Shown here: piece by piece, positions 1-64,000 of the stretch
Numbering within the stretch: position 1 is the first letter of the stretch
Layout of the letters: every line of letters begins with the position of its first letter
DNA from: Methanothermococcus sp. Ax23
GTDB lineage: Archaea > AGJL01 > Methanococci > Methanococcales > Methanococcaceae
NCBI RefSeq assembly: GCF_049075655.1
Contig: NZ_CP157522.1
Span: 1,216,001-1,280,000, forward strand
Length of the DNA: 64,000 nt
Direction: 5' to 3'
The notes under the pieces: model-generated
Told to the model about the DNA's origin: nothing
Databases searched by the model: none
Seen by the model: only the letters and a program-made list of their open reading frames with translations
Position numbers and translations under genes: made by a program

Positions 1-124
1 TTTAAAATGTTTGTTTTTTGGAGTGGAGGATTAATTAATATAAACAATAATAAATGAGAAAGAAAGAAAAAATAAAAAAAGAAAAGAAAAAGAAGAAAAA
101 GGAAAAATAATTAAAAAACAAAAT

Positions 125-469
125 TTAGAATGTGATGACTTTATCACTTTCTTTTGTAAATGCAACTAAATCATGCATTGTAGCCAGTTGCACACCATCT
201 ACTAAATCCTCTTCACTTAAACCTCTCGCCTTACTGCATGGACCGCATGCTTTTACAACTGCCCCAGCTTCAATGCAGTTTTTTAAATATTCCAAATAGT
301 TTGGAACTTCTGCTGGATTTTGAGATGTTTTTGCAACATAGACGCCATCTTCAAGGAGGAATATATTAATATCAATACCTTCTAAGAGTGATGTTAAAGC
401 AAATCTAAGGGCGGAATATGCCCTTTCCTGCCCGTATGGCGCTGTTGTGATTATTACCGTGAATTTCAA
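125..469 (-). CDS. DsrE/DsrF-family sulfur relay protein
   Basis: 114 aa; APYG motif, FLLEDGV, CGPC..ARG motif; GGTGA RBS before a TTG start; downstream of tusA. Confidence 0.85.
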   Translation of the reverse strand: MKFTVIITTAPYGQERAYSALRFALTSLLEGIDINIFLLEDGVYVAKTSQNPAEVPNYLEYLKNCIEAGAVVKACGPCSKARGLSEEDLVDGVQLATMHDLVAFTKESDKVITF

Positions 470-493
470 AATATCACCTTATTTTATAATTAT

Positions 494-709
494 TTACTTT
501 TTTATTACAATTTTAAATCCACTTTCAGTTTCTTCGGCAGATACAACAGTATGACCATGTTCTTCAACAAATCTTGTAATATTTTCAAGTGCTGGTTTAT
601 AGTCCCCTATTACTGTTAATTCCTCTCCATCACCCATTGAATCAAGAGCTTTTTTTGTTTTCAATACTGGGATTGGACATACTGTTCCACTAACGTCGAG
701 CTCCATCAT
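494..709 (-). CDS. tusA: TusA/SirA-family sulfur carrier protein
   Basis: 71 aa with the LDVSGTVCPIP (CPxP) signature. Confidence 0.9.
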   Translation of the reverse strand: MMELDVSGTVCPIPVLKTKKALDSMGDGEELTVIGDYKPALENITRFVEEHGHTVVSAEETESGFKIVIKK

Positions 710-1117
710 ATCACCATAATTATTAGATTTCTTAATAATAACTTAAAACATTATTATTCTATATAAAACTAAAACGTATTTAATGGAATATTATGCATTA
801 GTTTATTATATAAATATTTTCATTAACTAATTTAATATATAACCAATTATTAATTAATTTAATAGTTCTAAATGTCGGTAGTTTTATATATATTTGTAAA
901 TACAATTATATAACAAACTGCTGAGAATTATGATAAATTGAATGAAAACCGAAATTTTTCTTACCTTACCTTTAACTTAGTTAAGGCAATTTTTTTACTG
1001 TGGGATACCGCTACATGGCGATAAAATTTCTTCATTTTGTTTATCGAGAAAAATTCTCAAAGGGAGTTTAATCTTTTTATCGGAGTAGATATAGAAATAA
1101 ATACATATGTGATTCTT

Positions 1118-1564
1118 ATGAAACTTTACTACAAAAGAGGCCAAATTTCTATTGATGCAGTATTGGCAATACTTTTTATGTTATTACTGACTTCATTAGT
1201 TAGCTACAATGTGTTTAATAGCTTAAATGGAATTAGACATTCGGAAATTGCCGAGAGGGGGCATTCAATACTTGATGTTTTTGAAAATTATGCTTTAATT
1301 GCATATTCAAAAAATGTTAATATGTATATGACCTTTAAACCAATTGGAGATATTAATTTCACAATATATTTTTCAAATAAAAAAATAAGCGTTAATGATA
1401 CTATGAATATACTATTTAAACCTGAATATGATGAAAATGGCACATATATAAATATAACTGGGGAGAATTGGGGGTATAATTCATTTAACTTGCCCCAAAA
1501 TATTGTAAATATATCATTTGGGGATTTTTACGTCTGTAAAAATCTTACAGTTAGGATTAAATAA
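1118..1564 (+). CDS. Class III signal peptide (pilin-like) protein
   Basis: Start moved to ATG 1118 (GTGAT RBS); KRG|QISID followed by a hydrophobic helix, typical of Methanococcales type IV pilin-like proteins. Confidence 0.75.
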   Translation: MKLYYKRGQISIDAVLAILFMLLLTSLVSYNVFNSLNGIRHSEIAERGHSILDVFENYALIAYSKNVNMYMTFKPIGDINFTIYFSNKKISVNDTMNILFKPEYDENGTYINITGENWGYNSFNLPQNIVNISFGDFYVCKNLTVRIK

Positions 1565-1673
1565 CAAGGTTTTCTCTTTTTTAATATTGTTATAATTAAC
1601 ACATACATATTATATATCAAATTATGTTATATTATAATTATTTATAATTTTAACAGTATTTGAGGAACATATT

Positions 1674-3557
1674 ATGACGTTGGCAAAGTTGAAGTCAAAA
1701 AAGGGTTATATATTCACCTACGAGGCCATAGTAGTTGCTATTATATTTGTTATAGTCTTTTATGTAGGCCATTTTGCAATTACTCATAATATTTTAACAG
1801 TTCATGAAGAAAAAAGAAATATCGAATCATTTGAAAAAGCCAACCTAATAACTGATGTATTATATAAACAACATGAGCTCCCCTCTAATTCATATATTCC
1901 AGATTATAAAAAATTTCTAGATAAAATAAAAGAAAGGTATTATACCTCAGAGAGCAAAATTCCAGGAACATTTGACCCATTTGCACAGGCTAATTTAAAT
2001 TATGCATATAACGACAGTTGGATGTATGAAATAAATATATCAAATCCTAATAACTATGATTTAACAGATTATCAAGTTTTAATTACATTGACCCCGTCAA
2101 ATTTCAACTTTGACTTTTCGCCAGATGGGAAAAATATAAGTTTTTGGGAAAACGACAGCGGGACAATTACTGAAATTCCCTATTGGATTGAAACTTGGGA
2201 ATATAATCAAAAAGCAAGGATCTGGATAAAAGTAAATAAAATTCCTAAAAATAGTAGTGTTATGGTTTATTTAAAAAGGAATCAAATTGGAAATCCGACA
2301 ATAGAGGATAATGGAAATGAGGTATTTATATTCTTCGACAATTTTGAGGATGGAAATTTATGGGATAAATGGGAGATTGTAGTAGGTAATCAAAGCGATT
2401 GGGAGCTCACCCAAGATAACACCTTGCCGTTTTATAATAATAATTCAGGAATCAATTATGTTGCTCATTTAAAACCCAGTAGTGTGGAATATAGAAGTAT
2501 AATATCAAAAAATCCATTAAATGTTAATGATGGCGATAAATATATCCTTGAAGCCGTTGTTAAGGGACATACCGGAGTAGTTGGCGGAAGTGCAGATAGT
2601 CCCGATACGATGGTCGGATTTTATTCGGATAAAAACGCAAATTATTTTTATAATTCATTTACCGGTGATTATCAGCTTTTTGCAATATGTTATAATTATG
2701 ACGAAGATGACGAGCTATCAAATATATTTACAAAAGATAATATATGGTATGAAGAAAAATTCATATTAGAACAAAATGATAGTCCAAAGTATAGAGTCTG
2801 TAATTCATCTATCTGGGAATTCTTTAATGGACACTATGGGGACCCAAATCCAAATGATAATACAAATTCAATGCTCAATACATATTGTATGGTTACAGAA
2901 AATCCTGGAAATAGTAAGTATATTCTTTTAGGAACTGGTCAAGGTTCCCATAGTGAAGAATATTGGTTTGATAATATTAAAGTAAGAAAATATGCCCCAA
3001 AGGTATCGGTTTCTGTAAGTGAAAATATTGTGAGCTCTACAATTTTGGAATCTACAATATCATATAATTTTGCAAATGTTCCAAATGTATCTTTAACAAA
3101 TGTAAATCTGATTTCGGTAAATTATTCAGTTATTTACTCGGATAATGACTATGTGAAAACAAGAAATCTACTAGTTCCAATAAAAACTTGGAGATATTCC
3201 AACAACAAAATAGCATCTGAAAATATATCCCAGGGTGAAATTTTATATTTTGCCGCCAGGAGACCTTCAACGCTAGTTTATATTAACGCTTCTTCAACAG
3301 AGCCAACGGATGCACTGTTTTTAGTTAATGGAGTTCCATTTAAAATGTATCTGAACAGCACTCCAAAAATTACCGGATTTGGAAAAGTCATAAACACACA
3401 TAATTGGGAATATTACGAACCTAATGAGATAAAATTATTAAATGTATCAAACAATGCATTAATAACCCTGAATATTACATATAATCAACCTTCTACAATT
3501 TATGTATTAAAATTAAAACCTGAAAATATATCATGTGTTGTTGAATTAAAGAATTAG
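1674..3557 (+). CDS. DUF2341-domain pilin-like/adhesin protein
   Basis: KKG|YIFTYE plus hydrophobic helix; I.ISNPN..L.DYQV, IPYWIE.W, IWIKV, VF.FFDNFE and FDNIKVRKY motifs of DUF2341. Confidence 0.8.
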   Translation: MTLAKLKSKKGYIFTYEAIVVAIIFVIVFYVGHFAITHNILTVHEEKRNIESFEKANLITDVLYKQHELPSNSYIPDYKKFLDKIKERYYTSESKIPGTFDPFAQANLNYAYNDSWMYEINISNPNNYDLTDYQVLITLTPSNFNFDFSPDGKNISFWENDSGTITEIPYWIETWEYNQKARIWIKVNKIPKNSSVMVYLKRNQIGNPTIEDNGNEVFIFFDNFEDGNLWDKWEIVVGNQSDWELTQDNTLPFYNNNSGINYVAHLKPSSVEYRSIISKNPLNVNDGDKYILEAVVKGHTGVVGGSADSPDTMVGFYSDKNANYFYNSFTGDYQLFAICYNYDEDDELSNIFTKDNIWYEEKFILEQNDSPKYRVCNSSIWEFFNGHYGDPNPNDNTNSMLNTYCMVTENPGNSKYILLGTGQGSHSEEYWFDNIKVRKYAPKVSVSVSENIVSSTILESTISYNFANVPNVSLTNVNLISVNYSVIYSDNDYVKTRNLLVPIKTWRYSNNKIASENISQGEILYFAARRPSTLVYINASSTEPTDALFLVNGVPFKMYLNSTPKITGFGKVINTHNWEYYEPNEIKLLNVSNNALITLNITYNQPSTIYVLKLKPENISCVVELKN

Positions 3558-3567
3558 GGGATATATT

Positions 3568-4107
3568 ATGATATTTGATAGTGATATATTAATTGCAGTT
3601 ATTATTATTATCGTGGGCATGGGGTTCTTTACATCTTCGATGGTAGAGCATACAAACAACTATGCAGACGCTGTAAAAACAAATATATTATATGATAAAG
3701 TAGTTTATCAACTAAAATCCCTAATTTCGGATGGGACTTTGGAAACTGCTGTTTTATTGCTAAATACTAACAACTCAGACATTGCAAAGAGTGTTTTAAA
3801 AAACAAGATAGGGCTTAAAAATTATGAATTAAAAATTGGAAATTATCCCATTATCCCACCACAAGGCGATTTAAATAGCACTAAAACTATTATGGTATCA
3901 GCCACCATACTAATGAATAGAACAGAAGGATGGTATGGAATTTACGGAAACGATGATGAATTACATATAACAAATAAATATTTTATAAGCGAAAATGAGA
4001 CGTATAACTACTTAAATACATATTATAACAGTTATCCGTATAAAAAAGCCATATATTATTTTAATTCAAGTAATCCTATAAATATCACACTAATTTATGG
4101 TGATTAA
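3568..4107 (+). CDS. Minor pilin-like membrane-anchored protein
   Basis: N-terminal hydrophobic helix; lies in the operon between the two DUF2341 genes. Confidence 0.6.
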   Translation: MIFDSDILIAVIIIIVGMGFFTSSMVEHTNNYADAVKTNILYDKVVYQLKSLISDGTLETAVLLLNTNNSDIAKSVLKNKIGLKNYELKIGNYPIIPPQGDLNSTKTIMVSATILMNRTEGWYGIYGNDDELHITNKYFISENETYNYLNTYYNSYPYKKAIYYFNSSNPINITLIYGD

Positions 4108-6000
4108 ATGTATGCATCTCAAAGTATGATTATATTGGTTTTACTGTTGTTCTTAACTGGAACATTGTTATACAACACCATCGATATTCAAAAACAGCAG
4201 ATATTAAATGAGATGAAGGCATCTTCTGTTGATTTAAAATCTACGGCAATAGAACATGTAGTTTCTTCATCCATTTCTGTGGTATTTAACAAGGCATTGA
4301 ATGATGCAGAACTGAGAGTTATAAGACTATATAATGAAAATCCCAACAATCCCAATGAAGCATTTTTTAAAAACACTACGGAAGTTTTAGAATTTCTAAA
4401 AAATGATACTGTTAATATAACAAGCAATAATTATTTAGCAAATGCAAGTGAATATTATAAAAATCAAGGATATAATTTTTCATATAAATTCAACATAACA
4501 AACATAACCATGGTAGATGGATTTACATTTAAGATAGATTATATTTTTGAATATAACTTATCAAGTGGTGGAACTGCAAATAAATCAAAGTGTATAAATT
4601 CCTCCCAATATATAACTGTAAAAACAGTTTTAGATGCTTACCATTACATAAAACCAACCTATGTCGGAAGTATAAATATTTCAAATCCGAACGATAAATA
4701 TTTAAATGATTTTCAAGTTAAAGTTGTTTTAAACAATAGCAATTTCAATTTTTCGCTGGAACCAAATGGAACTGGTTTAAGATTCTATGATGAGAATAGG
4801 AACTATGTTCCATATTGGGTAGAATATTGGAATTATTCAAACGATAATATAGATAATGATAAGGCAATTATTTGGCTAAAAGTTCCACAGTTAAAAGCTA
4901 ATGCAAATACAACGATATATATGATATCCACATACCCAAAAATATCAGAAAGTAAGGGGGATTTAGTATTTGAACTATTTGACGGCTTTGAATATAATGA
5001 TTCAATCTACTCTAAATGGAATGTATTATATGGGGCTTGGGATTACAGCAACAATGATAATCCACTTTATAATCCACTATATAATAGACAGATAATTGAT
5101 TGTAAAGGAGCTCCGCCAGTTGCAAGAATGATTTCAAACGATAATATAAGTTTAAATAATTATATTATTGAAGTGGATGCAAAAGGAAATAATGATTATG
5201 AATATCCTATTGGGCGGGGTCGGCAGCAGCGGGTTTCTTGGCCTGCCCCAAATATAATGGTGGGATATTTTGCAAATCCTCAGTATTATGGAGAAACCAC
5301 AACTCATCCAGATGCCTATTATACATTGGATTTAGGCGGGAGGTGCGATGAGTCAGGCAATCCTGCACTTTGGTCTGATGGTAATGATTTATATTGGATG
5401 AATGGAGGGAAATGGGATTGGGATATATCTGAGTGGGTAGATTATAATTATATAGATTTTAATGGAACTGACATGTGTAATGAATATCCAATTAGTTACT
5501 ATACCATCCATAGAACCAATATTACATATAACGGAACTGTATCACCACAAAAAAACACATGGTATCATATAAAAATCCTTATCACTGGAACAACAGTTAA
5601 AGGAGCATACTCTAATTTAAGTGATTATCTACAAAATAATGAAAATAATTGGATGATTAGTGAAAATATAAATAACCCATACGGAAGTTATTTTGAACTT
5701 GGAACATCAATGGGATTCCACGATTATACTCAAAATGTATATTTTGATAATTTCAGAGTAAGAAAATACGCTCCAATGGAACCAACGGCAACAGCATACA
5801 AAAACATGGTTAGAAAAACGGGAATTATATATATTTCCCCAAATAGGGATTATGGAACTCATTATGGGGGCGAAGAAAGTTATAACCCCTACTTTGTAGA
5901 AGATACTTCAAATATATATCCTTCCATCATAGACATGCTCGCTGGAAAAGATACAAAAGAATGGAAATATGGATATAGTATAAAATTAGAAGGTTATTAA
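4108..6000 (+). CDS. DUF2341-domain membrane-anchored protein
   Basis: N-terminal TM; INISNPN..LNDFQV, VPYWVEYW, IWLKVP, LFDGFE and FDNFRVRKY motifs; abuts the upstream stop. Confidence 0.8.
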   Translation: MYASQSMIILVLLLFLTGTLLYNTIDIQKQQILNEMKASSVDLKSTAIEHVVSSSISVVFNKALNDAELRVIRLYNENPNNPNEAFFKNTTEVLEFLKNDTVNITSNNYLANASEYYKNQGYNFSYKFNITNITMVDGFTFKIDYIFEYNLSSGGTANKSKCINSSQYITVKTVLDAYHYIKPTYVGSINISNPNDKYLNDFQVKVVLNNSNFNFSLEPNGTGLRFYDENRNYVPYWVEYWNYSNDNIDNDKAIIWLKVPQLKANANTTIYMISTYPKISESKGDLVFELFDGFEYNDSIYSKWNVLYGAWDYSNNDNPLYNPLYNRQIIDCKGAPPVARMISNDNISLNNYIIEVDAKGNNDYEYPIGRGRQQRVSWPAPNIMVGYFANPQYYGETTTHPDAYYTLDLGGRCDESGNPALWSDGNDLYWMNGGKWDWDISEWVDYNYIDFNGTDMCNEYPISYYTIHRTNITYNGTVSPQKNTWYHIKILITGTTVKGAYSNLSDYLQNNENNWMISENINNPYGSYFELGTSMGFHDYTQNVYFDNFRVRKYAPMEPTATAYKNMVRKTGIIYISPNRDYGTHYGGEESYNPYFVEDTSNIYPSIIDMLAGKDTKEWKYGYSIKLEGY

Positions 6001-6326
6001 TTTATCTTATTTAATTTTTCATCTAATAACAACCTTATACACTCATCAACATCATCAGTTTCACACTTGTATATTTCAATGCCCTTTTTCGATAAACTCT
6101 CCATGCTATTTTTACCCATATTTATACAAATTACAACATCTGGCTTTTCACCTAATACAACCTTAACAGCCTTGCCATGACCTTGACCATCACAGGGGAC
6201 GCTTTCTACAACTTTTGTATTTGCTACTTCTTTTTTGTCGTTGTCTATATTAACAATTAAGAAATACGGAGCTCTACCAAAATGAGCACATATTTTATCA
6301 CTTTCCATGGGTATTGTAATTTTCAT
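5997..6326 (-). CDS. NifB/NifX-family Fe-Mo cluster-binding protein
   Basis: HFGRAPYF motif, GQGHG, 109 aa. Confidence 0.85.
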   Translation of the reverse strand: MKITIPMESDKICAHFGRAPYFLIVNIDNDKKEVANTKVVESVPCDGQGHGKAVKVVLGEKPDVVICINMGKNSMESLSKKGIEIYKCETDDVDECIRLLLDEKLNKIN

Positions 6327-6359
6327 AATTTCACCATTATTCTTTGTTCTTTGCCATCC

Positions 6360-7907
6360 TTACTTACTCATTATTTTATTTATTCCATCAATAATTGCTT
6401 CAACAGATGCCCTTACTATATCCTCATTTGCCGCTTTTGCAGTGATTTCTTTTCCATATCCTTCTAATTTAACAATTACTTCCGCTAAAGCGTCTGTCCC
6501 ACCAGTGATGGCATTTATGTGATATTCTTTTATTTTTATCTTTTCTCCTATTATGGATTGAATTGCCTTTAATGCGGCATCCACAGGTCCAACTCCAACC
6601 TTTGAAGTAATATATTTCTCATTATTTATTATCAAAGCCACGCTTGCTGTTGGAATTACTTTGTTTCCAGTCATTACTGCTATTTGCTCCAAATTAACGA
6701 TTCTTTCTGATTTTACAGTTCTCTTTGTAATATCTTCAACAATTGCTATTACATCGGCATCGGTAATCATTTTACCTTTATCTCCGATGTCTTTTATTCT
6801 GTTTATTATCTCTTTAAACTGCTCTTCTGAAACATTCTTCCCAACTTCCAGCCCGAGCTCCTTCAACTTTGATTGGATAGCATGAGCTCCGGTATGTTTT
6901 CCCAATATAATTTTTCTCTTCTGACCAACAATTTCAGGAGGTATTGGTTCATAAGTGAGAGCATGTGCAAGCACTCCGTGGGCGTGGATACCACTTTCAT
7001 GGGCAAATGAATTTTCCCCAACTACTGCCTTATTTGGCTGGGTTTTTATTCCCGTGAGTTTTGATACTAAATTAGATATTTCTGTTAATTTTTCGGTTTT
7101 TATATTGGATTCTACACCGTAAATCATCTTTAAGGACATTACCGCTTCTTCAAGAGCTGCATTTCCTGCTCTTTCACCTAACCCATTTATTGTGCAGTGT
7201 ATCTGCTCAGCCCCACCTTCAACTGCACCTAATGAATTTGCCACGGCAAGACCAAAGTCATTATGACAGTGAACAGAAATAGGAATAGTTAGTTCCTTTT
7301 TTAACTCGCTTATTAAATAAGTCATTGCCCTAGGAATCATTACACCAACGGTATCGGGAACATTTATTCTGTCTGCTCCTGCATCTTCTGCATTTTTATA
7401 AACTTCTATCAAATAATCAATTTCTGTCCTTGTGGCATCTTCTGCTGAGAACTCCACTTTTATTCCATGTTCCTTTATATATTCTATGGCATCCACTGCT
7501 TTGTTTATTATTTCTTCTTTGCTCATTTTTAATTTATATTCTCTATGGAGGGGAGATGTTGCTATAAATGTATGTATGCTATCAACACCGCAATCTATTG
7601 CAACATCTATATCTTTTTTAACTGCCCTTGCAAGACCGCAAATTTCTGCATCCATGTTTAAAGATGTTATTTTTTTAATGGCTTCCTGCTCCCCATGGGA
7701 TGAAATAGGAAATCCTGCTTCTATAACATCCACACCTAAGTTATTTAGATTTACAGCAATTTCCACCTTTTCATCAGGGGTTAGGGATACTCCGGGAGTT
7801 TGCTCTCCGTCTCTCAGGGTGGTGTCGAAAATTTTAACCTTCTTCGGAATGTTCAGATGATTAATGGCATTTTTAATTATATCATTAGTTTGATTATAAG
7901 GTTCCAT
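6360..7907 (-). CDS. leuA: 2-isopropylmalate synthase
   Basis: [25 protein letters not shown] and a C-terminal regulatory domain; start moved to ATG 7907 after a GGTGA RBS; CimA not fully excluded. Confidence 0.85.
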
Positions 7908-8214
7908 AATTTTCACCACATTCTTTCTCATTAAATAATGTATTTTTTGGATAATATTACCTAAATTAATTATTATAAATTAATTGCTTCTATTTTATAA
8001 AAAGTTTAATAATATTGATAATGATATATATTTGTAGTATTTAGATGTATTGTGTATAATGAATGTATATTAATGAACATATTATAACGATGTTTATATT
8101 GCCCATTTAGACATCACTATAACTGTAATTTTAAAAAATTTAAATTACATTTTTATAGGGGGCGTTCTTATTTTATTATAAAATATTAATTTCCAATTTA
8201 AATTTGGTGAGATT

Positions 8215-9210
8215 GTGGAAATTTTATTAAGCGTATTTATTCTTTTAATGGGATTGGTATTGTTGAATTATGGAAGCGATTGGTTTGTGCTTGGAAGCTC
8301 GAGGATAGCAAAATATCTAAATGTTTCAGATTTTGTTATAGGGGCAACCATAGTTGCATTTGGAACATCCTTGCCTGAGATAATTACAAGTGTTTATGCG
8401 GCGTATGCAAATTTACCAGGCATTGCAGTTGGAAACTCCCTTGGAAGTTGTATTGCTAATATTGGATTGATACTTGGAATAAGTGCCATAATTTATCCAA
8501 TAGTTGTAAGGCATAATTCAGTTTTAAAAAACGGTTATATTTATTTAATATTTACAATTGTAGCATTTATACTTGGATATGATGGATTTGGATTTATTGA
8601 TGGGCTGATTTTATTTATTTTACTTTTGGGGTATATTGTCCATACTATTAAAAATGGAGGGACTCCAACGGTTGAAGAGGAAGGAGCTCCTAAAAAAATT
8701 TCCATGACTACGGCAGTAATATTTACTATTGTAGGATTGTTGTCGGTAATTATTGGAAGTGAATTGTTTGTTGATGGGGCAAAAGGCATAGCCGCATTTC
8801 TTGGAATATCTGATAAAATTATTGGATTTACCCTTGTTGCATTTGGAACTTCTCTCCCTGAGCTCGTAGTATCAATCACCGCAGTTAGGAGAAAGCTTGG
8901 AGATATAGTGCTTGGAAATGTGATAGGTAGCAATATGGCAAATATTGGCTGTGCTTTGGCATTTTCTGGTATGATATCATATATTCCACCTGTCAAATTC
9001 GAAATGAATGTAAATCTATTTCTTGTTGTCCTTATGGTGATATATATGAGTAAAAATTTAATACTGGATAAAATAAGAAATAAAAAGGTAAATACAAATA
9101 TCAACGATAAAACAAATTTAGAAGAATATTCAAAAATCGGAAGAATAGAGGGAATTTCTCTTGTTTTAATTTATATGATATTCATTCTAAAAATATCCAA
9201 TATATTTTAA
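8215..9210 (+). CDS. Na+/Ca2+ antiporter (CaCA family)
   Basis: Two GTSLPE alpha-repeats, multiple TM helices. Confidence 0.92.
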   Translation: MEILLSVFILLMGLVLLNYGSDWFVLGSSRIAKYLNVSDFVIGATIVAFGTSLPEIITSVYAAYANLPGIAVGNSLGSCIANIGLILGISAIIYPIVVRHNSVLKNGYIYLIFTIVAFILGYDGFGFIDGLILFILLLGYIVHTIKNGGTPTVEEEGAPKKISMTTAVIFTIVGLLSVIIGSELFVDGAKGIAAFLGISDKIIGFTLVAFGTSLPELVVSITAVRRKLGDIVLGNVIGSNMANIGCALAFSGMISYIPPVKFEMNVNLFLVVLMVIYMSKNLILDKIRNKKVNTNINDKTNLEEYSKIGRIEGISLVLIYMIFILKISNIF

Positions 9211-9311
9211 TAAAAAGTAAAAAATAAAGATAAAATAAAAAGGTAGGATAAATTAGGAAAATTAAAATAAAAGAAAATAAAAAAAGATAAATAAATTAAA
9301 TAAGTGAAATT

Positions 9312-10787
9312 ATGAAAACTGTAAAAATAAAAATAAATAGGAATGGAGTATTTGAAGAATATGAGGTTCCTGAAAATATAACGGTTTTAGATGCTCTGAA
9401 TTACATAAATAAAACCTACAACAAAAATATTCAATACAGGGCATCATGTAGGGCAGGGCAGTGCGGGAGCTGTGCTATGACCATAAACGATGAGCCAAGA
9501 CTTTCCTGTAAAACAAAGGTTAAAGATGGCATGAAAATAGAGCCATTAGAAGGATTTAATGTAATTAAAGATTTAATCGTTGATAGGTCATCATATTATA
9601 AAAAATTATATAATTTACGAAATTACTTGCAGTATGATGAAGAGGAGGAGCTCTCAACAATACATCCAGAGGACATAAAAGATTTAAAAAATATAAGGGG
9701 ATGTATAGACTGTTTAAGCTGTCTTTCAAAATGTCCGGCAAGGAAGTTCTCAGATTATTCTGGACCAACTCTTATACGACAGCTTGCAAGATTTGCATTT
9801 GACCCTAGGGATGACGGAGATAGGGAAAAAGAAGCCTATTTTGAAAATATATATAACTGCACTACATGTGGGAAGTGCGTTGAAGTATGTCCAAAGGAGA
9901 TTGACATAGTCCATAACGCCATAGAGAAGTTAAGAGCATTATCTTTTAAAAATGGATGTTATTTAAAAAATCATTTGGTAGTTAGAGAAAATGTTTTAAA
10001 AGGCAATAGGTCAGTGGTGAAGGAAGAAACTCCATTGTTAGAGGATGAAAATATAAAAGACGAATATATTGTAGAAAATGAAAAAATGAGAGTTGCATTC
10101 TTCACCGGATGTTTGGTTGATTATAGGCTTCAAGATGTAGGGAAAAGTGCTATAAGGGTGCTGAATGCCCATGGAGTCTCTGTAATAATTCCAAAAAATC
10201 AAATCTGCTGTGGTTCCCCATTTTTAAGAACTGGTCAAAGGGATATTGCAGATAAGTTAAAAAAGCATAATTTGGATATTTTCAATAATCTAGATGTAGA
10301 TGCAGTGGTTACCATATGTGCAGGATGTGGAAGCACATTGAAAAACGATTATAAGGAGAAAGAATTTAAGGTTATGGACATTACCGAGGTTTTGAATACT
10401 GTTGGACTTATTGAATACAAATCATTGGATATAAAAATAACCTACCACGACCCATGCCATTTGAGAAGGGGACAAAAGGTATATGTTGAACCACGAAATA
10501 TTTTAAAAAATATACCTAAATTAAAGTTTATAGAGATGGAAATACCAGACCAATGCTGTGGTGCCGGCGGCGGTGTTAGAAGTGGAAAACCAGAAGTTTC
10601 TTCTGCGATAGGTAAAAGAAAGGCTAAAATGATTTATGATACTGATGCGGATTATGTAATTACGGTATGTCCATTCTGTGAATATCATATAAGGGATAGT
10701 TTAAATAAGTTAAAGAATGAAGAAAACAATTTAAAAGATATCGAGGTTATGAACATTGTTTCATTGCTTGATAAAGTGATTGAATAG
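9312..10787 (+). CDS. tfrB: Thiol:fumarate reductase subunit B
   Basis: SdhB-like 2Fe-2S motif (CRAGQCGSC), two 4Fe-4S motifs and two CCG domains. Confidence 0.88.
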   Translation: MKTVKIKINRNGVFEEYEVPENITVLDALNYINKTYNKNIQYRASCRAGQCGSCAMTINDEPRLSCKTKVKDGMKIEPLEGFNVIKDLIVDRSSYYKKLYNLRNYLQYDEEEELSTIHPEDIKDLKNIRGCIDCLSCLSKCPARKFSDYSGPTLIRQLARFAFDPRDDGDREKEAYFENIYNCTTCGKCVEVCPKEIDIVHNAIEKLRALSFKNGCYLKNHLVVRENVLKGNRSVVKEETPLLEDENIKDEYIVENEKMRVAFFTGCLVDYRLQDVGKSAIRVLNAHGVSVIIPKNQICCGSPFLRTGQRDIADKLKKHNLDIFNNLDVDAVVTICAGCGSTLKNDYKEKEFKVMDITEVLNTVGLIEYKSLDIKITYHDPCHLRRGQKVYVEPRNILKNIPKLKFIEMEIPDQCCGAGGGVRSGKPEVSSAIGKRKAKMIYDTDADYVITVCPFCEYHIRDSLNKLKNEENNLKDIEVMNIVSLLDKVIE

Positions 10788-10865
10788 CACATTTGAAATA
10801 ATGGAATTGAAATAAAATCAATAATTAAAAATAATAATAAATTTTTAAGATATAATAATTATTAA

Positions 10866-12104
10866 ATGAGTGATACAATGGATGACATATTAGAAATTGT
10901 AGAAAAACTAAAAAATAAGGAGATAAAACCATATCAACTTGACAGTATGTTCGATTCAAAAAAATCTGTTGAAATAAGAAGGAAATACATAGAATCTTTA
11001 ACAAAAACAGATTTTAAGCATATCAATAATTACAGTATAGATGAAAAAGAGGCTATGAAAAAGAACATAGAAAATATGATTGGTGCGGTGCAGATTCCTT
11101 TGGGTTTTGCAGGACCTTTAAAGATAAATGGAAAATATGCAGATGGGGAATATTATATACCATTAGCAACAACGGAAGGAGCATTGGTAGCTTCGGTAAA
11201 TAGGGGCTGTGGAGTTATCACCAAATGCGGTGGATGCACAGTTAGGGTTGTTGATGATAAAATGACAAGAGCTCCGGTAATCGAAACCAAATCTATAACC
11301 GACGCTATCAAATTAAAGGAGTGGATTGAAAACAACTTCCAAAAAATAAAAGAGGTTGCCGAAACCACCACAAGACATGGAAAATTAATATCCATTCATC
11401 CAATAATAATTGTTGGACGGTATGTATATCCAAGATTTACCTATAAAACAGGAGATGCCATGGGTATGAACATGGTAACCATAGCCACCGAAAAGGCGTG
11501 CAATTTCATTGAAAATGAGCTGAAAAAGGAAGAAAACGGAAGCATCAAAGTTCATACTGTGGCATTAAGTGGAAATGTCTGCACAGATAAAAAACCTGCT
11601 GGAATAAATTTAATAGAAGGCAGGGGGAAAACGATAATAGCAGAGGTCTTTTTAAAAGAGGAGGAAATAAAAAAATATTTAAAAACAACTTCAAAAGCAA
11701 TAGAACAGGTGAATATGTATAAAAACTTTATAGGTTCTGCCATAAGCAACTCAATGGGATTCAATGCCCATTATGCAAATATAATCGGAGCTCTATTCCT
11801 TGCAACAGGTCAGGATGAGGCACATATTGTTGAGGGAAGCTTAGGTATAACAGTTGCAGAATGTGTTGAGGGCGGTCTTTATTTCTCCGTTACACTTCCA
11901 GATGTTCCTGTTGGGACTGTTGGGGGTGGAACAAGAGTAGAAACCCAAAAAGAGTGTTTAGAAATGATTGGTTGCAGTGGTGGAGATAAAGCACTTAAAT
12001 TTGCCGAAATAGTCGGTGGAGCAGTTTTAGCGGGAGAGTTATCACTTATGGGAGCTCTGGCAGCAGGTCATTTAGCAAAGGCACATTCGGAGCTCGGAAG
12101 GTAA
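10866..12104 (+). CDS. hmgA: HMG-CoA reductase (class I)
   Basis: ENMIG, TTEGALVAS, DAMGMNM and GTVGGGT motifs. Confidence 0.96.
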   Translation: MSDTMDDILEIVEKLKNKEIKPYQLDSMFDSKKSVEIRRKYIESLTKTDFKHINNYSIDEKEAMKKNIENMIGAVQIPLGFAGPLKINGKYADGEYYIPLATTEGALVASVNRGCGVITKCGGCTVRVVDDKMTRAPVIETKSITDAIKLKEWIENNFQKIKEVAETTTRHGKLISIHPIIIVGRYVYPRFTYKTGDAMGMNMVTIATEKACNFIENELKKEENGSIKVHTVALSGNVCTDKKPAGINLIEGRGKTIIAEVFLKEEEIKKYLKTTSKAIEQVNMYKNFIGSAISNSMGFNAHYANIIGALFLATGQDEAHIVEGSLGITVAECVEGGLYFSVTLPDVPVGTVGGGTRVETQKECLEMIGCSGGDKALKFAEIVGGAVLAGELSLMGALAAGHLAKAHSELGR

Positions 12105-12173
12105 TGCTAAATAATATATAAAGAACAGTGAATCTTTAAATATTTTTTTGATTATGTATAATATGGTGATATT

Positions 12174-12443
12174 ATGAAAAAACCAACATTGTATGTAAGA
12201 ATTCATTACCCGGGCAGTGTATTGGAAGGAGAATTCGATTTTGATGCAGTGGTGAAGCTTAAAGACAAATATATGAAATACCTTGAAACAGGCAAAGGGT
12301 ACGGATTGATGATATTTAATGAAAATAAGAAAAAATTTGCAATAATAAACTTTGAAAATATATGTGCAATAGAGGTTGAAAAAACCCTAATATTCATGGA
12401 TGAGTATGAAAAGAAATGGGGACAAATTACGGATATTAGATAA
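12174..12443 (+). CDS. Hypothetical protein
   Basis: 89 aa, GGTGAT RBS, co-oriented with neighbours. Confidence 0.7.
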   Translation: MKKPTLYVRIHYPGSVLEGEFDFDAVVKLKDKYMKYLETGKGYGLMIFNENKKKFAIINFENICAIEVEKTLIFMDEYEKKWGQITDIR

Positions 12444-12491
12444 TAAATAATATTATATTATCCAAATATTAACAATGTATAATGTGATATT

Positions 12492-12959
12492 GTGAAAACT
12501 AAAAACTTAAAAATAGCAAAAAATGCCACAGTAATTGGGGATGTGAAACTTGAAGAAGATGTAAATATATGGTATGGTGCGGTTTTAAGAGGGGATGTTG
12601 ATAAAATCGTTGTTAAAAAAGGCTCAAATATCCAAGATAACTGCGTAATTCACTGTTCAGAAGGATATCCTACAATAATTGGAGAATACGTTTCAATTGG
12701 CCATGGGGCAGTTATTCATGGATGCACAATTGGGGATAATGTTCTTATTGGAATGAATTCAACAATTCTAAATGGTGCAAAAATAGGAGATAACTGCATT
12801 GTCGGAGCTCACTCACTAATAACTCAGAACAAAATAATACCACCAAACAGTTTGGTTATGGGAGCTCCTGCAAAGGTTGTTAGAATGTTAAATGATGAAG
12901 AAATAAAATCCATAAGGAATAACGCATTAAGATATATCGAATTATCAAAAAGTTTATAA
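12492..12959 (+). CDS. Gamma carbonic anhydrase-like hexapeptide repeat protein
   Basis: IWYGAVLRGD, NIQDNCVIH, IGHGAVIHGC. Confidence 0.92.
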   Translation: MKTKNLKIAKNATVIGDVKLEEDVNIWYGAVLRGDVDKIVVKKGSNIQDNCVIHCSEGYPTIIGEYVSIGHGAVIHGCTIGDNVLIGMNSTILNGAKIGDNCIVGAHSLITQNKIIPPNSLVMGAPAKVVRMLNDEEIKSIRNNALRYIELSKSL

Positions 12960-13114
12960 CAAATGATATATAAAAAAGAAAATGTTAATAAAAAAATGAA
13001 AAAATAAATAAATTTTTCATTTCATATATGTAATAAAAAAATAAGTCTTTTTGGGCTTTTCTTCATATATTGAATTTAGAATAAAATTAATTAATATATA
13101 AAAAGGTGCATAAT

Positions 13115-13534
13115 ATGGATTCAGTAAAATTAGGATTTGTAATTGCAGAATTTAACAGAGATTTAACATATATGATGGAAAAACTTGCAGAAGAACATGC
13201 AGAGTTTTTAAATGCTGAGGTAAAATATAAAATCGTTGTTCCCGGAGCATTCGACATGCCTATTGCAATTAAAAGACTTTTAGAAAAGGAGGATGTTGAT
13301 GCAGTGGTAACTATTGGATGTGTAATTGAAGGAGACACCGAACACGATGAAATAGTTGTTCAAAATGCGGCAAGGAAAATAGCAGACTTATCATTGGATT
13401 ACAATAAACCTGTTGCTTTGGGAATCTCAGGACCTGGTATGACAAGATTACAAGCAGAAGAAAGAATTGACTATGGTAAAAGAGCAGTTGAAGCTGCTGT
13501 AAAAATGGTAAAGAGATTAAAAGAATTAGAATAA
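13115..13534 (+). CDS. ribH: 6,7-dimethyl-8-ribityllumazine synthase
   Basis: [25 protein letters not shown]; ATG 13115 after a GGTG RBS. Confidence 0.95.
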
Positions 13535-13608
13535 TGAAATAATAAGAATAACGATAATCATAATATAAAAAATCATAAAATAGAGAAATATAAATATTCG
13601 TGGTTCTC

Positions 13609-13908
13609 ATGAAAGATGTATTAAGGGAAGAGTTTGATATAATAAAACAGCGAATTAAAGACAAACCAGAAGGTTCATACACCGCATATTTAACAACAGA
13701 TGATGACAAAAAAACAGCATTAAATAAAATCTGTGAAAAAATAGGGGAAGAGGCAACAGAAACTATACTTGCGGCGAAGGATGGAGTAAAGGAGGAGCTC
13801 CTATATGAAAGTGCAGATTTGATATATCACACATTGGTATTGCTGGCGTACTGTGGAGTGGAATATGATGAAATAATGAATGAATTTGAGAGACGAAGAA
13901 AGAAATAA
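13609..13908 (+). CDS. hisE: Phosphoribosyl-ATP pyrophosphatase
   Basis: [23 protein letters not shown]. Confidence 0.95.
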
Positions 13909-13959
13909 AAGAAAAAAGTAAAAAAATATTAAATAAAATAAATTAAATAAAAATTATTC

Positions 13960-14898
13960 TTATAATTCTTTTTTATCAATTAATTCTTTTAATATTTTTG
14001 GGAATAATACCCCTTCAATGAGTTTTAAAACATCTGTTCTTGTAATAATACCCACTACATTATCGTTTTCATCTACGACTATTAGCCTACCAACTCCTTT
14101 TTTCTCCATTAAAATAAGAGCATCATATACTTTTTTATCAGGCGTTATCGTTAAAGGGTTTCTTACCATAATTTTTTCTATATATTCATTTTCCATACTA
14201 TTTGAAAGAGCATATGCAAGGTCATGAAGTGTTAAAATACCCACCAACTTATCATTAGATATAATTGGGACTCCATTTATATTGTTGTCATAAAATATTT
14301 TGGCAGCATCCTTTATCTTTACATCTGGGCTTAACCATATTAAATCTTCCTTAACTGCTATGCTTTTCACAGTTATGTTTGGAATACTTGTAACTCCTAC
14401 AACATCTATTAACAATATATGGTCTATATCGTCCCTTCCAGCCACCTTACCAAAAATTATTATTTTATTATGGTGAGTAGGCCCTATTTTTACAACGTCC
14501 CCTTCATTGAATATTTTCGTATCCCCTTTAATATATATCATTGAAGAACAGGATTTTTCATGTGCAACGGTATCAAAAACTATTTTTTCAACATAAACTC
14601 CTTCAACTCTTTCATCCCCCTTGTAAATGGGCACAACTATCTCTTCTTCACTGGATATTAATCCTACTGCCCTATATGCATGACTTGTTGGAACGTATCC
14701 TCCTTTTGGTCCCGGCACCCCATCTACTAAATTCAATGCTCTCAAAGCCTGCATTTGATTTCTAATAGTCCCTGGATTTCTATTTAATCTAATTGCTATT
14801 TCTGTTCCTTTAACTGGTCTATTTTTTTCTTTATATATTGCTATTAATTCTTGAAGTATCTCTTTTTGGACAATAGTTAAATCCATAAAAACACCCAT
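13960..14898 (-). CDS. HrcA-like wHTH plus CBS-pair transcriptional regulator
   Basis: PGTIRNQM and GPKGGYVPT wHTH, C-terminal CBS pair. Confidence 0.85.
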   Translation of the reverse strand: MGVFMDLTIVQKEILQELIAIYKEKNRPVKGTEIAIRLNRNPGTIRNQMQALRALNLVDGVPGPKGGYVPTSHAYRAVGLISSEEEIVVPIYKGDERVEGVYVEKIVFDTVAHEKSCSSMIYIKGDTKIFNEGDVVKIGPTHHNKIIIFGKVAGRDDIDHILLIDVVGVTSIPNITVKSIAVKEDLIWLSPDVKIKDAAKIFYDNNINGVPIISNDKLVGILTLHDLAYALSNSMENEYIEKIMVRNPLTITPDKKVYDALILMEKKGVGRLIVVDENDNVVGIITRTDVLKLIEGVLFPKILKELIDKKEL

Positions 14899-14984
14899 TA
14901 TAAATGATTATAATTACAGTTATAAATTATGATATATACAATATAAAAATGTTTTTATTTATATAGCATATTACAAAAAAGAGA

Positions 14985-15740
14985 TTAAAAATCTAATGAA
15001 ATTATCTCAACACCTAAGGCATCTTCCATATATTTTTTAAATAATTTCAATCCATAAACCTCTGTTCCATAATGTCCCCCATCTATCACACATAAACCGA
15101 GCTCCTCCGCAAGTATCTTTGAGTGGTGGGTTAAGTCCCCAGATATATATACATCTGCGAGCTCCGAAACATACTTCACAGATTTTTGGGATAGTCCATA
15201 ACCAGAGAGAACGGCTACTTTTAAATTTTCTTCATTATTTACAACTTCTGAATTTACAACAACGGGGTTTTTTGTAATATGTTCTTTTGTAATATTCAAT
15301 ATATCATCAAAAGTTCCATTATATGTTCCTATTCTACCTAATCCATTTTCATATAGGCATTTAGCATTTTTTAAGTCGTATAAATCAACAAGGGCATCAT
15401 TTAATCCATTTTTACATATATCTAAATTCGTATGAGCCGAGTATAGTATTATTTCATTTTCCATCAATATCTTTAATTTTGCATACATTACTCCCGTAAA
15501 TGTTCTGATAGGGTCTTTTAAAATCGGATGATGAGTAAATAAAAAATTAACTCCTTCCTTTTTTGCCTTTTTTACAACATTTAAAGAAGGGTCTAATGCT
15601 ATACCGATTTTTTCAATATCTTTGTTTAAATCATCTCCAACTTGAAGCCCTATATTATCCCCTTCAATTGCGAGCTCTGCTGGTGCAAATTCTTCTATGA
15701 AATTTATAATATCTTGTGCTTTTATAGCTTTTATATTCAT
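14985..15740 (-). CDS. hcgD: Nif3-like dinuclear metal protein (HcgD-type)
   Basis: DNIGLQVG, THHP, HTNLD, GHYGTE; the Methanococcales Nif3 homolog is HcgD. Confidence 0.75.
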   Translation of the reverse strand: MNIKAIKAQDIINFIEEFAPAELAIEGDNIGLQVGDDLNKDIEKIGIALDPSLNVVKKAKKEGVNFLFTHHPILKDPIRTFTGVMYAKLKILMENEIILYSAHTNLDICKNGLNDALVDLYDLKNAKCLYENGLGRIGTYNGTFDDILNITKEHITKNPVVVNSEVVNNEENLKVAVLSGYGLSQKSVKYVSELADVYISGDLTHHSKILAEELGLCVIDGGHYGTEVYGLKLFKKYMEDALGVEIISLDF

Positions 15741-16369
15741 TTTATCCCCTTCGCTGTGATTATCTGCAATTCCTCATAGGGAAACTTCATTGATGCGGTT
15801 TTTTTAGCTTCAAATCCATGTTTTTTTAACAATTCTATTGTTTTTTCTTCCCCAGTTAATGATGATTGCACTATCTGGATTGTTCCATTTTCTTTTAAAT
15901 AATCCCCAACTTCATGGATAAATCTATCAAGAACTTTTCTTCCATCAATCCCGCCATCAAATGCATAGTTTAAATATTTTTCAAGTTTTTCCTCTTCCGA
16001 TGTTGGTAGGTATGGGGCATTGAATAGTATTACATCGAATTTTGATTTGAGTTTATTCTTTATCTCATCCATATTTTTAAATAAATCGCTTTCAAAAAAG
16101 AAAATATTTTCGTTTAATTTTAATTTATTTAATAATGCGTTTTCCTTTGCAGTTTCTATTGCGTATGGATTTATATCTATTCCAACTACCTTTTTAGCTC
16201 CACTTTTTAGTGAATTTATTGCCTGAATTCCTGTTCCTGTTCCCACATCTAAAACTGTTTTATTTTTCACATCCACTAAATTATTTAATAGGAGCTCACT
16301 ATCCTCAGCAGGTTCATAAACTTTTGGGTGGATTTTTATCAATATATTCTTTATTTCTATTACTCTCAT
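15737..16369 (-). CDS. HemK2/PrmC-type protein methyltransferase
   Basis: VYEPAEDS, DVGTGTG, NAPY, GG.DGR. Confidence 0.9.
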   Translation of the reverse strand: MRVIEIKNILIKIHPKVYEPAEDSELLLNNLVDVKNKTVLDVGTGTGIQAINSLKSGAKKVVGIDINPYAIETAKENALLNKLKLNENIFFFESDLFKNMDEIKNKLKSKFDVILFNAPYLPTSEEEKLEKYLNYAFDGGIDGRKVLDRFIHEVGDYLKENGTIQIVQSSLTGEEKTIELLKKHGFEAKKTASMKFPYEELQIITAKGIK

Positions 16370-16393
16370 AATTATTCCTTATGTAGTATTTTC

Positions 16394-16450
16394 ATTAAAA
16401 CTTGACAAAACCCTTTGGGTTTTGTAAGTCAGTGAATCCAAAGGATTCAC
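16394..16450. repeat. Double-hairpin palindromic micro-element
   Basis: ACAAAACCC-TTT-GGGTTTTGT and GTGAATCC-AAA-GGATTCAC stems; overlaps the stop codon of the PUA gene. Confidence 0.65.
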
Positions 16451-16926
16451 TTCGACTTCCAAATATCATCTCCAATATAGTGAATGGTTTTAATTGCTTT
16501 GCCTTTGTTTGATTCTTTCATTGTTTTTCCATCCATTAATGCTTCACCAACACATAAAGGTCTATTGTGGGTTTCATCCACTACAAAAACAACATCCCCT
16601 TCTTTAATGTTCTCATCTGCTTCCACTATCCCCGGAGCCATTACATCAGCACCATTTGCTAAGAATTTCACAGCTCCCATATCAACTACTACCTTACCTT
16701 TATCCAACTCATGGTTCAATAGGGTTTTTAATGTAGGATATACTTTATCGTTTATTTTAAATGCTATTGGTTCATTGTCTATTAAAATCATTTCATAATC
16801 TTCCGTTATGGCGAGCTCGGCGTTTGCCTTTTTTGGAATTACTTCAATTCCGAATATATTATCTAACTCTTCTTTTATTCTTTTTAGTTCCTTCTTTTTT
16901 AAGCAGTATCTTCTTTTTATTTCCAA
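16447..16926 (-). CDS. PUA-domain RNA-binding protein (MCT-1/Tma20-like)
   Basis: VVVDMGAVKF..NGADVMAPGI, H.IGD.IW. Confidence 0.9.
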   Translation of the reverse strand: MEIKRRYCLKKKELKRIKEELDNIFGIEVIPKKANAELAITEDYEMILIDNEPIAFKINDKVYPTLKTLLNHELDKGKVVVDMGAVKFLANGADVMAPGIVEADENIKEGDVVFVVDETHNRPLCVGEALMDGKTMKESNKGKAIKTIHYIGDDIWKSK

Positions 16927-17014
16927 TTTATCACCATTAATTTAATCCATTTATTTTTTAAATTTTTCAATATATGTTAAGGTTTTGATGTCATTTCCTC
17001 GGAGCTCCTATTTA

Positions 17015-17356
17015 TCACTTGTCGAGCTCTTTTAATATCTTTTCAATGGTTTCCTTTGTTTCTGGAATATCTTCTTTAATGACTTTCCAGACTAATTCTA
17101 AATTAACATTAGAATATGAATGAATCAATTTATCCCGCATACCTGCAATGTCCCTCCAAGGCACTTCTGGATAGTTTTCCCTTAAATCATCAGGTATATT
17201 TTTCACCGCCTCGCCTATTATCTCAATACATCTACATACTGAATACTGAGTCTTTTTATCCCTTAAAAATTCTTTGTAATCCATATTTTCTACAAATTCT
17301 TCTGCCAAGCCCATATTTTCGATAATATCAATTAGATATATATCAACTTTCTTCAA
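17015..17356 (-). CDS. HEPN (DUF86) RNase toxin, HepT-like
   Basis: IEIIGEA and RDKLIHSY (RX4HXY) motifs. Confidence 0.92.
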
Positions 17357-17645
17357 TAGGAATCTCCTCCTTTAAGATTGTTTCTTTTAATTCCTTCCTA
17401 ATATCATTTTTTAACACCAAATCTACTTTAATACTTAACAAATCAGATAGATAATTTTCTAAATTCACAAATTTTAATAAACTAGGTAATTCATAAAATT
17501 CAACTAAAATATCAATATCTGAAGTTTCTTTCTGCTCCCCTCTTGCATAACTTCCAAATATTCCAATAGTTTTAACTTTGTATTTTTCTTTTAGTTCCTT
17601 TTTGTGTTCTAAAAGTATCTTTTTTATTTCGTTTAAGGTTTTCAT
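17343..17645 (-). CDS. Minimal nucleotidyltransferase antitoxin, MntA-like
   Basis: [16 protein letters not shown]; overlaps the HEPN gene. Confidence 0.92.
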
Positions 17646-17783
17646 ATTATCCCCCTTCGGAGCTCCTTGATATATTATAACCTATACTAATTTTAATTTT
17701 TTATTATATTTTCGATGATGTTATTATTTTTATTTCTTTCTTTTTACATTTATTATTTCCTTTTTAATTATAATTATTATTAC

Positions 17784-18863
17784 CTATTCTAAAAATTCAT
17801 AAACTGTGTTTCGCTCCTTTGGAATTCTTCCGATTCTTGAAATCATATCCTTTATTTCATCAACAGATACATAAACTCCATGCTCTGCTCCCGCAGATTT
17901 TGAAATATTTTCCTCCATAAGTGTTCCGCCGAAATCATTGGCCCCACATTTTAAACCGATTTGAGCCATTTTAAACCCTAACTTAACCCATGATACCTGG
18001 ATATTTTTTATAAGGTCTTTAAATAATATCCTACTAATGGCATAAACCTTTAAGTCCTCCAAACCAGTAGCTCCCCCCCGAGCTCTCCCTTCATAATATA
18101 TTGGTGCTAATTTATGCATAAAACTTAATGGGACAAATTCGGTAAAGCCCCCAGTTTCTTCCTGAATTTCTTTTAAAATAAATAAATGATTCACCATGTG
18201 CTTATACTCTTCAATATGTCCATACATCATGGTAGATGTTGTTTTTATGCCGACTTTATGGGCTGTTTTTACTACTTTAACCCATTCCTTAGTTGATAAT
18301 TTTGTTGGGCAGAGCTCCGACCTAATCTCATCATCAAGTATTTCAGCGGCTGTTCCCGGCATTGTGTTTAATCCATTTTCTTTCAGCATTTTAAGTGCTT
18401 CTTTAATATCAAGTCCGGCGTTTTCAGCCCCAAATTTAATTTCCATTGGTGAAAATGCGTGAATGTGTATATCCCCATAAGGTTTTGTAATGTCATGAAC
18501 TTTTTTCAATATCTCTATCTGGAAGTTTGTATCCACAATAGGATGAAGTCCCCCTTGGATGCATACCTCTGTGCATCCCAATTTTTTTGCTTCCAATGCC
18601 CTTTTTGCAATCTCATCAATATCTAAAAAATAGGCATTTTTATCCTTCTCACTTACTCTAAATGCGCAGAATTTACAATCTCCAACGCAAATATTTGTGA
18701 AATTAATGTTTCTATTGACAATATAGCTCACAACATCCCCTACAATTTCCCTTCTAAGATTGTCAGCGCATTTTAGAATATTAAAAAAGTTTTCAGTATC
18801 TTCAAATAATTCCAAACAATCCTTTTTCGAAATATCTCCTTCACAATATTTTTCTAAATCCAT
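17784..18863 (-). CDS. cofH: FO synthase subunit 2 (radical SAM)
   Basis: NRNINFTNICVGDCKFCAF, MPGTAAEI, GANDFGGTLMEENIS. Confidence 0.93.
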   Translation of the reverse strand: MDLEKYCEGDISKKDCLELFEDTENFFNILKCADNLRREIVGDVVSYIVNRNINFTNICVGDCKFCAFRVSEKDKNAYFLDIDEIAKRALEAKKLGCTEVCIQGGLHPIVDTNFQIEILKKVHDITKPYGDIHIHAFSPMEIKFGAENAGLDIKEALKMLKENGLNTMPGTAAEILDDEIRSELCPTKLSTKEWVKVVKTAHKVGIKTTSTMMYGHIEEYKHMVNHLFILKEIQEETGGFTEFVPLSFMHKLAPIYYEGRARGGATGLEDLKVYAISRILFKDLIKNIQVSWVKLGFKMAQIGLKCGANDFGGTLMEENISKSAGAEHGVYVSVDEIKDMISRIGRIPKERNTVYEFLE

Positions 18864-19153
18864 GAAACCACCAATATGTTTTAAGTGAGAATCCTTATAG
18901 TTACCTACTTACTTGATAATTACTAATATTTAATAATATTTTAGAACATTTTAAAATATAGTATAATAAATGTAAAATATAATAAAAATAAAGCATATAA
19001 TTTATTTTATACCATATATTAGATTATTTAATCATTATTTTAAAATTTAAGGGCGTATGTTATTATATAAATACTTTTCTATTTAAATTAAATGGAAACT
19101 AAATATATACCAATAAAAACAATATATTAGTGGTAATACTGCCTAACCCATAA

Positions 19154-20146
<993 letters not shown>

Positions 20147-20227
20147 ATTATTAAAATTATGTATCTTTTTTCTTTTCTTTTTTCCTTATTCTTAAATAAT
20201 TTAAAATTAAAAAAGAAAATATTTATA

Positions 20228-20407
20228 TTATTTCAAATTAAGCTCTTTTATCAGTGCTCCAATCTTTGACGGATTCACTATATTTACATCTATCTTTTTA
20301 TCTTTTACAGTTATTTCAACTGTCCTTTGACCTTCAACAGATAATTGGAGACCAACTCCTTTTTTTTCAAGAGTATCTATTATTCCCACCAGCATTTCCA
20401 TATCCAT
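20228..20407 (-). CDS. Small hypothetical protein (59 aa), absent from the ORF track
   Basis: MDMEMLVGIIDTLEKKGVGLQLSVEGQRTVEITVKDKKIDVNIVNPSKIGALIKELNLK; GTGAT RBS, typical codon usage, just downstream of the NADH oxidase gene. Confidence 0.75.
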   Translation of the reverse strand: MDMEMLVGIIDTLEKKGVGLQLSVEGQRTVEITVKDKKIDVNIVNPSKIGALIKELNLK

Positions 20408-20459
20408 ATTATCACTTTTTTATTTTATATTATATTCGTTTAATATCTATTATTGCTTT

Positions 20460-21839
20460 TTATTGCTTGTTATCTTCTATCTTTTTAAATTTATCACAGG
20501 CATTTTCAGCTGCAAGAGCAAGCGGGTCAATTACCATTGAAACTGGCGGAGCATAGCAGAACTCCATATTTGCCAGTTCATCACAAGTCATATTTTTCAC
20601 AATACCTATGGATACTGCATCCACTCTTTCGGCAACTCTTTCTCCCCCCACAATCTGACATCCTACAATATTTTTGTTCATATCACATATTAATTTAACT
20701 TCTATTAACTTTCCACCTGGATAGTATCTTGCCCTTGTAAGTGCCTTTGACTTTCCAACTACAACTTCAAGTCTGTTTTGATGAGCTCCGAGCTCACTCA
20801 TGCCTGTTCCAGCCATTTCAATATCTCCAATTTTTGATACCATGGCATTTAAAACTGGGTTGAATTTAGCTTCAATACCCACGATATTTTTTCCTGCAAC
20901 TTTACCCTGTCTTACAGCTGTTGTTCCAAATGGTGATAAGGTAATCTGCTTTGTGATTAAATCCACAACTTCCACACAGTCTCCAACTGCGTATATGTTT
21001 GGAATTGAAGTTTGCATTTTTTCATTTACCTTTATAGCCCATCTTCCTATTTCACAACCTGCCTTTTTTGCCAGTTCTATGTTTGGTCTGACACCTGTTG
21101 CCATTATAACCATGTCACACTCGTAGAGCTCCCCATCTATTACCGCACCATTTACCTTACCTTCTTCATCCCCAACAATCTTACCTAATGGTTTTTCAAG
21201 TATAAACTTAATACCAACATCTTCTTCCAAATACTTCATAACAATTTTAGCCATATCTATATCCAGAGCTCTCGGTAATATTTGGGGTGCCATTTCAACA
21301 ACTATTACATCAAGACCGAGCTCCTTCAATGCGTATGCTGTTTCAAGTCCAATTGCCCCAGCGCCTGCAACTATTGCACTTTTTGAATTTTCCGCATACT
21401 CTTTTATCTTTATACCATCTTCAATTGTCCTTAGTTTAAAGACGCCTTTTAAATCCACCCCTTCAATCGGTGGAACAAATGGTGAGCCCCCAGTAGCCAA
21501 AACAAGGTAATCATAAGTTAATTCTATTTCATTGTTTTCTTTATCTTTATATATTATTTTATTATTCTCTGAATCCACATCCAAAACTTCTGACTCTGTG
21601 ATTACATCGATATGCCTATCTTTTTTGTATTCTTCGGGAGTGTGCATTATTATATCTTCAAATGAAGGTATTTCATTACATATTACATAGGGAATAGCAC
21701 ATGGTGAATATGCTATATATTTATCCTTTGTAATCACTACTATTTCCATTTCTTTATTATATCTTCTTATAGTTGAAGCGGTGGTTAATCCTGCGGCTCC
21801 ACTTCCAATTACAACAACTCTCATTTCTTCACCTGACAT
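20460..21839 (-). CDS. NADH oxidase / CoA-disulfide reductase family flavoprotein
   Basis: GSGAAG, YSPCAIPY active Cys, GAGAIGLE, YAVGDC, YAPP. Confidence 0.9.
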   Translation of the reverse strand: MSGEEMRVVVIGSGAAGLTTASTIRRYNKEMEIVVITKDKYIAYSPCAIPYVICNEIPSFEDIIMHTPEEYKKDRHIDVITESEVLDVDSENNKIIYKDKENNEIELTYDYLVLATGGSPFVPPIEGVDLKGVFKLRTIEDGIKIKEYAENSKSAIVAGAGAIGLETAYALKELGLDVIVVEMAPQILPRALDIDMAKIVMKYLEEDVGIKFILEKPLGKIVGDEEGKVNGAVIDGELYECDMVIMATGVRPNIELAKKAGCEIGRWAIKVNEKMQTSIPNIYAVGDCVEVVDLITKQITLSPFGTTAVRQGKVAGKNIVGIEAKFNPVLNAMVSKIGDIEMAGTGMSELGAHQNRLEVVVGKSKALTRARYYPGGKLIEVKLICDMNKNIVGCQIVGGERVAERVDAVSIGIVKNMTCDELANMEFCYAPPVSMVIDPLALAAENACDKFKKIEDNKQ

Positions 21840-22002
21840 ACATTGAATTATTAAAATTATTAATAACTATATAATAAAATACTTTTAGTATGAAACATTA
21901 TTAGTATATAAGTATTTTGATGGATAAATAACTATGTTTTGAAGAAATAATGGAATTAAATAATGAATTGATTTTCAGTATCTTTCACTTCGTTTTGTAT
22001 TA

Positions 22003-23049
22003 TTATTCAATAGGGAATCTTAATATTGCCCCTATTCCACCAAGACCTTTTAATTGTTTTCCTGCGTCGTGTTCTGTGGAAATAATTACTGTTTTTCCAC
22101 CGATACTCTCAACCGAATTTACCATATCTTCAATCTTTTTTCTATTTTTTCTCAAAAACTCATCGGTTATAAGGAGCGTCTCTATTGCAGAGTAGTTTAA
22201 AGCATTTTTAACATCGTCAATTCCATAAACTGCAAGACCCTTTTTTGAAATCTCTTCTAAAAGTTTATTTACAAGCTGAGTTTCTTTACTTAGTCTTGCC
22301 TGACCATATATTCTGTCAATTATTCCAGATTTTAAAACTTCACTAAGCCCCAGTCTTCCAGTATGGTTTGTAGATTCAAATATAGCTCTTTGATAGATAT
22401 CTTTGTATTTTTCAGATAAATATTTTTGAAAATTATTTTTCCCAAATCCAGGACCTGCAACAAGAATTTTACCATCGTATGGACTTAATACATCGACTAT
22501 TTCATTATAGTAGCTGAATTTCTCCTGTTCTTGCCGTTTATAATCCAATTTTTTTGATAGACCTGATTTTATATGTGCCACTTCCTTTGCACCATACTCC
22601 CTAATTAAAAATACATTGGCTTCATTTTCATCCATAATAACTACTACGACCTTTGGCTTTTTTGCAGAATCTTCCGCATCTTTCAATCTCTCCAAATCCC
22701 ATCTCTTCCAATTTTTTTGAATAGATACTTCTGTGAGCGGTTCTATATCTATAGTATGGTAGGAACCCAATGGAACATCATCAGGACCGTGTATTATCTT
22801 GCCGCTCACTCTCAATCTATTTGTATCCTCGTGGAAATTTATTTTTTCTGCCTTAATACCTAAATACACTCTTCTTTTTGCTCCCCTATCTGCCCTTAAT
22901 TTATCTCCTTTATCTTCAACCCTACGTTCTGTCATGGCAGAAACTGCATTATTTTTTTCAATGATATTGTAAAGATGCCAGAGGTCATCTAAATTCTCAG
23001 GCATTACTTTAATTATATTTTTTTCAGGAATTTCCTTAATAATTTTCAT
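22003..23049 (-). CDS. pelA: Pelota/Dom34 ribosome rescue factor
   Basis: PENLDDLWHL, YHTIDI, AGPGF, GGIGAILRF. Confidence 0.95.
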   Translation of the reverse strand: MKIIKEIPEKNIIKVMPENLDDLWHLYNIIEKNNAVSAMTERRVEDKGDKLRADRGAKRRVYLGIKAEKINFHEDTNRLRVSGKIIHGPDDVPLGSYHTIDIEPLTEVSIQKNWKRWDLERLKDAEDSAKKPKVVVVIMDENEANVFLIREYGAKEVAHIKSGLSKKLDYKRQEQEKFSYYNEIVDVLSPYDGKILVAGPGFGKNNFQKYLSEKYKDIYQRAIFESTNHTGRLGLSEVLKSGIIDRIYGQARLSKETQLVNKLLEEISKKGLAVYGIDDVKNALNYSAIETLLITDEFLRKNRKKIEDMVNSVESIGGKTVIISTEHDAGKQLKGLGGIGAILRFPIE

Positions 23050-23127
23050 AATACCTAACCTTAAATTGTTATATACAATATAGTAGCATAATAAAATTAC
23101 TTAAAAACTTAATAAAAACTTATTTAC

Positions 23128-23532
23128 TTACTCAATAAATGAGAGCTCACCATCTTCAAGAATATTTATTATGAATGGCTTCTTAACGATTCTTTTGTCA
23201 ATATTATCTTTCGCATTTTTATGTATTAAATCAAGTATTTCCAATGAACTGTAATTTACATGGATATCATTTTCATCAGAGGTTTTAAATACCATCTTCG
23301 GAATATCAAAAACATCAACGCCTTCTTTGACAACTAATTTTACAGGAGCCATTATATCGTTGTAAATCCTTAATGTGTTCCTTGCTTTTTCTACATTTTC
23401 CTTTGCTCTTTTTTCTATCATGCTAATATTCGCCCTACTGGTATTCATCATTGTCGCGATTTCTTCCTGAGTTAATCCTTTTTTCCTTAATTTTAATACT
23501 TTTATTTGGGTGTCTGTTAAAAACGATTCCAT
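23128..23532 (-). CDS. tfx: Tfx-family DNA-binding protein
   Basis: [36 protein letters not shown]; likely start MESFLT. Confidence 0.88.
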
Positions 23533-23696
23533 AAAATCCCCCGGCATATTTTTTAAATATATGGTATATAAATTATAGAATTATTTTTTAAATATAATAT
23601 TATATATTAGTTTAACAATAAAAATGTGTCTTTATCGCTAAAAATATATGATAAAAAATAATATTATGTATTAATTCTTGGCAATATGGTGGATTA

Positions 23697-24602
<906 letters not shown>

Positions 24603-24896
24603 TCATTAAACTTAGTTTCAAGGTTGTAAAATTATAAAAACTCTTATTTATTTTTAAAATTTTTTAAATACTTGATAATATTGGTTAAAGATATATAAGT
24701 TAAAAAACCAACTGACAAACATAACAATATAACCCATTATTTTAAATTATTTTCTATTTTCTATTTATTGATTATTTCATTATTAAAATTATTAATTAAA
24801 TACTTATTCTACAAAGGAAATAATATTATAAATACTTTAAAAATTATCCATCATAAATATAATTAAAATTATTGTAAAAAATTAAAAAGTGAAAAT

Positions 24897-26054
24897 ATGT
24901 ATGATTTTATCATAATTGGTTCAGGTATTGGCGGAAGCACCGTATTTAAGGAGTTAAATAATAAACACCCTGATAAAAAGATACTGCTACTTGAAAAAGG
25001 AGATGAGCCCAAGTATGTTGCAGAAGGAAATGATGTGCAAGTTTTATATCTAAATTCCCTTGGCGGTTCTGCACTATATTCTGTTGGAAATGCCATTAGA
25101 ATTGATTTAAAATATATAGGCATTAAAGAAGATATCTATGATGAGATTGAAAAAGAACTAAATGTTAATCCTGTCCCCATGGATTTTATCAATGAAACTA
25201 CAAAAAAATTATTTGATTATGGATTTAAACAAACTCCAAAATACATAAACTTCAATAAATGCAACTCCTGTGGGATGTGTGCAAGTAGATTATGCCATGC
25301 AAAATGGACACCGCGGGATTTTTTAAAGCAATACAAAAACAGCATGATACTACATAATTTTGAAGTTTTAAATATTAAAAAAGAAAATGAATTATTTTTT
25401 GTTGAAGGATTTAACAGCAAAAATAATAAAAAAATGATATTTAAGGGAAAAACTGTCATAGTTTCAGCAGGGGGAGTTAATTCCCCAAGAATATTAAGTT
25501 CAATATTGGATAACGAACATCTTGGAAAAAACCTTTTTGTAGATACATTCATTACAGTTGGAGGATTTTTAGAAGGCGCAAATTTAAACAAGTCTGTCCC
25601 TATGTCAGTTTATAGAAAATATAATGGTTTTCTTCTTTCACCCCATTATTCAATATTATTATATGATGAAATAAAAAAAGAAAATAAAGATATAAAAAAC
25701 AACGATGTATTTGGTCTAATGATTAAAATAAAGGACGAAAATAATGGAGTAGTTGGAAAAGATTATGTATATAAAAACATAACAGAAAAGGATGAAGAAC
25801 TACTGTCAAAAGGATTTAAAGAGGCATTAAATATACTGTCAGATATTGGAGTAAATAATATGTACAAAACCATTCCAAGAGGTTCTCATCCATCAGGAAC
25901 TTGTGCCGTTGGAAAGGTAGTAAATAAAGATTTTGAAACTGAAATAGATGGTTTGTTTGTCTGTGATGCATCGGTATTTCCAGAATCTCTCGGACTACCG
26001 CCAATTCTTGGAATAATTGCAATTGGTAAAAAATTGGCAAATTGCTTGCAGTAA
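24897..26054 (+). CDS. GMC-family FAD oxidoreductase with Cys cluster
   Basis: GSGIGG, CNSCGMCASRLC, HPSGTC, DASVFP...PP. Confidence 0.8.
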   Translation: MYDFIIIGSGIGGSTVFKELNNKHPDKKILLLEKGDEPKYVAEGNDVQVLYLNSLGGSALYSVGNAIRIDLKYIGIKEDIYDEIEKELNVNPVPMDFINETTKKLFDYGFKQTPKYINFNKCNSCGMCASRLCHAKWTPRDFLKQYKNSMILHNFEVLNIKKENELFFVEGFNSKNNKKMIFKGKTVIVSAGGVNSPRILSSILDNEHLGKNLFVDTFITVGGFLEGANLNKSVPMSVYRKYNGFLLSPHYSILLYDEIKKENKDIKNNDVFGLMIKIKDENNGVVGKDYVYKNITEKDEELLSKGFKEALNILSDIGVNNMYKTIPRGSHPSGTCAVGKVVNKDFETEIDGLFVCDASVFPESLGLPPILGIIAIGKKLANCLQ

Positions 26055-26075
26055 TTTAAAATTAAAATTTATTTT

Positions 26076-27059
26076 TTAGAGATATTTTTTTATATTTTCA
26101 ACGATATTATCAATAAATTCATCCAAATTTATACCTTTTACAACATCGGCAACTGGAATATTTAGTTTATATGATATATCATTCAGTAAATCTTTAAAAT
26201 CTTTTTCATTTAAATTTAAATTTTTGCTGTTTATAGTAATCCCAATTACCTTTTTACCACTTAATAATTCTATGATATTTATATTCCTTTTTATGTCCTC
26301 AATATCAACAGTATTTGATGCAAGTATAATATAATCAGGCTTTGAACCAAGAAGAATGGATAAACTAATAACTCCTCCCCCTCTTCCCGTTCCAACCTCT
26401 AATGGATTTGAAAATATCCCGGTTTGCCCAGATACAATTATTAAATCTTTATTTTTTAAATCAACTTTTTTAACAGCCCCAAATATTGTAGATGCAACAT
26501 GGCATGTAGGGATAAGTTGTGGAATTACCATTTCGTCAATACCGCATAATTTTGCCTGGGGCTCTGTTCCAACAGTGCCGATTTCAAAATATTTTTCGAG
26601 CTCTCTTTTTAATACCATGGATGTGGTAAATTTTCCACTTCTTCTACTGGTGCCCATGATGGTAATTACTTTTGATTTAATACCATTTATTCCCATTTCT
26701 GCATATTTTTTAAAGTCATCAAATGAATTAGGATTTGAGCAGTCGAAAAATTCAATATTATATCTTTTGGCGATATGTAGGAGCTCCCTATAATCATTTA
26801 TTCTATAAAGCCTTGCCATATTGTATATGTTTTTTCCCTTTTTCATCTCATGAATTATAGTTTCTTTCCAGATTTCAACCTCTGATGGTTCAAGAATTTC
26901 CTTTGTCCAAATGAATGTGTCATAATTGTAGTTATCACCCAAACTGCTGTTGCGGTCATGGTCTATACATCCATATCCTGTTATAGATATGTTGGCAAAT
27001 TTTTCTAATCCGTCTGAAACTTTGTTTTTATGAGATAATTTTGCCGCTTTTATAATCAT
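26076..27059 (-). CDS. DUF1611-family P-loop protein
   Basis: MGTSRRSGKFTT, GTEPQ, GQTG, LLGSKPD. Confidence 0.75.
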   Translation of the reverse strand: MIIKAAKLSHKNKVSDGLEKFANISITGYGCIDHDRNSSLGDNYNYDTFIWTKEILEPSEVEIWKETIIHEMKKGKNIYNMARLYRINDYRELLHIAKRYNIEFFDCSNPNSFDDFKKYAEMGINGIKSKVITIMGTSRRSGKFTTSMVLKRELEKYFEIGTVGTEPQAKLCGIDEMVIPQLIPTCHVASTIFGAVKKVDLKNKDLIIVSGQTGIFSNPLEVGTGRGGGVISLSILLGSKPDYIILASNTVDIEDIKRNINIIELLSGKKVIGITINSKNLNLNEKDFKDLLNDISYKLNIPVADVVKGINLDEFIDNIVENIKKYL

Positions 27060-27245
27060 ACCATCCCTTGTATAGTTTTAACAAATTATATACTCATTTA
27101 TTTATATTTTTTGTTGAACTCTAATCAAATAATATTAATCATATATAAACTTTTTCATTTACATCAAATAGGATATTTAATAAATTTAATTTAATATAAT
27201 TTACATTATTCTAAGGTTATATCTTTATAATAAAGGAGGGAATTT

Positions 27246-27668
27246 ATGAAAGATTATTTAGTTAATATCAAGATTAATGATATTATGGCAAAAGATGTTA
27301 TTTATACTCATCCAGATACTGGCGTGGTTAAGGCATTTGAAACTCTTTTAAAGTATAAAATAAGCTGCTTACCTGTTGTAGATGGCGATAAAAAAGTTAT
27401 TGGTATTATTACTACTACTGACATAGGTTATAATCTAATACTTGATGAATACACCCTTGACACAAGAGTTAGTGATGTTATGACAAGGGATGTAATATCA
27501 ATAACCCCCAATGAATCCATAATGGATGCCATAAAAAAGATGGATGAATATGGACATAAGGGCGAAATAATAAATCAGCTCCCGGTAGTGGATGAAAATA
27601 ATAGATTAGTTGGAGTTATATCCGATGGTGATATAATCAGAGCTCTATCTAAATTTTTAAAAAAATAA
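27246..27668 (+). CDS. CBS-pair protein
   Basis: Two CBS domains ([21 protein letters not shown]). Confidence 0.9.
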
Positions 27669-27692
27669 TTAAAAAATATAAAAAATAATTTT

Positions 27693-28850
27693 TTATTCAG
27701 TATAGGTAATACCTTCTGCTTCAAGAGCCTTTTTTATCATTACATACTGTATTGATACAGGCAATGGATGACCTATTTTTACCTGTTTTCCTTCCTTATG
27801 CTGTTCTTTTATCCAATTTACAAACTCATCCCAATTATTTACTGGAATATCGCTTCTTACAACAACCGCTGAACCTTCACCGTGCAATGCACTTATGATT
27901 TTTGCCTTTGTTCCTTTGTCAATAGCGAATACTGCTGGTGGAACTCCGTTGAATCCTACATCAACCTGGTTTTGAGCCATTAATGTCATTATTTTTGCTC
28001 CACCTTCTGAAACTTGTATTAATTCGACATTTGCTATTTTTTTGCCGTTTTCGTATAATTCATATTGTTTTTTAGGTGTTATTTCTTTTAGATATATATT
28101 GTATTTATTTTTAAACAATTCTGGATATTTCGCCGCAACAAACAATGCTGCATGGTGGTCTGTTGGTAAATATGCAACTTTTAATGTTGGAACTTCACCA
28201 GATACTTCTGGTGTGATATTTTCATTTATTTCATTTGTTATTTCGCTGTAAGGTTTAAAATCAAACAACACATTTTTAATTTTTTCCCTATCGGAAATGT
28301 TTAATTTACCACTAAGGGAGTTTTGAGAATTCAAAACTTCTACAAATTCCACTGTTCCATTTATTATAGTATTTGGGTCTGTGAAGTATTTTATATTTGG
28401 AATGGATAGTTCTTCAACTTCTTTATCAACACCAAGCCAGTTTGCACTTGCATCTACTGCAAGGGTTTTATTGTTGTTTATTTCATTTGTTGAAAGAACC
28501 ATTAATTTTAGGAGCTCATCCACTGCAAGTTTTTTATTATTTAATGCATCATCTGATGCTACAATAACACAGCAAGGATGGTTTTTCCACATGCCATTTG
28601 GTGGTAAATCTTGGCTATATATGATAGGCTTTCCTATATTTTTTGTTTTTAGAATTTCTGGCGTAGGTTCCCATGCAATTACTGCATCAAGTTCTTTTGT
28701 GCTGAGAAGCTGGGGCATTGAGCCCTGACCTTTACAATTCACAAGCTTTACCATTGCAGTTTCTGATGAAGTTTTATCATCAACACATCCACTGAACATG
28801 ACCGCTCCAAGAACCGCCAAGCCCACAAATAAAACTGCTAATTTTTTAAT
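27693..28850 (-). CDS. ABC transporter substrate-binding lipoprotein (SsuA/NMT1-like), apparently circularly permuted
   Basis: Lipobox FSGC; WEP, HPCC and AYLPTDHH motifs; in-frame ATT at 28850 directly after GAGGTGAT (track start is GTG 28826). Confidence 0.8.
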   Translation of the reverse strand: MKKLAVLFVGLAVLGAVMFSGCVDDKTSSETAMVKLVNCKGQGSMPQLLSTKELDAVIAWEPTPEILKTKNIGKPIIYSQDLPPNGMWKNHPCCVIVASDDALNNKKLAVDELLKLMVLSTNEINNNKTLAVDASANWLGVDKEVEELSIPNIKYFTDPNTIINGTVEFVEVLNSQNSLSGKLNISDREKIKNVLFDFKPYSEITNEINENITPEVSGEVPTLKVAYLPTDHHAALFVAAKYPELFKNKYNIYLKEITPKKQYELYENGKKIANVELIQVSEGGAKIMTLMAQNQVDVGFNGVPPAVFAIDKGTKAKIISALHGEGSAVVVRSDIPVNNWDEFVNWIKEQHKEGKQVKIGHPLPVSIQYVMIKKALEAEGITYTE

Positions 28851-29104
28851 ATTATCACCTCTTAATGAAATTTTAATATATGTAGAAATTATAATAATAT
28901 ATATAAGTTATGATTTTTTTATGAAAATAATAATATAATTTCTTAAAATAAAATATGACTACATATAATACATAAATAAAGATATTTATATTCTCTACAA
29001 TTTACTATAAGAAAAAATAAAAAATCAAATAAATAGATGATTATATAATAAAATATATAATAAATACCTAATAAAAACATATAATAAAATAGATAAAAAA
29101 GTTA

Positions 29105-30247
29105 TTATTCTTTCTCTAGACTATACATTGGCGGGAGCTCATCATCCACACCAGGAACAAATCCAACTGTATCTCTATACCTCAACTGCATTCTATGATA
29201 AATATACGCCACTGGAATCTCCATTGGACATACGTCTTCACACTGACCGCAGTTTATACAGCTGAAACTCATGTGGGACAGTCTGATGCCTTGGAACATT
29301 ACCGGGTCAGGTGGAATCTCTCCTTTATCCATGTAATCTTCATTTAAAGCACACTCCCTACAAAAGCATATTGGGCAGGCATCCCTGCAACCGTAGCATT
29401 TTATGCACCTGTTCCAATACTCCTTCCATTTTTCAATGGAAGGGTATTTCTCTTCAAGCTGTTCCTTTTGAGCAGATTTAGCAAGGTTAATCATAATTTT
29501 TTCAATCTTTTCCCTAATCTTAATGCCCTTTTCAGAAGGGGTTTTGACCTTAATATATCCTTCTTTTTCAGCATTTTCAATTAACTCCCTTCCTTTTTCT
29601 GAACACACTTCAACAAAAGTCCATCCATCTTCTGCTCCCCAGTTTCCACAGGCAATATCTGCATTTCTTGGAATCTTTAATTCACATCTCTGGCAGTTTT
29701 TTCTCCTTCCAAATCCTTTCTCTTCTAAATCGTGTATTTTAATAGCTTTATGGGTCCCATCCTTTAATTCTATTATGAATTTACCACTATCTATCTCTTC
29801 CTTGACAACATCCTCAGGATTTACGCCGTAAAACATCTCTATCATTTTCATGGCAGTAATTGGTGGAATTGTTCCACCGCAGTTTAAACCTATTGTGTAG
29901 ATATTATCCTTATCTATCTGGTGTCTTTTTTGGAGCTCCTTTATAGCCATGGCATCACATGGCTTTACAGCTACGGCTAATTTTAAATCATTTAAATATT
30001 TGCTTATAATATTTCCAAAGTTTGTTGGAGCACAATGTAGAGAACCACATGTTTGGATGAGCTCCTCTGAGCTTTTTACAAGGGTGGGTATTCCATCATA
30101 AACATCTTCTCCCTTTTTTAGGGCTAAAACTCCATCAACAAGTTCTTTATCTAACAGATATTTGAATAATGAAGATACTGCCCCACCACATTCAGCATGT
30201 TTTAATATGATCTCATCTGTTGATTGGATTAAAAGGTATTTATCCAT
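29105..30247 (-). CDS. FdhB-like F420-binding subunit (ElpB/FlpB-like)
   Basis: ECGGAV, GSLHCAP, KPCD, IGLNCGG, CQRC and two C-terminal 4Fe-4S motifs. Confidence 0.88.
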
Positions 30248-30277
30248 ATTTGCATCACCACCTTATTTTATTTTTTA

Positions 30278-31765
30278 TTACTCTTTTAAATCAAGTCCCA
30301 TTTTTTCTGCCAGTTTTACAATTATTTCATTATCTGGTATGGCATCTCCTGGAGCTCCTACTATCTTATTTATCTTTTGAGTCTTCCCCTCTGTATTTGT
30401 AAAGGTTCCATCCTTTTCAGCCCAGCATGATGCTGGAAGAACAACATTAGAAAGATTACATGTTTCATTCATTATTATACTTTGAGTAATCAAAAAATCA
30501 AGAGATTTTAATACATCCCCATTACACATTGCGGGATTTTCTCCCATTATGTATAAGCATTTAACATTTTTGATTAATTCAAGTAGTTCGTCCTTATTCA
30601 ATGGTGGAAGTAGTTTCATTGCACCCATTGTGTTGCAATGTTTTAAAACTGGAAGTAATTTACATTTTGTTTTTTCTGAGATACTATAAACCAAATCTAT
30701 ATCTTCTTGGTTTGTCAATTTATTAAATATTATTATGGAGTTCTCATCAAGTTTTTTTAGGATTTCTTCATCCATGTTCTTCAAAAATTCAGAGAAATTG
30801 TTTATTTTTATAAACTTATCAGAATTTAATCTAATAATGTCTTTTTCTTCATAATTTACAGAAACTATTTCAGCCCCATTTTCCTTTGCTTTAATTACCC
30901 TCCTTCCAATTAAAGAACTCTCCCCAAACACATCACTAAGAATTAAAATAAATTTGCTATTTTCAATATCATCAAAAGATGCTATACTCTTATCCAAATC
31001 AATTTTTGGAGAACCACATATGCAAACTCCAATGTTTTTTACGATAAACCGCCGAGAAAGCCAACGATTTTAATCGTTATACAAAACATAGTTTTGTAAA
31101 ATCTCTTACGAGATTGGATGAGAGGCGGACATTATAATTAGTCAGTAGTAAAACATAAATATTTGAAGTTTCATAGTGAATAATGCTACCAGTCCAAGTA
31201 TCTATGGGTAGGGTTAGTAAAAACTCTACCGCTGGTAGTGGTTGGAAGTGCATAGCGTAGCCCTGAACCCATTAATGGGTAGGGGTAGTGGGCTTGGCCA
31301 CCCTTGTAGGGTTAAACCCTGCTAAAATTAGACGAAATCACTTCGTGATTTCGTTGCTCGCTTACTACCGTAAGCGAGAACCCCACGACTTCAGTCGTGG
31401 GAGTAGGTCAGACCAAGTGCATCTGCAAATTTTTTCAAGGCGTAATTGTCTTCATTCGTGCATATTCCAGAACCTATAATACCAATTTCATCTGGTTTGT
31501 AGGACTTTAATTTATTAGATACCAAATTCAGTGCATCATCCCAGCTTGATTCAACAAATTTTCCATTTTTCTTTATTAATGGTGTCTTTAATCTCTTTTC
31601 ATCATTTACAATTTTATAACATTCTCTTCCATTGTTGCAGTTTTTTCCTTCATTTATGGGATGCCTCTTGTTTGGATAGGTTCCTATGACTTTTCCATCT
31701 TTTGTTATTAAATCTACTCCACAACCAACACTGCATCCGGGACATATCGTGTGCATAATCTTCAT
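30278..31765 (-). pseudogene. Short FdhA-like protein (ElpA/FlpA-like), interrupted by an IS605 MITE
   Basis: N-part [17 protein letters not shown] (31412-31765) plus C-part (30278-31042). Removing 31043-31411 restores ...ADALG|VKNIGVCICGSPKID... as a 372-aa ORF. Confidence 0.88.
31043..31411 (+). mobile_element. Non-autonomous IS200/IS605 MITE (369 bp)
   Basis: Inserted after TTTAC with no TSD. First ~90 bp match the left end at 62852; right-end hairpin CCCACGAC-TTCA-GTCGTGGG ends in GGTCAG; 31191-31233 matches tnpB 63467-63509 (36/43). Confidence 0.92.
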
Positions 31766-31828
31766 TGTTTCACCGTCTTTTTCTTTTTTTGGTTTTATAT
31801 TCCGAGCTCCCACTCCCATTATCAATAA

Positions 31829-32239
31829 TCACATTGCAACTTTGGGATATGTTTTCACTATTTGATGGGAAGTATGGGTGGTTCCAATATGAGCTCCTTT
31901 TGTTAAGTTTATAATATTCACCATAATTTGAAATGCGTTATCAAGTATTGATTGCGAAACTTCCTTTGAAACCTTATTATCCTTTTGATGCATGCTACAT
32001 TCCACAATCCCTTCAACAACAAATGTTGCTGGAAATTCACCCTCTACTTTCAGATTACAAATATATTCCAATGAATCATCGTCCATTTTTTTGTAATCTA
32101 TCTTCCAATTGGTATTCAGCTCCAAATCACCTTTTTTTGGATTTTCTTTTGGTCTTATAAATCTTACTTTTTCAATATATATTTTCGTACTAATACTTGC
32201 CACCATATTACTAACTCTATTGATATCACCCCTCATCAT
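31829..32239 (-). CDS. Hypothetical protein, FlpE-like
   Basis: 136 aa, beta-rich, directly upstream of the fdhA/fdhB-like pair; the FlpE assignment is from memory and context. Confidence 0.5.
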   Translation of the reverse strand: MMRGDINRVSNMVASISTKIYIEKVRFIRPKENPKKGDLELNTNWKIDYKKMDDDSLEYICNLKVEGEFPATFVVEGIVECSMHQKDNKVSKEVSQSILDNAFQIMVNIINLTKGAHIGTTHTSHQIVKTYPKVAM

Positions 32240-32326
32240 TATATATAAAATTTATTATTTTCTTCCAATTTTTATTATTATAATAATATAAATATTTAAA
32301 AAGTATTACTAAGTATCTAAAAAATA

Positions 32327-32352
32327 AAGGAAGTCCCACAAGGGACTTCCTT
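32327..32352 (-). other. Perfect 11-bp hairpin in the fwdB 3' UTR
   Basis: AAGGAAGTCCC-TTGT-GGGACTTCCTT about 30 nt after the fwdB stop. Confidence 0.7.
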
Positions 32353-32380
32353 AATATTATATTTAATTAAAATTAATAAA

Positions 32381-33685
32381 TTATATCATCTCATTAACTT
32401 TTTTGATTAATATCTTCATTATCTCCTTGTCGGATAAAAGACCTTCTGGTGCATTGATTACCTTTTTAAGCTCAATTGGAATACCATCCATCCTATAAGC
32501 TGTTCCTTCGCATTCGATACCTGCTATTGCAGGAGGGATTATGATATTTGCCAATTCAGATGTCGGAGTTTTATGCGGGTCGATGCATACTAAAGGAATC
32601 TTTGCCATGTGCTTAACTGCTTTTTGTGGGAAGTGAGCTCCTGGGTCTGATGCTATATTAAGCATCATGTCCCCATCCTCCCTCATCAATGAATCTGTAA
32701 TACTTGTATCCCCGGGGTTGTATCTTGGATAACCTCTTGTGTAATCAACACACAGCGGATATCCGCTTATCCATGTGCATACCTGATTAAATCCATTCAC
32801 ATTGTAATGCCCCCTCATTGGAGTTAAAGTGAATTTTGTATGAGCATTTAAATCAATGACCAATTCAATTGCATTATCGATATTTCTATGTTTTCCTCTT
32901 GTATGGGTAATGCCCATGCCGAAGAAGAGCTCTCCAAATTGAGCATTTTTACAGACATCCACTGCTTCATAAATTGTTTCAGCAGGAATTCCTGCAACTT
33001 CATCAACATCAAGTTTAACGCCCTTCAATACTGCCCTCATGGCACTCACTAATTCATAGTCCTTATGGGGTTCCACCTGCAAGTGAATATCTGCTAATTT
33101 TGCAGTATCTGTTTTTCTTGGGTCAACGACGATTAAGGTTCTATCATTTCTTCCCCTTTCTCTGAAAAATCCCCTGGCAAATGTTGAATATCTACTCATA
33201 TGTCTTGGGTGGGCATGCATGGGGTTTGAAGCCCAATATATTATTACATCTGCTCTGTTTTTAACTTCCCCCAATGTGCAAATAGGATATCCTACATCCT
33301 GCAACCCCCAAACACTTGGACCATGACAAACCTCTGCGGTATTACTTACAATGCCTCTGATTTTCTCTGCCAATTCCATCCCATACACATGAGCATGGCA
33401 TTCTGTGGCTGAAAATCCATATATCAACGGTAGTTTTGATTCAACCAATAATCTTGCAGTTTCTTCTATTGCAGTTTCGTAATCTGTTTTTTTGAAATCC
33501 TCTTTTTTGTTTTCTCTTATTAAAGGAACAGTGTGCCTCACAGCACCTTCAAAATGCATGAATTTTGCATTCCCTATTCTGCAAGCGTTTTTAGTTCCAA
33601 TAATATGTCCATCTTCAACCATAATTTCCAAATCATCGCACAATGTTCCACAGAAGGGGCATACGACATTTTTAACTATTTCCAT
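32381..33685 (-). CDS. fwdB: Formylmethanofuran dehydrogenase subunit B, cysteine (Se-free) form
   Basis: VCPFCGTLCDD; VCHGPS has Cys at the Sec position; HPRHMSRY, MRGHYNV. Confidence 0.93.
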   Translation of the reverse strand: MEIVKNVVCPFCGTLCDDLEIMVEDGHIIGTKNACRIGNAKFMHFEGAVRHTVPLIRENKKEDFKKTDYETAIEETARLLVESKLPLIYGFSATECHAHVYGMELAEKIRGIVSNTAEVCHGPSVWGLQDVGYPICTLGEVKNRADVIIYWASNPMHAHPRHMSRYSTFARGFFRERGRNDRTLIVVDPRKTDTAKLADIHLQVEPHKDYELVSAMRAVLKGVKLDVDEVAGIPAETIYEAVDVCKNAQFGELFFGMGITHTRGKHRNIDNAIELVIDLNAHTKFTLTPMRGHYNVNGFNQVCTWISGYPLCVDYTRGYPRYNPGDTSITDSLMREDGDMMLNIASDPGAHFPQKAVKHMAKIPLVCIDPHKTPTSELANIIIPPAIAGIECEGTAYRMDGIPIELKKVINAPEGLLSDKEIMKILIKKVNEMI

Positions 33686-33729
33686 GTAATCACCCAAATA
33701 ATTAAAATAAAATTAAATATATTTATATA

Positions 33730-35697
33730 TTAATTGGCAGGGTCCTTAAATGCTCCTTCAATCTGCTTAAATAATTGAATGGTTTTAAAGTGATTCTGTT
33801 CCATAGCACCACTTGGACATCCTGCCACACAGGTTCCACAACCTTTGCACAATGCTGAAATAACCTCTACAACAGATCTTCCATCTTTTTCTACTAATTT
33901 TGGAGCTCCATAAGGACATTGTTTTACACAGATGCCACATCCTCCACAAATGTCCTCATTTACCTCTGCAACTATTGGCTCAACATTGACCTCTCCCTTA
34001 GCCATTGGTATTGCAGCCCTTGATGCTGCTGCTGAACCTTGTGCAACCGATGCTGGAATATCCTTAGGTCCTTGACATGCACCTGCAAGATAAATACCAT
34101 CTGTCGCTGTATCAACAGGTTTGAGTTTTGGGTGAGCTTCCATAAAGAACCCATCTGCTGATTTTGAAATACCCAGAACCTTCTGAACATCATCCATAGA
34201 TGCTGTCGGCACCATACCCACTGAAAGAACAACCATATCATATTCTTTCTCAATTAGTTCTCCAAGTAAGGTTTCTTCTGCTCTTATAATCAGATTTTTA
34301 GTTTCTGGGTCTTCTATAATCTGTGCAGGTCTTCCCCTTATGAAGTTTATGCCGTACTGCCATGCGCTTCTTTCATAGAATTCTTCATATCCCTTAGAGA
34401 ATGCCCTAATATCCATATAGTAAATATCTATCTTTGTATCGGGTTCGTGTTCTATTATCAATTGGGAGTTTTTCATAGCATACATACAGCAGACATTTGA
34501 ACAGTATTTATTCCCCACTTTTGCATCTCTTGAACCAACACACTGAATAAAGGCTATTCTTTTTGGATGCTTCCCATCACTTAGCCTTACAACGTGCCCC
34601 ATTGTTGGACCTGATGCATTTATCAGCCTTTCAAGTTCAAGCCCTGTAATTACATTATCATAAACCCCATAGCCATACTCCTCCTTAATCGATGGGTCGA
34701 ATGGGTCATACCCTATTGCAGTAATTATGCTTCCCACCTCTTCCTCAATAATCTCGGGTTTTTGATTGTAGTCTATTGCATTAGGTCCGCAAACTGTGGA
34801 ACATAATCCACATTCTATACAATGTTCTTTGTCAATTGTGTATTTTGCAGGAACAGCCTGTGGGAATGGTTTATATATTGCCTTTCTTGTTCCAAGCCCC
34901 ATATCAAATTCATTTGGAACTTCAATTGGACATACCTCTGCACACTGACCGCATCCTGTACATTTTGTTTCATCAAGGTATCTTGGCTTTTTTAATATCT
35001 TGACCTTGAAGTTTCCAATGTATCCGCTTACTTCTTTAACCTCTGAATAGGAATAAAGTTTAACATTTGGATGCTTTGCAACATCTACCATTTTTGGAGC
35101 TAAAATACAGATAGAACAGTCGTTTGTTGGAAATGTTTTGTCCAGCTGTGCCATCCTTCCCCCAACAGATGGTGTTTTCTCAACCAATATTGTTTCAAAT
35201 CCCATATCTCCCAAATCCAGTGCCGCCTGAATACCTGAAACACCACCACCAATTACCAGAGCTCTGTTTTTAACACCTACATTAATAAAGTCCAATGGTT
35301 CCAACAATCTTGCCTTTGCAACTCCCATTCTTACTAAATCTTTTGCCTTTTCCGTAGCCTTCTCTGGCTCATGCATATGCACCCAAGAATCATGTTCTCT
35401 TATATTTACAAACTCGAATAAGAAGGGATTTAATCCAGCTTCTTCAACACATCTCCTAAATGTTGGTTCGTGCATTCTTGGAGAACAAGCCGCAACAACA
35501 ACCCTATTTAAATTATACTCTTTAATGTCCTTCTGTATGATTTCCTGCCCCGGGTCTGCACAGAAATATTTGTAATCTCTTGCAACAACAACATTTTTTA
35601 ATGTTTTAGCAAACTCGGCAAGTTCTGGACAATTAACTACTCCGCCAATGTTAATTCCACAATGGCAGACATAAACACCAATTCTTGGTTCTTCCAT
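33730..35697 (-). CDS. hdrA: Heterodisulfide reductase subunit A, cysteine form
   Basis: [35 protein letters not shown]; no in-frame TGA. Confidence 0.96.
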
Positions 35698-35771
35698 AAT
35701 ATCACCATTATTTATATCAATATTATATTTTCTAATGACCTAATTTAAAAAAATCCCATCCTTGTCATATT

Positions 35772-36920
35772 TTATCGCAATTCTAAAACTTTCTTTTTCT
35801 CTGCCTCTGCACATGAGAGGCAAAGGAGACACATGACACAGTATCCTTTTAATGGGATTTTACCTTTACTTAATCTTAAAGTATCCATTGGACATACTTC
35901 AACACATTTTCCACATTTATCACATAAGTGTGGGCTGAATTCTATTCTGTTGTAGTCCTTTCCATTGTGGTTTATTGAGCCCATCTTCAAAGCACCAGTT
36001 GGACATGCCACAGTGCATGCTCCACAAACTATACACATTTTTATGGTTTTTGATTTTTTATCTGCAACTATGGCGTCAGTTGGACATACTTTTGCACATT
36101 TTTCCAATATATCGTAATCCTTCTCAATTATTACGAGACCTTCATCTGTAATTGGATGAGCAGATTCGTATTTTACATCAAGTGTTAAAGCATCCACTGG
36201 ACAGATATTCACACACAAATTACATGCTGGACATGCCACTGGAGTTTCAATCACAAGGTTTTCGTTATCAACTTTAATCATATTGCCAGGACATATTTCA
36301 GCACATTTGATACATCCAATACATTTTTCAGTATCCACTTCGAATTTTAAGATTTCCTTCTTCCTCTTTTTAGGAATCTTTCCAGCGACAAATATTGCAT
36401 TCCATGGACATGTCTGGGCACAAAGTGAGCAGTATATACATTTATTCTTATCCACAACTGCTTTACCGTCTTCCATAGTAATAGCATCTACTGGACATAC
36501 TGGAACGCACACTTCACACCCAACACAGGCATCAGTAACTGCTATTGGGTCCTTTGGAATGTTTATTTCTTTTTTAGGTTTTTCTACCAGTCCTGGGATT
36601 GATATAATTTCAATCGGACATACTTCAACACATTTTTTACATAAAACACAGTGTCCCTTTGAGTATGGGAATGTATCATCTACTTTCTTTATCTTTGTTG
36701 GGCACACTTCTGCACATGCCCCACATTTTTTACATTTTGTTGGATTGTAGTTTATCTTATCATCCAATTCTGACAAAGCCCCTGTTGGACACACCTGCGT
36801 ACACTGCATACACAAGGTGCATGTCTTAAAGGGGGCTATCTCTATGGCATCTGTTGGACAGACCGCCGCACATGCATTACACACTAAGCATGCATCCTCT
36901 TGAATCTTTATTCCTTCCAA
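35772..36920 (-). CDS. vhcB: Polyferredoxin of the F420-non-reducing hydrogenase operon
   Basis: Many CxxCxxCxxxCP motifs; operon position. Confidence 0.88.
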
Positions 36921-36979
36921 TGTATAACACCTTTTGAGTTTTTAATCTAACCAAAGTTTCACATAAATTAATCGTTAAA

Positions 36980-38401
36980 TTATACTCTTATTGATTTAAC
37001 CAGTTCATTTTCTTTATATACCTCCAATGAGAGATTACTAGCATTATTACCTATTACGTGGGTTGCACAGGATAAACAGGGGTCATAAGCCCTAATTACC
37101 ATTTCCATGTAATTCAAAACCTGCGGGTTTGCATCATCTGGTGTTTTTAAGTATTTTTCAGCAACCTTTCTAACACCAATATCCATTGCAGGATTGTTTT
37201 GAACTGTCGCAACAATCAAGTTAGTATCTTTAATGATTCCTTTATCATCTGTTTTAAAGTGGTGTATTAAAGTCCCCCTTGGAGCTTCGACACATCCTAC
37301 TCCTTCACCAATTACATCATCAGGTTCTGTCCTTATGTCTGTATCAACAATTTTATCATTCTCTAGAAGTTCTTTTGTTTTTTCAGCACTTGATAAGAGC
37401 TCTATCAATCTTGCATAATTAAACAATATTGGATAGTGGCATGGTTTTCCAAACTCATTAATAAATTCTTCATAGTATTTTTGTGCCAGTGGTGTTGCCA
37501 TTTTATCCGAAACATTAAGTCTTGACAGTGTATTTACCCTATAAACCCCCTCTTCTTCCCCTTTATCCTTTAAGTATGGGAATTTCAAGTAGGAGTAGGG
37601 CCTAACTCCCTCGACAATATAATTTGTATATTCAGCAGGGTCAAATTCATATTCGGTTTTTCCTTTTGGATTAACTACTCTAATTTTTCCATCATAGAGC
37701 TCATGGGTTCCATCATTTACCATACCTGCATGGTAGGATTCAAAATACCCTATGTCCATTAAATCATTTTCTTTTATATTTTCAATTAGTTTTTTACCTA
37801 TTTCGATGGATTTTTCAGACAATTCTATTGCCCTATCTGATAATTTTAATAATTCATCCCTTTCTTCTTCTTTCAATGGTTTTGACTGACCTCCAACAAC
37901 TGCTGTGGCTGGGTGGATTGCCCTTCCTCCAACTGTTTTTACAATGGTTTGACCTATTTTTCTTAATTCTATCGCTTCTTTAACAACTTCGGGGTTTTCT
38001 TTTGCTATGCCCAATAAATTTCTTTTTAAAATATCCTCTGTTGTTGGAAACATTAAATCAGGAGCTCCAAGGGCATAAAAATGCAGTGCATGACTGTGAA
38101 CTGTTGCCCCTTGGTGCATTAAATTTCTTAAAAGATTTGCTGTTTCAGGAATTTTTACTCCAAATACATTATCTACCGCCTTTGCACTTGCCAGGTGGTG
38201 AGACACTTGACATATTCCACAGATTCTTGGGGTATATGTTGGTGCATCTTCGATATATCTTCCTTCTAAAAATTTTTCAAAACCTCTAACCTCTACCACA
38301 TGAAAATGAACTTTATCTAAATTTCCACCCTCATCAAAAGACACAGTTATCTTTCCATGCCCTTCGACCCTTGTAACTGGTTCAACTGATAACTTTACCA
38401 T
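36980..38401 (-). CDS. vhcA: F420-non-reducing [NiFe] hydrogenase large subunit, Cys form
   Basis: PRICGIC and an intact C-terminal DPCLSCATH in one chain (no separate VhuU). Confidence 0.93.
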   Translation of the reverse strand: MVKLSVEPVTRVEGHGKITVSFDEGGNLDKVHFHVVEVRGFEKFLEGRYIEDAPTYTPRICGICQVSHHLASAKAVDNVFGVKIPETANLLRNLMHQGATVHSHALHFYALGAPDLMFPTTEDILKRNLLGIAKENPEVVKEAIELRKIGQTIVKTVGGRAIHPATAVVGGQSKPLKEEERDELLKLSDRAIELSEKSIEIGKKLIENIKENDLMDIGYFESYHAGMVNDGTHELYDGKIRVVNPKGKTEYEFDPAEYTNYIVEGVRPYSYLKFPYLKDKGEEEGVYRVNTLSRLNVSDKMATPLAQKYYEEFINEFGKPCHYPILFNYARLIELLSSAEKTKELLENDKIVDTDIRTEPDDVIGEGVGCVEAPRGTLIHHFKTDDKGIIKDTNLIVATVQNNPAMDIGVRKVAEKYLKTPDDANPQVLNYMEMVIRAYDPCLSCATHVIGNNASNLSLEVYKENELVKSIRV

Positions 38402-38432
38402 TTTATCACCATTATTTTAATATTGATATTTA

Positions 38433-39338
38433 TTACTCATCCTTTAATTTAACAGGAATCAAAGCACTCGGAAGCGTAAATTTATAAAAACATCCTATTT
38501 TGTCGTCTATTGATTTTGGAAGTATTGTAGGGTCCACTTCTTTATCTTTATCAATCCCATAATCAGAACACAACGCAGAAATCATTTTTGCCCCTTGGTC
38601 TATAACAGCACCTGTTGGTCCATAACATCCAGAGCATGGAACCCCTGCACTAGGACATTTTGCACCACAGGTCGCTCTTGTTGCAGGCCCCATACATAGA
38701 TATCCCTGTTCTAACAGGCATTTTTCTGGGTCTGGCGTTCCTTTGAACTTTCTTTTTAGGGTTGTAATTGAAACTCCATCTTCACTCTTTTTCCTTGAAC
38801 ATTCTTCACAGAGGTTATTCTTTGGCAGTTCAGGAGTTTTTCCTTCCAATAATGCAGTCAATACTTTTGCTATGAGCTCAGGTTCTGGCGGACATCCTGG
38901 TATAATATAATCTACATCTATAACATCGGATAACGGTTTAACTCTTGAAGTTAATTCAGGAACTTCTTCGTCTGGGATAATGCCTTTTTCATTTTCTGTC
39001 GTTAATGTTGTTTTATAGACCTTGTCTAATATCTCTTCATTTGAATATAAGTTCTCCAATCCTGGAACACCGCCGAATCCTGCACAGCTACCAAATGCTA
39101 CGACTATTTTTGCTTTTTCCCTCATTTCTTTTGCTATTTCTTCGTTTTCTTTATTTCTTATTCCCCCTTCAATCAATGCAATATCCACATTATCAGGAAT
39201 TTCCTTAACATCCATTAGAACAGGGCAGTGGACGAGCTCAACTTTATCCAATATATTTAGGAGCTCTTCATGTAAATCTAACAAGCTTATATGACATCCA
39301 GAACAACAGCACAGCCATGTCGTTGCTATTTTTACCAT
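38433..39338 (-). CDS. vhcG: F420-non-reducing hydrogenase small subunit
   Basis: CCCSGCH, GSCA..GG, PGCPP, CMGPAT...C...CP....PC.GC. Confidence 0.92.
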
Positions 39339-39375
39339 CTAATCACCATTTATCCATTATATATCTATTTTAATA

Positions 39376-39798
39376 TTATTCTCCTAATTTTTCTTTTAAT
39401 TTCAAAGGTCCTAATGATTTTACAGTATTATATACTTCAATCATTGTTTTTTGGAATTTCTCACCTTCTGATGCTGAAATCCATTCAAATCTAAACCTTT
39501 CTTTTTCAATGCCAAATTCTGGAAGTAACTCCTCTAAAAACATGGCTCTTCTTTGCCATTTGTAGTTTCCAGAATCATAATGGCAATCTGCCAAGTGGCA
39601 ACCTCCAACAAAAACGCCGTCTGCTCCTTCACTAAATGCTTTTAAAATTAGAGATGGTTCTATTCTTCCAGAGCACATAACTCTGATTATTCTAATGCTT
39701 GGAGGATATTGCATCCTACCTACTCCTGCTGTATCTGCTCCACCATAGGTGCACCAGTTACAACAAAACCCTACTATTTTTGGTTCCCAGTCTGACAT
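39376..39798 (-). CDS. vhcD: MvhD-type 2Fe-2S subunit, Cys form
   Basis: [29 protein letters not shown]; start moved to ATG 39798 after GGTGAT. Confidence 0.92.
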
Positions 39799-40183
39799 TT
39801 CATCACCTATTAAAAATATTGATATGTTTATTGCACAATCTAATACTGACTTTAAAGTTTGTGATATATATAATAATATATTTAAAATCAAATAGTAAAA
39901 TTTATATAGCCATTTAAAATTATTTAAATTATTTAAGTTTATTTAACATTTTTTTAATAATTCTTTACAAAAAAAGAATATTTGATATTATTTTTATTTA
40001 ATTAGTATTATTAAAATCATATAAACTCGGATTTTTGTTTTAACATATATATCTTTCTATTTTGAACAAATAACCGTATTTTAAATATATTATGATTAAT
40101 AATAGATATATTAGTTTTTTAAATATCAATTAACTAATTAAATAATATATTAACTATTTTAATATCAGATATGTGGTGATTCC
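39799..40183. promoter_or_regulatory. Divergent vhc/frc promoter region
   Basis: 385-bp AT-rich intergenic region with several TATA-like boxes; same arrangement as the Se-regulated vhc/frc region of Methanococcus voltae. Confidence 0.7.
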
Positions 40184-41416
40184 ATGGGGAAAATTGTGGA
40201 AATAAATCCGACAACAAGGCATGAAGGCCATACAAAACTAGTTTTAAAAATTGATGATGAAGGAATTGTAGAAAAAGGAGCCTATTTAAGTGTAACGCCA
40301 GTAAGGGGTTTTGAAAAATTTTTAGTAGGAAAACCAGCGGAATTCGCACCGCTTGCTGTGATGAGATTTTGTGGAATCTGTCAAGCTGCACATGGGATTT
40401 CATCAGTTGAGGCAATTGAAGATGCATGCAACATAACTCCTCCAAAAGATGGATTATTATTAAGAGAATTGCTCGGAATTGGAAATAAATTGCACTCTCA
40501 CCCACTGCACCAATTCTTAATCTCTCCTGATTTTGTGCCTGAAAAGGATAAAGTTGAGTTCATCAAGAGAGTCCAGGCAATGAGAAAAATAGGGCAATAT
40601 ATCTGCGATGTTGTAGGGGGAGAAGCAATACATCCACCAAATATAATGATTGGAGGGATGGCAAAGAATATCACAGAAAGTGTTAAATCAAAAATATACT
40701 ACAAATGCAAAGAATATGAAAAACTTGCGAAGGAACAGATAGATTATTTAATTCCGATATTTGAAAATAAAACATTAGTTGATGGAACTGAGCTCCCGGA
40801 AAAACTCGGATACCACGATTTTGGATATATAGCTACCCATCCAACCTATGGAGATAGAACAAAGATTGACCAAGATAATGTCGTAGAATATGCCCCATTT
40901 GATGTCTATGATAAGGATGTGGCAATTCAGGCATCAACAACAATTCCTACTTTAAATGGAAGATTGGCAGAGGTTGGACCCAGAGCGAGATTCAATAAAT
41001 TCTTTGATTTTAAGGAAAAGGGAGCCATGGCGATACATGTAGCTAGGGCTTATGAAATGATTGTCCATGTTAAGAGAGCATTAGAAATTATTGATGAATT
41101 AAATGTAAATGGAAAAACCCTAGCGGATGAACCGATAACCGGAGATGGTGAAAAAGTAGGATTGGGTGTTCATGAAGCAGCAAGAGGGCACAACACTCAT
41201 CAAGCTTCAATTGATAAAAACGGAAGAATAACATATTATAATGCAATTGTCGCTACAACATGGAACATTCCGTTGATTGGTAAAGCAATTGAAGGAAGTC
41301 ATTATAAATTTGCAGAACACGTTGTTAGGGCTTATGACCCGTGTGTTTCCTGTGCAACTCACATGATTGTTAAAGATTACGATAATAAAACAGTTGATGA
41401 AAAATTCATTCAGTAG
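40184..41416 (+). CDS. frcA: F420-reducing hydrogenase alpha subunit, Cys form
   Basis: [23 protein letters not shown] (Cys where FruA has Sec). Confidence 0.93.
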
Positions 41417-41483
41417 ATAAAAAATGAATAACTAACAAAAATAAAAATAATTAAAAATTCAAAAATATTAATTAAGGTGGAAT

Positions 41484-41978
41484 ATGCCCAATTATCTAAA
41501 TAAAGAAGTTTTAGTTCTTGGATGTGGAAATATATTATTTGGAGACGATGGATTTGGATATACCGTAATAAATGAATTAAATAAAATGAAGGAAAAAAAT
41601 CCAATCTTGAATTCCAATAAAATAGAGATAATTGATGCGGGGACTGGTGCATCTCACTTTATATTGTCTTTAATTGATGAAAATACACCAATAAAGAAGA
41701 TTGTAATAATAGATGCAATAGAATATGGCTTGAAAGCTGGGGAATTAATAAAACTACGCCCTAAGGATTTACCGAATATAGAGAAATACCAAGTAGATGC
41801 CCACGATATGCCACTTGCAGGAATGTTAAATGAACTTAATGAAAAATACAAAATTGATGTTGTAGTTATTGGATGTCAAATAAAGAATATGACTGCACCA
41901 GATATATGTCTTGAATTATCAGAAGAAGTTAAAAAATCGGTCAATGGCGCAGTAAATATGGTTTTGGACGAATTATAA
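41484..41978 (+). CDS. frcD: Hydrogenase maturation protease
   Basis: GCGNILFGDDGFG, DAGT, DAH. Confidence 0.92.
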   Translation: MPNYLNKEVLVLGCGNILFGDDGFGYTVINELNKMKEKNPILNSNKIEIIDAGTGASHFILSLIDENTPIKKIVIIDAIEYGLKAGELIKLRPKDLPNIEKYQVDAHDMPLAGMLNELNEKYKIDVVVIGCQIKNMTAPDICLELSEEVKKSVNGAVNMVLDEL

Positions 41979-42011
41979 TATGCATTGAATATATATAATT
42001 GAGGTGAAAAA

Positions 42012-42740
42012 ATGGTCAGGGTGGCACATATTCACATGAGCGGGTGCACTGGATGTTTAATATCCTTAACCGATACTTATGAAAAGCTTTTGAATATATT
42101 GGAGAATATAGATTTAGTTTATTCATTGACATTGATGGATGAAAAAACCGAAATAAAAGAAACTGATGATAAAATATTGATTGAAAGAAATATTCCAGAC
42201 AACATAGATATTGCACTTGTGGAAGGCGGAGTTTGTTTAGATGACAAACACCCTATGAAAGATATTCTTGAAACTAGAGAAAAATCAAAAATCGTGGTTG
42301 CATTGGGAGCATGTGCATCAACTGGGGGTGTTCTGAGGTATTGTAGGGGAGGGCAGATGTCAAAACCAACACATGCATCATATACTGCAATTGGAGATGT
42401 AATAAAAGTTGATTTGGCAATTCCCGGATGCCCGCCATCACCAGAATTAATAGTTAATGTAATTACAGCAGCATTAAATGGAGACATGGATTATTTGGAA
42501 CCATTTGCAGAATTTGCTAAAAAAACAGAATACTGCGGATGTGATTTGATATACAATGTTATAAACAAATCCCTTTGCATGGGATGTGGAACATGTGCGT
42601 CTGCATGTCCTTTAAGAGTAATTAGTATGATAGATGGAAAACCAAACATAAGGAGCGAATTATGTATAAAATGCGGTGCATGTTCATTCCAGTGCCCAAG
42701 AATTAGGCTTCCAGAACAGGTTAAGGAGTTAGAGGAATAA
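42012..42740 (+). CDS. frcG: F420-reducing hydrogenase gamma subunit
   Basis: GCTGC, GACA, PGCPP and two ferredoxin motifs. Confidence 0.92.
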
Positions 42741-42765
42741 ATAATAAAATCCTAGGGGTGATTAA

Positions 42766-43614
42766 ATGGATGCTTTTGGAAAATATAAAACAGTAATATC
42801 TGCAAGAGCAGCAGATAAAAAAATATTGAAAAAATCCCAAGATGGAGGGATTGTATCTGCTGCATATATCTATGGATTGGAGAACAACCTTTTAGATGGT
42901 GTAATAGTAGCAGATAAAGAAGATGAGTTTAAGGCAGTTCCTAAGGTTGCCACAACACCAGAAGAGGTTTTAAATGCAGCAGGAACAAAATATACCGTAT
43001 GTTCAAACCTGAGTGTTTTGAAAAATGCTATCAGAGAATATGGCTGTGAAAAACTTGGAGTTGTAGGAACTCCTTGTCAGGTAATAGCTACAAGAAAAGC
43101 CATAAAATATCCAGTAGGATTTAGACACATGCCTGATAAAATTGCATTGATTGTAGGAATCTTCTGTATGGAAAACTTCCCATACAATGGTATGAAAACC
43201 ATAGTTGAAGAACACTGCGGTGTGAAAATAGAAGATGTTGCTAAATTGGACATTGGAAAAGGTAAATTCTGGGTATATACGAAATGGGGAGAAACAAAAT
43301 CCATCAAGTTAAAAGAAACCCATCCTTATGAACAAATAGCATGTCATGTATGCACCGACTATACAGCAGAATTGGCTGATATTTCAACAGGTTCAGTAGG
43401 TAGCCCTGATGGTTGGAGCTCTGTATTTGTAAGGACTGCAAAAGGAGAAGAATTTATTAATAAAATGATTGATGAAGGATACTTAGAAACCAAACCAATA
43501 GATGAAGGTAAATTTGGTTTAGGAATACTTGAAAAACTTGCATTACTTAAAAAAGATAAAAACGCAAAAGAAATCGAGCATAGGAAGGAAATAGGATTAC
43601 CTGTTCCTTATTAA
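42766..43614 (+). CDS. frcB: F420-reducing hydrogenase beta subunit
   Basis: SQDGG, AAGTKY, GTPCQ, IFCMENF, CHVCTD. Confidence 0.94.
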
Positions 43615-43809
43615 ATAAATATAGTTCATTAATTTAGGTTCCAACCGACACGAGCGATAGCGAGTGGAGGTTGGATTTCCGAATGAAATGAGGAAATCGT
43701 ATAAATCCACAAAGTGGATTTTGAGATTTTGGGTAGCATCCTTTTTTAAAGGATGCATGCAAAGGAAATAGAACATAGGAAGGAAATAGGATTACCTGTT
43801 CCTTATTAA
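43564..43809 (+). repeat. 51-bp duplication of the frcB 3' end flanking a hairpin array
   Basis: 43564-43614 vs 43759-43809 (3 mismatches) with four stem-loops between them. Confidence 0.9.
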
Positions 43810-43834
43810 CTATTTTTATTCTTTGAAAAAATAG

Positions 43835-44404
43835 CTAACCTTCATTTCGTTCAGTGATTAAATCTAAAAATCCCCTTCCTATTAAATGAGATATTCTTAA
43901 ACATTCTGGAATTTTGCTTTTTAATCTTGTTTTTTTAATTATTAAATTAAGGAGCTCCCTCTTAATACCGACATATTGAACATATATTCCTTCAATATTT
44001 TCAGGCTCTGGAAATGATTTTAAAAGAGAGATTCTTTCTTCATAATCATCAAAATGTTTTTTTAACGCATCCATCATTTTTTGACGGTTTGGCATCCTAT
44101 CTATAACTGCAACCACGGGAATCCCTGTTTTCTCATTTACTTCATAGAGATTTGTTATATTAAACCCCCCAAATGTAACGCCGTCCAAAAATATAACATT
44201 TATTTTTGTTTTATGTTTCCCCATGACCATTTCAATAATCTTTTCCGTTGAGTCCATTCCATCCCGTTTTATCCTCTTAAAATAAATGCCGTCTATTATT
44301 CTATTTCCTCGGCAGTATGTTCCTATTAATATTGCCTCTTTATCATTTTTATCAAATGGTGCATCATCTATTCCGATAACGCCAATTTCATCTTTAATAT
44401 TCAT
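43835..44404 (-). CDS. DUF99 / endonuclease V-like protein
   Basis: IGIDDAPF, DG.D.T, LDGVTFGGFN, PE.LR.SHLI. Confidence 0.88.
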   Translation of the reverse strand: MNIKDEIGVIGIDDAPFDKNDKEAILIGTYCRGNRIIDGIYFKRIKRDGMDSTEKIIEMVMGKHKTKINVIFLDGVTFGGFNITNLYEVNEKTGIPVVAVIDRMPNRQKMMDALKKHFDDYEERISLLKSFPEPENIEGIYVQYVGIKRELLNLIIKKTRLKSKIPECLRISHLIGRGFLDLITERNEG

Positions 44405-44448
44405 TATACCACAAATATTACTTTTTTATTTTTTAGCTCTATTTTTAA

Positions 44449-44691
44449 TTATCTTCTTTTAGACAGCAGATAATAAATTATAGCCCCGATTATGCCCAAA
44501 AACCAAACAACCAACAGCCATAGAATTTTTTCAAGAGTGTCCAAATCATCCCTTTTAAGTATATCTATAACAACCAATATAAATACTACAATTCTTATTA
44601 TACCCCACAATCCAAAAAACATGAAACCAAAAAAAGGGAGCTCCGTTATTCCAAAACCATTTCCCATCATATTCATTGGGGAAAACCACAT
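44449..44691 (-). CDS. PLDc N-terminal-domain small membrane protein
   Basis: DIL.R....EK.LW..VV....IIG.I.Y. Confidence 0.8.
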
Positions 44692-44752
44692 ATTATTTCA
44701 CCTTAAAAAATTAAATTTAAGATTAAAATATAATAAAATATATAATAAAAAT

Positions 44753-45334
44753 TTATTCAATAATCACATTTTTTTCGATTTCGCATCCTAAGGAATTACT
44801 TATAAGACATTTTTTAGAGCTCTCCAATATTAGCTCTTTTAATTCACTCCCATTTGAATTACCATTAATTTTAGCATGGATATTTAATATTATCTTCTCA
44901 ATACATCCCTTTTCAAAGTTCTTTTTAACCATTGCATTAACTTTAATATTTCCAATTATTCCCTTTTCAGCAAGAGCTCTCCCAACTGCAATAGAGACAC
45001 AACCACAAAGTCCAGATAAAAACAAATCCATAGGAGATATTGAATCCTTTGTAGCTCCTTTGCCCCCCTTTGAATTTATTTTTAGCCCTTTAACATTTAT
45101 GGAAGTTTCAAAATCCTTTATGAAAGTTGCGGATATTTCGCAGTCATTGCTTTTAGATACGATTATATCCACAATCTTTTTTATAAATTCCTCCCTTTCA
45201 TTTTTTGGAATATTCATTAAATGTTTTTCCATAACCTTAGGTATCATTTCAGGCATCATCTTTGGCATCATAGTTTCGCACATTTCAGAGCTCATCATAG
45301 TTTGCATCATTTCCTTCATCATCTCTGGATTCAT
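44753..45334 (-). CDS. OsmC-family protein with Met-rich N-terminal extension
   Basis: SPMDLFLSGLCGC and a C-terminal C.ISNSL motif. Confidence 0.75.
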   Translation of the reverse strand: MNPEMMKEMMQTMMSSEMCETMMPKMMPEMIPKVMEKHLMNIPKNEREEFIKKIVDIIVSKSNDCEISATFIKDFETSINVKGLKINSKGGKGATKDSISPMDLFLSGLCGCVSIAVGRALAEKGIIGNIKVNAMVKKNFEKGCIEKIILNIHAKINGNSNGSELKELILESSKKCLISNSLGCEIEKNVIIE

Positions 45335-45370
45335 ATCACCACCCTTTTATTTTATTTTAAAATATTCAAA

Positions 45371-46414
45371 TTAATGCCCTTTAAATGGATATCCATGATA
45401 TGTTGCTATTGCGGTTTTTACAAGAGTAATTGCCCATAATCCAAATAACAGCCAGTATAATCCAAAACCAACATAGTCAATTATATTATACTGGAATATT
45501 CCATAAATCATATGGCTGGATGCCACATAAGCACCAAGAGGGAATATAAATGCCCACCAAGGCATACCATAAGGCAATTTTAGATTTTTAATATAGTATA
45601 TTGTCATTATTATTGCCATCACAGCCCACCATAATCCAAAGCCCCAGAATAAGAATGAAAATATATAAAACGGCTCTTTTACAGATACAAATGGTGAGTT
45701 ATTCACTAAATTGAGTAATGCTATAATCCCAGCACCAATTGGTCCCAAATTAATCCATATTGTTGGTGCTAATGCGGAAGGTAATGGATTGTGTAGTATG
45801 AACCTATACATTACAACAGCAAGTAAAGCCAAATAAGCAAATATTCCTGCCCCTAATCCATAGTAATTTACTAAAACCACCAATTCATGAATTAATCCTG
45901 TGGTATGTGGCATTATTAAACTTCCTGCAATAGCCATAACCAATAAACCCACTGGTGGAATATACCAGCCTGGATTTACATGGTCCAACTTTATATGCTC
46001 TGATTTGAACATGTAAAATGTCACAACTGTGCTGAATATTATCATCCCTATTACGCCGATTCCCCAAAATATTTCTCCAATAAACATATTATGCCCGATA
46101 CTTATGAAATCAGACGCTAACACGAGCATTGCCACGGCAACTGTTGGATAGAATGAACTTAATATTGGATGCTTCAAGTCAGCAAAGGCATTTTTAGGAT
46201 ACATTATCCATCTTAAAGTCCAAGGTATTATAAATGCAAAGAACATTAATATATTAAAATAAAACAATATTATGGCAATATTGTTTAATGCTGGAATATA
46301 CGACGAATACATCATGCTAGATATTGCTAAAATACCCGTTCCCATTACCGCTGCAAACCACGATGGTATGAAATTTTTAATAATATCACATTTTGATTCA
46401 CATGCCTCTAGCAC
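45371..46414 (-). CDS. TDT/SLAC1-family anion (sulfite/tellurite/dicarboxylate) transporter
   Basis: PSWFAAVMGTG, PGWYIPPVG, WWAFIFPLG; about 10 TMs. Confidence 0.92.
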   Translation of the reverse strand: MLEACESKCDIIKNFIPSWFAAVMGTGILAISSMMYSSYIPALNNIAIILFYFNILMFFAFIIPWTLRWIMYPKNAFADLKHPILSSFYPTVAVAMLVLASDFISIGHNMFIGEIFWGIGVIGMIIFSTVVTFYMFKSEHIKLDHVNPGWYIPPVGLLVMAIAGSLIMPHTTGLIHELVVLVNYYGLGAGIFAYLALLAVVMYRFILHNPLPSALAPTIWINLGPIGAGIIALLNLVNNSPFVSVKEPFYIFSFLFWGFGLWWAVMAIIMTIYYIKNLKLPYGMPWWAFIFPLGAYVASSHMIYGIFQYNIIDYVGFGLYWLLFGLWAITLVKTAIATYHGYPFKGH

Positions 46415-46555
46415 ATTCTCACCTATTTTTACCCATATGTGTATAGTCCTAATGTCATTGTATTTAAACCTTCCGATTAATCGATATATTTTAATGTTTT
46501 TTAAATATATTTGGATATTATGATATACATTAAAAAAATAAAAAATAAATAAAAA

Positions 46556-47272
46556 TTAAAGTAGGTTATGTCTTCGTTTTATGCCGTCGTATAAATCTAT
46601 TACATTTCCATTTAAAAAGGCAGACATTGTATATATCACTCCCGGCGGTAGGATATTTGTGGCAGTCCCTCTTTTAACAAAATACAAATTATCAAAACTT
46701 AGTAATCCACCGAATATTAATCCTGCTAATTTTGGGAGCTCCTTTAATTCCTCAAAAGTTATGACTACAACAGGGTCATCTGTGTCAACGCCGGAATATC
46801 CAACACCATGAATCTTTTTTGGATTATCTGATATGCTGGAACCCACATCAAAGCCGTATTTCTTCCCAATATCTTCAACAAACAATGCCATTTCATTTAC
46901 GATATCCTCTCCCCCATAGGTGTCAAAGGAAACTATTAAAGCGTCGCCGTATTCAGAACCTGCTTTTGCAACTGCATAGGAGACGCCTTCTCCTGCATCC
47001 TCGGGGCATTGGGAAATTCCATTTAAATCCTCAAAACCTTCTGCATGTTTTTTTAGTAAGTTTATAATGCTTTTATTGGTTTCTTCGATTAAATTTTCAG
47101 GGACAAAGGATGTAATTACTATATCATCCCCTGTGATATTTGAAAGTGCCGATTTTACACCTGGGGGCGTAATTAATGGCAGTTCTCTGCTTATTTTCTC
47201 ATTTACAATATGATTTGTTTCCACATCATTTGATGATATATCTATACTTATCGAAGTGATGTATTTTTCCAT
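46556..47272 (-). CDS. Hypothetical protein
   Basis: 238-aa ORF with typical codon usage; no family recognised. Confidence 0.75.
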   Translation of the reverse strand: MEKYITSISIDISSNDVETNHIVNEKISRELPLITPPGVKSALSNITGDDIVITSFVPENLIEETNKSIINLLKKHAEGFEDLNGISQCPEDAGEGVSYAVAKAGSEYGDALIVSFDTYGGEDIVNEMALFVEDIGKKYGFDVGSSISDNPKKIHGVGYSGVDTDDPVVVITFEELKELPKLAGLIFGGLLSFDNLYFVKRGTATNILPPGVIYTMSAFLNGNVIDLYDGIKRRHNLL

Positions 47273-47311
47273 GTTATCATCGCATTTATTTTTAGAATTT
47301 TATAAAATAAA

Positions 47312-47408
47312 GTCATCGTTGCGTAGCAAGCGACCTAAAACCTACGGTTTTAAGTTTTACTCATTTCATTCGTAAATGCAACGAAATCACTTTGTGATTT
47401 CGTCTAAT
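47312..47408 (-). repeat. Nested double-hairpin micro-elements
   Basis: ATTAGACGAAATCAC..GTGATTTCGTTGC / TCGCTTGCTACGCAACG element interrupted by a 44-bp two-hairpin unit (47334-47377). Confidence 0.8.
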
Positions 47409-47773
47409 TCCATTAGTTCTGTATCTTCGTGAGAGTAGGGAGGAGAACAACAGCATAATATCTTTAAAGGTATATTATTTATATTTTCAATTTGGTGAGG
47501 AGCTCCCGGAGGGATACATATTGTGTCTCCTTTTTTAACCTCAAATTTATTGTCGCTTATAGTCATCATCCCCTTACCTTCCACAATGTAATATATCTCT
47601 TCGGATTTATGATGCTTATGCAATAAGGTTTTAGCCCCCACTGGAACGGTTGCTTCCGCTAGACTCTGTTTCTCATTTCCATGAACCATCGGGTGCATTA
47701 ACTCTCGAATTATTGAGCTGTCTTTGGTAATGTATGGATTAATCCCAGCATATTCAGTTTTTATTATTTTCAT
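47387..47773 (-). CDS. Cupin-domain protein
   Basis: HKHHKSEEIYY and IPPGAPH motifs. Confidence 0.9.
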   Translation of the reverse strand: MKIIKTEYAGINPYITKDSSIIRELMHPMVHGNEKQSLAEATVPVGAKTLLHKHHKSEEIYYIVEGKGMMTISDNKFEVKKGDTICIPPGAPHQIENINNIPLKILCCCSPPYSHEDTELMELDEITK

Positions 47774-47891
47774 ATTGCACCAATTCCTTATATTTTTGAT
47801 GTTATTATATTATTTATGAAAAATGAAATTTAAAAATCTTTCTTTCGAGTGGTGTAGTTGGCAGTAGTTATAGCCATACGCTTACATAAAC

Positions 47892-48683
47892 TTAAACGAA
47901 TTCCACCATATTTCTACATACTCCCAGTTTCATGGTTGTTTTTTTATAGTTTTCCATCCACTCCCTTTTAAATCTATTTAACACATAGCTATCGTAAATA
48001 TATTCTACATCAGTTTTTGCATCCATCAGTATAAGTCCCTCTGCTGGTGCTGGTGCTACACCCTCTTTATGATTTTCACATAGGAGCTCATCTATCCAAC
48101 CCACAGGTTTGTTCTCTTTTCCCACCTCAGATAGTGTAGTAATTATTTTTCTTACCATATTCCACAGGAAACTTTTGCCGATAACATCAATTGTAATGTA
48201 GTATGGATTTTCATCAATTTTTATATCATATATTGTCCTAATTGGGCTTTTTTCCTTTGTTCTATCTCTTTTAGATAGATTATGGAATGAATGCGTTCCT
48301 ATGAGTTTTTTTGAAGCCTCCTTCATTAAATCAATATTATATTCATCATCATATGGTATATTAGGTAATATATATCTGTAATGTCTATATTTTACCTCAG
48401 GAATGCCATTTATTTTATTATATCCTAAAATCCAAATCCCTTTATTTTTTAATTTTGAATAAATATATGATAATATCGGCTCTTGGTTTAATTCCACCAC
48501 TATAAAATTTCCAATTGCAGAAACTCCTTTATCAGTCCTCCCACCATAAAAAATTATTTTGTCATTTGCTAAATAATTACATTCTCTTAAAGCATCCATT
48601 ATTTTATCACAAACTGTTTCTTTGTGGGGTTGAGATTGGAATCCATAATTATACTCATCATATGCTACTTTTAAGATATACAT
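47892..48683 (-). CDS. truA: tRNA pseudouridine synthase A
   Basis: GFQSQP, GRTDKGVSA, FLWNMVRKI, APAEGL. Confidence 0.95.
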   Translation of the reverse strand: MYILKVAYDEYNYGFQSQPHKETVCDKIMDALRECNYLANDKIIFYGGRTDKGVSAIGNFIVVELNQEPILSYIYSKLKNKGIWILGYNKINGIPEVKYRHYRYILPNIPYDDEYNIDLMKEASKKLIGTHSFHNLSKRDRTKEKSPIRTIYDIKIDENPYYITIDVIGKSFLWNMVRKIITTLSEVGKENKPVGWIDELLCENHKEGVAPAPAEGLILMDAKTDVEYIYDSYVLNRFKREWMENYKKTTMKLGVCRNMVEFV

Positions 48684-48827
48684 AATATCACAATAATAAT
48701 ATACTCATATAATTGCATAATATATAATATTATAATTTGGAAGAGATATTTTTAAATCAAAATTAAAATAGATGTGAAATATACAATATATATTATATTT
48801 CTTAATTTGATATAAAAAAGTGATAGT

Positions 48828-50090
48828 ATGAAAACTCTAATTATAGACCCCAAAATATCTGGAATATCTGGTGATATGTTTATATCTGCACTTATTGATT
48901 TAACCGATGATATTGATTTATTAGGGGAGCTCACCTCCACCATCAACAATTTGAAAAACTGCAAAAAATTTGAAGTAGATATTAAGGAAGAAAAAATAAA
49001 CGGTATAGTGGTAAAAAAGCTTTATATGAATATAATTGAAGATAGATTCCACCGCCCAGAAGATTTAAAAGATGCGATTAAGGAAGTTTCTAATAATTTA
49101 AATTTATCTGAAAAAGCAAATAATATAATCTGTAATATCATAGACGATTTAATATATGCCGAAAAAAAGCTCCATAAAACCGACTTCCACCTTCACGAAG
49201 TGGCATCCCTTGATACAGTTTTTGATGTTGTTGGAAGCGTAATGCTTCTTGAAAAAAACGGATTTTTGGACGGAAAAATATACTCCACGCCCCCAGTTCT
49301 TGGCGGTGGATATGTGAGTATGGAACACGGTATTTTATCAGTTCCAGCTCCTGCTACCCTTGAAATATTATGCAAACATGGTATAAAATACTCCAATCCA
49401 CCTTATGCCACCAAATTTGAACATACCACACCAACGGGCATTGCCATACTTTCCAATGTAGTTGATGAAATTGTGGATAACTTTCCCCCTATGACACCCA
49501 TAAAAGTTGGATATGGCGGAGGCTCAAAGATATTAAAAGAAGTTCCAAATATTTTAAGAGTTATTGAAGGAAAAATAAATAAAAACATAGAAAAAAACAT
49601 GGTTGTGCTTGAAACTAATGTGGATGATGTTTCTGGGGAGATTATAGGAAATCTTTTTGAAAAACTACTAAATGAAGGGGCAAAAGAAGTATTTGTTGTA
49701 AATGGTATCGGAAAGAAAAACCGACCCACCAATATTATTTCTGTAATCACAAATTATGCAAAATCTGAAAAACTTGCAAAAATGCTTATGGAAGAAACTG
49801 GAACATTAGGAGTAAGAATAAAAGAAATAGATAGAATAAAGGCAGAACGAATTGAAAAAACCTATTTTATTAATATAAATGGTAAAGAATTTAAATTTAA
49901 TGTGAAAATATCATCTATTGACGATAAAATAATAAATATGAAACCAGAATATGAAGACGCCAAAAAAATAGCAGAGGAGTTAAAAATACCCCTTAGAAAG
50001 GTTTTAAAGATGTTGGATAATGAAATCACCTGTGTAGCAGGTGAGCAACGAAATCATGAAGTGATTTCGTCTAATTTACGAGCGAAGTGA
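48828..50090 (+). CDS. larC: Nickel-pincer cofactor biosynthesis protein
   Basis: SGISGDM, HLHEV..LD..D, HG...VPAPAT, TPTG, ETNVDD, KKNRP, KPEYED. Confidence 0.9.
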   Translation: MKTLIIDPKISGISGDMFISALIDLTDDIDLLGELTSTINNLKNCKKFEVDIKEEKINGIVVKKLYMNIIEDRFHRPEDLKDAIKEVSNNLNLSEKANNIICNIIDDLIYAEKKLHKTDFHLHEVASLDTVFDVVGSVMLLEKNGFLDGKIYSTPPVLGGGYVSMEHGILSVPAPATLEILCKHGIKYSNPPYATKFEHTTPTGIAILSNVVDEIVDNFPPMTPIKVGYGGGSKILKEVPNILRVIEGKINKNIEKNMVVLETNVDDVSGEIIGNLFEKLLNEGAKEVFVVNGIGKKNRPTNIISVITNYAKSEKLAKMLMEETGTLGVRIKEIDRIKAERIEKTYFININGKEFKFNVKISSIDDKIINMKPEYEDAKKIAEELKIPLRKVLKMLDNEITCVAGEQRNHEVISSNLRAK

Positions 50091-50116
50091 GTAAATAAAC
50101 AAATCATGAGGATTTG
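50027..50116. repeat. Two back-to-back double-hairpin micro-elements
   Basis: 50027-50075 (minus; ATTAGACG family) and 50074-50116 (plus; ATTTACGAGCGAAGTGAGTAAA family). Confidence 0.8.
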
Positions 50117-50354
50117 TCAGCTACCAACGACTAAAGTCGTTGGCTTGCCCTTCCAACTCCCTCAATAATAAGGGCGGAGGACATTAGGCTGGCTGACGGA
50201 CAGCCCAGTATTATTCACCAATAATGCCCTTCCAACCGTATCCACTCTACCGAGCTTCGTGCCTTAGGGCTTATTACAATTTATAGTTTATACAACATAT
50301 AAATTTTTCGGCTCCTCCAACGGCTAAAACCGTTGGCTTCCTGCCGAAGGAGTC
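50116..50354 (-). mobile_element. Second IS200/IS605-type MITE (about 239 bp), tnpB-family ends
   Basis: Left end after TTCAC with hairpin CCAACGG-TTTTAG-CCGTTGG; right-end hairpin CCAACGAC-TTTA-GTCGTTGG ending TAGCTGAC; internal TATA and a GLSVSQPNV TnpB C-terminus-like remnant. Confidence 0.8.
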
Positions 50355-50368
50355 GTGAAATTTCCAAA

Positions 50369-51064
50369 TCACCACACCTTTAAATCAATGCCTTCAATAT
50401 ATACTCTGTTTCCTTCAACTTCAACAACTACTCCTGAATGAACCTTTTGCATCATGCAGTGATTTGGTATAAACTTAACAGTATGCCCGACTTCGGGAAC
50501 CTTTCCAATAACTATGCCTTCAAATGCCACAACCATGGCAAGACCTACATTTATATATTCTTTTTCTTCCCCTGTGATTCTATGGCATGGTCCTTCAATA
50601 TGGACAATATATAACCCATGATTTTCATCAATTATTTTAGCAAAATGTGGTATTGGACAGCCCAATGGTCTGTATTGGATATAATCTCCAATTTTTAAAG
50701 GTCTTTTATCCGTAATCATTAAAGTTTCCCTGCATGAATGTTCATTAGGTAGCGGGTCCAACAGAAAATCTGCTTCATATCCATCAATTACCCCAACTAG
50801 TTTTTTATCTTTTTCATTTTCTTCCTTTTCTTCTTTTTCCACTTTTGATTTTACCTCTTTTTTATGCTCAACATCCTTTAATAATTCTTTTAACTCCTTC
50901 ATATTTTCCTTAAAATCTTCCCTAAATAAAAATGGGCATTTATCTGGTGAAGTTTCACCATTTAAAAGTTCCTCTGCAAAAATATCACATCGTTTATAAC
51001 CGCATGCTTTGCAGTTGTATCCGGGAAGCAATTTTATTATTTTATTTAATTTATTTACATCCAT
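50369..51064 (-). CDS. Fe-S-binding protein (N-terminal putative FeS domain)
   Basis: LPGYNCKACGYKRC...CP, RPLGCPIPH, CMMQKVHSG; start moved to ATG 51064. Confidence 0.82.
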   Translation of the reverse strand: MDVNKLNKIIKLLPGYNCKACGYKRCDIFAEELLNGETSPDKCPFLFREDFKENMKELKELLKDVEHKKEVKSKVEKEEKEENEKDKKLVGVIDGYEADFLLDPLPNEHSCRETLMITDKRPLKIGDYIQYRPLGCPIPHFAKIIDENHGLYIVHIEGPCHRITGEEKEYINVGLAMVVAFEGIVIGKVPEVGHTVKFIPNHCMMQKVHSGVVVEVEGNRVYIEGIDLKVW

Positions 51065-51065
51065 A

Positions 51066-51818
51066 TTATTCCCCTGTGTATTTTGTAAATCCATCGATTC
51101 TTCTTAAAACTCCTCTGTGGTATTTCTTTGAAACTCTTGTTTCTCCAACACAAAGGGTGCAAATACATAATGGGGCATTGTGCCTTAATTCCTCATCTTC
51201 TAAACTTGTCAGTGGTTTTGTTTCAGCTATTTCATCAGCCAATTCTCCGCAACCCTGACCGCTTAATCCATTTACATCGTAAATTCTACAATTGGGATTC
51301 ATCTCCAAAATTCTTTCCCTAAATACTTCCCTTTCTGCCTGAGAGATTATATCTCCTTTTGTAATTGCCACAACATCGGCACTTGTCAAAAATGGACCAA
51401 CCTTTCTTGGTGTATTTGGACCAGATGTTGCATCTATCACACAGATTCCAAGGCTGTTTTTTGTATATGGGGCACACCTATGGCACAACCCTGCGGTTTC
51501 AATTATGAGTATGTCAATATCTTCATCTTGATTTTTTGCCCATTCAACCATTTCTTCCATATTATATATTGCAAAATGGTCTGGACACATATCCTTACTA
51601 AGACCTATAAGGGTGGGGATGCCTAATTTACCATACCTTACATCGTCATCCGTATAAAGACAGTCAATTTTAACAACCGCTGGTTTATGTCCTGCATTCA
51701 TAAGATTTTTAATTGTATGTATTAATACGGAAGTTTTTCCTGCTCCCGGTGTTCCCGCCACTATGCTTATTTTTATATCTTTTTTATTTGTTTTATCTAT
51801 TTTATTTAAATTATCCAT
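51066..51818 (-). CDS. CobW/HypB/UreG-like (G3E) GTPase
   Basis: [25 protein letters not shown]. Confidence 0.85.
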
Positions 51819-51827
51819 TATTTCACC

Positions 51828-52607
51828 TTATACTGTAAATTCTATATCTTCCAATGCCAATCTCTCGCCATGCCTTATTTTTTCTCTCATTGACAGCATC
51901 CAGTTGTCTATGTCATTTAATTTCTTTGAAACTTCTTTTTCTTCCTCGGTAGTTTCAATAATTTCAGACATCCCGCCGTTTTTCATTACAACCCTTCTAT
52001 CTGTCATAAGTGCTAAAACTGGGTCATGGGTAATTACCATCACAATTTTTCCATAACCTGCAAGGAGCTCCAAAGCCTCATGCTTCTTAATCCCTGCGTT
52101 TTCTATCTCATCGATTAATACAATAGGAGAATCACTTATAACTGCCACATCTGCAACCATTAAACTTCTTGACTGCCCACCGCTTAAAATCGTTAAGTTA
52201 TAGTCCTTTTTAATCGGTTCTCCTGTTAATTTATTTGCTAAATTTATTATTTCATCTACTATTCCTTCTTTTTCTATGCCTCTACTTTTTGCGTGCATCA
52301 ATAGGAACTCTTCAACAGTCATGTCTGCTAAAAAGTTCATGTTTTGGGATAATTGAGCTATCCTTCTTTTTCTTGGGTCTCTTCTCATATCAACTGGTGG
52401 AACTTCCCCATTTATCAATATTTTTCTTCTTGAAAGGGTATCCCCCTGTGCTAACTGCTCAATATCGCTTATTAAATTTGATTTTCCACTACCTGTTGGA
52501 CCTACAACACCAAATATTTCTCCTTTTTTTACAGTTAATTCCCTAACAGCCTCTGGCTCTCCAAATTTGTTGTATCCGCCAATTATCGTAATTTCATTTA
52601 TATCCAT
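51828..52607 (-). CDS. Soluble ABC-type ATPase
   Basis: [21 protein letters not shown]; no permease nearby; likely start ATG 52607. Confidence 0.88.
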
Positions 52608-52707
52608 AGTATCACATATTTTTATATAATTATATTTCATCTATTTATTTAATTATTATTTGTTGGTTAATTATTATTACCATTGCCAATTACCAATTAC
52701 CAATTAT

Positions 52708-53466
52708 TCACTGTATTTTTCCAAAAGTATCTCCCCTTAATCCTCTTCTGAGTGTTTCAAGGGATATTACTTCATCGTAAGCTATATTTCCTAAATTAAC
52801 ATCATTTCCAACTTTTAATATAAATTCAACCTGCTGATTCTTATTTGGTGCTTCAAATATGATTTTTTCAACTGGGACATTATTAATTAGGGTTTCAAAT
52901 TCAGACACCTTTACATTTCCTTCTTTATCGAATAATCCGATGGATTTTCCGCTTTCCCTACCTTCGATAATTACATAATCTGCTCCTGCTTTTAAGTCCT
53001 CATTTATTAGATTTATTCTATCCATTATGCTCAATTCCTTGTCCTTTTCTATACTCTTTTTTCCAACTTCTGTTAAAACGATAAATCCTTCATCCTTTGC
53101 CTTTTTTATGGCATTTTTTCTATCTTCCAAACTTAAATCCATTGAACCATTAGATATTTCCACAGCTTCAAAACCGAGCTCCTTACATTCATTTAAATAT
53201 TCATCAAATATTCCTCTTGAAAAACAAACCTCAAATAAAGTTCCGCCGGGATATACTTTTATTCCGTATTCTTTGTAATTTCCTATCTTTTCTTTTACAA
53301 TGTCCCTATCCTGAACTGCACTTGTTCCCCAGCCAAATTTAATAAAGGTTATGTATTTTCCGCAAACTTTCAAATAATCTTTTACAAAATCAGGGGAGAG
53401 CCCCTTGTCCAAAACCATTGTAATGCCCTTTTCTCTTTCAATATCTAAAAAACCAAATGCATTCAT
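52708..53466 (-). CDS. comA: Phosphosulfolactate synthase (coenzyme M biosynthesis)
   Basis: TMVLDKG, KFGWGT, PGGTLFE, EGRESG, LETLRRGLRGDT. Confidence 0.95.
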   Translation of the reverse strand: MNAFGFLDIEREKGITMVLDKGLSPDFVKDYLKVCGKYITFIKFGWGTSAVQDRDIVKEKIGNYKEYGIKVYPGGTLFEVCFSRGIFDEYLNECKELGFEAVEISNGSMDLSLEDRKNAIKKAKDEGFIVLTEVGKKSIEKDKELSIMDRINLINEDLKAGADYVIIEGRESGKSIGLFDKEGNVKVSEFETLINNVPVEKIIFEAPNKNQQVEFILKVGNDVNLGNIAYDEVISLETLRRGLRGDTFGKIQ

Positions 53467-53896
53467 ATTATCGCCTTTTTATTTTAACTTTTTATCTTAT
53501 TATTTTCATTTATATTCTTTTTATCTTATAAGAAAATTTTGATATTAAATATATATTAAAGTATAATTTTTAGTTATTATAGGATTAATATTTTATATAT
53601 TTTTTGATTTGATTTTTACTATGATAACAATATAGACACACATATGATAAAAAGGAATGGTATAAAAAAGGAAGAGTAGATATTCATTTGATTTTTCTCC
53701 ACAAACTAAAACAATTTGATTTCAAAAAAACAATTTTAAAGTTATGTGTATTTTCTCCGTTGGCAATAGGTTTTTATTTATATTTGATATATATTATAAA
53801 CAAAATAATAATTTAAAATAATAATTTAAAAGCCCAATTAAATGTATTAAACTATGTTAAACATACATTAGATGATTAAATATCGGGGGCGGTAAT

Positions 53897-54523
53897 TTGA
53901 CCATATTTCTCTTTAAAAGAAAACCTGAAAAAGAAGTTATAAATCTATTAAAAACTCATGTTTCCCTATCTATTGATAGTATTAAATTATTGGATGAATA
54001 TATTGATGATAAGAGCGATAATAAATTACGTGAAATTGTAAAACTTGAAAAAGAAGGGGATGAAATAAGAAAAAGAGTAATATTAAATCTCTATGAAGCA
54101 TTTTTGCCCAGCATGAAGAAAGAATTAAATTATTCAATTGAAATTCTTGATGAAGTCCTTGATAGTATTAAGCACGGAGCTCTGATATATGATTTGATGA
54201 CTTTTGATTTAGATGAAACTATCAAGGAAAAGTGCAAATTAATATTAAATATATCCTTAAACATGCTAAACTCAATGGATAATTTAATAGATGTGTTTGA
54301 AAACGGGGGTGATTTTAAAAAACATATAAAAGACATAAAAGCAGGAGAAGAAGAAATTGATGATATTCATCATGAAATTTATAGATATATGGTGAATATG
54401 GAAATAAACTCCTTTTGGGAAGGGAAACTTATGAGTGATTTTGTAGATAGGATAACTGAGATAAGCGATTATATCGAAAATGTGGCTGATGAATTTCAAA
54501 TAATATATCTAAGTTATCGGTGA
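53897..54523 (+). CDS. DUF47/PhoU-like phosphate transport regulator
   Basis: E.EGD.IR, AFLP, EE.IDD, I.D.IENVAD; precedes pit. Confidence 0.88.
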   Translation: MTIFLFKRKPEKEVINLLKTHVSLSIDSIKLLDEYIDDKSDNKLREIVKLEKEGDEIRKRVILNLYEAFLPSMKKELNYSIEILDEVLDSIKHGALIYDLMTFDLDETIKEKCKLILNISLNMLNSMDNLIDVFENGGDFKKHIKDIKAGEEEIDDIHHEIYRYMVNMEINSFWEGKLMSDFVDRITEISDYIENVADEFQIIYLSYR

Positions 54524-55413
54524 TTAACATACTGGAATCAATAGCTCTATTAAGTGGGATATACATTGCATTCGTAATTGGGGCAAATGACACAGCAAAT
54601 GCTCTTGGCACATCAGTTGGAGCAAATTTAATGAGCTATAAAAAATTAGTGTTAATATTTGGAGTATTTGTGTTATTGGGATGTTTAAATGCTCACAATG
54701 TGGGGCATACAGTGAGCTCCATAGTATCGGGAAATATTGTTCCTTCATTGGTTATTGCAGGGTTAATTATCACAGTAATTACCTACAAAAAAATACCAAT
54801 ATCTACCCACCAAGTAATTGTATGTGCATTGGTTGGATTGAACATGAGCTCCGCAAACATGGAGTTATTTATGAAAATTATTGGAAGTTGGATAACTTCA
54901 CCAGTATTAACTGCATTAATTTCCTTTATACTTTATAAATTGTTTGAACACTCAAACATACCTATCTTAAAAAGAGTAGAATTATTAAAATATGGATTAA
55001 TATTAAGTGGGGGGCTTATAGCATATAATTTAGGTTCAAATGACCTTCCCACAGCCCTTGGTGCAATATCGGATAATACATATGTTTTTTTTATGGGGGG
55101 AATTGCCCTTATAATCGGAGCTCTGTTGTTTGGGAAGGGAGTTTCTGAAACTGTTGGTATGAATCTTGTTAAATTAAGTCCACTGGCGGCATTTGTGGCA
55201 CAGTTATCCGCAGGAATAAGCGTTTTTGTATTTACGCAGTTTGGAATGCCAGTTTCCACAACTCAGGCAATAATCGGCGGTGTTGTGGGAGTTGGATTAA
55301 CAAAGGGTATCAAAACAGTTAAATGGAAAACATTGTCAAATATTGTATTAGGGTGGGTTTCTGCCCCAAGTTTTGCATTGATTGTTGGTTATTTGATTGA
55401 AATATTAAAATAG
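54520..55413 (+). CDS. Inorganic phosphate transporter (PiT family)
   Basis: GANDTANA, GSND, PVSTTQ...G..G.G. Confidence 0.92.
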   Translation: MINILESIALLSGIYIAFVIGANDTANALGTSVGANLMSYKKLVLIFGVFVLLGCLNAHNVGHTVSSIVSGNIVPSLVIAGLIITVITYKKIPISTHQVIVCALVGLNMSSANMELFMKIIGSWITSPVLTALISFILYKLFEHSNIPILKRVELLKYGLILSGGLIAYNLGSNDLPTALGAISDNTYVFFMGGIALIIGALLFGKGVSETVGMNLVKLSPLAAFVAQLSAGISVFVFTQFGMPVSTTQAIIGGVVGVGLTKGIKTVKWKTLSNIVLGWVSAPSFALIVGYLIEILK

Positions 55414-55479
55414 ATAAAAATAGAATGCATCTTTTATATTTTATTTTTATTATTCCTTTATTTTCATTTAATTATTATC

Positions 55480-56526
55480 GAGGTTGTCGAAAAATATTAA
55501 ATTATCAATAACATATAATACATGTTATGAAGGGGAATATAAAAAAGAAAATAGAAAAGAAAAAGACCAATCCTAAGACAAAAGGATACTGGAGAATATA
55601 CGACCTTAGATATAAGAAATACGACCTAAGAACTACTTATACGTTGATTTTATCCATTACAAACATGCTGAATCGTCCTTCTACCGAAGGACGAAAGGTT
55701 GGTAGGGTATCTGCCCTACCCTATAATGAATATGTGGTAGTTCTAATATTAAAACATATCTACAAACTAAGTTTAAGGGATTTAGAGACACTCTCAAATA
55801 CATTACATAACAAACATATTGACCATTCCACATACGGTAAAGCATTTAAACGGATGGATAATGAGTTTCTATCCAATTTACTCACTTTTACATATACGAT
55901 TATAGATAATCTACTAACTCAGCCCTCCAACAAACTATATATGGCAGACTCAACAGGAGTTTCCATAAATAGGTTATACTATGAGTGCATTCACGGAGGG
56001 AAACGTACTAAACGATTGGTGCATGATAAATTGCATGTTCTAGCATCATACTATCCAGAACAAGGATATATTCCAATAATCTCCGCCCGTTGGGGCGGAG
56101 GTTATAGTTCCGATAGTGCCAACCTATTGGAAATGGTTAAACAGATTGATTTTTTAGATAATGAATATCTACTGGCTGATGGAGGATATGATTGCTGTGA
56201 ATTGTTTTAATATTTACTACAACACAATATCACTCCAATAGTTAAAACAAAAGAATTCAAGTGGAAGTATCATATTAGCAAAGTTAGAAAAACCATTAAG
56301 AGCATGTTTAACAAGGATTGGTATCGCCTTCGGGGGATAGTAGAATCCATATTTGGAGGGCTGGAGACTAAAAACAGGTTAAAATTAGATGACAGGTTGG
56401 CGGATAGCAGAGATGTAAAAGCACTATTGCTACTGCGATAGTGCATAACGTATTAACACTAATGAGAGTATTAGTATTAACATATGATACTGAATAAAAT
56501 TACAAATTCAATTATTCGACAACCTC
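55480..56526 (+). mobile_element. DDE insertion sequence (IS5/IS4-like), 1047 bp
   Basis: TIR GAGGTTGTCGAA at both ends; 9-bp TSD ATTATTATC (55471-55479 and 56527-56535). Confidence 0.93.
55527..56497 (+). pseudogene. DDE transposase with premature stop
   Basis: ADSTG, KLH, ADGGYD, then TAA at 56208-56210. The same frame continues to YRLRGIVESIFG, with an apparent frameshift before AIVHN. Confidence 0.85.
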
Positions 56527-56615
56527 ATTATTATCTAAAAAAATAAGTGAGATAGCGTGTTTATATCCATCATTTTACTAATTACAATAAAAAGAAGAAA
56601 AAAATAATAATTTAA

Positions 56616-57962
56616 TTAGATTTTTAAGTATGCGTTTGTTTCCCAGTCTGTTACTGATGTTCTGAAACTGTCCCATTCAGCTGTTTTTATTTCTAAGAAG
56701 TTTTCGAATATGTGTTTTCCGAGAGCTTCTTTTAATACTGTGTTGTTTTCTAGTTCATCGAGTGCTTCTTTTAAGTTAGCTGGAACTGATTCAATACCGA
56801 GCTCTTTCTTCTCAGCTTCACTCATTGCAAAGATGTTTCTTTCAACTGGTTCTGGTGCATCTAATTTCTTCTTGATACCATCTAAACCAGCAGCAAGCAT
56901 TACTGTGAATGCTAAGTATGGGTTGCATGATGGGTCAGGAGCTCTGAACTCGATTCTTGTTCCTTTGCCTCTTGCAGCAGGAACTCTGATAATAGCACTT
57001 CTGTTTGAGTTTGCCCATGCAATATTTACAGGAGCTTCGTATCCTGGAACAAGCCTTTTGTATGAGTTGACTGTTGGGTTTGTAACTGCTACAATTGCCT
57101 TAGCGTGTTCTAATATACCTGCAACATAGTTCATACAGGTTTCACTTAACTGGTATGGTGCGCTTTCATCGTAGAATGAAGGTTCTCCATTTAACCATAT
57201 ACTCTGGTGGCAGTGCATACCGCTACCGTTCATACCGAAGAATGGTTTTGGCATGAATGTTGCCATAAATCCGTATTGTTTAGCAATCATTTTGATTGTT
57301 GTTTTGAATGTAATTACACTGTCAGCTGTTTTAAGAGCATCGTCAAATTTGAAATCTACTTCGTGCTGACCTGGTGCAACTTCGTGGTGGGAAGCTTCAA
57401 CATGGAATCCTAAGTTTTCCAAAGCAAATACTATGTCCCTTCTGATGTTTGGTGCATCATCCAATGGTTCCAAGTCGAAGTATGCTCCATCATCAGCTGG
57501 AACCATTTTGTGTGGGTTGTGTGGGTCTGGTTTTACTAAGAAGAATTCTGGTTCTGGACCTACGAAGTAGTCTCCGTTCATTTCTTCTTTAAGTTTGCCC
57601 ATGATTCTCTTTAAGCATCCTCTTGGGTCTCCCTCGAATGGTTTTCCATCTGTTTTATATACATCACAGATAACTCTTGCCACTGATTTTTCAGCAGGTC
57701 TCCATGGGAGAACGGATAATGTTGATAAATCTGGCTTTAATATCATGTCTGAGCAATCGATGGAAACAAATCCTTCAATTGATGAACCATCAAAGTATAA
57801 TCCATCAGTTAAAACATCTCTCAATTCATCGAGTCCTTTCTCTCCTGATTTTACTGGATATGCTACATTTTTTGGAACGCCCAACAAATCTACAAATTGG
57901 AATCTTAAAAACTTAACATCATTTGCCTTTATGTATTCCAATGCTTGTTCAACAGTGGTCAT
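56616..57962 (-). CDS. glnA: Glutamine synthetase type I
   Basis: FDGSSI, GPEPEFF, HHEVAPGQHE, NGSGMHCHQS, RIEFRAPD. Confidence 0.97.
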   Translation of the reverse strand: MTTVEQALEYIKANDVKFLRFQFVDLLGVPKNVAYPVKSGEKGLDELRDVLTDGLYFDGSSIEGFVSIDCSDMILKPDLSTLSVLPWRPAEKSVARVICDVYKTDGKPFEGDPRGCLKRIMGKLKEEMNGDYFVGPEPEFFLVKPDPHNPHKMVPADDGAYFDLEPLDDAPNIRRDIVFALENLGFHVEASHHEVAPGQHEVDFKFDDALKTADSVITFKTTIKMIAKQYGFMATFMPKPFFGMNGSGMHCHQSIWLNGEPSFYDESAPYQLSETCMNYVAGILEHAKAIVAVTNPTVNSYKRLVPGYEAPVNIAWANSNRSAIIRVPAARGKGTRIEFRAPDPSCNPYLAFTVMLAAGLDGIKKKLDAPEPVERNIFAMSEAEKKELGIESVPANLKEALDELENNTVLKEALGKHIFENFLEIKTAEWDSFRTSVTDWETNAYLKI

Positions 57963-57985
57963 CTATTACACCTCGTTTATAGATT

Positions 57986-58005
57986 ATCGGAAATAAATTT
58001 CCGAT
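57986..58005. promoter_or_regulatory. NrpR operator upstream of glnA
   Basis: ATCGGAA-ATAAAT-TTCCGAT contains GGAA-N6-TTCC (57989-58002), just downstream of the minus-strand TATA box at about 58011-58021. Confidence 0.9.
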
Positions 58006-58122
58006 TTTAAATATATATAATTTACGGTTTTATAATCTACTTTTATAAATAATATATTATTAATAGAATATCATCATTATATTATCAGTATAATAAATAG
58101 AATTAGCATATTTGGTGATTAT

Positions 58123-59421
58123 ATGATAATAGTGGAAAAAACCGATAAGATAAAAGGAAATATCTATGCCCCTCCTTCAAAATCATACACTCATAGGGCA
58201 GTAATATGTGCATCTCTATCTGATGGAATTTCAGAGATAAAGAATCCGTTAAACAGTGCCGACTGTCTTTCATCAGTTCATGGTGCAAGAATGCTCGGAG
58301 CTCACATAAACACCGAAGATGAAAATAAATGGATTGTGGAAGGAAACAATAACAACCCAAAAACTCCTGACAATATAATCGATATTGGGAACAGCGGAAC
58401 AACCCTAAGGATTTTAACAGGGATTTCATCCCAAATACCAAATGGATATGCCGTATTAACAGGAGATGAATCCATAAGAAAAAGACCTATGCAACCGCTA
58501 CTGGATGCCTTAAAACAGCTCGGTATTGAAGCTTTTTCATCAAAAATGGATGGAACTGCCCCAATTATTGTTAAAAGTGGTGAGATAAAAAATAACATTG
58601 TTAAGATAAGGGGCGATATGAGCTCTCAATTCATCACATCATTAATGATGACATTGCCATTTGCCAAAGATGATTCAAAGATAATTTTAACAACTCCTTT
58701 AAAATCTGCACCATATTTGGACATAACAATCGATGTTCTTAGTAAGTTTGGAATAACCGTTAAACCTTTGGAAGAAGAAAATGAAAAAGGATTTTTTATT
58801 GAAGGAAATCAGAAATACAAACCTTGCAACTACACAGTAGAAGGAGACTATTCATCAGCATCATATCTTGTAGCCGCAGGAGTTCTTTTAAATTCAGAAT
58901 TAACTATAAACAATTTATTTAAGGACTCAAAGCAAGGAGATAAGGAAATAATAAACATAGTTAAAGAAATGGGGGCAGATATTGAAGTTAAAAATGATAA
59001 AGTCATAATCAATGGACCCCATAAACTAAAAGGTATAGATATAGATGTAAAAAATATACCTGATTTAGTGCCAACTATTGCGGTGTTAGGATGCTTTGCG
59101 GAAGGTAAAACCACAATATACAATGGAGAGCATGTTAGATTAAAGGAATGCGACCGACTAAATGCCTGTGCAAAAGAATTAACAAAGATGGGGGCAAAAA
59201 TAACTGAAAAACCTGATGGTCTTGTAATTGAAGGTGTCGGAAAATTAAAAGGTGCAGAACTGGAAACATACCACGACCACAGGCTTGTAATGGCTTTCAC
59301 AATTGCTGGAATGATGGCAGAAGGCAAAACAATAATAAAAGGGGAAGATGCCGTTAAAATATCATTCCCAAACTTCGTGGATGTAATGAAGTCAATTGGA
59401 GCAAATATTACACTGTGTTAA
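58123..59421 (+). CDS. aroA: EPSP synthase
   Basis: PSKSYTHRA, GNSGTTLR, SSQF, RLKECDR, DHRLVMA. Confidence 0.97.
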   Translation: MIIVEKTDKIKGNIYAPPSKSYTHRAVICASLSDGISEIKNPLNSADCLSSVHGARMLGAHINTEDENKWIVEGNNNNPKTPDNIIDIGNSGTTLRILTGISSQIPNGYAVLTGDESIRKRPMQPLLDALKQLGIEAFSSKMDGTAPIIVKSGEIKNNIVKIRGDMSSQFITSLMMTLPFAKDDSKIILTTPLKSAPYLDITIDVLSKFGITVKPLEEENEKGFFIEGNQKYKPCNYTVEGDYSSASYLVAAGVLLNSELTINNLFKDSKQGDKEIINIVKEMGADIEVKNDKVIINGPHKLKGIDIDVKNIPDLVPTIAVLGCFAEGKTTIYNGEHVRLKECDRLNACAKELTKMGAKITEKPDGLVIEGVGKLKGAELETYHDHRLVMAFTIAGMMAEGKTIIKGEDAVKISFPNFVDVMKSIGANITLC

Positions 59422-59517
59422 ATACATACATTTATTTTAGTTCGTTTTAATTTTTATTTTATATTCCTTTTACATTCATTGTCTTTAAAATTAAATTAAA
59501 ATTAAAGTAGGGATACG

Positions 59518-60549
59518 ATGAATAAAATAAAAGATTTTTTAAATTATTTAAGTGAAAACAACATAAAGAAAGCCATAGTTTTAAAAAAGGAAAATATAAA
59601 TTATTTTTTAGAAAAATATCCCCCAACATTTTCGGTTTTAGTTTTTGATGCAGAGGAAGATAGGGCAGTTTTGAAAGTTCCAAAACTGGAATATAGGGGA
59701 GCTCTAACATATAAAAACAAATACCTTGATATCGAGTTGTTCGAAAAAATTGAAGAGGTATTTAAGGGATGCGATGGTGTTGAGGATTCCCTTCCTTTAA
59801 AATTTTTGAAATATCTTGATAAGAATTATAAACTAATATCCGACAAAATAAGAGAAATGCGAGCAATAAAAAACGATAGGGAAATCGAACTAATCCAAAA
59901 GGCATCTAAAATAAGCGATAAAGCAGTCGAGTATGCAACAGAGTTTATATTAAATTCAGATAAACCAATTACTGAAAATGAGCTCGCCGCAGAGATTGAG
60001 TATATTATGAAAAAAGAAGGTAGTATAAAACCATCCTTTGACACAATAGCAATTTCAGATAAAAAAACAGCACTACCTCACGGAGCTCCTTCTGATGCAG
60101 TAATTAAAAATATACTTCTGATGGATATTGGGGCAACTTATGAAGGTTATTGCTCAGATATTACAAGAACAGTTATTTTAAATCCAGATGAGAGATATAG
60201 GGATATATACAACATTGTTCATAATGCAAAAAATGAAGCAGAACAGTATCTTAAAGAAGGAATTTCAGTAAAGGAGCTCGACTCAATAGCAAGAAAATCC
60301 ATGGGCAAGTATGAAAAATATTTCATTCACTCCTTAGGTCATGGTGTTGGTGTAGAGGTTCATGAAGAACCATCAGTTTCTTCAAAGGTTAAGGAAGATA
60401 TTATTTTAAAAGAAGGTATGGTAATTACAATAGAACCAGGTATTTATTTAGACGATTTTGGAATAAGAATTGAAGATTTATATGTTGTTAAAAAGAATGG
60501 ATTTAAAAAATTGAGTAATGCAAAAATATTAGACGAAATCACTTTGTGA
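59518..60549 (+). CDS. pepQ: Xaa-Pro dipeptidase (M24)
   Basis: PH, DIG....GY.SDITRT, HSLGHGVG.EVHE, TIEPG, RIED. Confidence 0.9.
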   Translation: MNKIKDFLNYLSENNIKKAIVLKKENINYFLEKYPPTFSVLVFDAEEDRAVLKVPKLEYRGALTYKNKYLDIELFEKIEEVFKGCDGVEDSLPLKFLKYLDKNYKLISDKIREMRAIKNDREIELIQKASKISDKAVEYATEFILNSDKPITENELAAEIEYIMKKEGSIKPSFDTIAISDKKTALPHGAPSDAVIKNILLMDIGATYEGYCSDITRTVILNPDERYRDIYNIVHNAKNEAEQYLKEGISVKELDSIARKSMGKYEKYFIHSLGHGVGVEVHEEPSVSSKVKEDIILKEGMVITIEPGIYLDDFGIRIEDLYVVKKNGFKKLSNAKILDEITL

Positions 60550-60574
60550 TTTCGTTGCTCTTCGCTTCGCTCCG
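60528..60574 (+). repeat. Double-hairpin micro-element (ATTAGACG family)
   Basis: ATTAGACGAAATCACTTTGTGATTTCGTTGCTC...; supplies the pepQ stop. Confidence 0.8.
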
Positions 60575-60610
60575 ATTAAATATTAATTTTATTTTTTATT
60601 ATTATTTTTA

Positions 60611-61681
60611 TTATTTATTTTCTATTCCCAATTTAATCATCTCATCAAACAAAAACCTTGCATCATGAGGTCCAGGTCCTGCCTCTGGGTGGTATTGGAC
60701 ACACAATATGTTTTTGTCCTTTATTCTTAAACCTTCAACTGTGTTGTCGTTTAAGTTAATATGGAATACTTCTGCATCTTTTGGCATGGACTCGCTTTTT
60801 GTGGCAAATCCATGATTTTGAGATGTAATATATACTCTATCTTCCTCTAAATTCTTTACTGGCTGGTTTCCTCCTCTGTGTCCAAACTTCATTTTGTAAG
60901 TCTCACCGCCAAGTGCAAGGGTGATGATTTGATGACCTAAACAGATTCCTGTAATTGGCACTTTTCCTATTAAGGATTTTACAGTGTCTATTGTTTCCTT
61001 AACAGAGCTCGGGTCTCCTGGACCATTTGATACCATTACAAAATCTGGGTTGTAGCTCAATATTTCATCCGCTGGTGTGTTGTATGGCACCTGAATTACT
61101 GTGCAGTTTCTCTCCACTAAACAATCTATTATGCTTGTTTTAACACCACAGTCAATTAATACGCATTTTGCCACTTCATCTTCTGCTTCGTGGATTACAG
61201 TTTCTTTTGTTGATACTTCTGGCACTAAATCAATTTCAGATAAATCCTTATGACTTTTTGCCATCTCAATGTATTTTTCAATTTCTGAATCATCAATAGG
61301 TTCTGATGAGGTTTTTAGGAGAGCTCTTACAACACCTTTTGACCTTATCCTTCTTGTAATAAATCTTGTATCTATGTTGCATATCCCGGGAACATCGTAT
61401 TTTTTTAAGAATTCATCTAATTCGTTTCCAGTTAGGTCTTTTATAACAAATCCTTCCGCTTTTATACCATCTGATTCAAACCATGATTCACTAACTCCGT
61501 AGTTTCCTTCCAATGGGTATGTCATTGTAATAATCTGCCCTTTATAAGAAGGGTCTGTGAGTATTTCCACATAACCGGTCATACTTGTGTTAAATACCAG
61601 TTCTCCTAAAACTTCCTTTTCTGCTCCAAATCCTTTTCCTTTTAAAACTGTTCCATCTTCTAAAACTAAAATTCCATACAA
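60611..61681 (-). CDS. carA: Carbamoyl-phosphate synthase small subunit
   Basis: [31 protein letters not shown]. Confidence 0.97.
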
Positions 61682-61796
61682 TTTCTCACCAATTATATTT
61701 AATAATTTATATCAACTTTATATTTTCATAGTGTTTATAATTATAAATTACATGATGATTATATCATAATTATATCATAACATATTTAATATTAAT

Positions 61797-62725
61797 TAGT
61801 GTGGGTCATATTACACTCTAACCTCTAATACCTTCATATAAGGATAACCTCTGGTAATGAGATTATATAGTGCTAAAACCTGTGCAGAAACTACTGCACA
61901 GAGACAGAATACTTTTTTACGAATATAACCTTTGATATTAATCCAAAACTTATTCATAAATCGGTTCTTTAATATTGAATTGGTGTGCTCTATTTTAACT
62001 CTTATCTTAGAAACTTCCGAAGGAAGTTTCTTTTTATTTTTCCTACCCAATCTCCGTGGATTATGTGCTGTTATTAGTTCATTTTTGTATAATTCTATCG
62101 CTTTTTTTTAAATCTTTTGAATCATAGCCTGCATCTGCACAGGACTTTTTGGTAGGTACTAATAATTTATCAGCTACTTTACAATCGTGAGTATTTGCTG
62201 TGGTAAATTCTGCTCTTAATGGTATTCCTAACTTATCTACTGCTAAATGTAATTTAAAGCCTTTAAACATTCCTACACTGTTATATCCTATCTTTCCCTC
62301 AATATCTGTTTCGTCTTTTATTGGAGTGCTATCGTATATTGACCATTCAGGATTATTTAGTTCAATATATTTATCACCTAATAAAGTAATTATTGCATGC
62401 AATTCTTCATCTAGGGATTTTTTCCATCTATCGATGGTTCTTCTACCAGGGCAGGATTTAAATCCTAATGCAGTTAAAATCTGTGGATTATTTTGTAAGT
62501 GTAATACTAACGCTCTATTTGAATGTATGCCTTTTAAAAAGGCATACACTAATAGTTTAAGCCTCAACTCTAAATTATATCCTTTTCTCCCTACCTTTCT
62601 TCGTTTAGGGATTCGGTCAATTAAATCTGATGTAATTATCTCATTTACCACTTCCTCAGCCTTCATATTATCGTCTTTTTTATAATATTATATTTAGTAT
62701 AGGTTATATATTTTGACCCATACTA
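61797..62725 (-). mobile_element. DDE insertion sequence (DUF772 + DDE_Tnp_1 type), 929 bp, with long direct repeats
   Basis: TIR TAGT(G/A)TGGGTCA; identical 31-bp flanking direct repeats at 61766-61796 and 62726-62756. Confidence 0.92.
61811..62666 (-). pseudogene. Transposase split by a frameshift at an A8 run
   Basis: DSTP, GFKLHL, HD, ADAGYDS in the first ORF; R..IEH in the second; removing one A at 62102-62109 joins them. Confidence 0.85.
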
Positions 62726-62851
62726 ATAATTATATCATAACATATTTAATATTAATCTTTTATTTTATTTAGAGTTAATAATTTAAATAATTTAAACATT
62801 ATACGAGATTTAATATAAAAGAAAATGATGAATATATAAAAAGAATTTTAC

Positions 62852-64000
62852 GATAAACCGCCGGGAAAGCCAACGACTTCAGTCGTTATACAAAACATAG
62901 TTTTGTAAAATCTCTTACGAGATTGGATGAGAGGCGGACATTCTATATTCCACACAATCAAAAATTATCTGTAATTGAATATATAAACTATATTTATAAG
63001 AACTATGGTGAATTCCATGCAAGTAACCAGAGTGCTGACAATAAACCTAACCAGAAGTTTAAATAATGAACAATTAACAATCATAAACCATTTAACCTAC
63101 TCAGCATCAAAACTCTGGAATACATCCAATTATGAAGTAATACTACAAAACATTGAACCAAATAAAATAGATGTTCAAATGAAGGATAACTTCTGGTTTA
63201 AAAACCTACACTCACAATCAGCACAGGCAGTATGTCAAAAACTCTCAATTAGACGAAAACCTTCGGTTTTCGTTGCTCGCTTGCTACGCAAGCGATAGCA
63301 TGGCAAAACTACTTCAAACAGCACACTAAAAGACCACGATACCAACCAAAAGATGGACACTTTCCAGTAAAATGGAAGAAACAAGGTTTCAAAATCATAG
63401 GCAATAAGTTAAGGTTATCCCTATCAAAACAAACTAAAAACTATCTCAAAGAAAAGCATGTTATCAAGTCCAAGTACTTATGGGTAGATTTATCGAAAAC
63501 TCTACCGCTTGATACCACGCAGGTTAAAGAAGTTGAGATAGTTCCGCAGACCATCTATGGGATAACCTACCACATACTTCACTTAATCCATAAGAAACCA
63601 GTAATTCAAGAACCTATCAAAGAAGGTAATATACTAAGTATTGATTTAGGAATTAAGAATTTAGCAACCACAGTAACTAACACGGGCATCAGGCGAAAAC
63701 CTTCGGTTTTCGCTACTCACCAACATCAGTTGGTGAAAGCAGTAATCTATGATGGAAGAAGGTTAATTTCTAAATTCCGATGGTTTGCTAAAAGTAAAGG
63801 AAAAATCCAATCTACCCTAACAAAGCAAGAGTTAAAATATAATAAACGATTATCCCGCTTAACAGTAAGGGAAAAGAATTATACTAAGGATTATCTACAT
63901 AAAATAAGTAAAATGATTATCGATTTTGCAGTGGAAAATAAAGTTTCAAGGATTGTAATCGGCGAGTTAAACAAAGGTATTTCAAATATTAATATTGGTA
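62852..64000 (+). mobile_element. IS200/IS605 family tnpB-only (IS1341-type) element, runs off the window
   Basis: Left end after TTTAC with a subterminal hairpin; tnpB follows directly with no tnpA. Confidence 0.9.
63005..64000 (+). pseudogene. tnpB: TnpB RNA-guided nuclease, frameshifted by a 47-bp insertion
   Basis: KLWNT.NY, LHSQSAQ, RuvC-I SIDLGIKN, DYLHK.S, RuvC-II IVIGEL; insertions at 63248-63294 (frameshift) and 63688-63735 (in frame). Confidence 0.9.

Follow-up and report, generated by a model that had tools for sequence, protein, structure and literature searches.

Cyanobacterial genomes carry hyper-abundant palindromes that have been a puzzle for thirty years, with a mechanism only lately tied to DNA transfer. 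The uptake sequences of the Pasteurellaceae (USS) and Neisseriaceae (DUS) are non-palindromic words of 9-12 bases present at about 1 per kb, and we know of no archaeon with sequence-biased uptake. The cyanobacterial palindrome HIP1 is over-represented 15- to 300-fold (PMC5861425), is now reported to enhance transformation (bioRxiv 10.1101/2024.09.10.611283; PMC13756078) and is recognised by DmtA and DmtC (PMC13756078), and accumulation of the USS/DUS type can be explained by molecular drive (PMC2817400, PMC2397512). Here we find that GAGCTC in Methanothermococcus sp. Ax23 behaves as a highly iterated palindrome, an exact word occurring about once per 0.8 kb in all reading frames and in intergenic DNA. 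A reading of one stretch of this genome, made from the sequence alone, had already likened the word to HIP1, and its depletion from IS elements and islands, its restriction to one clade and its conservation beyond neutral expectation support that likeness. We found no published description of this hyper-abundance. Like HIP1, GAGCTC is a short GC-rich palindrome, roughly 17-34-fold over-represented, found about once per gene or kb within and between ORFs, more conserved than neutrality predicts and confined to particular lineages, though with exceptions among relatives. It differs in having six bases rather than eight, in being hosted by an AT-rich archaeon, in lacking the 10-90 kb periodicity reported for HIP1, and in that the GAGCTC-rich genomes have no common cognate methyltransferase, whereas HIP1 has DmtA and DmtC. 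With USS and DUS it has in common a density of about 1 per kb, presence in coding DNA in several frames, sparseness in recently acquired DNA, clade specificity and possible effects on the proteome, but it is a six-base palindrome rather than a 9-12-base non-palindromic word, and those systems rely on bacterial competence machinery.

The window, by which we mean the whole 64,000-nt stretch analysed (GC 0.29-0.37), contains 86 exact copies of GAGCTC, or about 1 per 744 bp over positions 1..64000, against 3.84 expected (sd 1.69, maximum 10) in 100 dinucleotide-preserving shuffles, none of which attains 86. The sequence-only reading was right to see about 80 or more sites against 4-5 expected, and in several frames: by crude ORF calls frame 0 (GAG CTC) has 42, frame 1 has 33 and frame 2 has 9, the other 2 being between genes. 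It had named three intergenic sites, of which those at 17002 and 17660 stand, whereas the status of the one at 31804 depends on the true start codon of a crude ORF. A tandem pair that it described is real but was placed one base off, at 20784 (Table 1). Extended forms, said to be frequent, do occur (CGGAGCTCC or its complement 3 + 3 times, CCGAGCTCC or its complement 5 + 1 times, and GGAGCTCC at 18 of the 86 sites), but genome-wide there is merely a weak preference for G at position -1 (0.38 vs a background of 0.16). Triplets as close as the one in Table 1 number 18 genome-wide vs 15.7±4.0 under random placement, which is no excess of clustering. The absence of GAGCTC from IS elements, also noted from the sequence, is borne out in the window, whose IS copies are located 3' of the final site, and across the genome, where 55 multi-copy ORFs (30,243 bp) contain none.

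Table 1. GAGCTC sites and IS-related features of the window, numbered from its first base
Feature	Position	Strand	Context
GAGCTC starts, part 1	698, 1875, 2403, 3032, 5108, 6269, 6855, 6884, 8684, 8860, 9648, 11269, 11788, 12052, 12090, 12805, 12862, 13795, 15099, 15159, 15672, 16292, 16813, 17002, 17024, 17660, 18080, 18312, 19539, 19572, 19620		
GAGCTC starts, part 2	20783, 20790, 21126, 21266, 21318, 23143, 24239, 24489, 26598, 26781, 27640, 28512, 29135, 29933, 30059, 30352, 31804, 31891, 32635, 32927, 33903, 35259, 37397, 37697, 38062, 38874, 39234, 39261		
GAGCTC starts, part 3	40790, 43416, 43952, 44638, 44817, 44974, 45288, 46736, 47500, 48084, 48927, 52065, 53176, 54177, 54714, 54846, 55118, 56799, 56939, 58298, 58620, 59699, 59980, 60083, 60274, 61005, 61321 (final site)		
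Intergenic GAGCTC	17002..17007		directly downstream of a HepT-like/nucleotidyltransferase gene pair; TCGGAGCTCCTA
Intergenic GAGCTC	17660..17665		opposite side of the same gene pair; TCGGAGCTCCTT
Three GAGCTC in 87 bp	19539..19625		
Two GAGCTC 7 bp apart	20783..20795		within a pyridine-nucleotide disulphide oxidoreductase gene; GAGCTCCGAGCTC
GAGCTC at ORF start	31804..31809		first codons of crude ORF 31391-31825 (minus strand, molybdopterin oxidoreductase-like)
GAGCTC-free multi-copy ORF (6 copies)	55527..56210	+	no Pfam family found
IS copies without GAGCTC	61811..64000		ORFs from families of 5-9 copies; DDE_Tnp_1 and DUF772 matches
DDE transposase ORF	62079-62666	-	within the GAGCTC-free IS stretch

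The over-representation is real and strong across the 1.67-Mb genome (hereafter G000), with 2,089 copies where order-0 and order-1 models predict about 106-125, beyond the at least roughly 15-fold excess by which highly iterated palindromes are recognised. GAGCTC is the most over-represented hexamer, the next palindrome standing at 1.8x. Neither of the two outcomes that the sequence-only reading had named as able to undo its claim came about. Under synonymous-codon shuffles, which preserve amino acids and codon usage, coding DNA has 1,963 copies against 193±13. By frame the counts are 1,106, 631 and 226 against 83, 84 and 27 in the same shuffles, an enrichment of 7.5-13x in each, so no single frame or peptide accounts for the word. 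Conditioned on AGCT and its flanks, there are 2,085 copies vs about 115 expected (18-fold). Intergenic DNA holds 115 vs 3.3 expected (34x). The enrichment is limited to the exact hexamer: in the table of NAGCTN words the G_C cell contains those 2,085 copies and the remaining 15 cells 126-325 each, and the same cell stands out in two other genomes rich in the word, G013 (1,048 vs 138-326) and G012 (112 vs 3-20 in other cells). Selection at the level of RNA or translation, acting on transcribed GAGCUC (which a protein or an RNase might recognise) or through a GAG-CTC codon-pair preference, might be considered, as 1,106 of the 1,963 coding copies are in frame 0 (Glu-Leu), and as most copies are transcribed, coding DNA making up about 87% of the genome and a palindrome being read the same from either strand. 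We regard it as very improbable given the enrichment in all three frames and the intergenic excess, which is unrelated to gene starts; a codon-pair effect, moreover, fails to explain frames 1 and 2 or the non-coding copies.

We give almost no credence to the possibility that the excess is an artefact or by-product, whether of repeats scattered through the genome, of skewed composition (AGCT or dinucleotide bias) or of faulty assembly. A high-order Markov model does shrink it (1,306 expected at order 4, ratio 1.6), but that expectation is inflated by GAGCTC itself, since C follows GAGCT in 2,085 of 2,578 cases. The word is not a repeat family, because 18-mers around the 115 intergenic copies recur twice at most and the commonest 10-mer context genome-wide is found only 54 times. 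The excess recurs in four independent genomes, and such artefacts are refuted by the synonymous shuffles, by the AGCT conditioning and intergenic counts, and by this recurrence.

Counts across the Methanococcales and turnover at orthologous sites, both suggested by the earlier reading, show hyper-abundance to be clade-specific and GAGCTC to be conserved beyond neutral expectation. Five of 40 genomes carry 1,321-2,089 copies and the other 35 carry 4-229; four sister genomes, with 4-16 copies, avoid the word, and AGCT itself occurs 535 times in one relative (G005) vs 5,049 times in G000. Restriction-site avoidance likewise concerns 6-bp palindromes of Type II-like form, but the sign in G000 is the opposite. 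In a tree of one gene, which included three of the five high genomes (G010 and G012 being outside it), all three fall in one supported clade; the force has acted in every lineage of one clade, and sister clades are without it. At Glu-Leu positions that G000 and G012 have in common, in one 100-kb region compared with this one close relative, the codon pair is identical for 45 of 52 GAGCTC vs 71 of 141 other pairs (p = 2.6e-6), and loss of GAGCTC is about five times slower than for other synonymous codon pairs. Between G000 and the more distant G013 (median amino-acid identity 75%) only 287 of 1,276 sites are common and yet densities are about equal, which indicates that gains go on; since synonymous sites in these lineages are saturated, equal densities also imply that the force is still acting. 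GAGCTC is therefore actively maintained, with new sites still arising. Glu-Leu, Ser-Ser and Gly-Ala dipeptides are 15-22% commoner at aligned positions than in an unenriched relative.

Along the chromosome GAGCTC is placed at random within resident DNA. Its spacing is Poisson-like rather than even (CV 1.09; dispersion index 1.04 in 10-kb bins), and there is no significant periodicity between 10 and 90 kb (top power 8.9 vs a random 95th percentile of 10.0, in a test simpler than the one published for HIP1), no preferred distance to gene starts and no promoter preference. Genes that have a homolog in G005 carry 1.45 sites per kb vs 0.87-0.97 per kb in accessory genes, and the longest gaps are low-GC islands, which hold few sites; this is the dense core genome and sparse recently acquired DNA characteristic of uptake sequences. 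Such placement bears on the possibility that each site is weakly beneficial because GAGCTC is bound by some plentiful protein of the nucleoid, one that organises the chromosome, or one that reads an epigenetic mark. Site-level selection of this kind has been put forward for HIP1 by Xu et al., and conservation beyond synonymous expectation, as found here, was also used as an argument there (PMC5861425). An enrichment factor alike in coding and non-coding DNA and a density kept across deep divergence speak for it as well. We nevertheless consider it possible but unlikely, as the sites are neither periodic (unlike HIP1) nor evenly spaced and have no positional preference, as we identified no clade-specific DNA-binding protein, and as sister clades have no excess or avoid the word.

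The sequence-only reading offered methylation-coupled repair as one mechanism. On such a scheme GAGCTC or AGCT would be methylated, and a mismatch enzyme would restore T:G in near-cognate words to C:G and so raise the number of copies, as Dcm/Vsr does for CCWGG in E. coli. The transition neighbours lend this some support. In coding DNA, GAA-CTC and GAG-CTT stand at 0.30 and 0.31 of raw codon expectation, and GAGCTT and GAACTC at about 0.45-0.46 and 0.63-0.64 of synonymous shuffles, a depletion of the sort expected when mutation or repair, and not fixation alone, is biased; in intergenic DNA the neighbours are not depleted (GAACTC/GAGTTC 1.61, AAGCTC/GAGCTT 0.80), and GAGCTC itself contaminates the baselines of these comparisons. 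An over-represented palindrome with transition neighbours depleted in coding DNA is also what Dcm/Vsr produces, but the skew attributed to Vsr is modest and the effect here is about 20-fold. Published accounts describe orphan m4C AGCT methylases persisting in other archaeal orders (PMC10609329) and cognate methylases co-occurring with cyanobacterial palindromes (PMC4390886). The parts that such a mechanism needs were nonetheless lacking when we searched for a cognate methyltransferase and a Vsr-like gene. G000 has no match to the C5-methyltransferase family PF00145, which only G013 has among five genomes searched, and within recognised families no methyltransferase type, and hence no cognate (orphan) enzyme co-occurring with the word, is common to G000, G010, G012 and G013. 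Methylases in G010 amount to a single PF01555 gene, and those in G012 to a Dam-like gene, two HsdM genes and a plasmid Type IIG-like gene. The 300-aa Type II-like methylase of G000 has close orthologs only in G003, a high genome, and in five unenriched ones; its presence is uncorrelated with GAGCTC abundance. Vsr was not found in five genomes searched, nor NucS in the high genomes, and the second HhH-GPD paralog that could supply a Mig-type T:G glycosylase was not found in G000, G010 or G013, yet is present in many unenriched genomes. An McrBC-like gene pair is present in G000 and G013, as read by eye without family-search confirmation. Deamination of m4C, moreover, does not give thymine, which counts against repair of this type. 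A methylation-coupled mechanism is thus not supported, and we think it quite improbable; a methyltransferase of an unrecognised family could still lie behind the word.

An exact-word, frame-independent, intergenic, clade-specific and conserved pattern makes the undescribed DNA-level force that was first proposed for this motif the right kind of explanation; the other routes named in that proposal, recombination, protein binding and DNA uptake, may each be the one at work. We tentatively favour the view, though at slightly less than even odds, that GAGCTC is what the cyanobacterial palindromes and bacterial uptake sequences are in their hosts, a word which a lasting fixation bias at the level of DNA keeps much more frequent than neutrality would allow. 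The force acts on the exact word regardless of frame or coding status, and would do so through a clade-specific protein that recognises it, probably as a homodimer because the word is palindromic. Such a protein might give GAGCTC-bearing alleles a transmission advantage, either when the numerous copies of the chromosome in these polyploid archaea undergo gene conversion, or by uptake and recombination of kin DNA, and the motif would therefore build up to a mutation-drive equilibrium at which it encodes about 28% of Glu-Leu dipeptides and stands at about 1 per 0.8 kb. Judging by gene content, the process would need neither a cognate methyltransferase conserved among the genomes nor T:G repair of the Vsr/Mig type. 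The conservation of GAGCTC fits ordinary selection for function just as well as drive. A more far-reaching and rather doubtful version is that GAGCTC is the first archaeal methylation-free 'self' DNA tag, with a clade-specific protein biasing uptake, recombination or inter-copy conversion towards tagged DNA, and molecular drive spreading the motif and partly isolating the clade genetically from sisters in which this word would be a restriction target.

None of the candidates we tried as the recognising protein held up. A helicase/nuclease operon is present in three of the five high genomes but also in one unenriched genome, and a PLD-like nuclease also in seven unenriched ones. Searches for the bacterial-type competence proteins ComEC (PF03772) and DprA (PF02481), whose controls matched in 10 and 11 genomes, found neither in G000, G010, G012, G013 or G005; archaea may take up DNA with machinery unlike the bacterial one. 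GAGCTC would be an independent archaeal case of a hyper-abundant palindrome, and the clean on/off contrast between 5 enriched and 35 unenriched Methanococcales genomes, some of them avoiding the word, together with the lack of a conserved methylase, would make it a second, simpler system in which to look for a recognising factor. It would let a drive origin of such motifs be tested against selection, and would allow tests of whether DNA exchange or gene conversion in archaea can be biased by sequence and, given the commoner host dipeptides, of whether the motif has reshaped proteins. At a practical level, SacI-type enzymes would cut G000 DNA about every 0.8 kb.

Counting bears out the abundance for which the sequence-only reading, working by eye, had called GAGCTC a palindrome like HIP1, the highly iterated palindrome (HIP) of cyanobacteria: the window (C1:1216001-1280000), with GC of 0.29-0.37, holds 86 sites against 3.84 ± 1.69 expected from dinucleotide-preserving shuffles (0 of 100 above 10). 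The whole Methanothermococcus sp. Ax23 genome (G000; 1,670,680 bases, two contigs) has 2,089, where expectations of order 0, 1, 3 and 4 are 125, 106, 429 and 1,306, the last being inflated by GAGCTC itself because C follows GAGCT in 2,085 of 2,578 cases. Of the hexamers that G000 contains 100 times or more, GAGCTC is the most over-represented (19.7-fold). Next come AGCTCC and GGAGCT, both about 6-fold, which are pieces of it plus one flank, and the second of the 64 palindromic hexamers reaches 1.8-fold. Using crude gene calls (longest non-overlapping ORFs, giving 1,651 genes that cover 87% of the main contig, C1), we find 1,106 sites in frame 0 (GAG CTC, Glu-Leu), 630 in frame 1, 226 in frame 2 and 123 outside ORFs. 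The excess survives a model that preserves protein and codon usage within each gene (1,963 observed against 193 ± 13 in 30 synonymous-codon shuffles), and it does so in all three frames, for which the shuffles yield just 83, 84 and 27 sites; GAG-CTC spells 1,106 of 3,985 Glu-Leu dipeptides (28%), where codon usage predicts 68. It also survives conditioning on AGCT, since among the 5,049 copies of that tetramer the G_C cell of the NAGCTN table holds 2,085 and the remaining fifteen 126-325, so that a quasi-independence estimate of 493 × 467 / 2,004 ≈ 115 is exceeded 18-fold, with neither GAGCTN nor NAGCTC enriched beside the exact word. Inter-ORF DNA (203 kb, GC 0.24) carries 115 sites against 3.3 expected, or 34-fold. 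The flanks are nearly uninformative (G at -1 has a frequency of 0.38, T at -2 is disfavoured), the context GGAGCTCC is found at 331 of the 2,085 sites, no 18-mer surrounding one of the 115 intergenic sites is seen more than twice, and across the genome the most frequent 10-mer context has 54 copies; extended contexts thus recur too little for the sites to be a repeat family. The excess is no by-product of coding or composition.

Five of the 40 Methanococcales species genomes that we compared are highly enriched, namely G000 itself, G012 (2,070 copies), G010 (1,645), G013 (1,515) and G003 (1,321), and the other 35 hold 4-229; within the same nominal genus, four genomes have just 4-16 copies, and two of those four are only 54% and 81% complete. 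Over reciprocal best hits, the median amino-acid identity to G000 is 89.6% in G012 (69 pairs, drawn from 100 kb), 75.4% in G013 (968) and 72.3% in the unenriched G005 (1,108). Near-identical strains are represented in public sequencing runs, three of which (X1-X3) share 0.79-0.91 of sampled words. In a tree of the selenocysteine-type HdrA, a single gene and without G010 and G012, the enriched G000, G003 and G013 form one supported clade with the unenriched G014 (98/97), and the unenriched members of that nominal genus sit in two other clades. A single origin of the enrichment is likely from these relationships. Related loci retrieved with HdrA came mainly from Methanobacteriaceae, with only two Methanocaldococcus genomes, and were unsuited to ortholog comparison; G000 has two HdrA paralogs (see the table), and the copy with one in-frame TGA (selenocysteine-type) is present in almost all genomes searched.

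Turnover of sites speaks to whether the force is past or present. Between G000 and G012, 82 of 107 alignable sites carry GAGCTC in both genomes, and at conserved Glu-Leu pairs the hexamer is identical in 45 of 52 cases for GAGCTC and in 71 of 141 for other spellings (Fisher p = 2.6e-6). GAGCTC is the better kept even though both of its codons are minor ones in G000, and by our calculation it is lost at about one fifth of the rate of the synonymous background. Gains occur too, since G012 has GAGCTC at 7 of 141 Glu-Leu pairs spelled otherwise in G000. For the pair G000 and G013, synonymous change is close to saturated (hexamers identical at 30-34% of conserved dipeptides), and just 287 of 1,276 sites are common to two genomes of comparable density; at conserved Glu-Leu, G013 has GAGCTC in 29% of cases where G000 has a site and 13.6% elsewhere (p = 1.4e-11). 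A leftover of some earlier event would have eroded by now, so GAGCTC is at turnover equilibrium in each lineage, and the force behind it is still acting. Its effect may reach proteins: at aligned positions Glu-Leu, Ser-Ser and Gly-Ala are up by 18%, 22% and 15% in G000 relative to G005, and their G000/G013 ratio is 0.98-1.05. The control dipeptides have G000/G005 ratios of 0.99 (Asp-Leu), 0.97 (Glu-Ile) and 1.04 (Lys-Leu). This is consistent with GAGCTC having altered proteins, in a contrast with one unenriched genome that differs from G000 in other compositional ways as well (Glu-Val 0.79). Amino-acid conservation is 0.545 for GAGCTC-coded Glu-Leu and 0.541 for other Glu-Leu, and recent non-synonymous creation of sites is therefore unsupported.

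We propose that a fixation bias favours GAGCTC alleles and that it would be exerted by a clade-specific, sequence-recognising protein. Such a bias could operate by two routes: gene conversion that is biased between the chromosome copies of the highly polyploid Methanococcales, or preferential uptake or recombination of GAGCTC-tagged DNA. Residence in the genome matters, with 1.45 sites per kb in G000 genes that have a G005 homolog and 0.87-0.97 in those that do not. IS elements had looked empty of the motif by eye, and indeed no site lies in the 30,243 bp (GC 0.34) of the 55 ORFs that occur in three or more copies of at least 85% identity, one of which, inside the window, is a DDE transposase. 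Most of the longest GAGCTC-free stretches are islands of low GC with genes that have only distant homologs or none, and a Type III restriction-modification locus is among them; the second contig (7.7 kb) has 4 sites. Placement is otherwise close to random, with near-exponential spacing (mean 797; the median of 532 compares with an expected 553; CV 1.09), a variance/mean of 1.04 per 10-kb bin, no periodicity overall (the periodogram peaks at 10.0, below the 12.1 that marks the 95th percentile of random placements) or in the 10-90 kb band (8.9 against 10.0), and no excess of small clusters (18 against 15.7 ± 4.0; 18 against 14.4 ± 4.2). A promoter or operator role was rejected, as intergenic sites have no preferred distance to gene starts. 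The main rival is that ordinary selection keeps GAGCTC for some function spread diffusely over the chromosome, a view that fits the conservation data equally well and is the conclusion reached for HIP1 (PMC5861425); it gains no positive support here, as there is neither periodicity nor even spacing. Exact-word specificity, frame independence, Poisson placement, residence dependence, clade restriction, and slowed loss with continuing gain all fit a fixation bias.

HIP1 has lately been linked to transformation (bioRxiv 10.1101/2024.09.10.611283; PMC13756078). By analogy with that link, the uptake or recombination route for the proposed fixation bias would be plausible. Profile searches of G000, G010, G012, G013 and G005, however, gave no match to bacterial ComEC or DprA, and uptake specificity is not known for archaea. 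G000 has eight proteins with 95% identity or more to a G013 protein and none with such identity to a G005 protein, despite similar medians, a hint of preferential DNA exchange among enriched lineages. The element common to G000 and G013 has 0.82 and 0.56 GAGCTC per kb.

The sequence-only reading had offered a methylation-coupled mechanism among its explanations, and this part has fared poorly: with profiles PF00145, PF01555, PF02384 and PF02086 searched in G000, G010, G012, G013 and G005, no methylase type is common to the four enriched genomes among them. G000 has no PF00145 match and three PF01555 matches (a 300-aa Type II-like methylase, a Type III mod subunit and a THUMP RNA methylase), none of which tracks GAGCTC; close orthologs of the 300-aa protein occur in G003 (92%) and, within the other family, in five unenriched genomes (74-77%), and not in G010, G012 or G013. 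In these four families G010 has a single PF01555 gene (453 aa), G012 a Dam-like gene, two HsdM genes and a plasmid Type IIG-like gene, and G013 a C5 methylase, an 887-aa PF01555 protein, an HsdM and two Type IIG-like proteins. Vsr, the very-short-patch repair endonuclease, had no match in the five genomes searched, and NucS none in any enriched genome; a short HhH-GPD paralog, belonging to the family that includes Mig-type T:G glycosylases, occurs in many unenriched genomes and was not found in G000, G010 or G013. The RE_SacI profile (PF09566) gave no match and was uninformative, since its control matched no genome either. Repair that pumps up GAGCTC, possibly through a methylase of an unrecognised family, would explain why transition neighbours are depleted in coding DNA, with GAA-CTC at 0.30 and GAG-CTT at 0.31 of the raw codon expectation (about 0.63 and 0.46 by our calculation once GAGCTC's own contribution to the codon pool is removed) and transversion neighbours less affected. 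In intergenic DNA the neighbours are undepleted. Every expected part is absent from the gene content searched, and we give this explanation a low probability. If a McrBC-like pair in G000 were active on R-mC, cytosine methylation of GAGCTC would fit badly. The published M. aeolicus PL15/Hp SMRT methylome (PMC10113651) has CTAG, GTNAC, GCACY, CGAG and ACGT, without GAGCTC, for a species that may or may not be among the enriched ones.

Restriction has left other marks. G005 avoids AGCT as a tetramer (535 copies in 1.50 Mb), with GAGCTC at 14 against 165 expected and AAGCTT at 16 against 471, a depletion that suggests AluI-like restriction pressure in a lineage sister to the enriched clade. G000 strongly avoids CTGCAG (18 against 130 expected at order 1 or 361 at order 4), which is up 5-fold in G005 and 3.7-fold in G013; we rejected it as an alternate HIP in G005, where every TGCA-containing hexamer is up 4-5-fold. 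GATC-containing hexamers in G000 are at 0.01-0.05 of synonymous-shuffle expectation, and GTGCAC, GTTAAC, CTTAAG, GTATAC, CTATAG and GTCGAC are about 10-fold down. The restriction history of these genomes is rich and fast-changing.

As for the recognising protein, we screened G000 ORFs for presence in 1.2 Mb of G013, some 70% of that genome, and absence from G005, these two being the only genomes compared. The screen returned 136 ORFs, about 53 of them read by eye and 10 scanned in Pfam; they include an AlkD-like gene, a Csa3-like gene and an AAA+wHTH cluster and, labelled by eye only, CRISPR-Cas-like genes, the McrBC-like pair and a KAP NTPase. Two candidates, a helicase/nuclease operon and a PLD-like nuclease, failed to track GAGCTC when profiled across 31 genomes, and this partial screen found no GAGCTC-recognising factor. 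The contrast between enrichment and avoidance among related genomes is sharp, and the factor should therefore be findable. GAGCTC agrees with HIPs on 4 of 6 features and fails on methylase and periodicity; it resembles uptake sequences in density and island depletion, and differs from them in length, asymmetry and machinery. The literature that we searched holds no description of GAGCTC enrichment in archaea or Methanococcales, and archaeal restriction-modification surveys are silent on it in the parts consulted (PMC10609329 section 3.5; PMC11033074). GAGCTC would be the first archaeal member of the highly iterated palindromes, and one that apparently lacks a methylase.

Coordinates of individual features in G000 and, where matched, in G013
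Feature	Location	Strand	Observation
GAGCTC cluster	G000:C1:124946-126501 (outside window)		12 sites in 1.6 kb; GC 0.28, mostly non-coding
Blocks matching G013	G000:C1:285965-303028 and 1516644-1521521; G013:C1:1170618-1186824 and 629004-633552		up to 99.5% amino-acid identity against a genome median of 75%
HdrA, cysteine-type	window 33730-35697	minus	adjoins NiFe-hydrogenase genes; match at 80% identity or more in 11 of 30 other genomes
HdrA, selenocysteine-type (one in-frame TGA)	G000:C1:765993-767942		
McrBC-like pair (by eye)	G000:C1:1527725-1531046		also in G013, no match in G005
Operon with Cas4-like nuclease	G000:C1:1537329-1542521		DUF6884 protein, 772-aa protein, Cas4-like nuclease, 420-aa protein; 77-84% identical to G013 counterpart
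HepT-like RNase and nucleotidyltransferase (toxin-antitoxin-like) pair	window 16999-17668		flanked by two intergenic GAGCTC

Some of these features deserve a further word. The closeness of the matched blocks suggests that G000 and G013, both enriched, have recently exchanged mobile elements. In the second G000 block matching G013 (1516644-1521521), several ORFs correspond to single longer G013 ORFs and may be broken in G000. The Cas4-like nuclease of the operon occurs in 4 of 31 genomes (G000, G010, G013 and the unenriched G028), and the start of this operon is unusually GAGCTC-rich, with 9 sites in 1.5 kb. The AT-rich cluster is the sole clear deviation from random placement; it directly follows the longest GAGCTC-free island (11 kb), and two of its sites have in common a 27-base context that includes a TATA-like word. 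A link to a replication origin is unsupported, a weak GC-skew maximum lying about 45 kb away. Both sites around the toxin-antitoxin-like pair sit in the identical 11-base context TCGGAGCTCCT.

Follow-up and report, generated by a model that had tools for sequence, protein, structure and literature searches.

The right-hand edge of the 64,000-nt stretch of DNA from a vent methanogen that was analysed (the window) holds the left part of a tnpB-only insertion sequence (IS) of the IS200/IS605 type (62851-64000, + strand), which is about 1.5 kb long as a whole and continues past the window end. Its left end is flanked by TTAC (62847-62850 in the window), as is the case in 9/9 aligned copies. Reading-frame inspection divides tnpB into three segments on the + strand, 63017-63247 (to ...QKLS), 63295-63687 (IAWQNYF...TNTG) and 63736-64000 (KAVIYDG..., ended by the window edge). 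The second segment differs in frame from the first because of e1, one of two inserted double hairpins, and the third shares the frame of the second. An intact paralog of this tnpB has Pfam matches to OrfB_IS605 and Cas12f1-like_TNB.

The insert e1 (63248-63294, +; 74.5 bits) is a 47-nt double hairpin in sense orientation, inserted between two whole codons, where it disrupts the frame. The other insert, e2 (63688-63735, +; 60.6 bits), is a 48-nt double hairpin just after the IDLGIKN motif of TnpB; it is in-frame and stop-free and adds 16 codons. Removal of e1 joins CAA AAA CTC TCA to ATA GCA TGG (QKLS|IAWQNYF), and removal of e2 joins ACG GGC to AAA GCA GTA (TNTG|KAVIYDG), so that the frame restoration claimed in the sequence-only reading holds at both coordinates. 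Its further claim that the elements inactivated TnpB is supported for e1 in so far as it breaks the frame in all seven tnpB copies that carry it, but not for the in-frame e2.

A covariance model run over the 64-kb window with filters off scored above 20 bits only at the six loci listed in that reading, with matches at 63248-63294, 31327-31376, 50027-50075 (-), 63688-63735, 60528-60564 and 47362-47408 (-). All six are real, but two are not what they had been taken for. The copy at 60528-60574 (+, 39.2 bits) is a hairpin-1-only variant with its 3' half (CTTCGCTTCGCTCCG type) unfolded, and 47312-47408 (-) is one four-module long form of 97 nt rather than two copies, consisting of ATTAG, hairpin 1, two extra modules which include an AAAACC-GTA-GGTTTT hairpin, and a hairpin-2-like end; this long form occurs elsewhere as well. 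Another match of the covariance model, e3 (31327-31376, +), is a 50-nt element that lies at the right end, in the presumed omega-RNA region, of a MITE-like tnpB IS derivative (31037-31411, +), which is internally deleted to about 375 bp and was delimited by blastn of the IS against the genome and by the right-end pattern. The remaining copy (50027-50075, -; 63.2 bits with the covariance model) is a solo intergenic element of 49 nt, and the orthologous place in the relative G009 is also filled, with stem-breaking changes.

The short form of the element is 45-50 nt long and consists of a 5' ATYAG, a hairpin of 9-10 bp, a TTGCT-like linker and a terminal hairpin of 6-7 bp that closes the element. 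The ends thus read ATTAG... at 5' and ...GCAAGCG at 3'; the hairpins are subterminal and terminal inverted repeats are absent. Both e1 and e2 fold into two DNA hairpins (-15.9 kcal/mol, z -5.4, and -16.2 kcal/mol, z -9.0, respectively), and 0/200 shuffles of either were as stable. The 19-nt core of hairpin 1 has two exact + strand occurrences, against 0.01 expected. Among 14 distinct copies, 96.7% of paired cells in the stems are complementary compared to 29-47% when the 3' partners are slid, and seven of the 13 stem pairs show compensatory change on both sides, a level reached by 0/500 shuffles; the earlier proposal that structure is conserved through covarying stems is thereby borne out. No Rfam family matched the window at gathering scores.

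Exact filled and empty alleles occur within the genome itself. At site 1 of tnpB, seven of ten full-length copies carry the identical 47-mer and two have no insert, while the 48-mer is present at site 2 in three of ten, the others being empty. Of the 37 right ends of the IS counted in the genome, 22 are filled and 15 empty, to which comes a truncated additional copy at position 1141808 of the genome; four flank haplotypes were found in both states. Together with orthologous empty sites in relatives, these paralogs confirm that insertion takes place without target duplication. Three other inserts in tnpB relatives are likewise in-frame and stop-free. We regard it as scarcely credible that tnpB and its guide RNA contain the segments as native modules, which deletion removed from some copies. 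Such modules would fit the intact tnpB frames which hold segments in frame and the right-end copy, which has a stem of the presumed guide-RNA scaffold on either side, yet the same 47 letters appear in unrelated genes (rve) and genomes, copies in host genes are missing from 3/3 orthologs, about 30 further solo copies lie in intergenic DNA, and distant TnpB relatives are without any segment. For these distant relatives a protein search confirmed the TnpB annotation and nothing more.

The same 47 letters are present in three genera. The identical e1 47-mer (74.5 bits) occurs twice in an rve-type transposase gene of G039, in two IS copies, and once in an rve gene of G028, these being genomes of two other genera; this agrees with the sequence-only reading, in which the elements were discrete mobile units. 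In G038, copies of an ISC1217-like IS that agree at 87% in their flanks share an identical 47-mer at the same position; in sister copies, where flank identity reaches 99.8%, this position is empty. A further copy of the 47-mer, again identical, lies in an unrelated context with only 53 nt in common. Elements were found in five of 13 genomes of the genus and 20 of 40 genomes of the order; seven genomes of genus g2 are free of them. They lie in either orientation, and their sites include intergenic DNA and transposase genes, with an occasional copy in a host gene. The 16 sites compared show a target preference, which the sequence-only reading had missed, with A at +1 in 16/16 (background 0.34) and C at +5 in 11/16 (background 0.16), often as A-W-W-R-C, and the 3' flank of the insertion echoes the element's own 5' letters over 1-6 nt. 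The elements move as units and insert precisely before an A, with no fixed target duplication. A unit of less than 50 nt with exact filled and empty alleles can behave as mobile DNA in archaea.

The presence of e1 in most tnpB copies could also reflect homing-like spread, in which empty paralogs specifically acquire the element at the same site, through a break there or through targeted re-insertion. We consider this unlikely. It would be in line with a 100% identical element at the same nucleotide in diverged paralogs (tnpB site 1, where two different 5' flank versions occur, and the G038 subfamilies with 87% flanks), with the right-end haplotypes that exist both filled and empty, and with the invariance of e1, which has 0/47 variable columns in seven copies compared to a mean of 6.9 and a minimum of 1 in 1041 other 47-column windows; however, the windows beside e1 are likewise poor in variation (2-4 sites), and the tnpB copies are mosaics, which accounts for the pattern with no special mechanism. 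The four-gamete test was failed by 10,411 of 19,900 pairs of informative sites among tnpB copies, and the tnpB copy of the window equals two other copies over about 600 columns around e1 and has different nearest copies elsewhere. Sequence specificity also lacks an obvious basis, as the three targets of e1 (tnpB, rve A and rve B) have nothing in common past the A at +1. The same insert in the two G038 subfamilies would require conversion over no more than about 67 nt; such a short tract leaves room for site-directed re-insertion in G038, although a -1 G which accompanies the insert in both subfamilies resembles co-conversion.

All five copies in the middle of host ORFs are multiples of 3 (48, 48, 45, 57 and 45 nt), of which two were verified by empty orthologs. 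These are a TPP-enzyme ORF of the present genome (G000), where the 48-mer is absent from 3/3 aligned relatives, and an IF-2B-family gene of G002, where the 48-mer corresponds to a 16-aa gap in the G000 ortholog (275/336 residues identical). The other three cases are ORF-based only, because G000 lacks an ortholog of the 583-aa G002 ORF that holds a 45-nt copy, five relatives lack one of the G000 ORF at 281383, and no clean empty allele exists for the site at 1536605. Among nine clear intergenic copies (47-49 nt), three are multiples of 3. Copies of 46-47 nt occupy transposase genes (tnpB, three rve sites, IS5-like and ISC1217-like) or positions near a C-terminus.

The interrupted tnpB copies otherwise look undamaged. 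Raw ORFs are only 93-117 aa long in the seven e1-carrying copies, and removal of the elements in silico restores frames of 404-405 aa in 7/7, a result which we count against our main explanation, as we do the finding that filled alleles are often 1-3 substitutions away from empty ones near the junction. Pairwise dN/dS lies between 0.11 and 0.24 in all 36 pairs of tnpB copies, and copy-private changes comprise 15 synonymous versus 12 non-synonymous ones where the neutral site ratio is 3.9 (p = 7e-5). We attribute this to mosaicism and youth, and it would fit still-working genes equally. The e1-bearing copies are probably free of other damage because the e1 block is young and the copies are recombinant mosaics; their undamaged look seems to stem from this rather than from removal of the element from RNA.

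In another reading, the interrupted transposase genes still yield protein, with the elements excised from the transcript in the manner of introns or skipped by the ribosome. The intact tnpB frames, the dN/dS values and the copy-private changes would all then be expected, as would the rve gene of G039, which has two e1 copies and is intact after their in-silico removal (318 aa). Still, we hold this to be very unlikely. A bulge-helix-bulge intron was rejected on inspection, as the four exon bases before the site (-6 to -3) would need to pair with the 3' part of the element, cannot do so and differ at every site, and as elements occur in coding DNA in both orientations, including antisense. Entry is in phase 0 in tnpB and in phase 1 in rve, where TAG becomes an in-frame stop, and therefore a single frameshift or hop rule cannot serve both; a -1 frameshift at GGTTTTC with a 6-nt spacer and hairpin 2 was dropped by eye for the same variation in phase. 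The frame-sparing length of every mid-gene host copy would be needless if elements were removed, and the G028 rve copy is decayed apart from its intact e1.

Translational bypass through hairpin-bearing inserts is known from the T4 gene 60 gap and the byp elements of Magnusiomyces mitochondria, and the likeness is that genes intact in other respects carry inserts of 47-50 nt which form hairpins and break the frame. Unlike in those systems, the match of take-off and landing codons is inconsistent here, with ATT...ATT in a single tnpB allele, ATT...ATA in the other and none at the rve sites, and entry phases vary by site, for which reason a ribosome hop was set aside. The RNA evidence consists of runs which were all assembled as contigs. 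RNA joints at 63688-63739 were rejected as splicing, since their letters equal those of empty paralogs; they also appear in run X15, the kind of which is unrecorded. A joint at 63243-63298, which would equal the element-free version of one filled allele, stands in a single RNA-library contig, where its shorter side spans 23 letters, below reliable length, and may come from another strain. There is a very slim chance that transcript removal or ribosome skipping relies only on the element's own double hairpin and yields tnpB or rve protein at a low level; if this were true, no smaller intron-like or bypass elements would be known from archaea.

We consider it probable that the elements are non-autonomous selfish micro-elements of 45-50 nt that move as units and are then filtered by selection. 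In host genes, only frame-preserving, stop-free copies would survive, as short peptide inserts, and frame-breaking copies would persist in IS genes at no loss to the host. The e1 block would be young and may have spread to seven of ten tnpB copies by IS proliferation and inter-copy recombination. Movement would depend on a trans-acting enzyme that recognises the hairpins at the DNA level. Tentatively, the best-fitting enzyme class is a single-strand "peel and paste" transposase of the IS200/IS605 or REP/RAYT kind, a fit suggested by the subterminal hairpins, the lack of duplication and the insertion beside a short motif resembling the element's own end; we keep this possibility low, as the genome has no gene of this kind. 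A classical MITE of a DDE transposon was rejected given the lack of terminal inverted repeats and of a fixed target-site duplication, and an IS607-type serine recombinase, which is present in the genome, was set aside as the junctions have no fixed dinucleotide.

The sequence-only reading had suggested an HUH/Y1 enzyme as a possible mover and a search for a co-occurring TnpA/RAYT-like gene, an idea which found no backing in the gene content. Y1/HUH transposases (PF01797) gave 0 matches in G000, a genome that is 98.9% complete, and the small second contig has no HUH gene. Y1 genes occur in six of 40 genomes of the order, and the intact ones adjoin tnpB and belong to the autonomous tnpA+tnpB form of the same IS, with a TTAC target. 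The end hairpins of this form differ from those of the micro-elements, and the left and right hairpins of the resident IS (ACGAC-TTCA-GTCGT type) are unlike either element hairpin. The two hairpins within one element are also unlike each other, which we count against our explanation; IS200/IS605 ends usually bear similar hairpins. The enzyme may have been lost, or may come from a plasmid, a virus or another strain; no match to e1 was found in a plasmid collection. A link between element orientation and replication direction was dropped, as cumulative GC skew showed no distinct shape and the order suggested by the 11 best solo copies did not extend to weaker ones. The target preference and the anatomy of the element provide a handle for seeking the mobilising enzyme.

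PATEs and REP/REPIN-RAYT systems share with the elements subterminal hairpins and insertion next to a short motif like their own end, and they too lack terminal inverted repeats and target duplication, but the Y1 HUH enzyme that defines them is absent from this genome. PATEs differ further in that the element hairpins here resemble the ends of neither the resident tnpB IS nor its tnpA-bearing form. A closer likeness is that to the palindromic repeats with coding potential of M. jannaschii (Suyama et al. 2005, as cited in PMC2229807 and PMC2996958), a link drawn in the sequence-only reading that proved to be a real lead. As far as those citing papers describe them, MJRE1-3 are likewise short hairpin-forming interspersed repeats in Methanococcales, with a few copies in frame in protein genes. 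Shared here are the interspersed hairpin repeats and the frame-sparing copies in the TPP-enzyme ORF and the IF-2B-family gene. The FEBS Lett 2005 account by Suyama, Lathe and Bork reportedly counted 141 elements, 14.3 kb in total, with a mean near 100 nt, a size nearer to the 97-nt long form than to the 45-50-nt short form. That paper is not known to describe insertions in tnpB, guide-RNA regions or other transposases, exact filled and empty alleles or a target motif.

The elements look like a small relative of the palindromic repeats of this related methanogen and form no new category; to call them among the smallest mobile units, as had been done, is fair, but the kind was already known. Rickettsia palindromic elements (Ogata et al., Science 2000, as cited in PMC10969869 and PMC2996958) are described there as selfish palindromes that sit in frame in housekeeping genes unrelated to one another and are tolerated as additional peptide. 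In-frame palindromic inserts in unrelated host genes occur here as well, whereas the Rickettsia elements are about 100-150 bp long, bacterial and of unrelated sequence families, compared to 45-50 nt in archaea, and most copies here are intergenic or in IS genes, which makes the resemblance one of behaviour and not of membership. In the main text of the open-access papers searched, we found no published account of these elements in tnpB.

Other mobile elements receive much of the traffic of these micro-elements, which have landed in four or more transposase families as well as at the guide-RNA end of a TnpB element. The natural inserts of 15-16 residues tolerated in TnpB, and the 50-nt insert in the presumed guide-RNA scaffold, may interest those who engineer TnpB. 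A pattern scan of genome contigs returned 26 stretches, of which 22 are chance matches in unrelated bacteria and archaea and four are Methanococcales records (two Methanothermococcus sp., one Methanocaldococcus sp. and one Methanocaldococcaceae).

From position 62851 to its end, the window holds the left part of a tnpB-only insertion sequence (IS) of the IS200/IS605 type. The left end of this IS is flanked by TTAC in all nine aligned copies, its right end reads ...GAGTAGGTCAG, and an intact tnpB paralog matches the Pfam families OrfB_IS605 and Cas12f1-like_TNB. The sequence-only reading had placed two micro-elements, short double-hairpin inserts, in this gene. With tnpB read from 63017, deletion of 63248-63294 (e1, 47 nt, site 1) joins QKLS to IAWQNYF and deletion of 63688-63735 (e2, 48 nt, site 2) joins TNTG to KAVIYDG, as had been proposed.

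Each of e1 and e2 forms two DNA hairpins, far beyond shuffled sequences (z -5.4 and -9.0). From 14 distinct copies a covariance model was built, which recovered all six window loci named in that reading and nothing else above 20 bits in the window, although two of them differ in form from their description: 60528-60574 is a real copy with the first hairpin only, and 47312-47408, listed as related copies, is real but makes up one long form of 97 nt that carries two additional modules. The described covariation of the stems holds, with pairing in 96.7% of cells vs 29-47% with slid partners, and both sides have changed in 7 of 13 stem pairs, which none of 500 shuffles of the 14 distinct copies reached. 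G-U intermediates occur in one cell only, and this near-absence among 14 sequences may hint that the stems function as DNA hairpins rather than as hairpins on one RNA strand. A wider module set in the Methanothermococcus sp. Ax23 genome (G000; 1.66 Mb plus a 7.7-kb contig, G+C 31.9%) consists of AAAACC-NNN-GGTTTT hairpins and 5-bp stems with a TTCGCTTCGCTC loop, which form arrays and ~100-nt four-module elements (for example G000 C1:365009-365200, 560216, 1457813 and 1587570; window 47312-47408). The 47-50-nt form, with two modules, appears to be the smallest version within this set.

Searching G000, of which the window covers C1:1216001-1280000, with nhmmer and five seeds gave 79 matches, 51 of them at E <= 0.001, and the covariance model gave 66 at E <= 0.01. 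Most copies ride within the tnpB IS, present as 10 full-length copies and ~27 internally deleted MITE-like derivatives. Among the full-length copies, e1 occupies site 1 in seven and e2 occupies site 2 in three, and one diverged tnpB carries e1b, a 45-nt relative of e1, 27 nt beyond site 1 with its 426-aa frame open. A 50-mer, e3 (window 31327-31376), is placed between two stems of the IS right end, the presumed guide-RNA region, and fills 22 of 37 right ends, 15 being empty. The ~30 other copies are solo, individual in sequence and mainly in intergenic DNA. Micro-elements are further present immediately beyond two additional tnpB genes that are distant relatives (34-37% identical), at G000:C1:585907-585953 (L075) and 1424309-1424358 (L071), the former ~80 nt 3' of the tnpB end in the would-be guide-RNA region.

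Four lines of evidence establish that the micro-elements are insertions and move as units. Two tnpB copies lack any site-1 insert and seven lack e2, and four right-end flank haplotypes were found in both filled and empty state. A 48-mer in a TPP-enzyme ORF (genome position 66266) is missing from all three aligned relatives with an exact join, and where G002 has an antisense 48-mer within an IF-2B-family gene, its G000 ortholog shows a clean gap of 16 residues, the two proteins being identical at 275 of 336 residues. Empty-site alleles, on which the insertion reading had been made to depend, therefore exist as orthologs and as paralogs. The exact e1 47-mer recurs in G039, where an rve-type transposase gene (two IS copies) carries it at two sites, and once in G028; both genomes belong to other genera of the order. 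G038 holds an identical 47-mer inside an ISC1217-like IS and again in unrelated surroundings, the common stretch being only 53 nt. Across the order, matches at E <= 1e-4 occur in 20 of 40 genomes; one genus gave none at this threshold in 7/7 genomes. Relatives of tnpB on vent metagenome contigs contain e1, e2, e3 and e1b as well as two more 48-nt inserts that keep the frame and occupy new sites, one in antisense orientation. The solo copies are old: G009 has the copy at 50027 in the orthologous position, with changes that break its stems. The variants carried by the IS do not differ from each other. Within a few bases of the insertion junction, filled and empty alleles differ by 1-3 substitutions, such as AAA vs AGT after e2 (window 63736-63741) and G vs A before the G038 IS insert, and tnpB site 1 has two 5' flank versions.

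The elements are selfish palindromic micro-elements of Methanococcales, a kind already known; the earlier observation is confirmed and its interpretation partly supported. The repeats of Suyama, Lathe and Bork reportedly bear the names MJRE1-3. In Methanocaldococcus jannaschii, palindromic repeats that have coding potential and are fused into protein genes have been described (Suyama, Lathe & Bork, FEBS Lett 2005, as cited in PMC2229807 and PMC2996958). Judged by its behaviour and lineage, the family in G000 most likely belongs to those repeats, as the citing passages portray them, or is a close sister to them. Rickettsia palindromic elements, as outlined in a passage of PMC10969869, are the classical parallel for in-frame inserts. 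As far as literature searches reach, no printed account was found of the minimal form of 45-50 nt together with its exact empty alleles, of a target preference, of identical copies in three genera, or of heavy traffic into other mobile elements, which here includes tnpB at six sites, its guide-RNA end, and rve, IS5-like and ISC1217-like transposases.

Insertion had been proposed to occur without target duplication, and no fixed duplication was found. Among 16 distinct sites, the +1 base is A in 16/16 (background 0.34) and the +5 base is C in 11/16 (background 0.16), and the 3' flank copies the element's own first letters (ATTAG) over 1-6 nt. On the opposite strand, insertion is 3' of a G-Y-W-W-T-like motif and the element terminates in CTAAT. 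IS200/IS605 and REP elements follow the same logic, inserting beside a motif that resembles their own end. This geometry fits the suggested mobilization by an HUH enzyme, but no such enzyme stands behind it in G000, where a search for PF01797 gave no match. The second contig (L115, G000:C2:1-7732) has as its sole frame a large helicase-like one spanning the contig ends, with no HUH gene and no micro-element. Six of 40 genomes from the order contain PF01797 matches, and the three intact Y1 TnpA genes (144 aa; L160 in G026, L161 in G019, L162 in G038) lie directly upstream of tnpB of the same IS family, so that these units represent the host IS in its autonomous IS605 form. The hairpins at the ends of this form are unlike those of the micro-elements, and in G038 a micro-element is inserted in its left end. 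G000 has 37 tnpB-IS right ends, yet no TnpA was found. It also has two IS607-type units, L095 (C1:45398-48796), in which a 209-aa MerR-like/resolvase serine recombinase and a 438-aa putative TnpB frame overlap, and L096, with an in-frame TAG in the resolvase.

That the elements inactivated TnpB is borne out for e1, which breaks the frame and leaves raw frames of 93-117 aa in all seven carriers, but not for e2, which is open in the tnpB frame (16 codons, no stops); the frameshift is due to e1 only. Rescue of the frame-breaking copies at the RNA or translation level, so that tnpB genes with e1 still work, would agree with the 404-405-aa frames obtained in all nine close copies upon in-silico element removal, with dN/dS of 0.11-0.24 in 36/36 pairs, with 15 synonymous vs 12 non-synonymous copy-private changes in e1 carriers (neutral expectation ~1 : 3.9), and with the lack of any variable column in e1 across seven copies. 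The ten full-length copies (G000:C1:130470-1505821) are, however, extensively recombinant mosaics, as 10,411 of 19,900 informative-site pairs (52%) show all four gametes and the window copy equals two others over ~600 columns around e1 and is elsewhere nearest to different copies. The differences among carriers are therefore old variants that have been reshuffled, and the block with e1 is young. Mid-gene copies in host genes are multiples of 3 in five of five cases, two verified by empty orthologs, and 46-47-nt copies are located in transposase genes or near a C-terminus; such a filter would make no sense were the elements taken out of the RNA. Moreover, a bulge-helix-bulge cannot form, copies within coding DNA are found in either orientation, e1 is in phase 0 in tnpB vs phase 1 in rve, in which its TAG reads as a stop in frame, and the G028 rve copy has decayed despite an intact e1. 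Rescue is accordingly very improbable, and we think that intact-looking tnpB copies do not mean working genes.

One short RNA-library contig (run X1; window 63243-63298) joins both sides of e1, with 23 letters on the shorter side. Its letters are the element-free version of an allele always filled in G000, and it is indistinguishable from another strain's empty copy. Immediately upstream of the tnpB IS, an IS5-like DDE transposase (DDE_Tnp_1, DUF772) at window 61811-62666 (-) is broken into two frames of 79 and 195 aa, and its homologue in G009 contains a 46-nt micro-element (L047).
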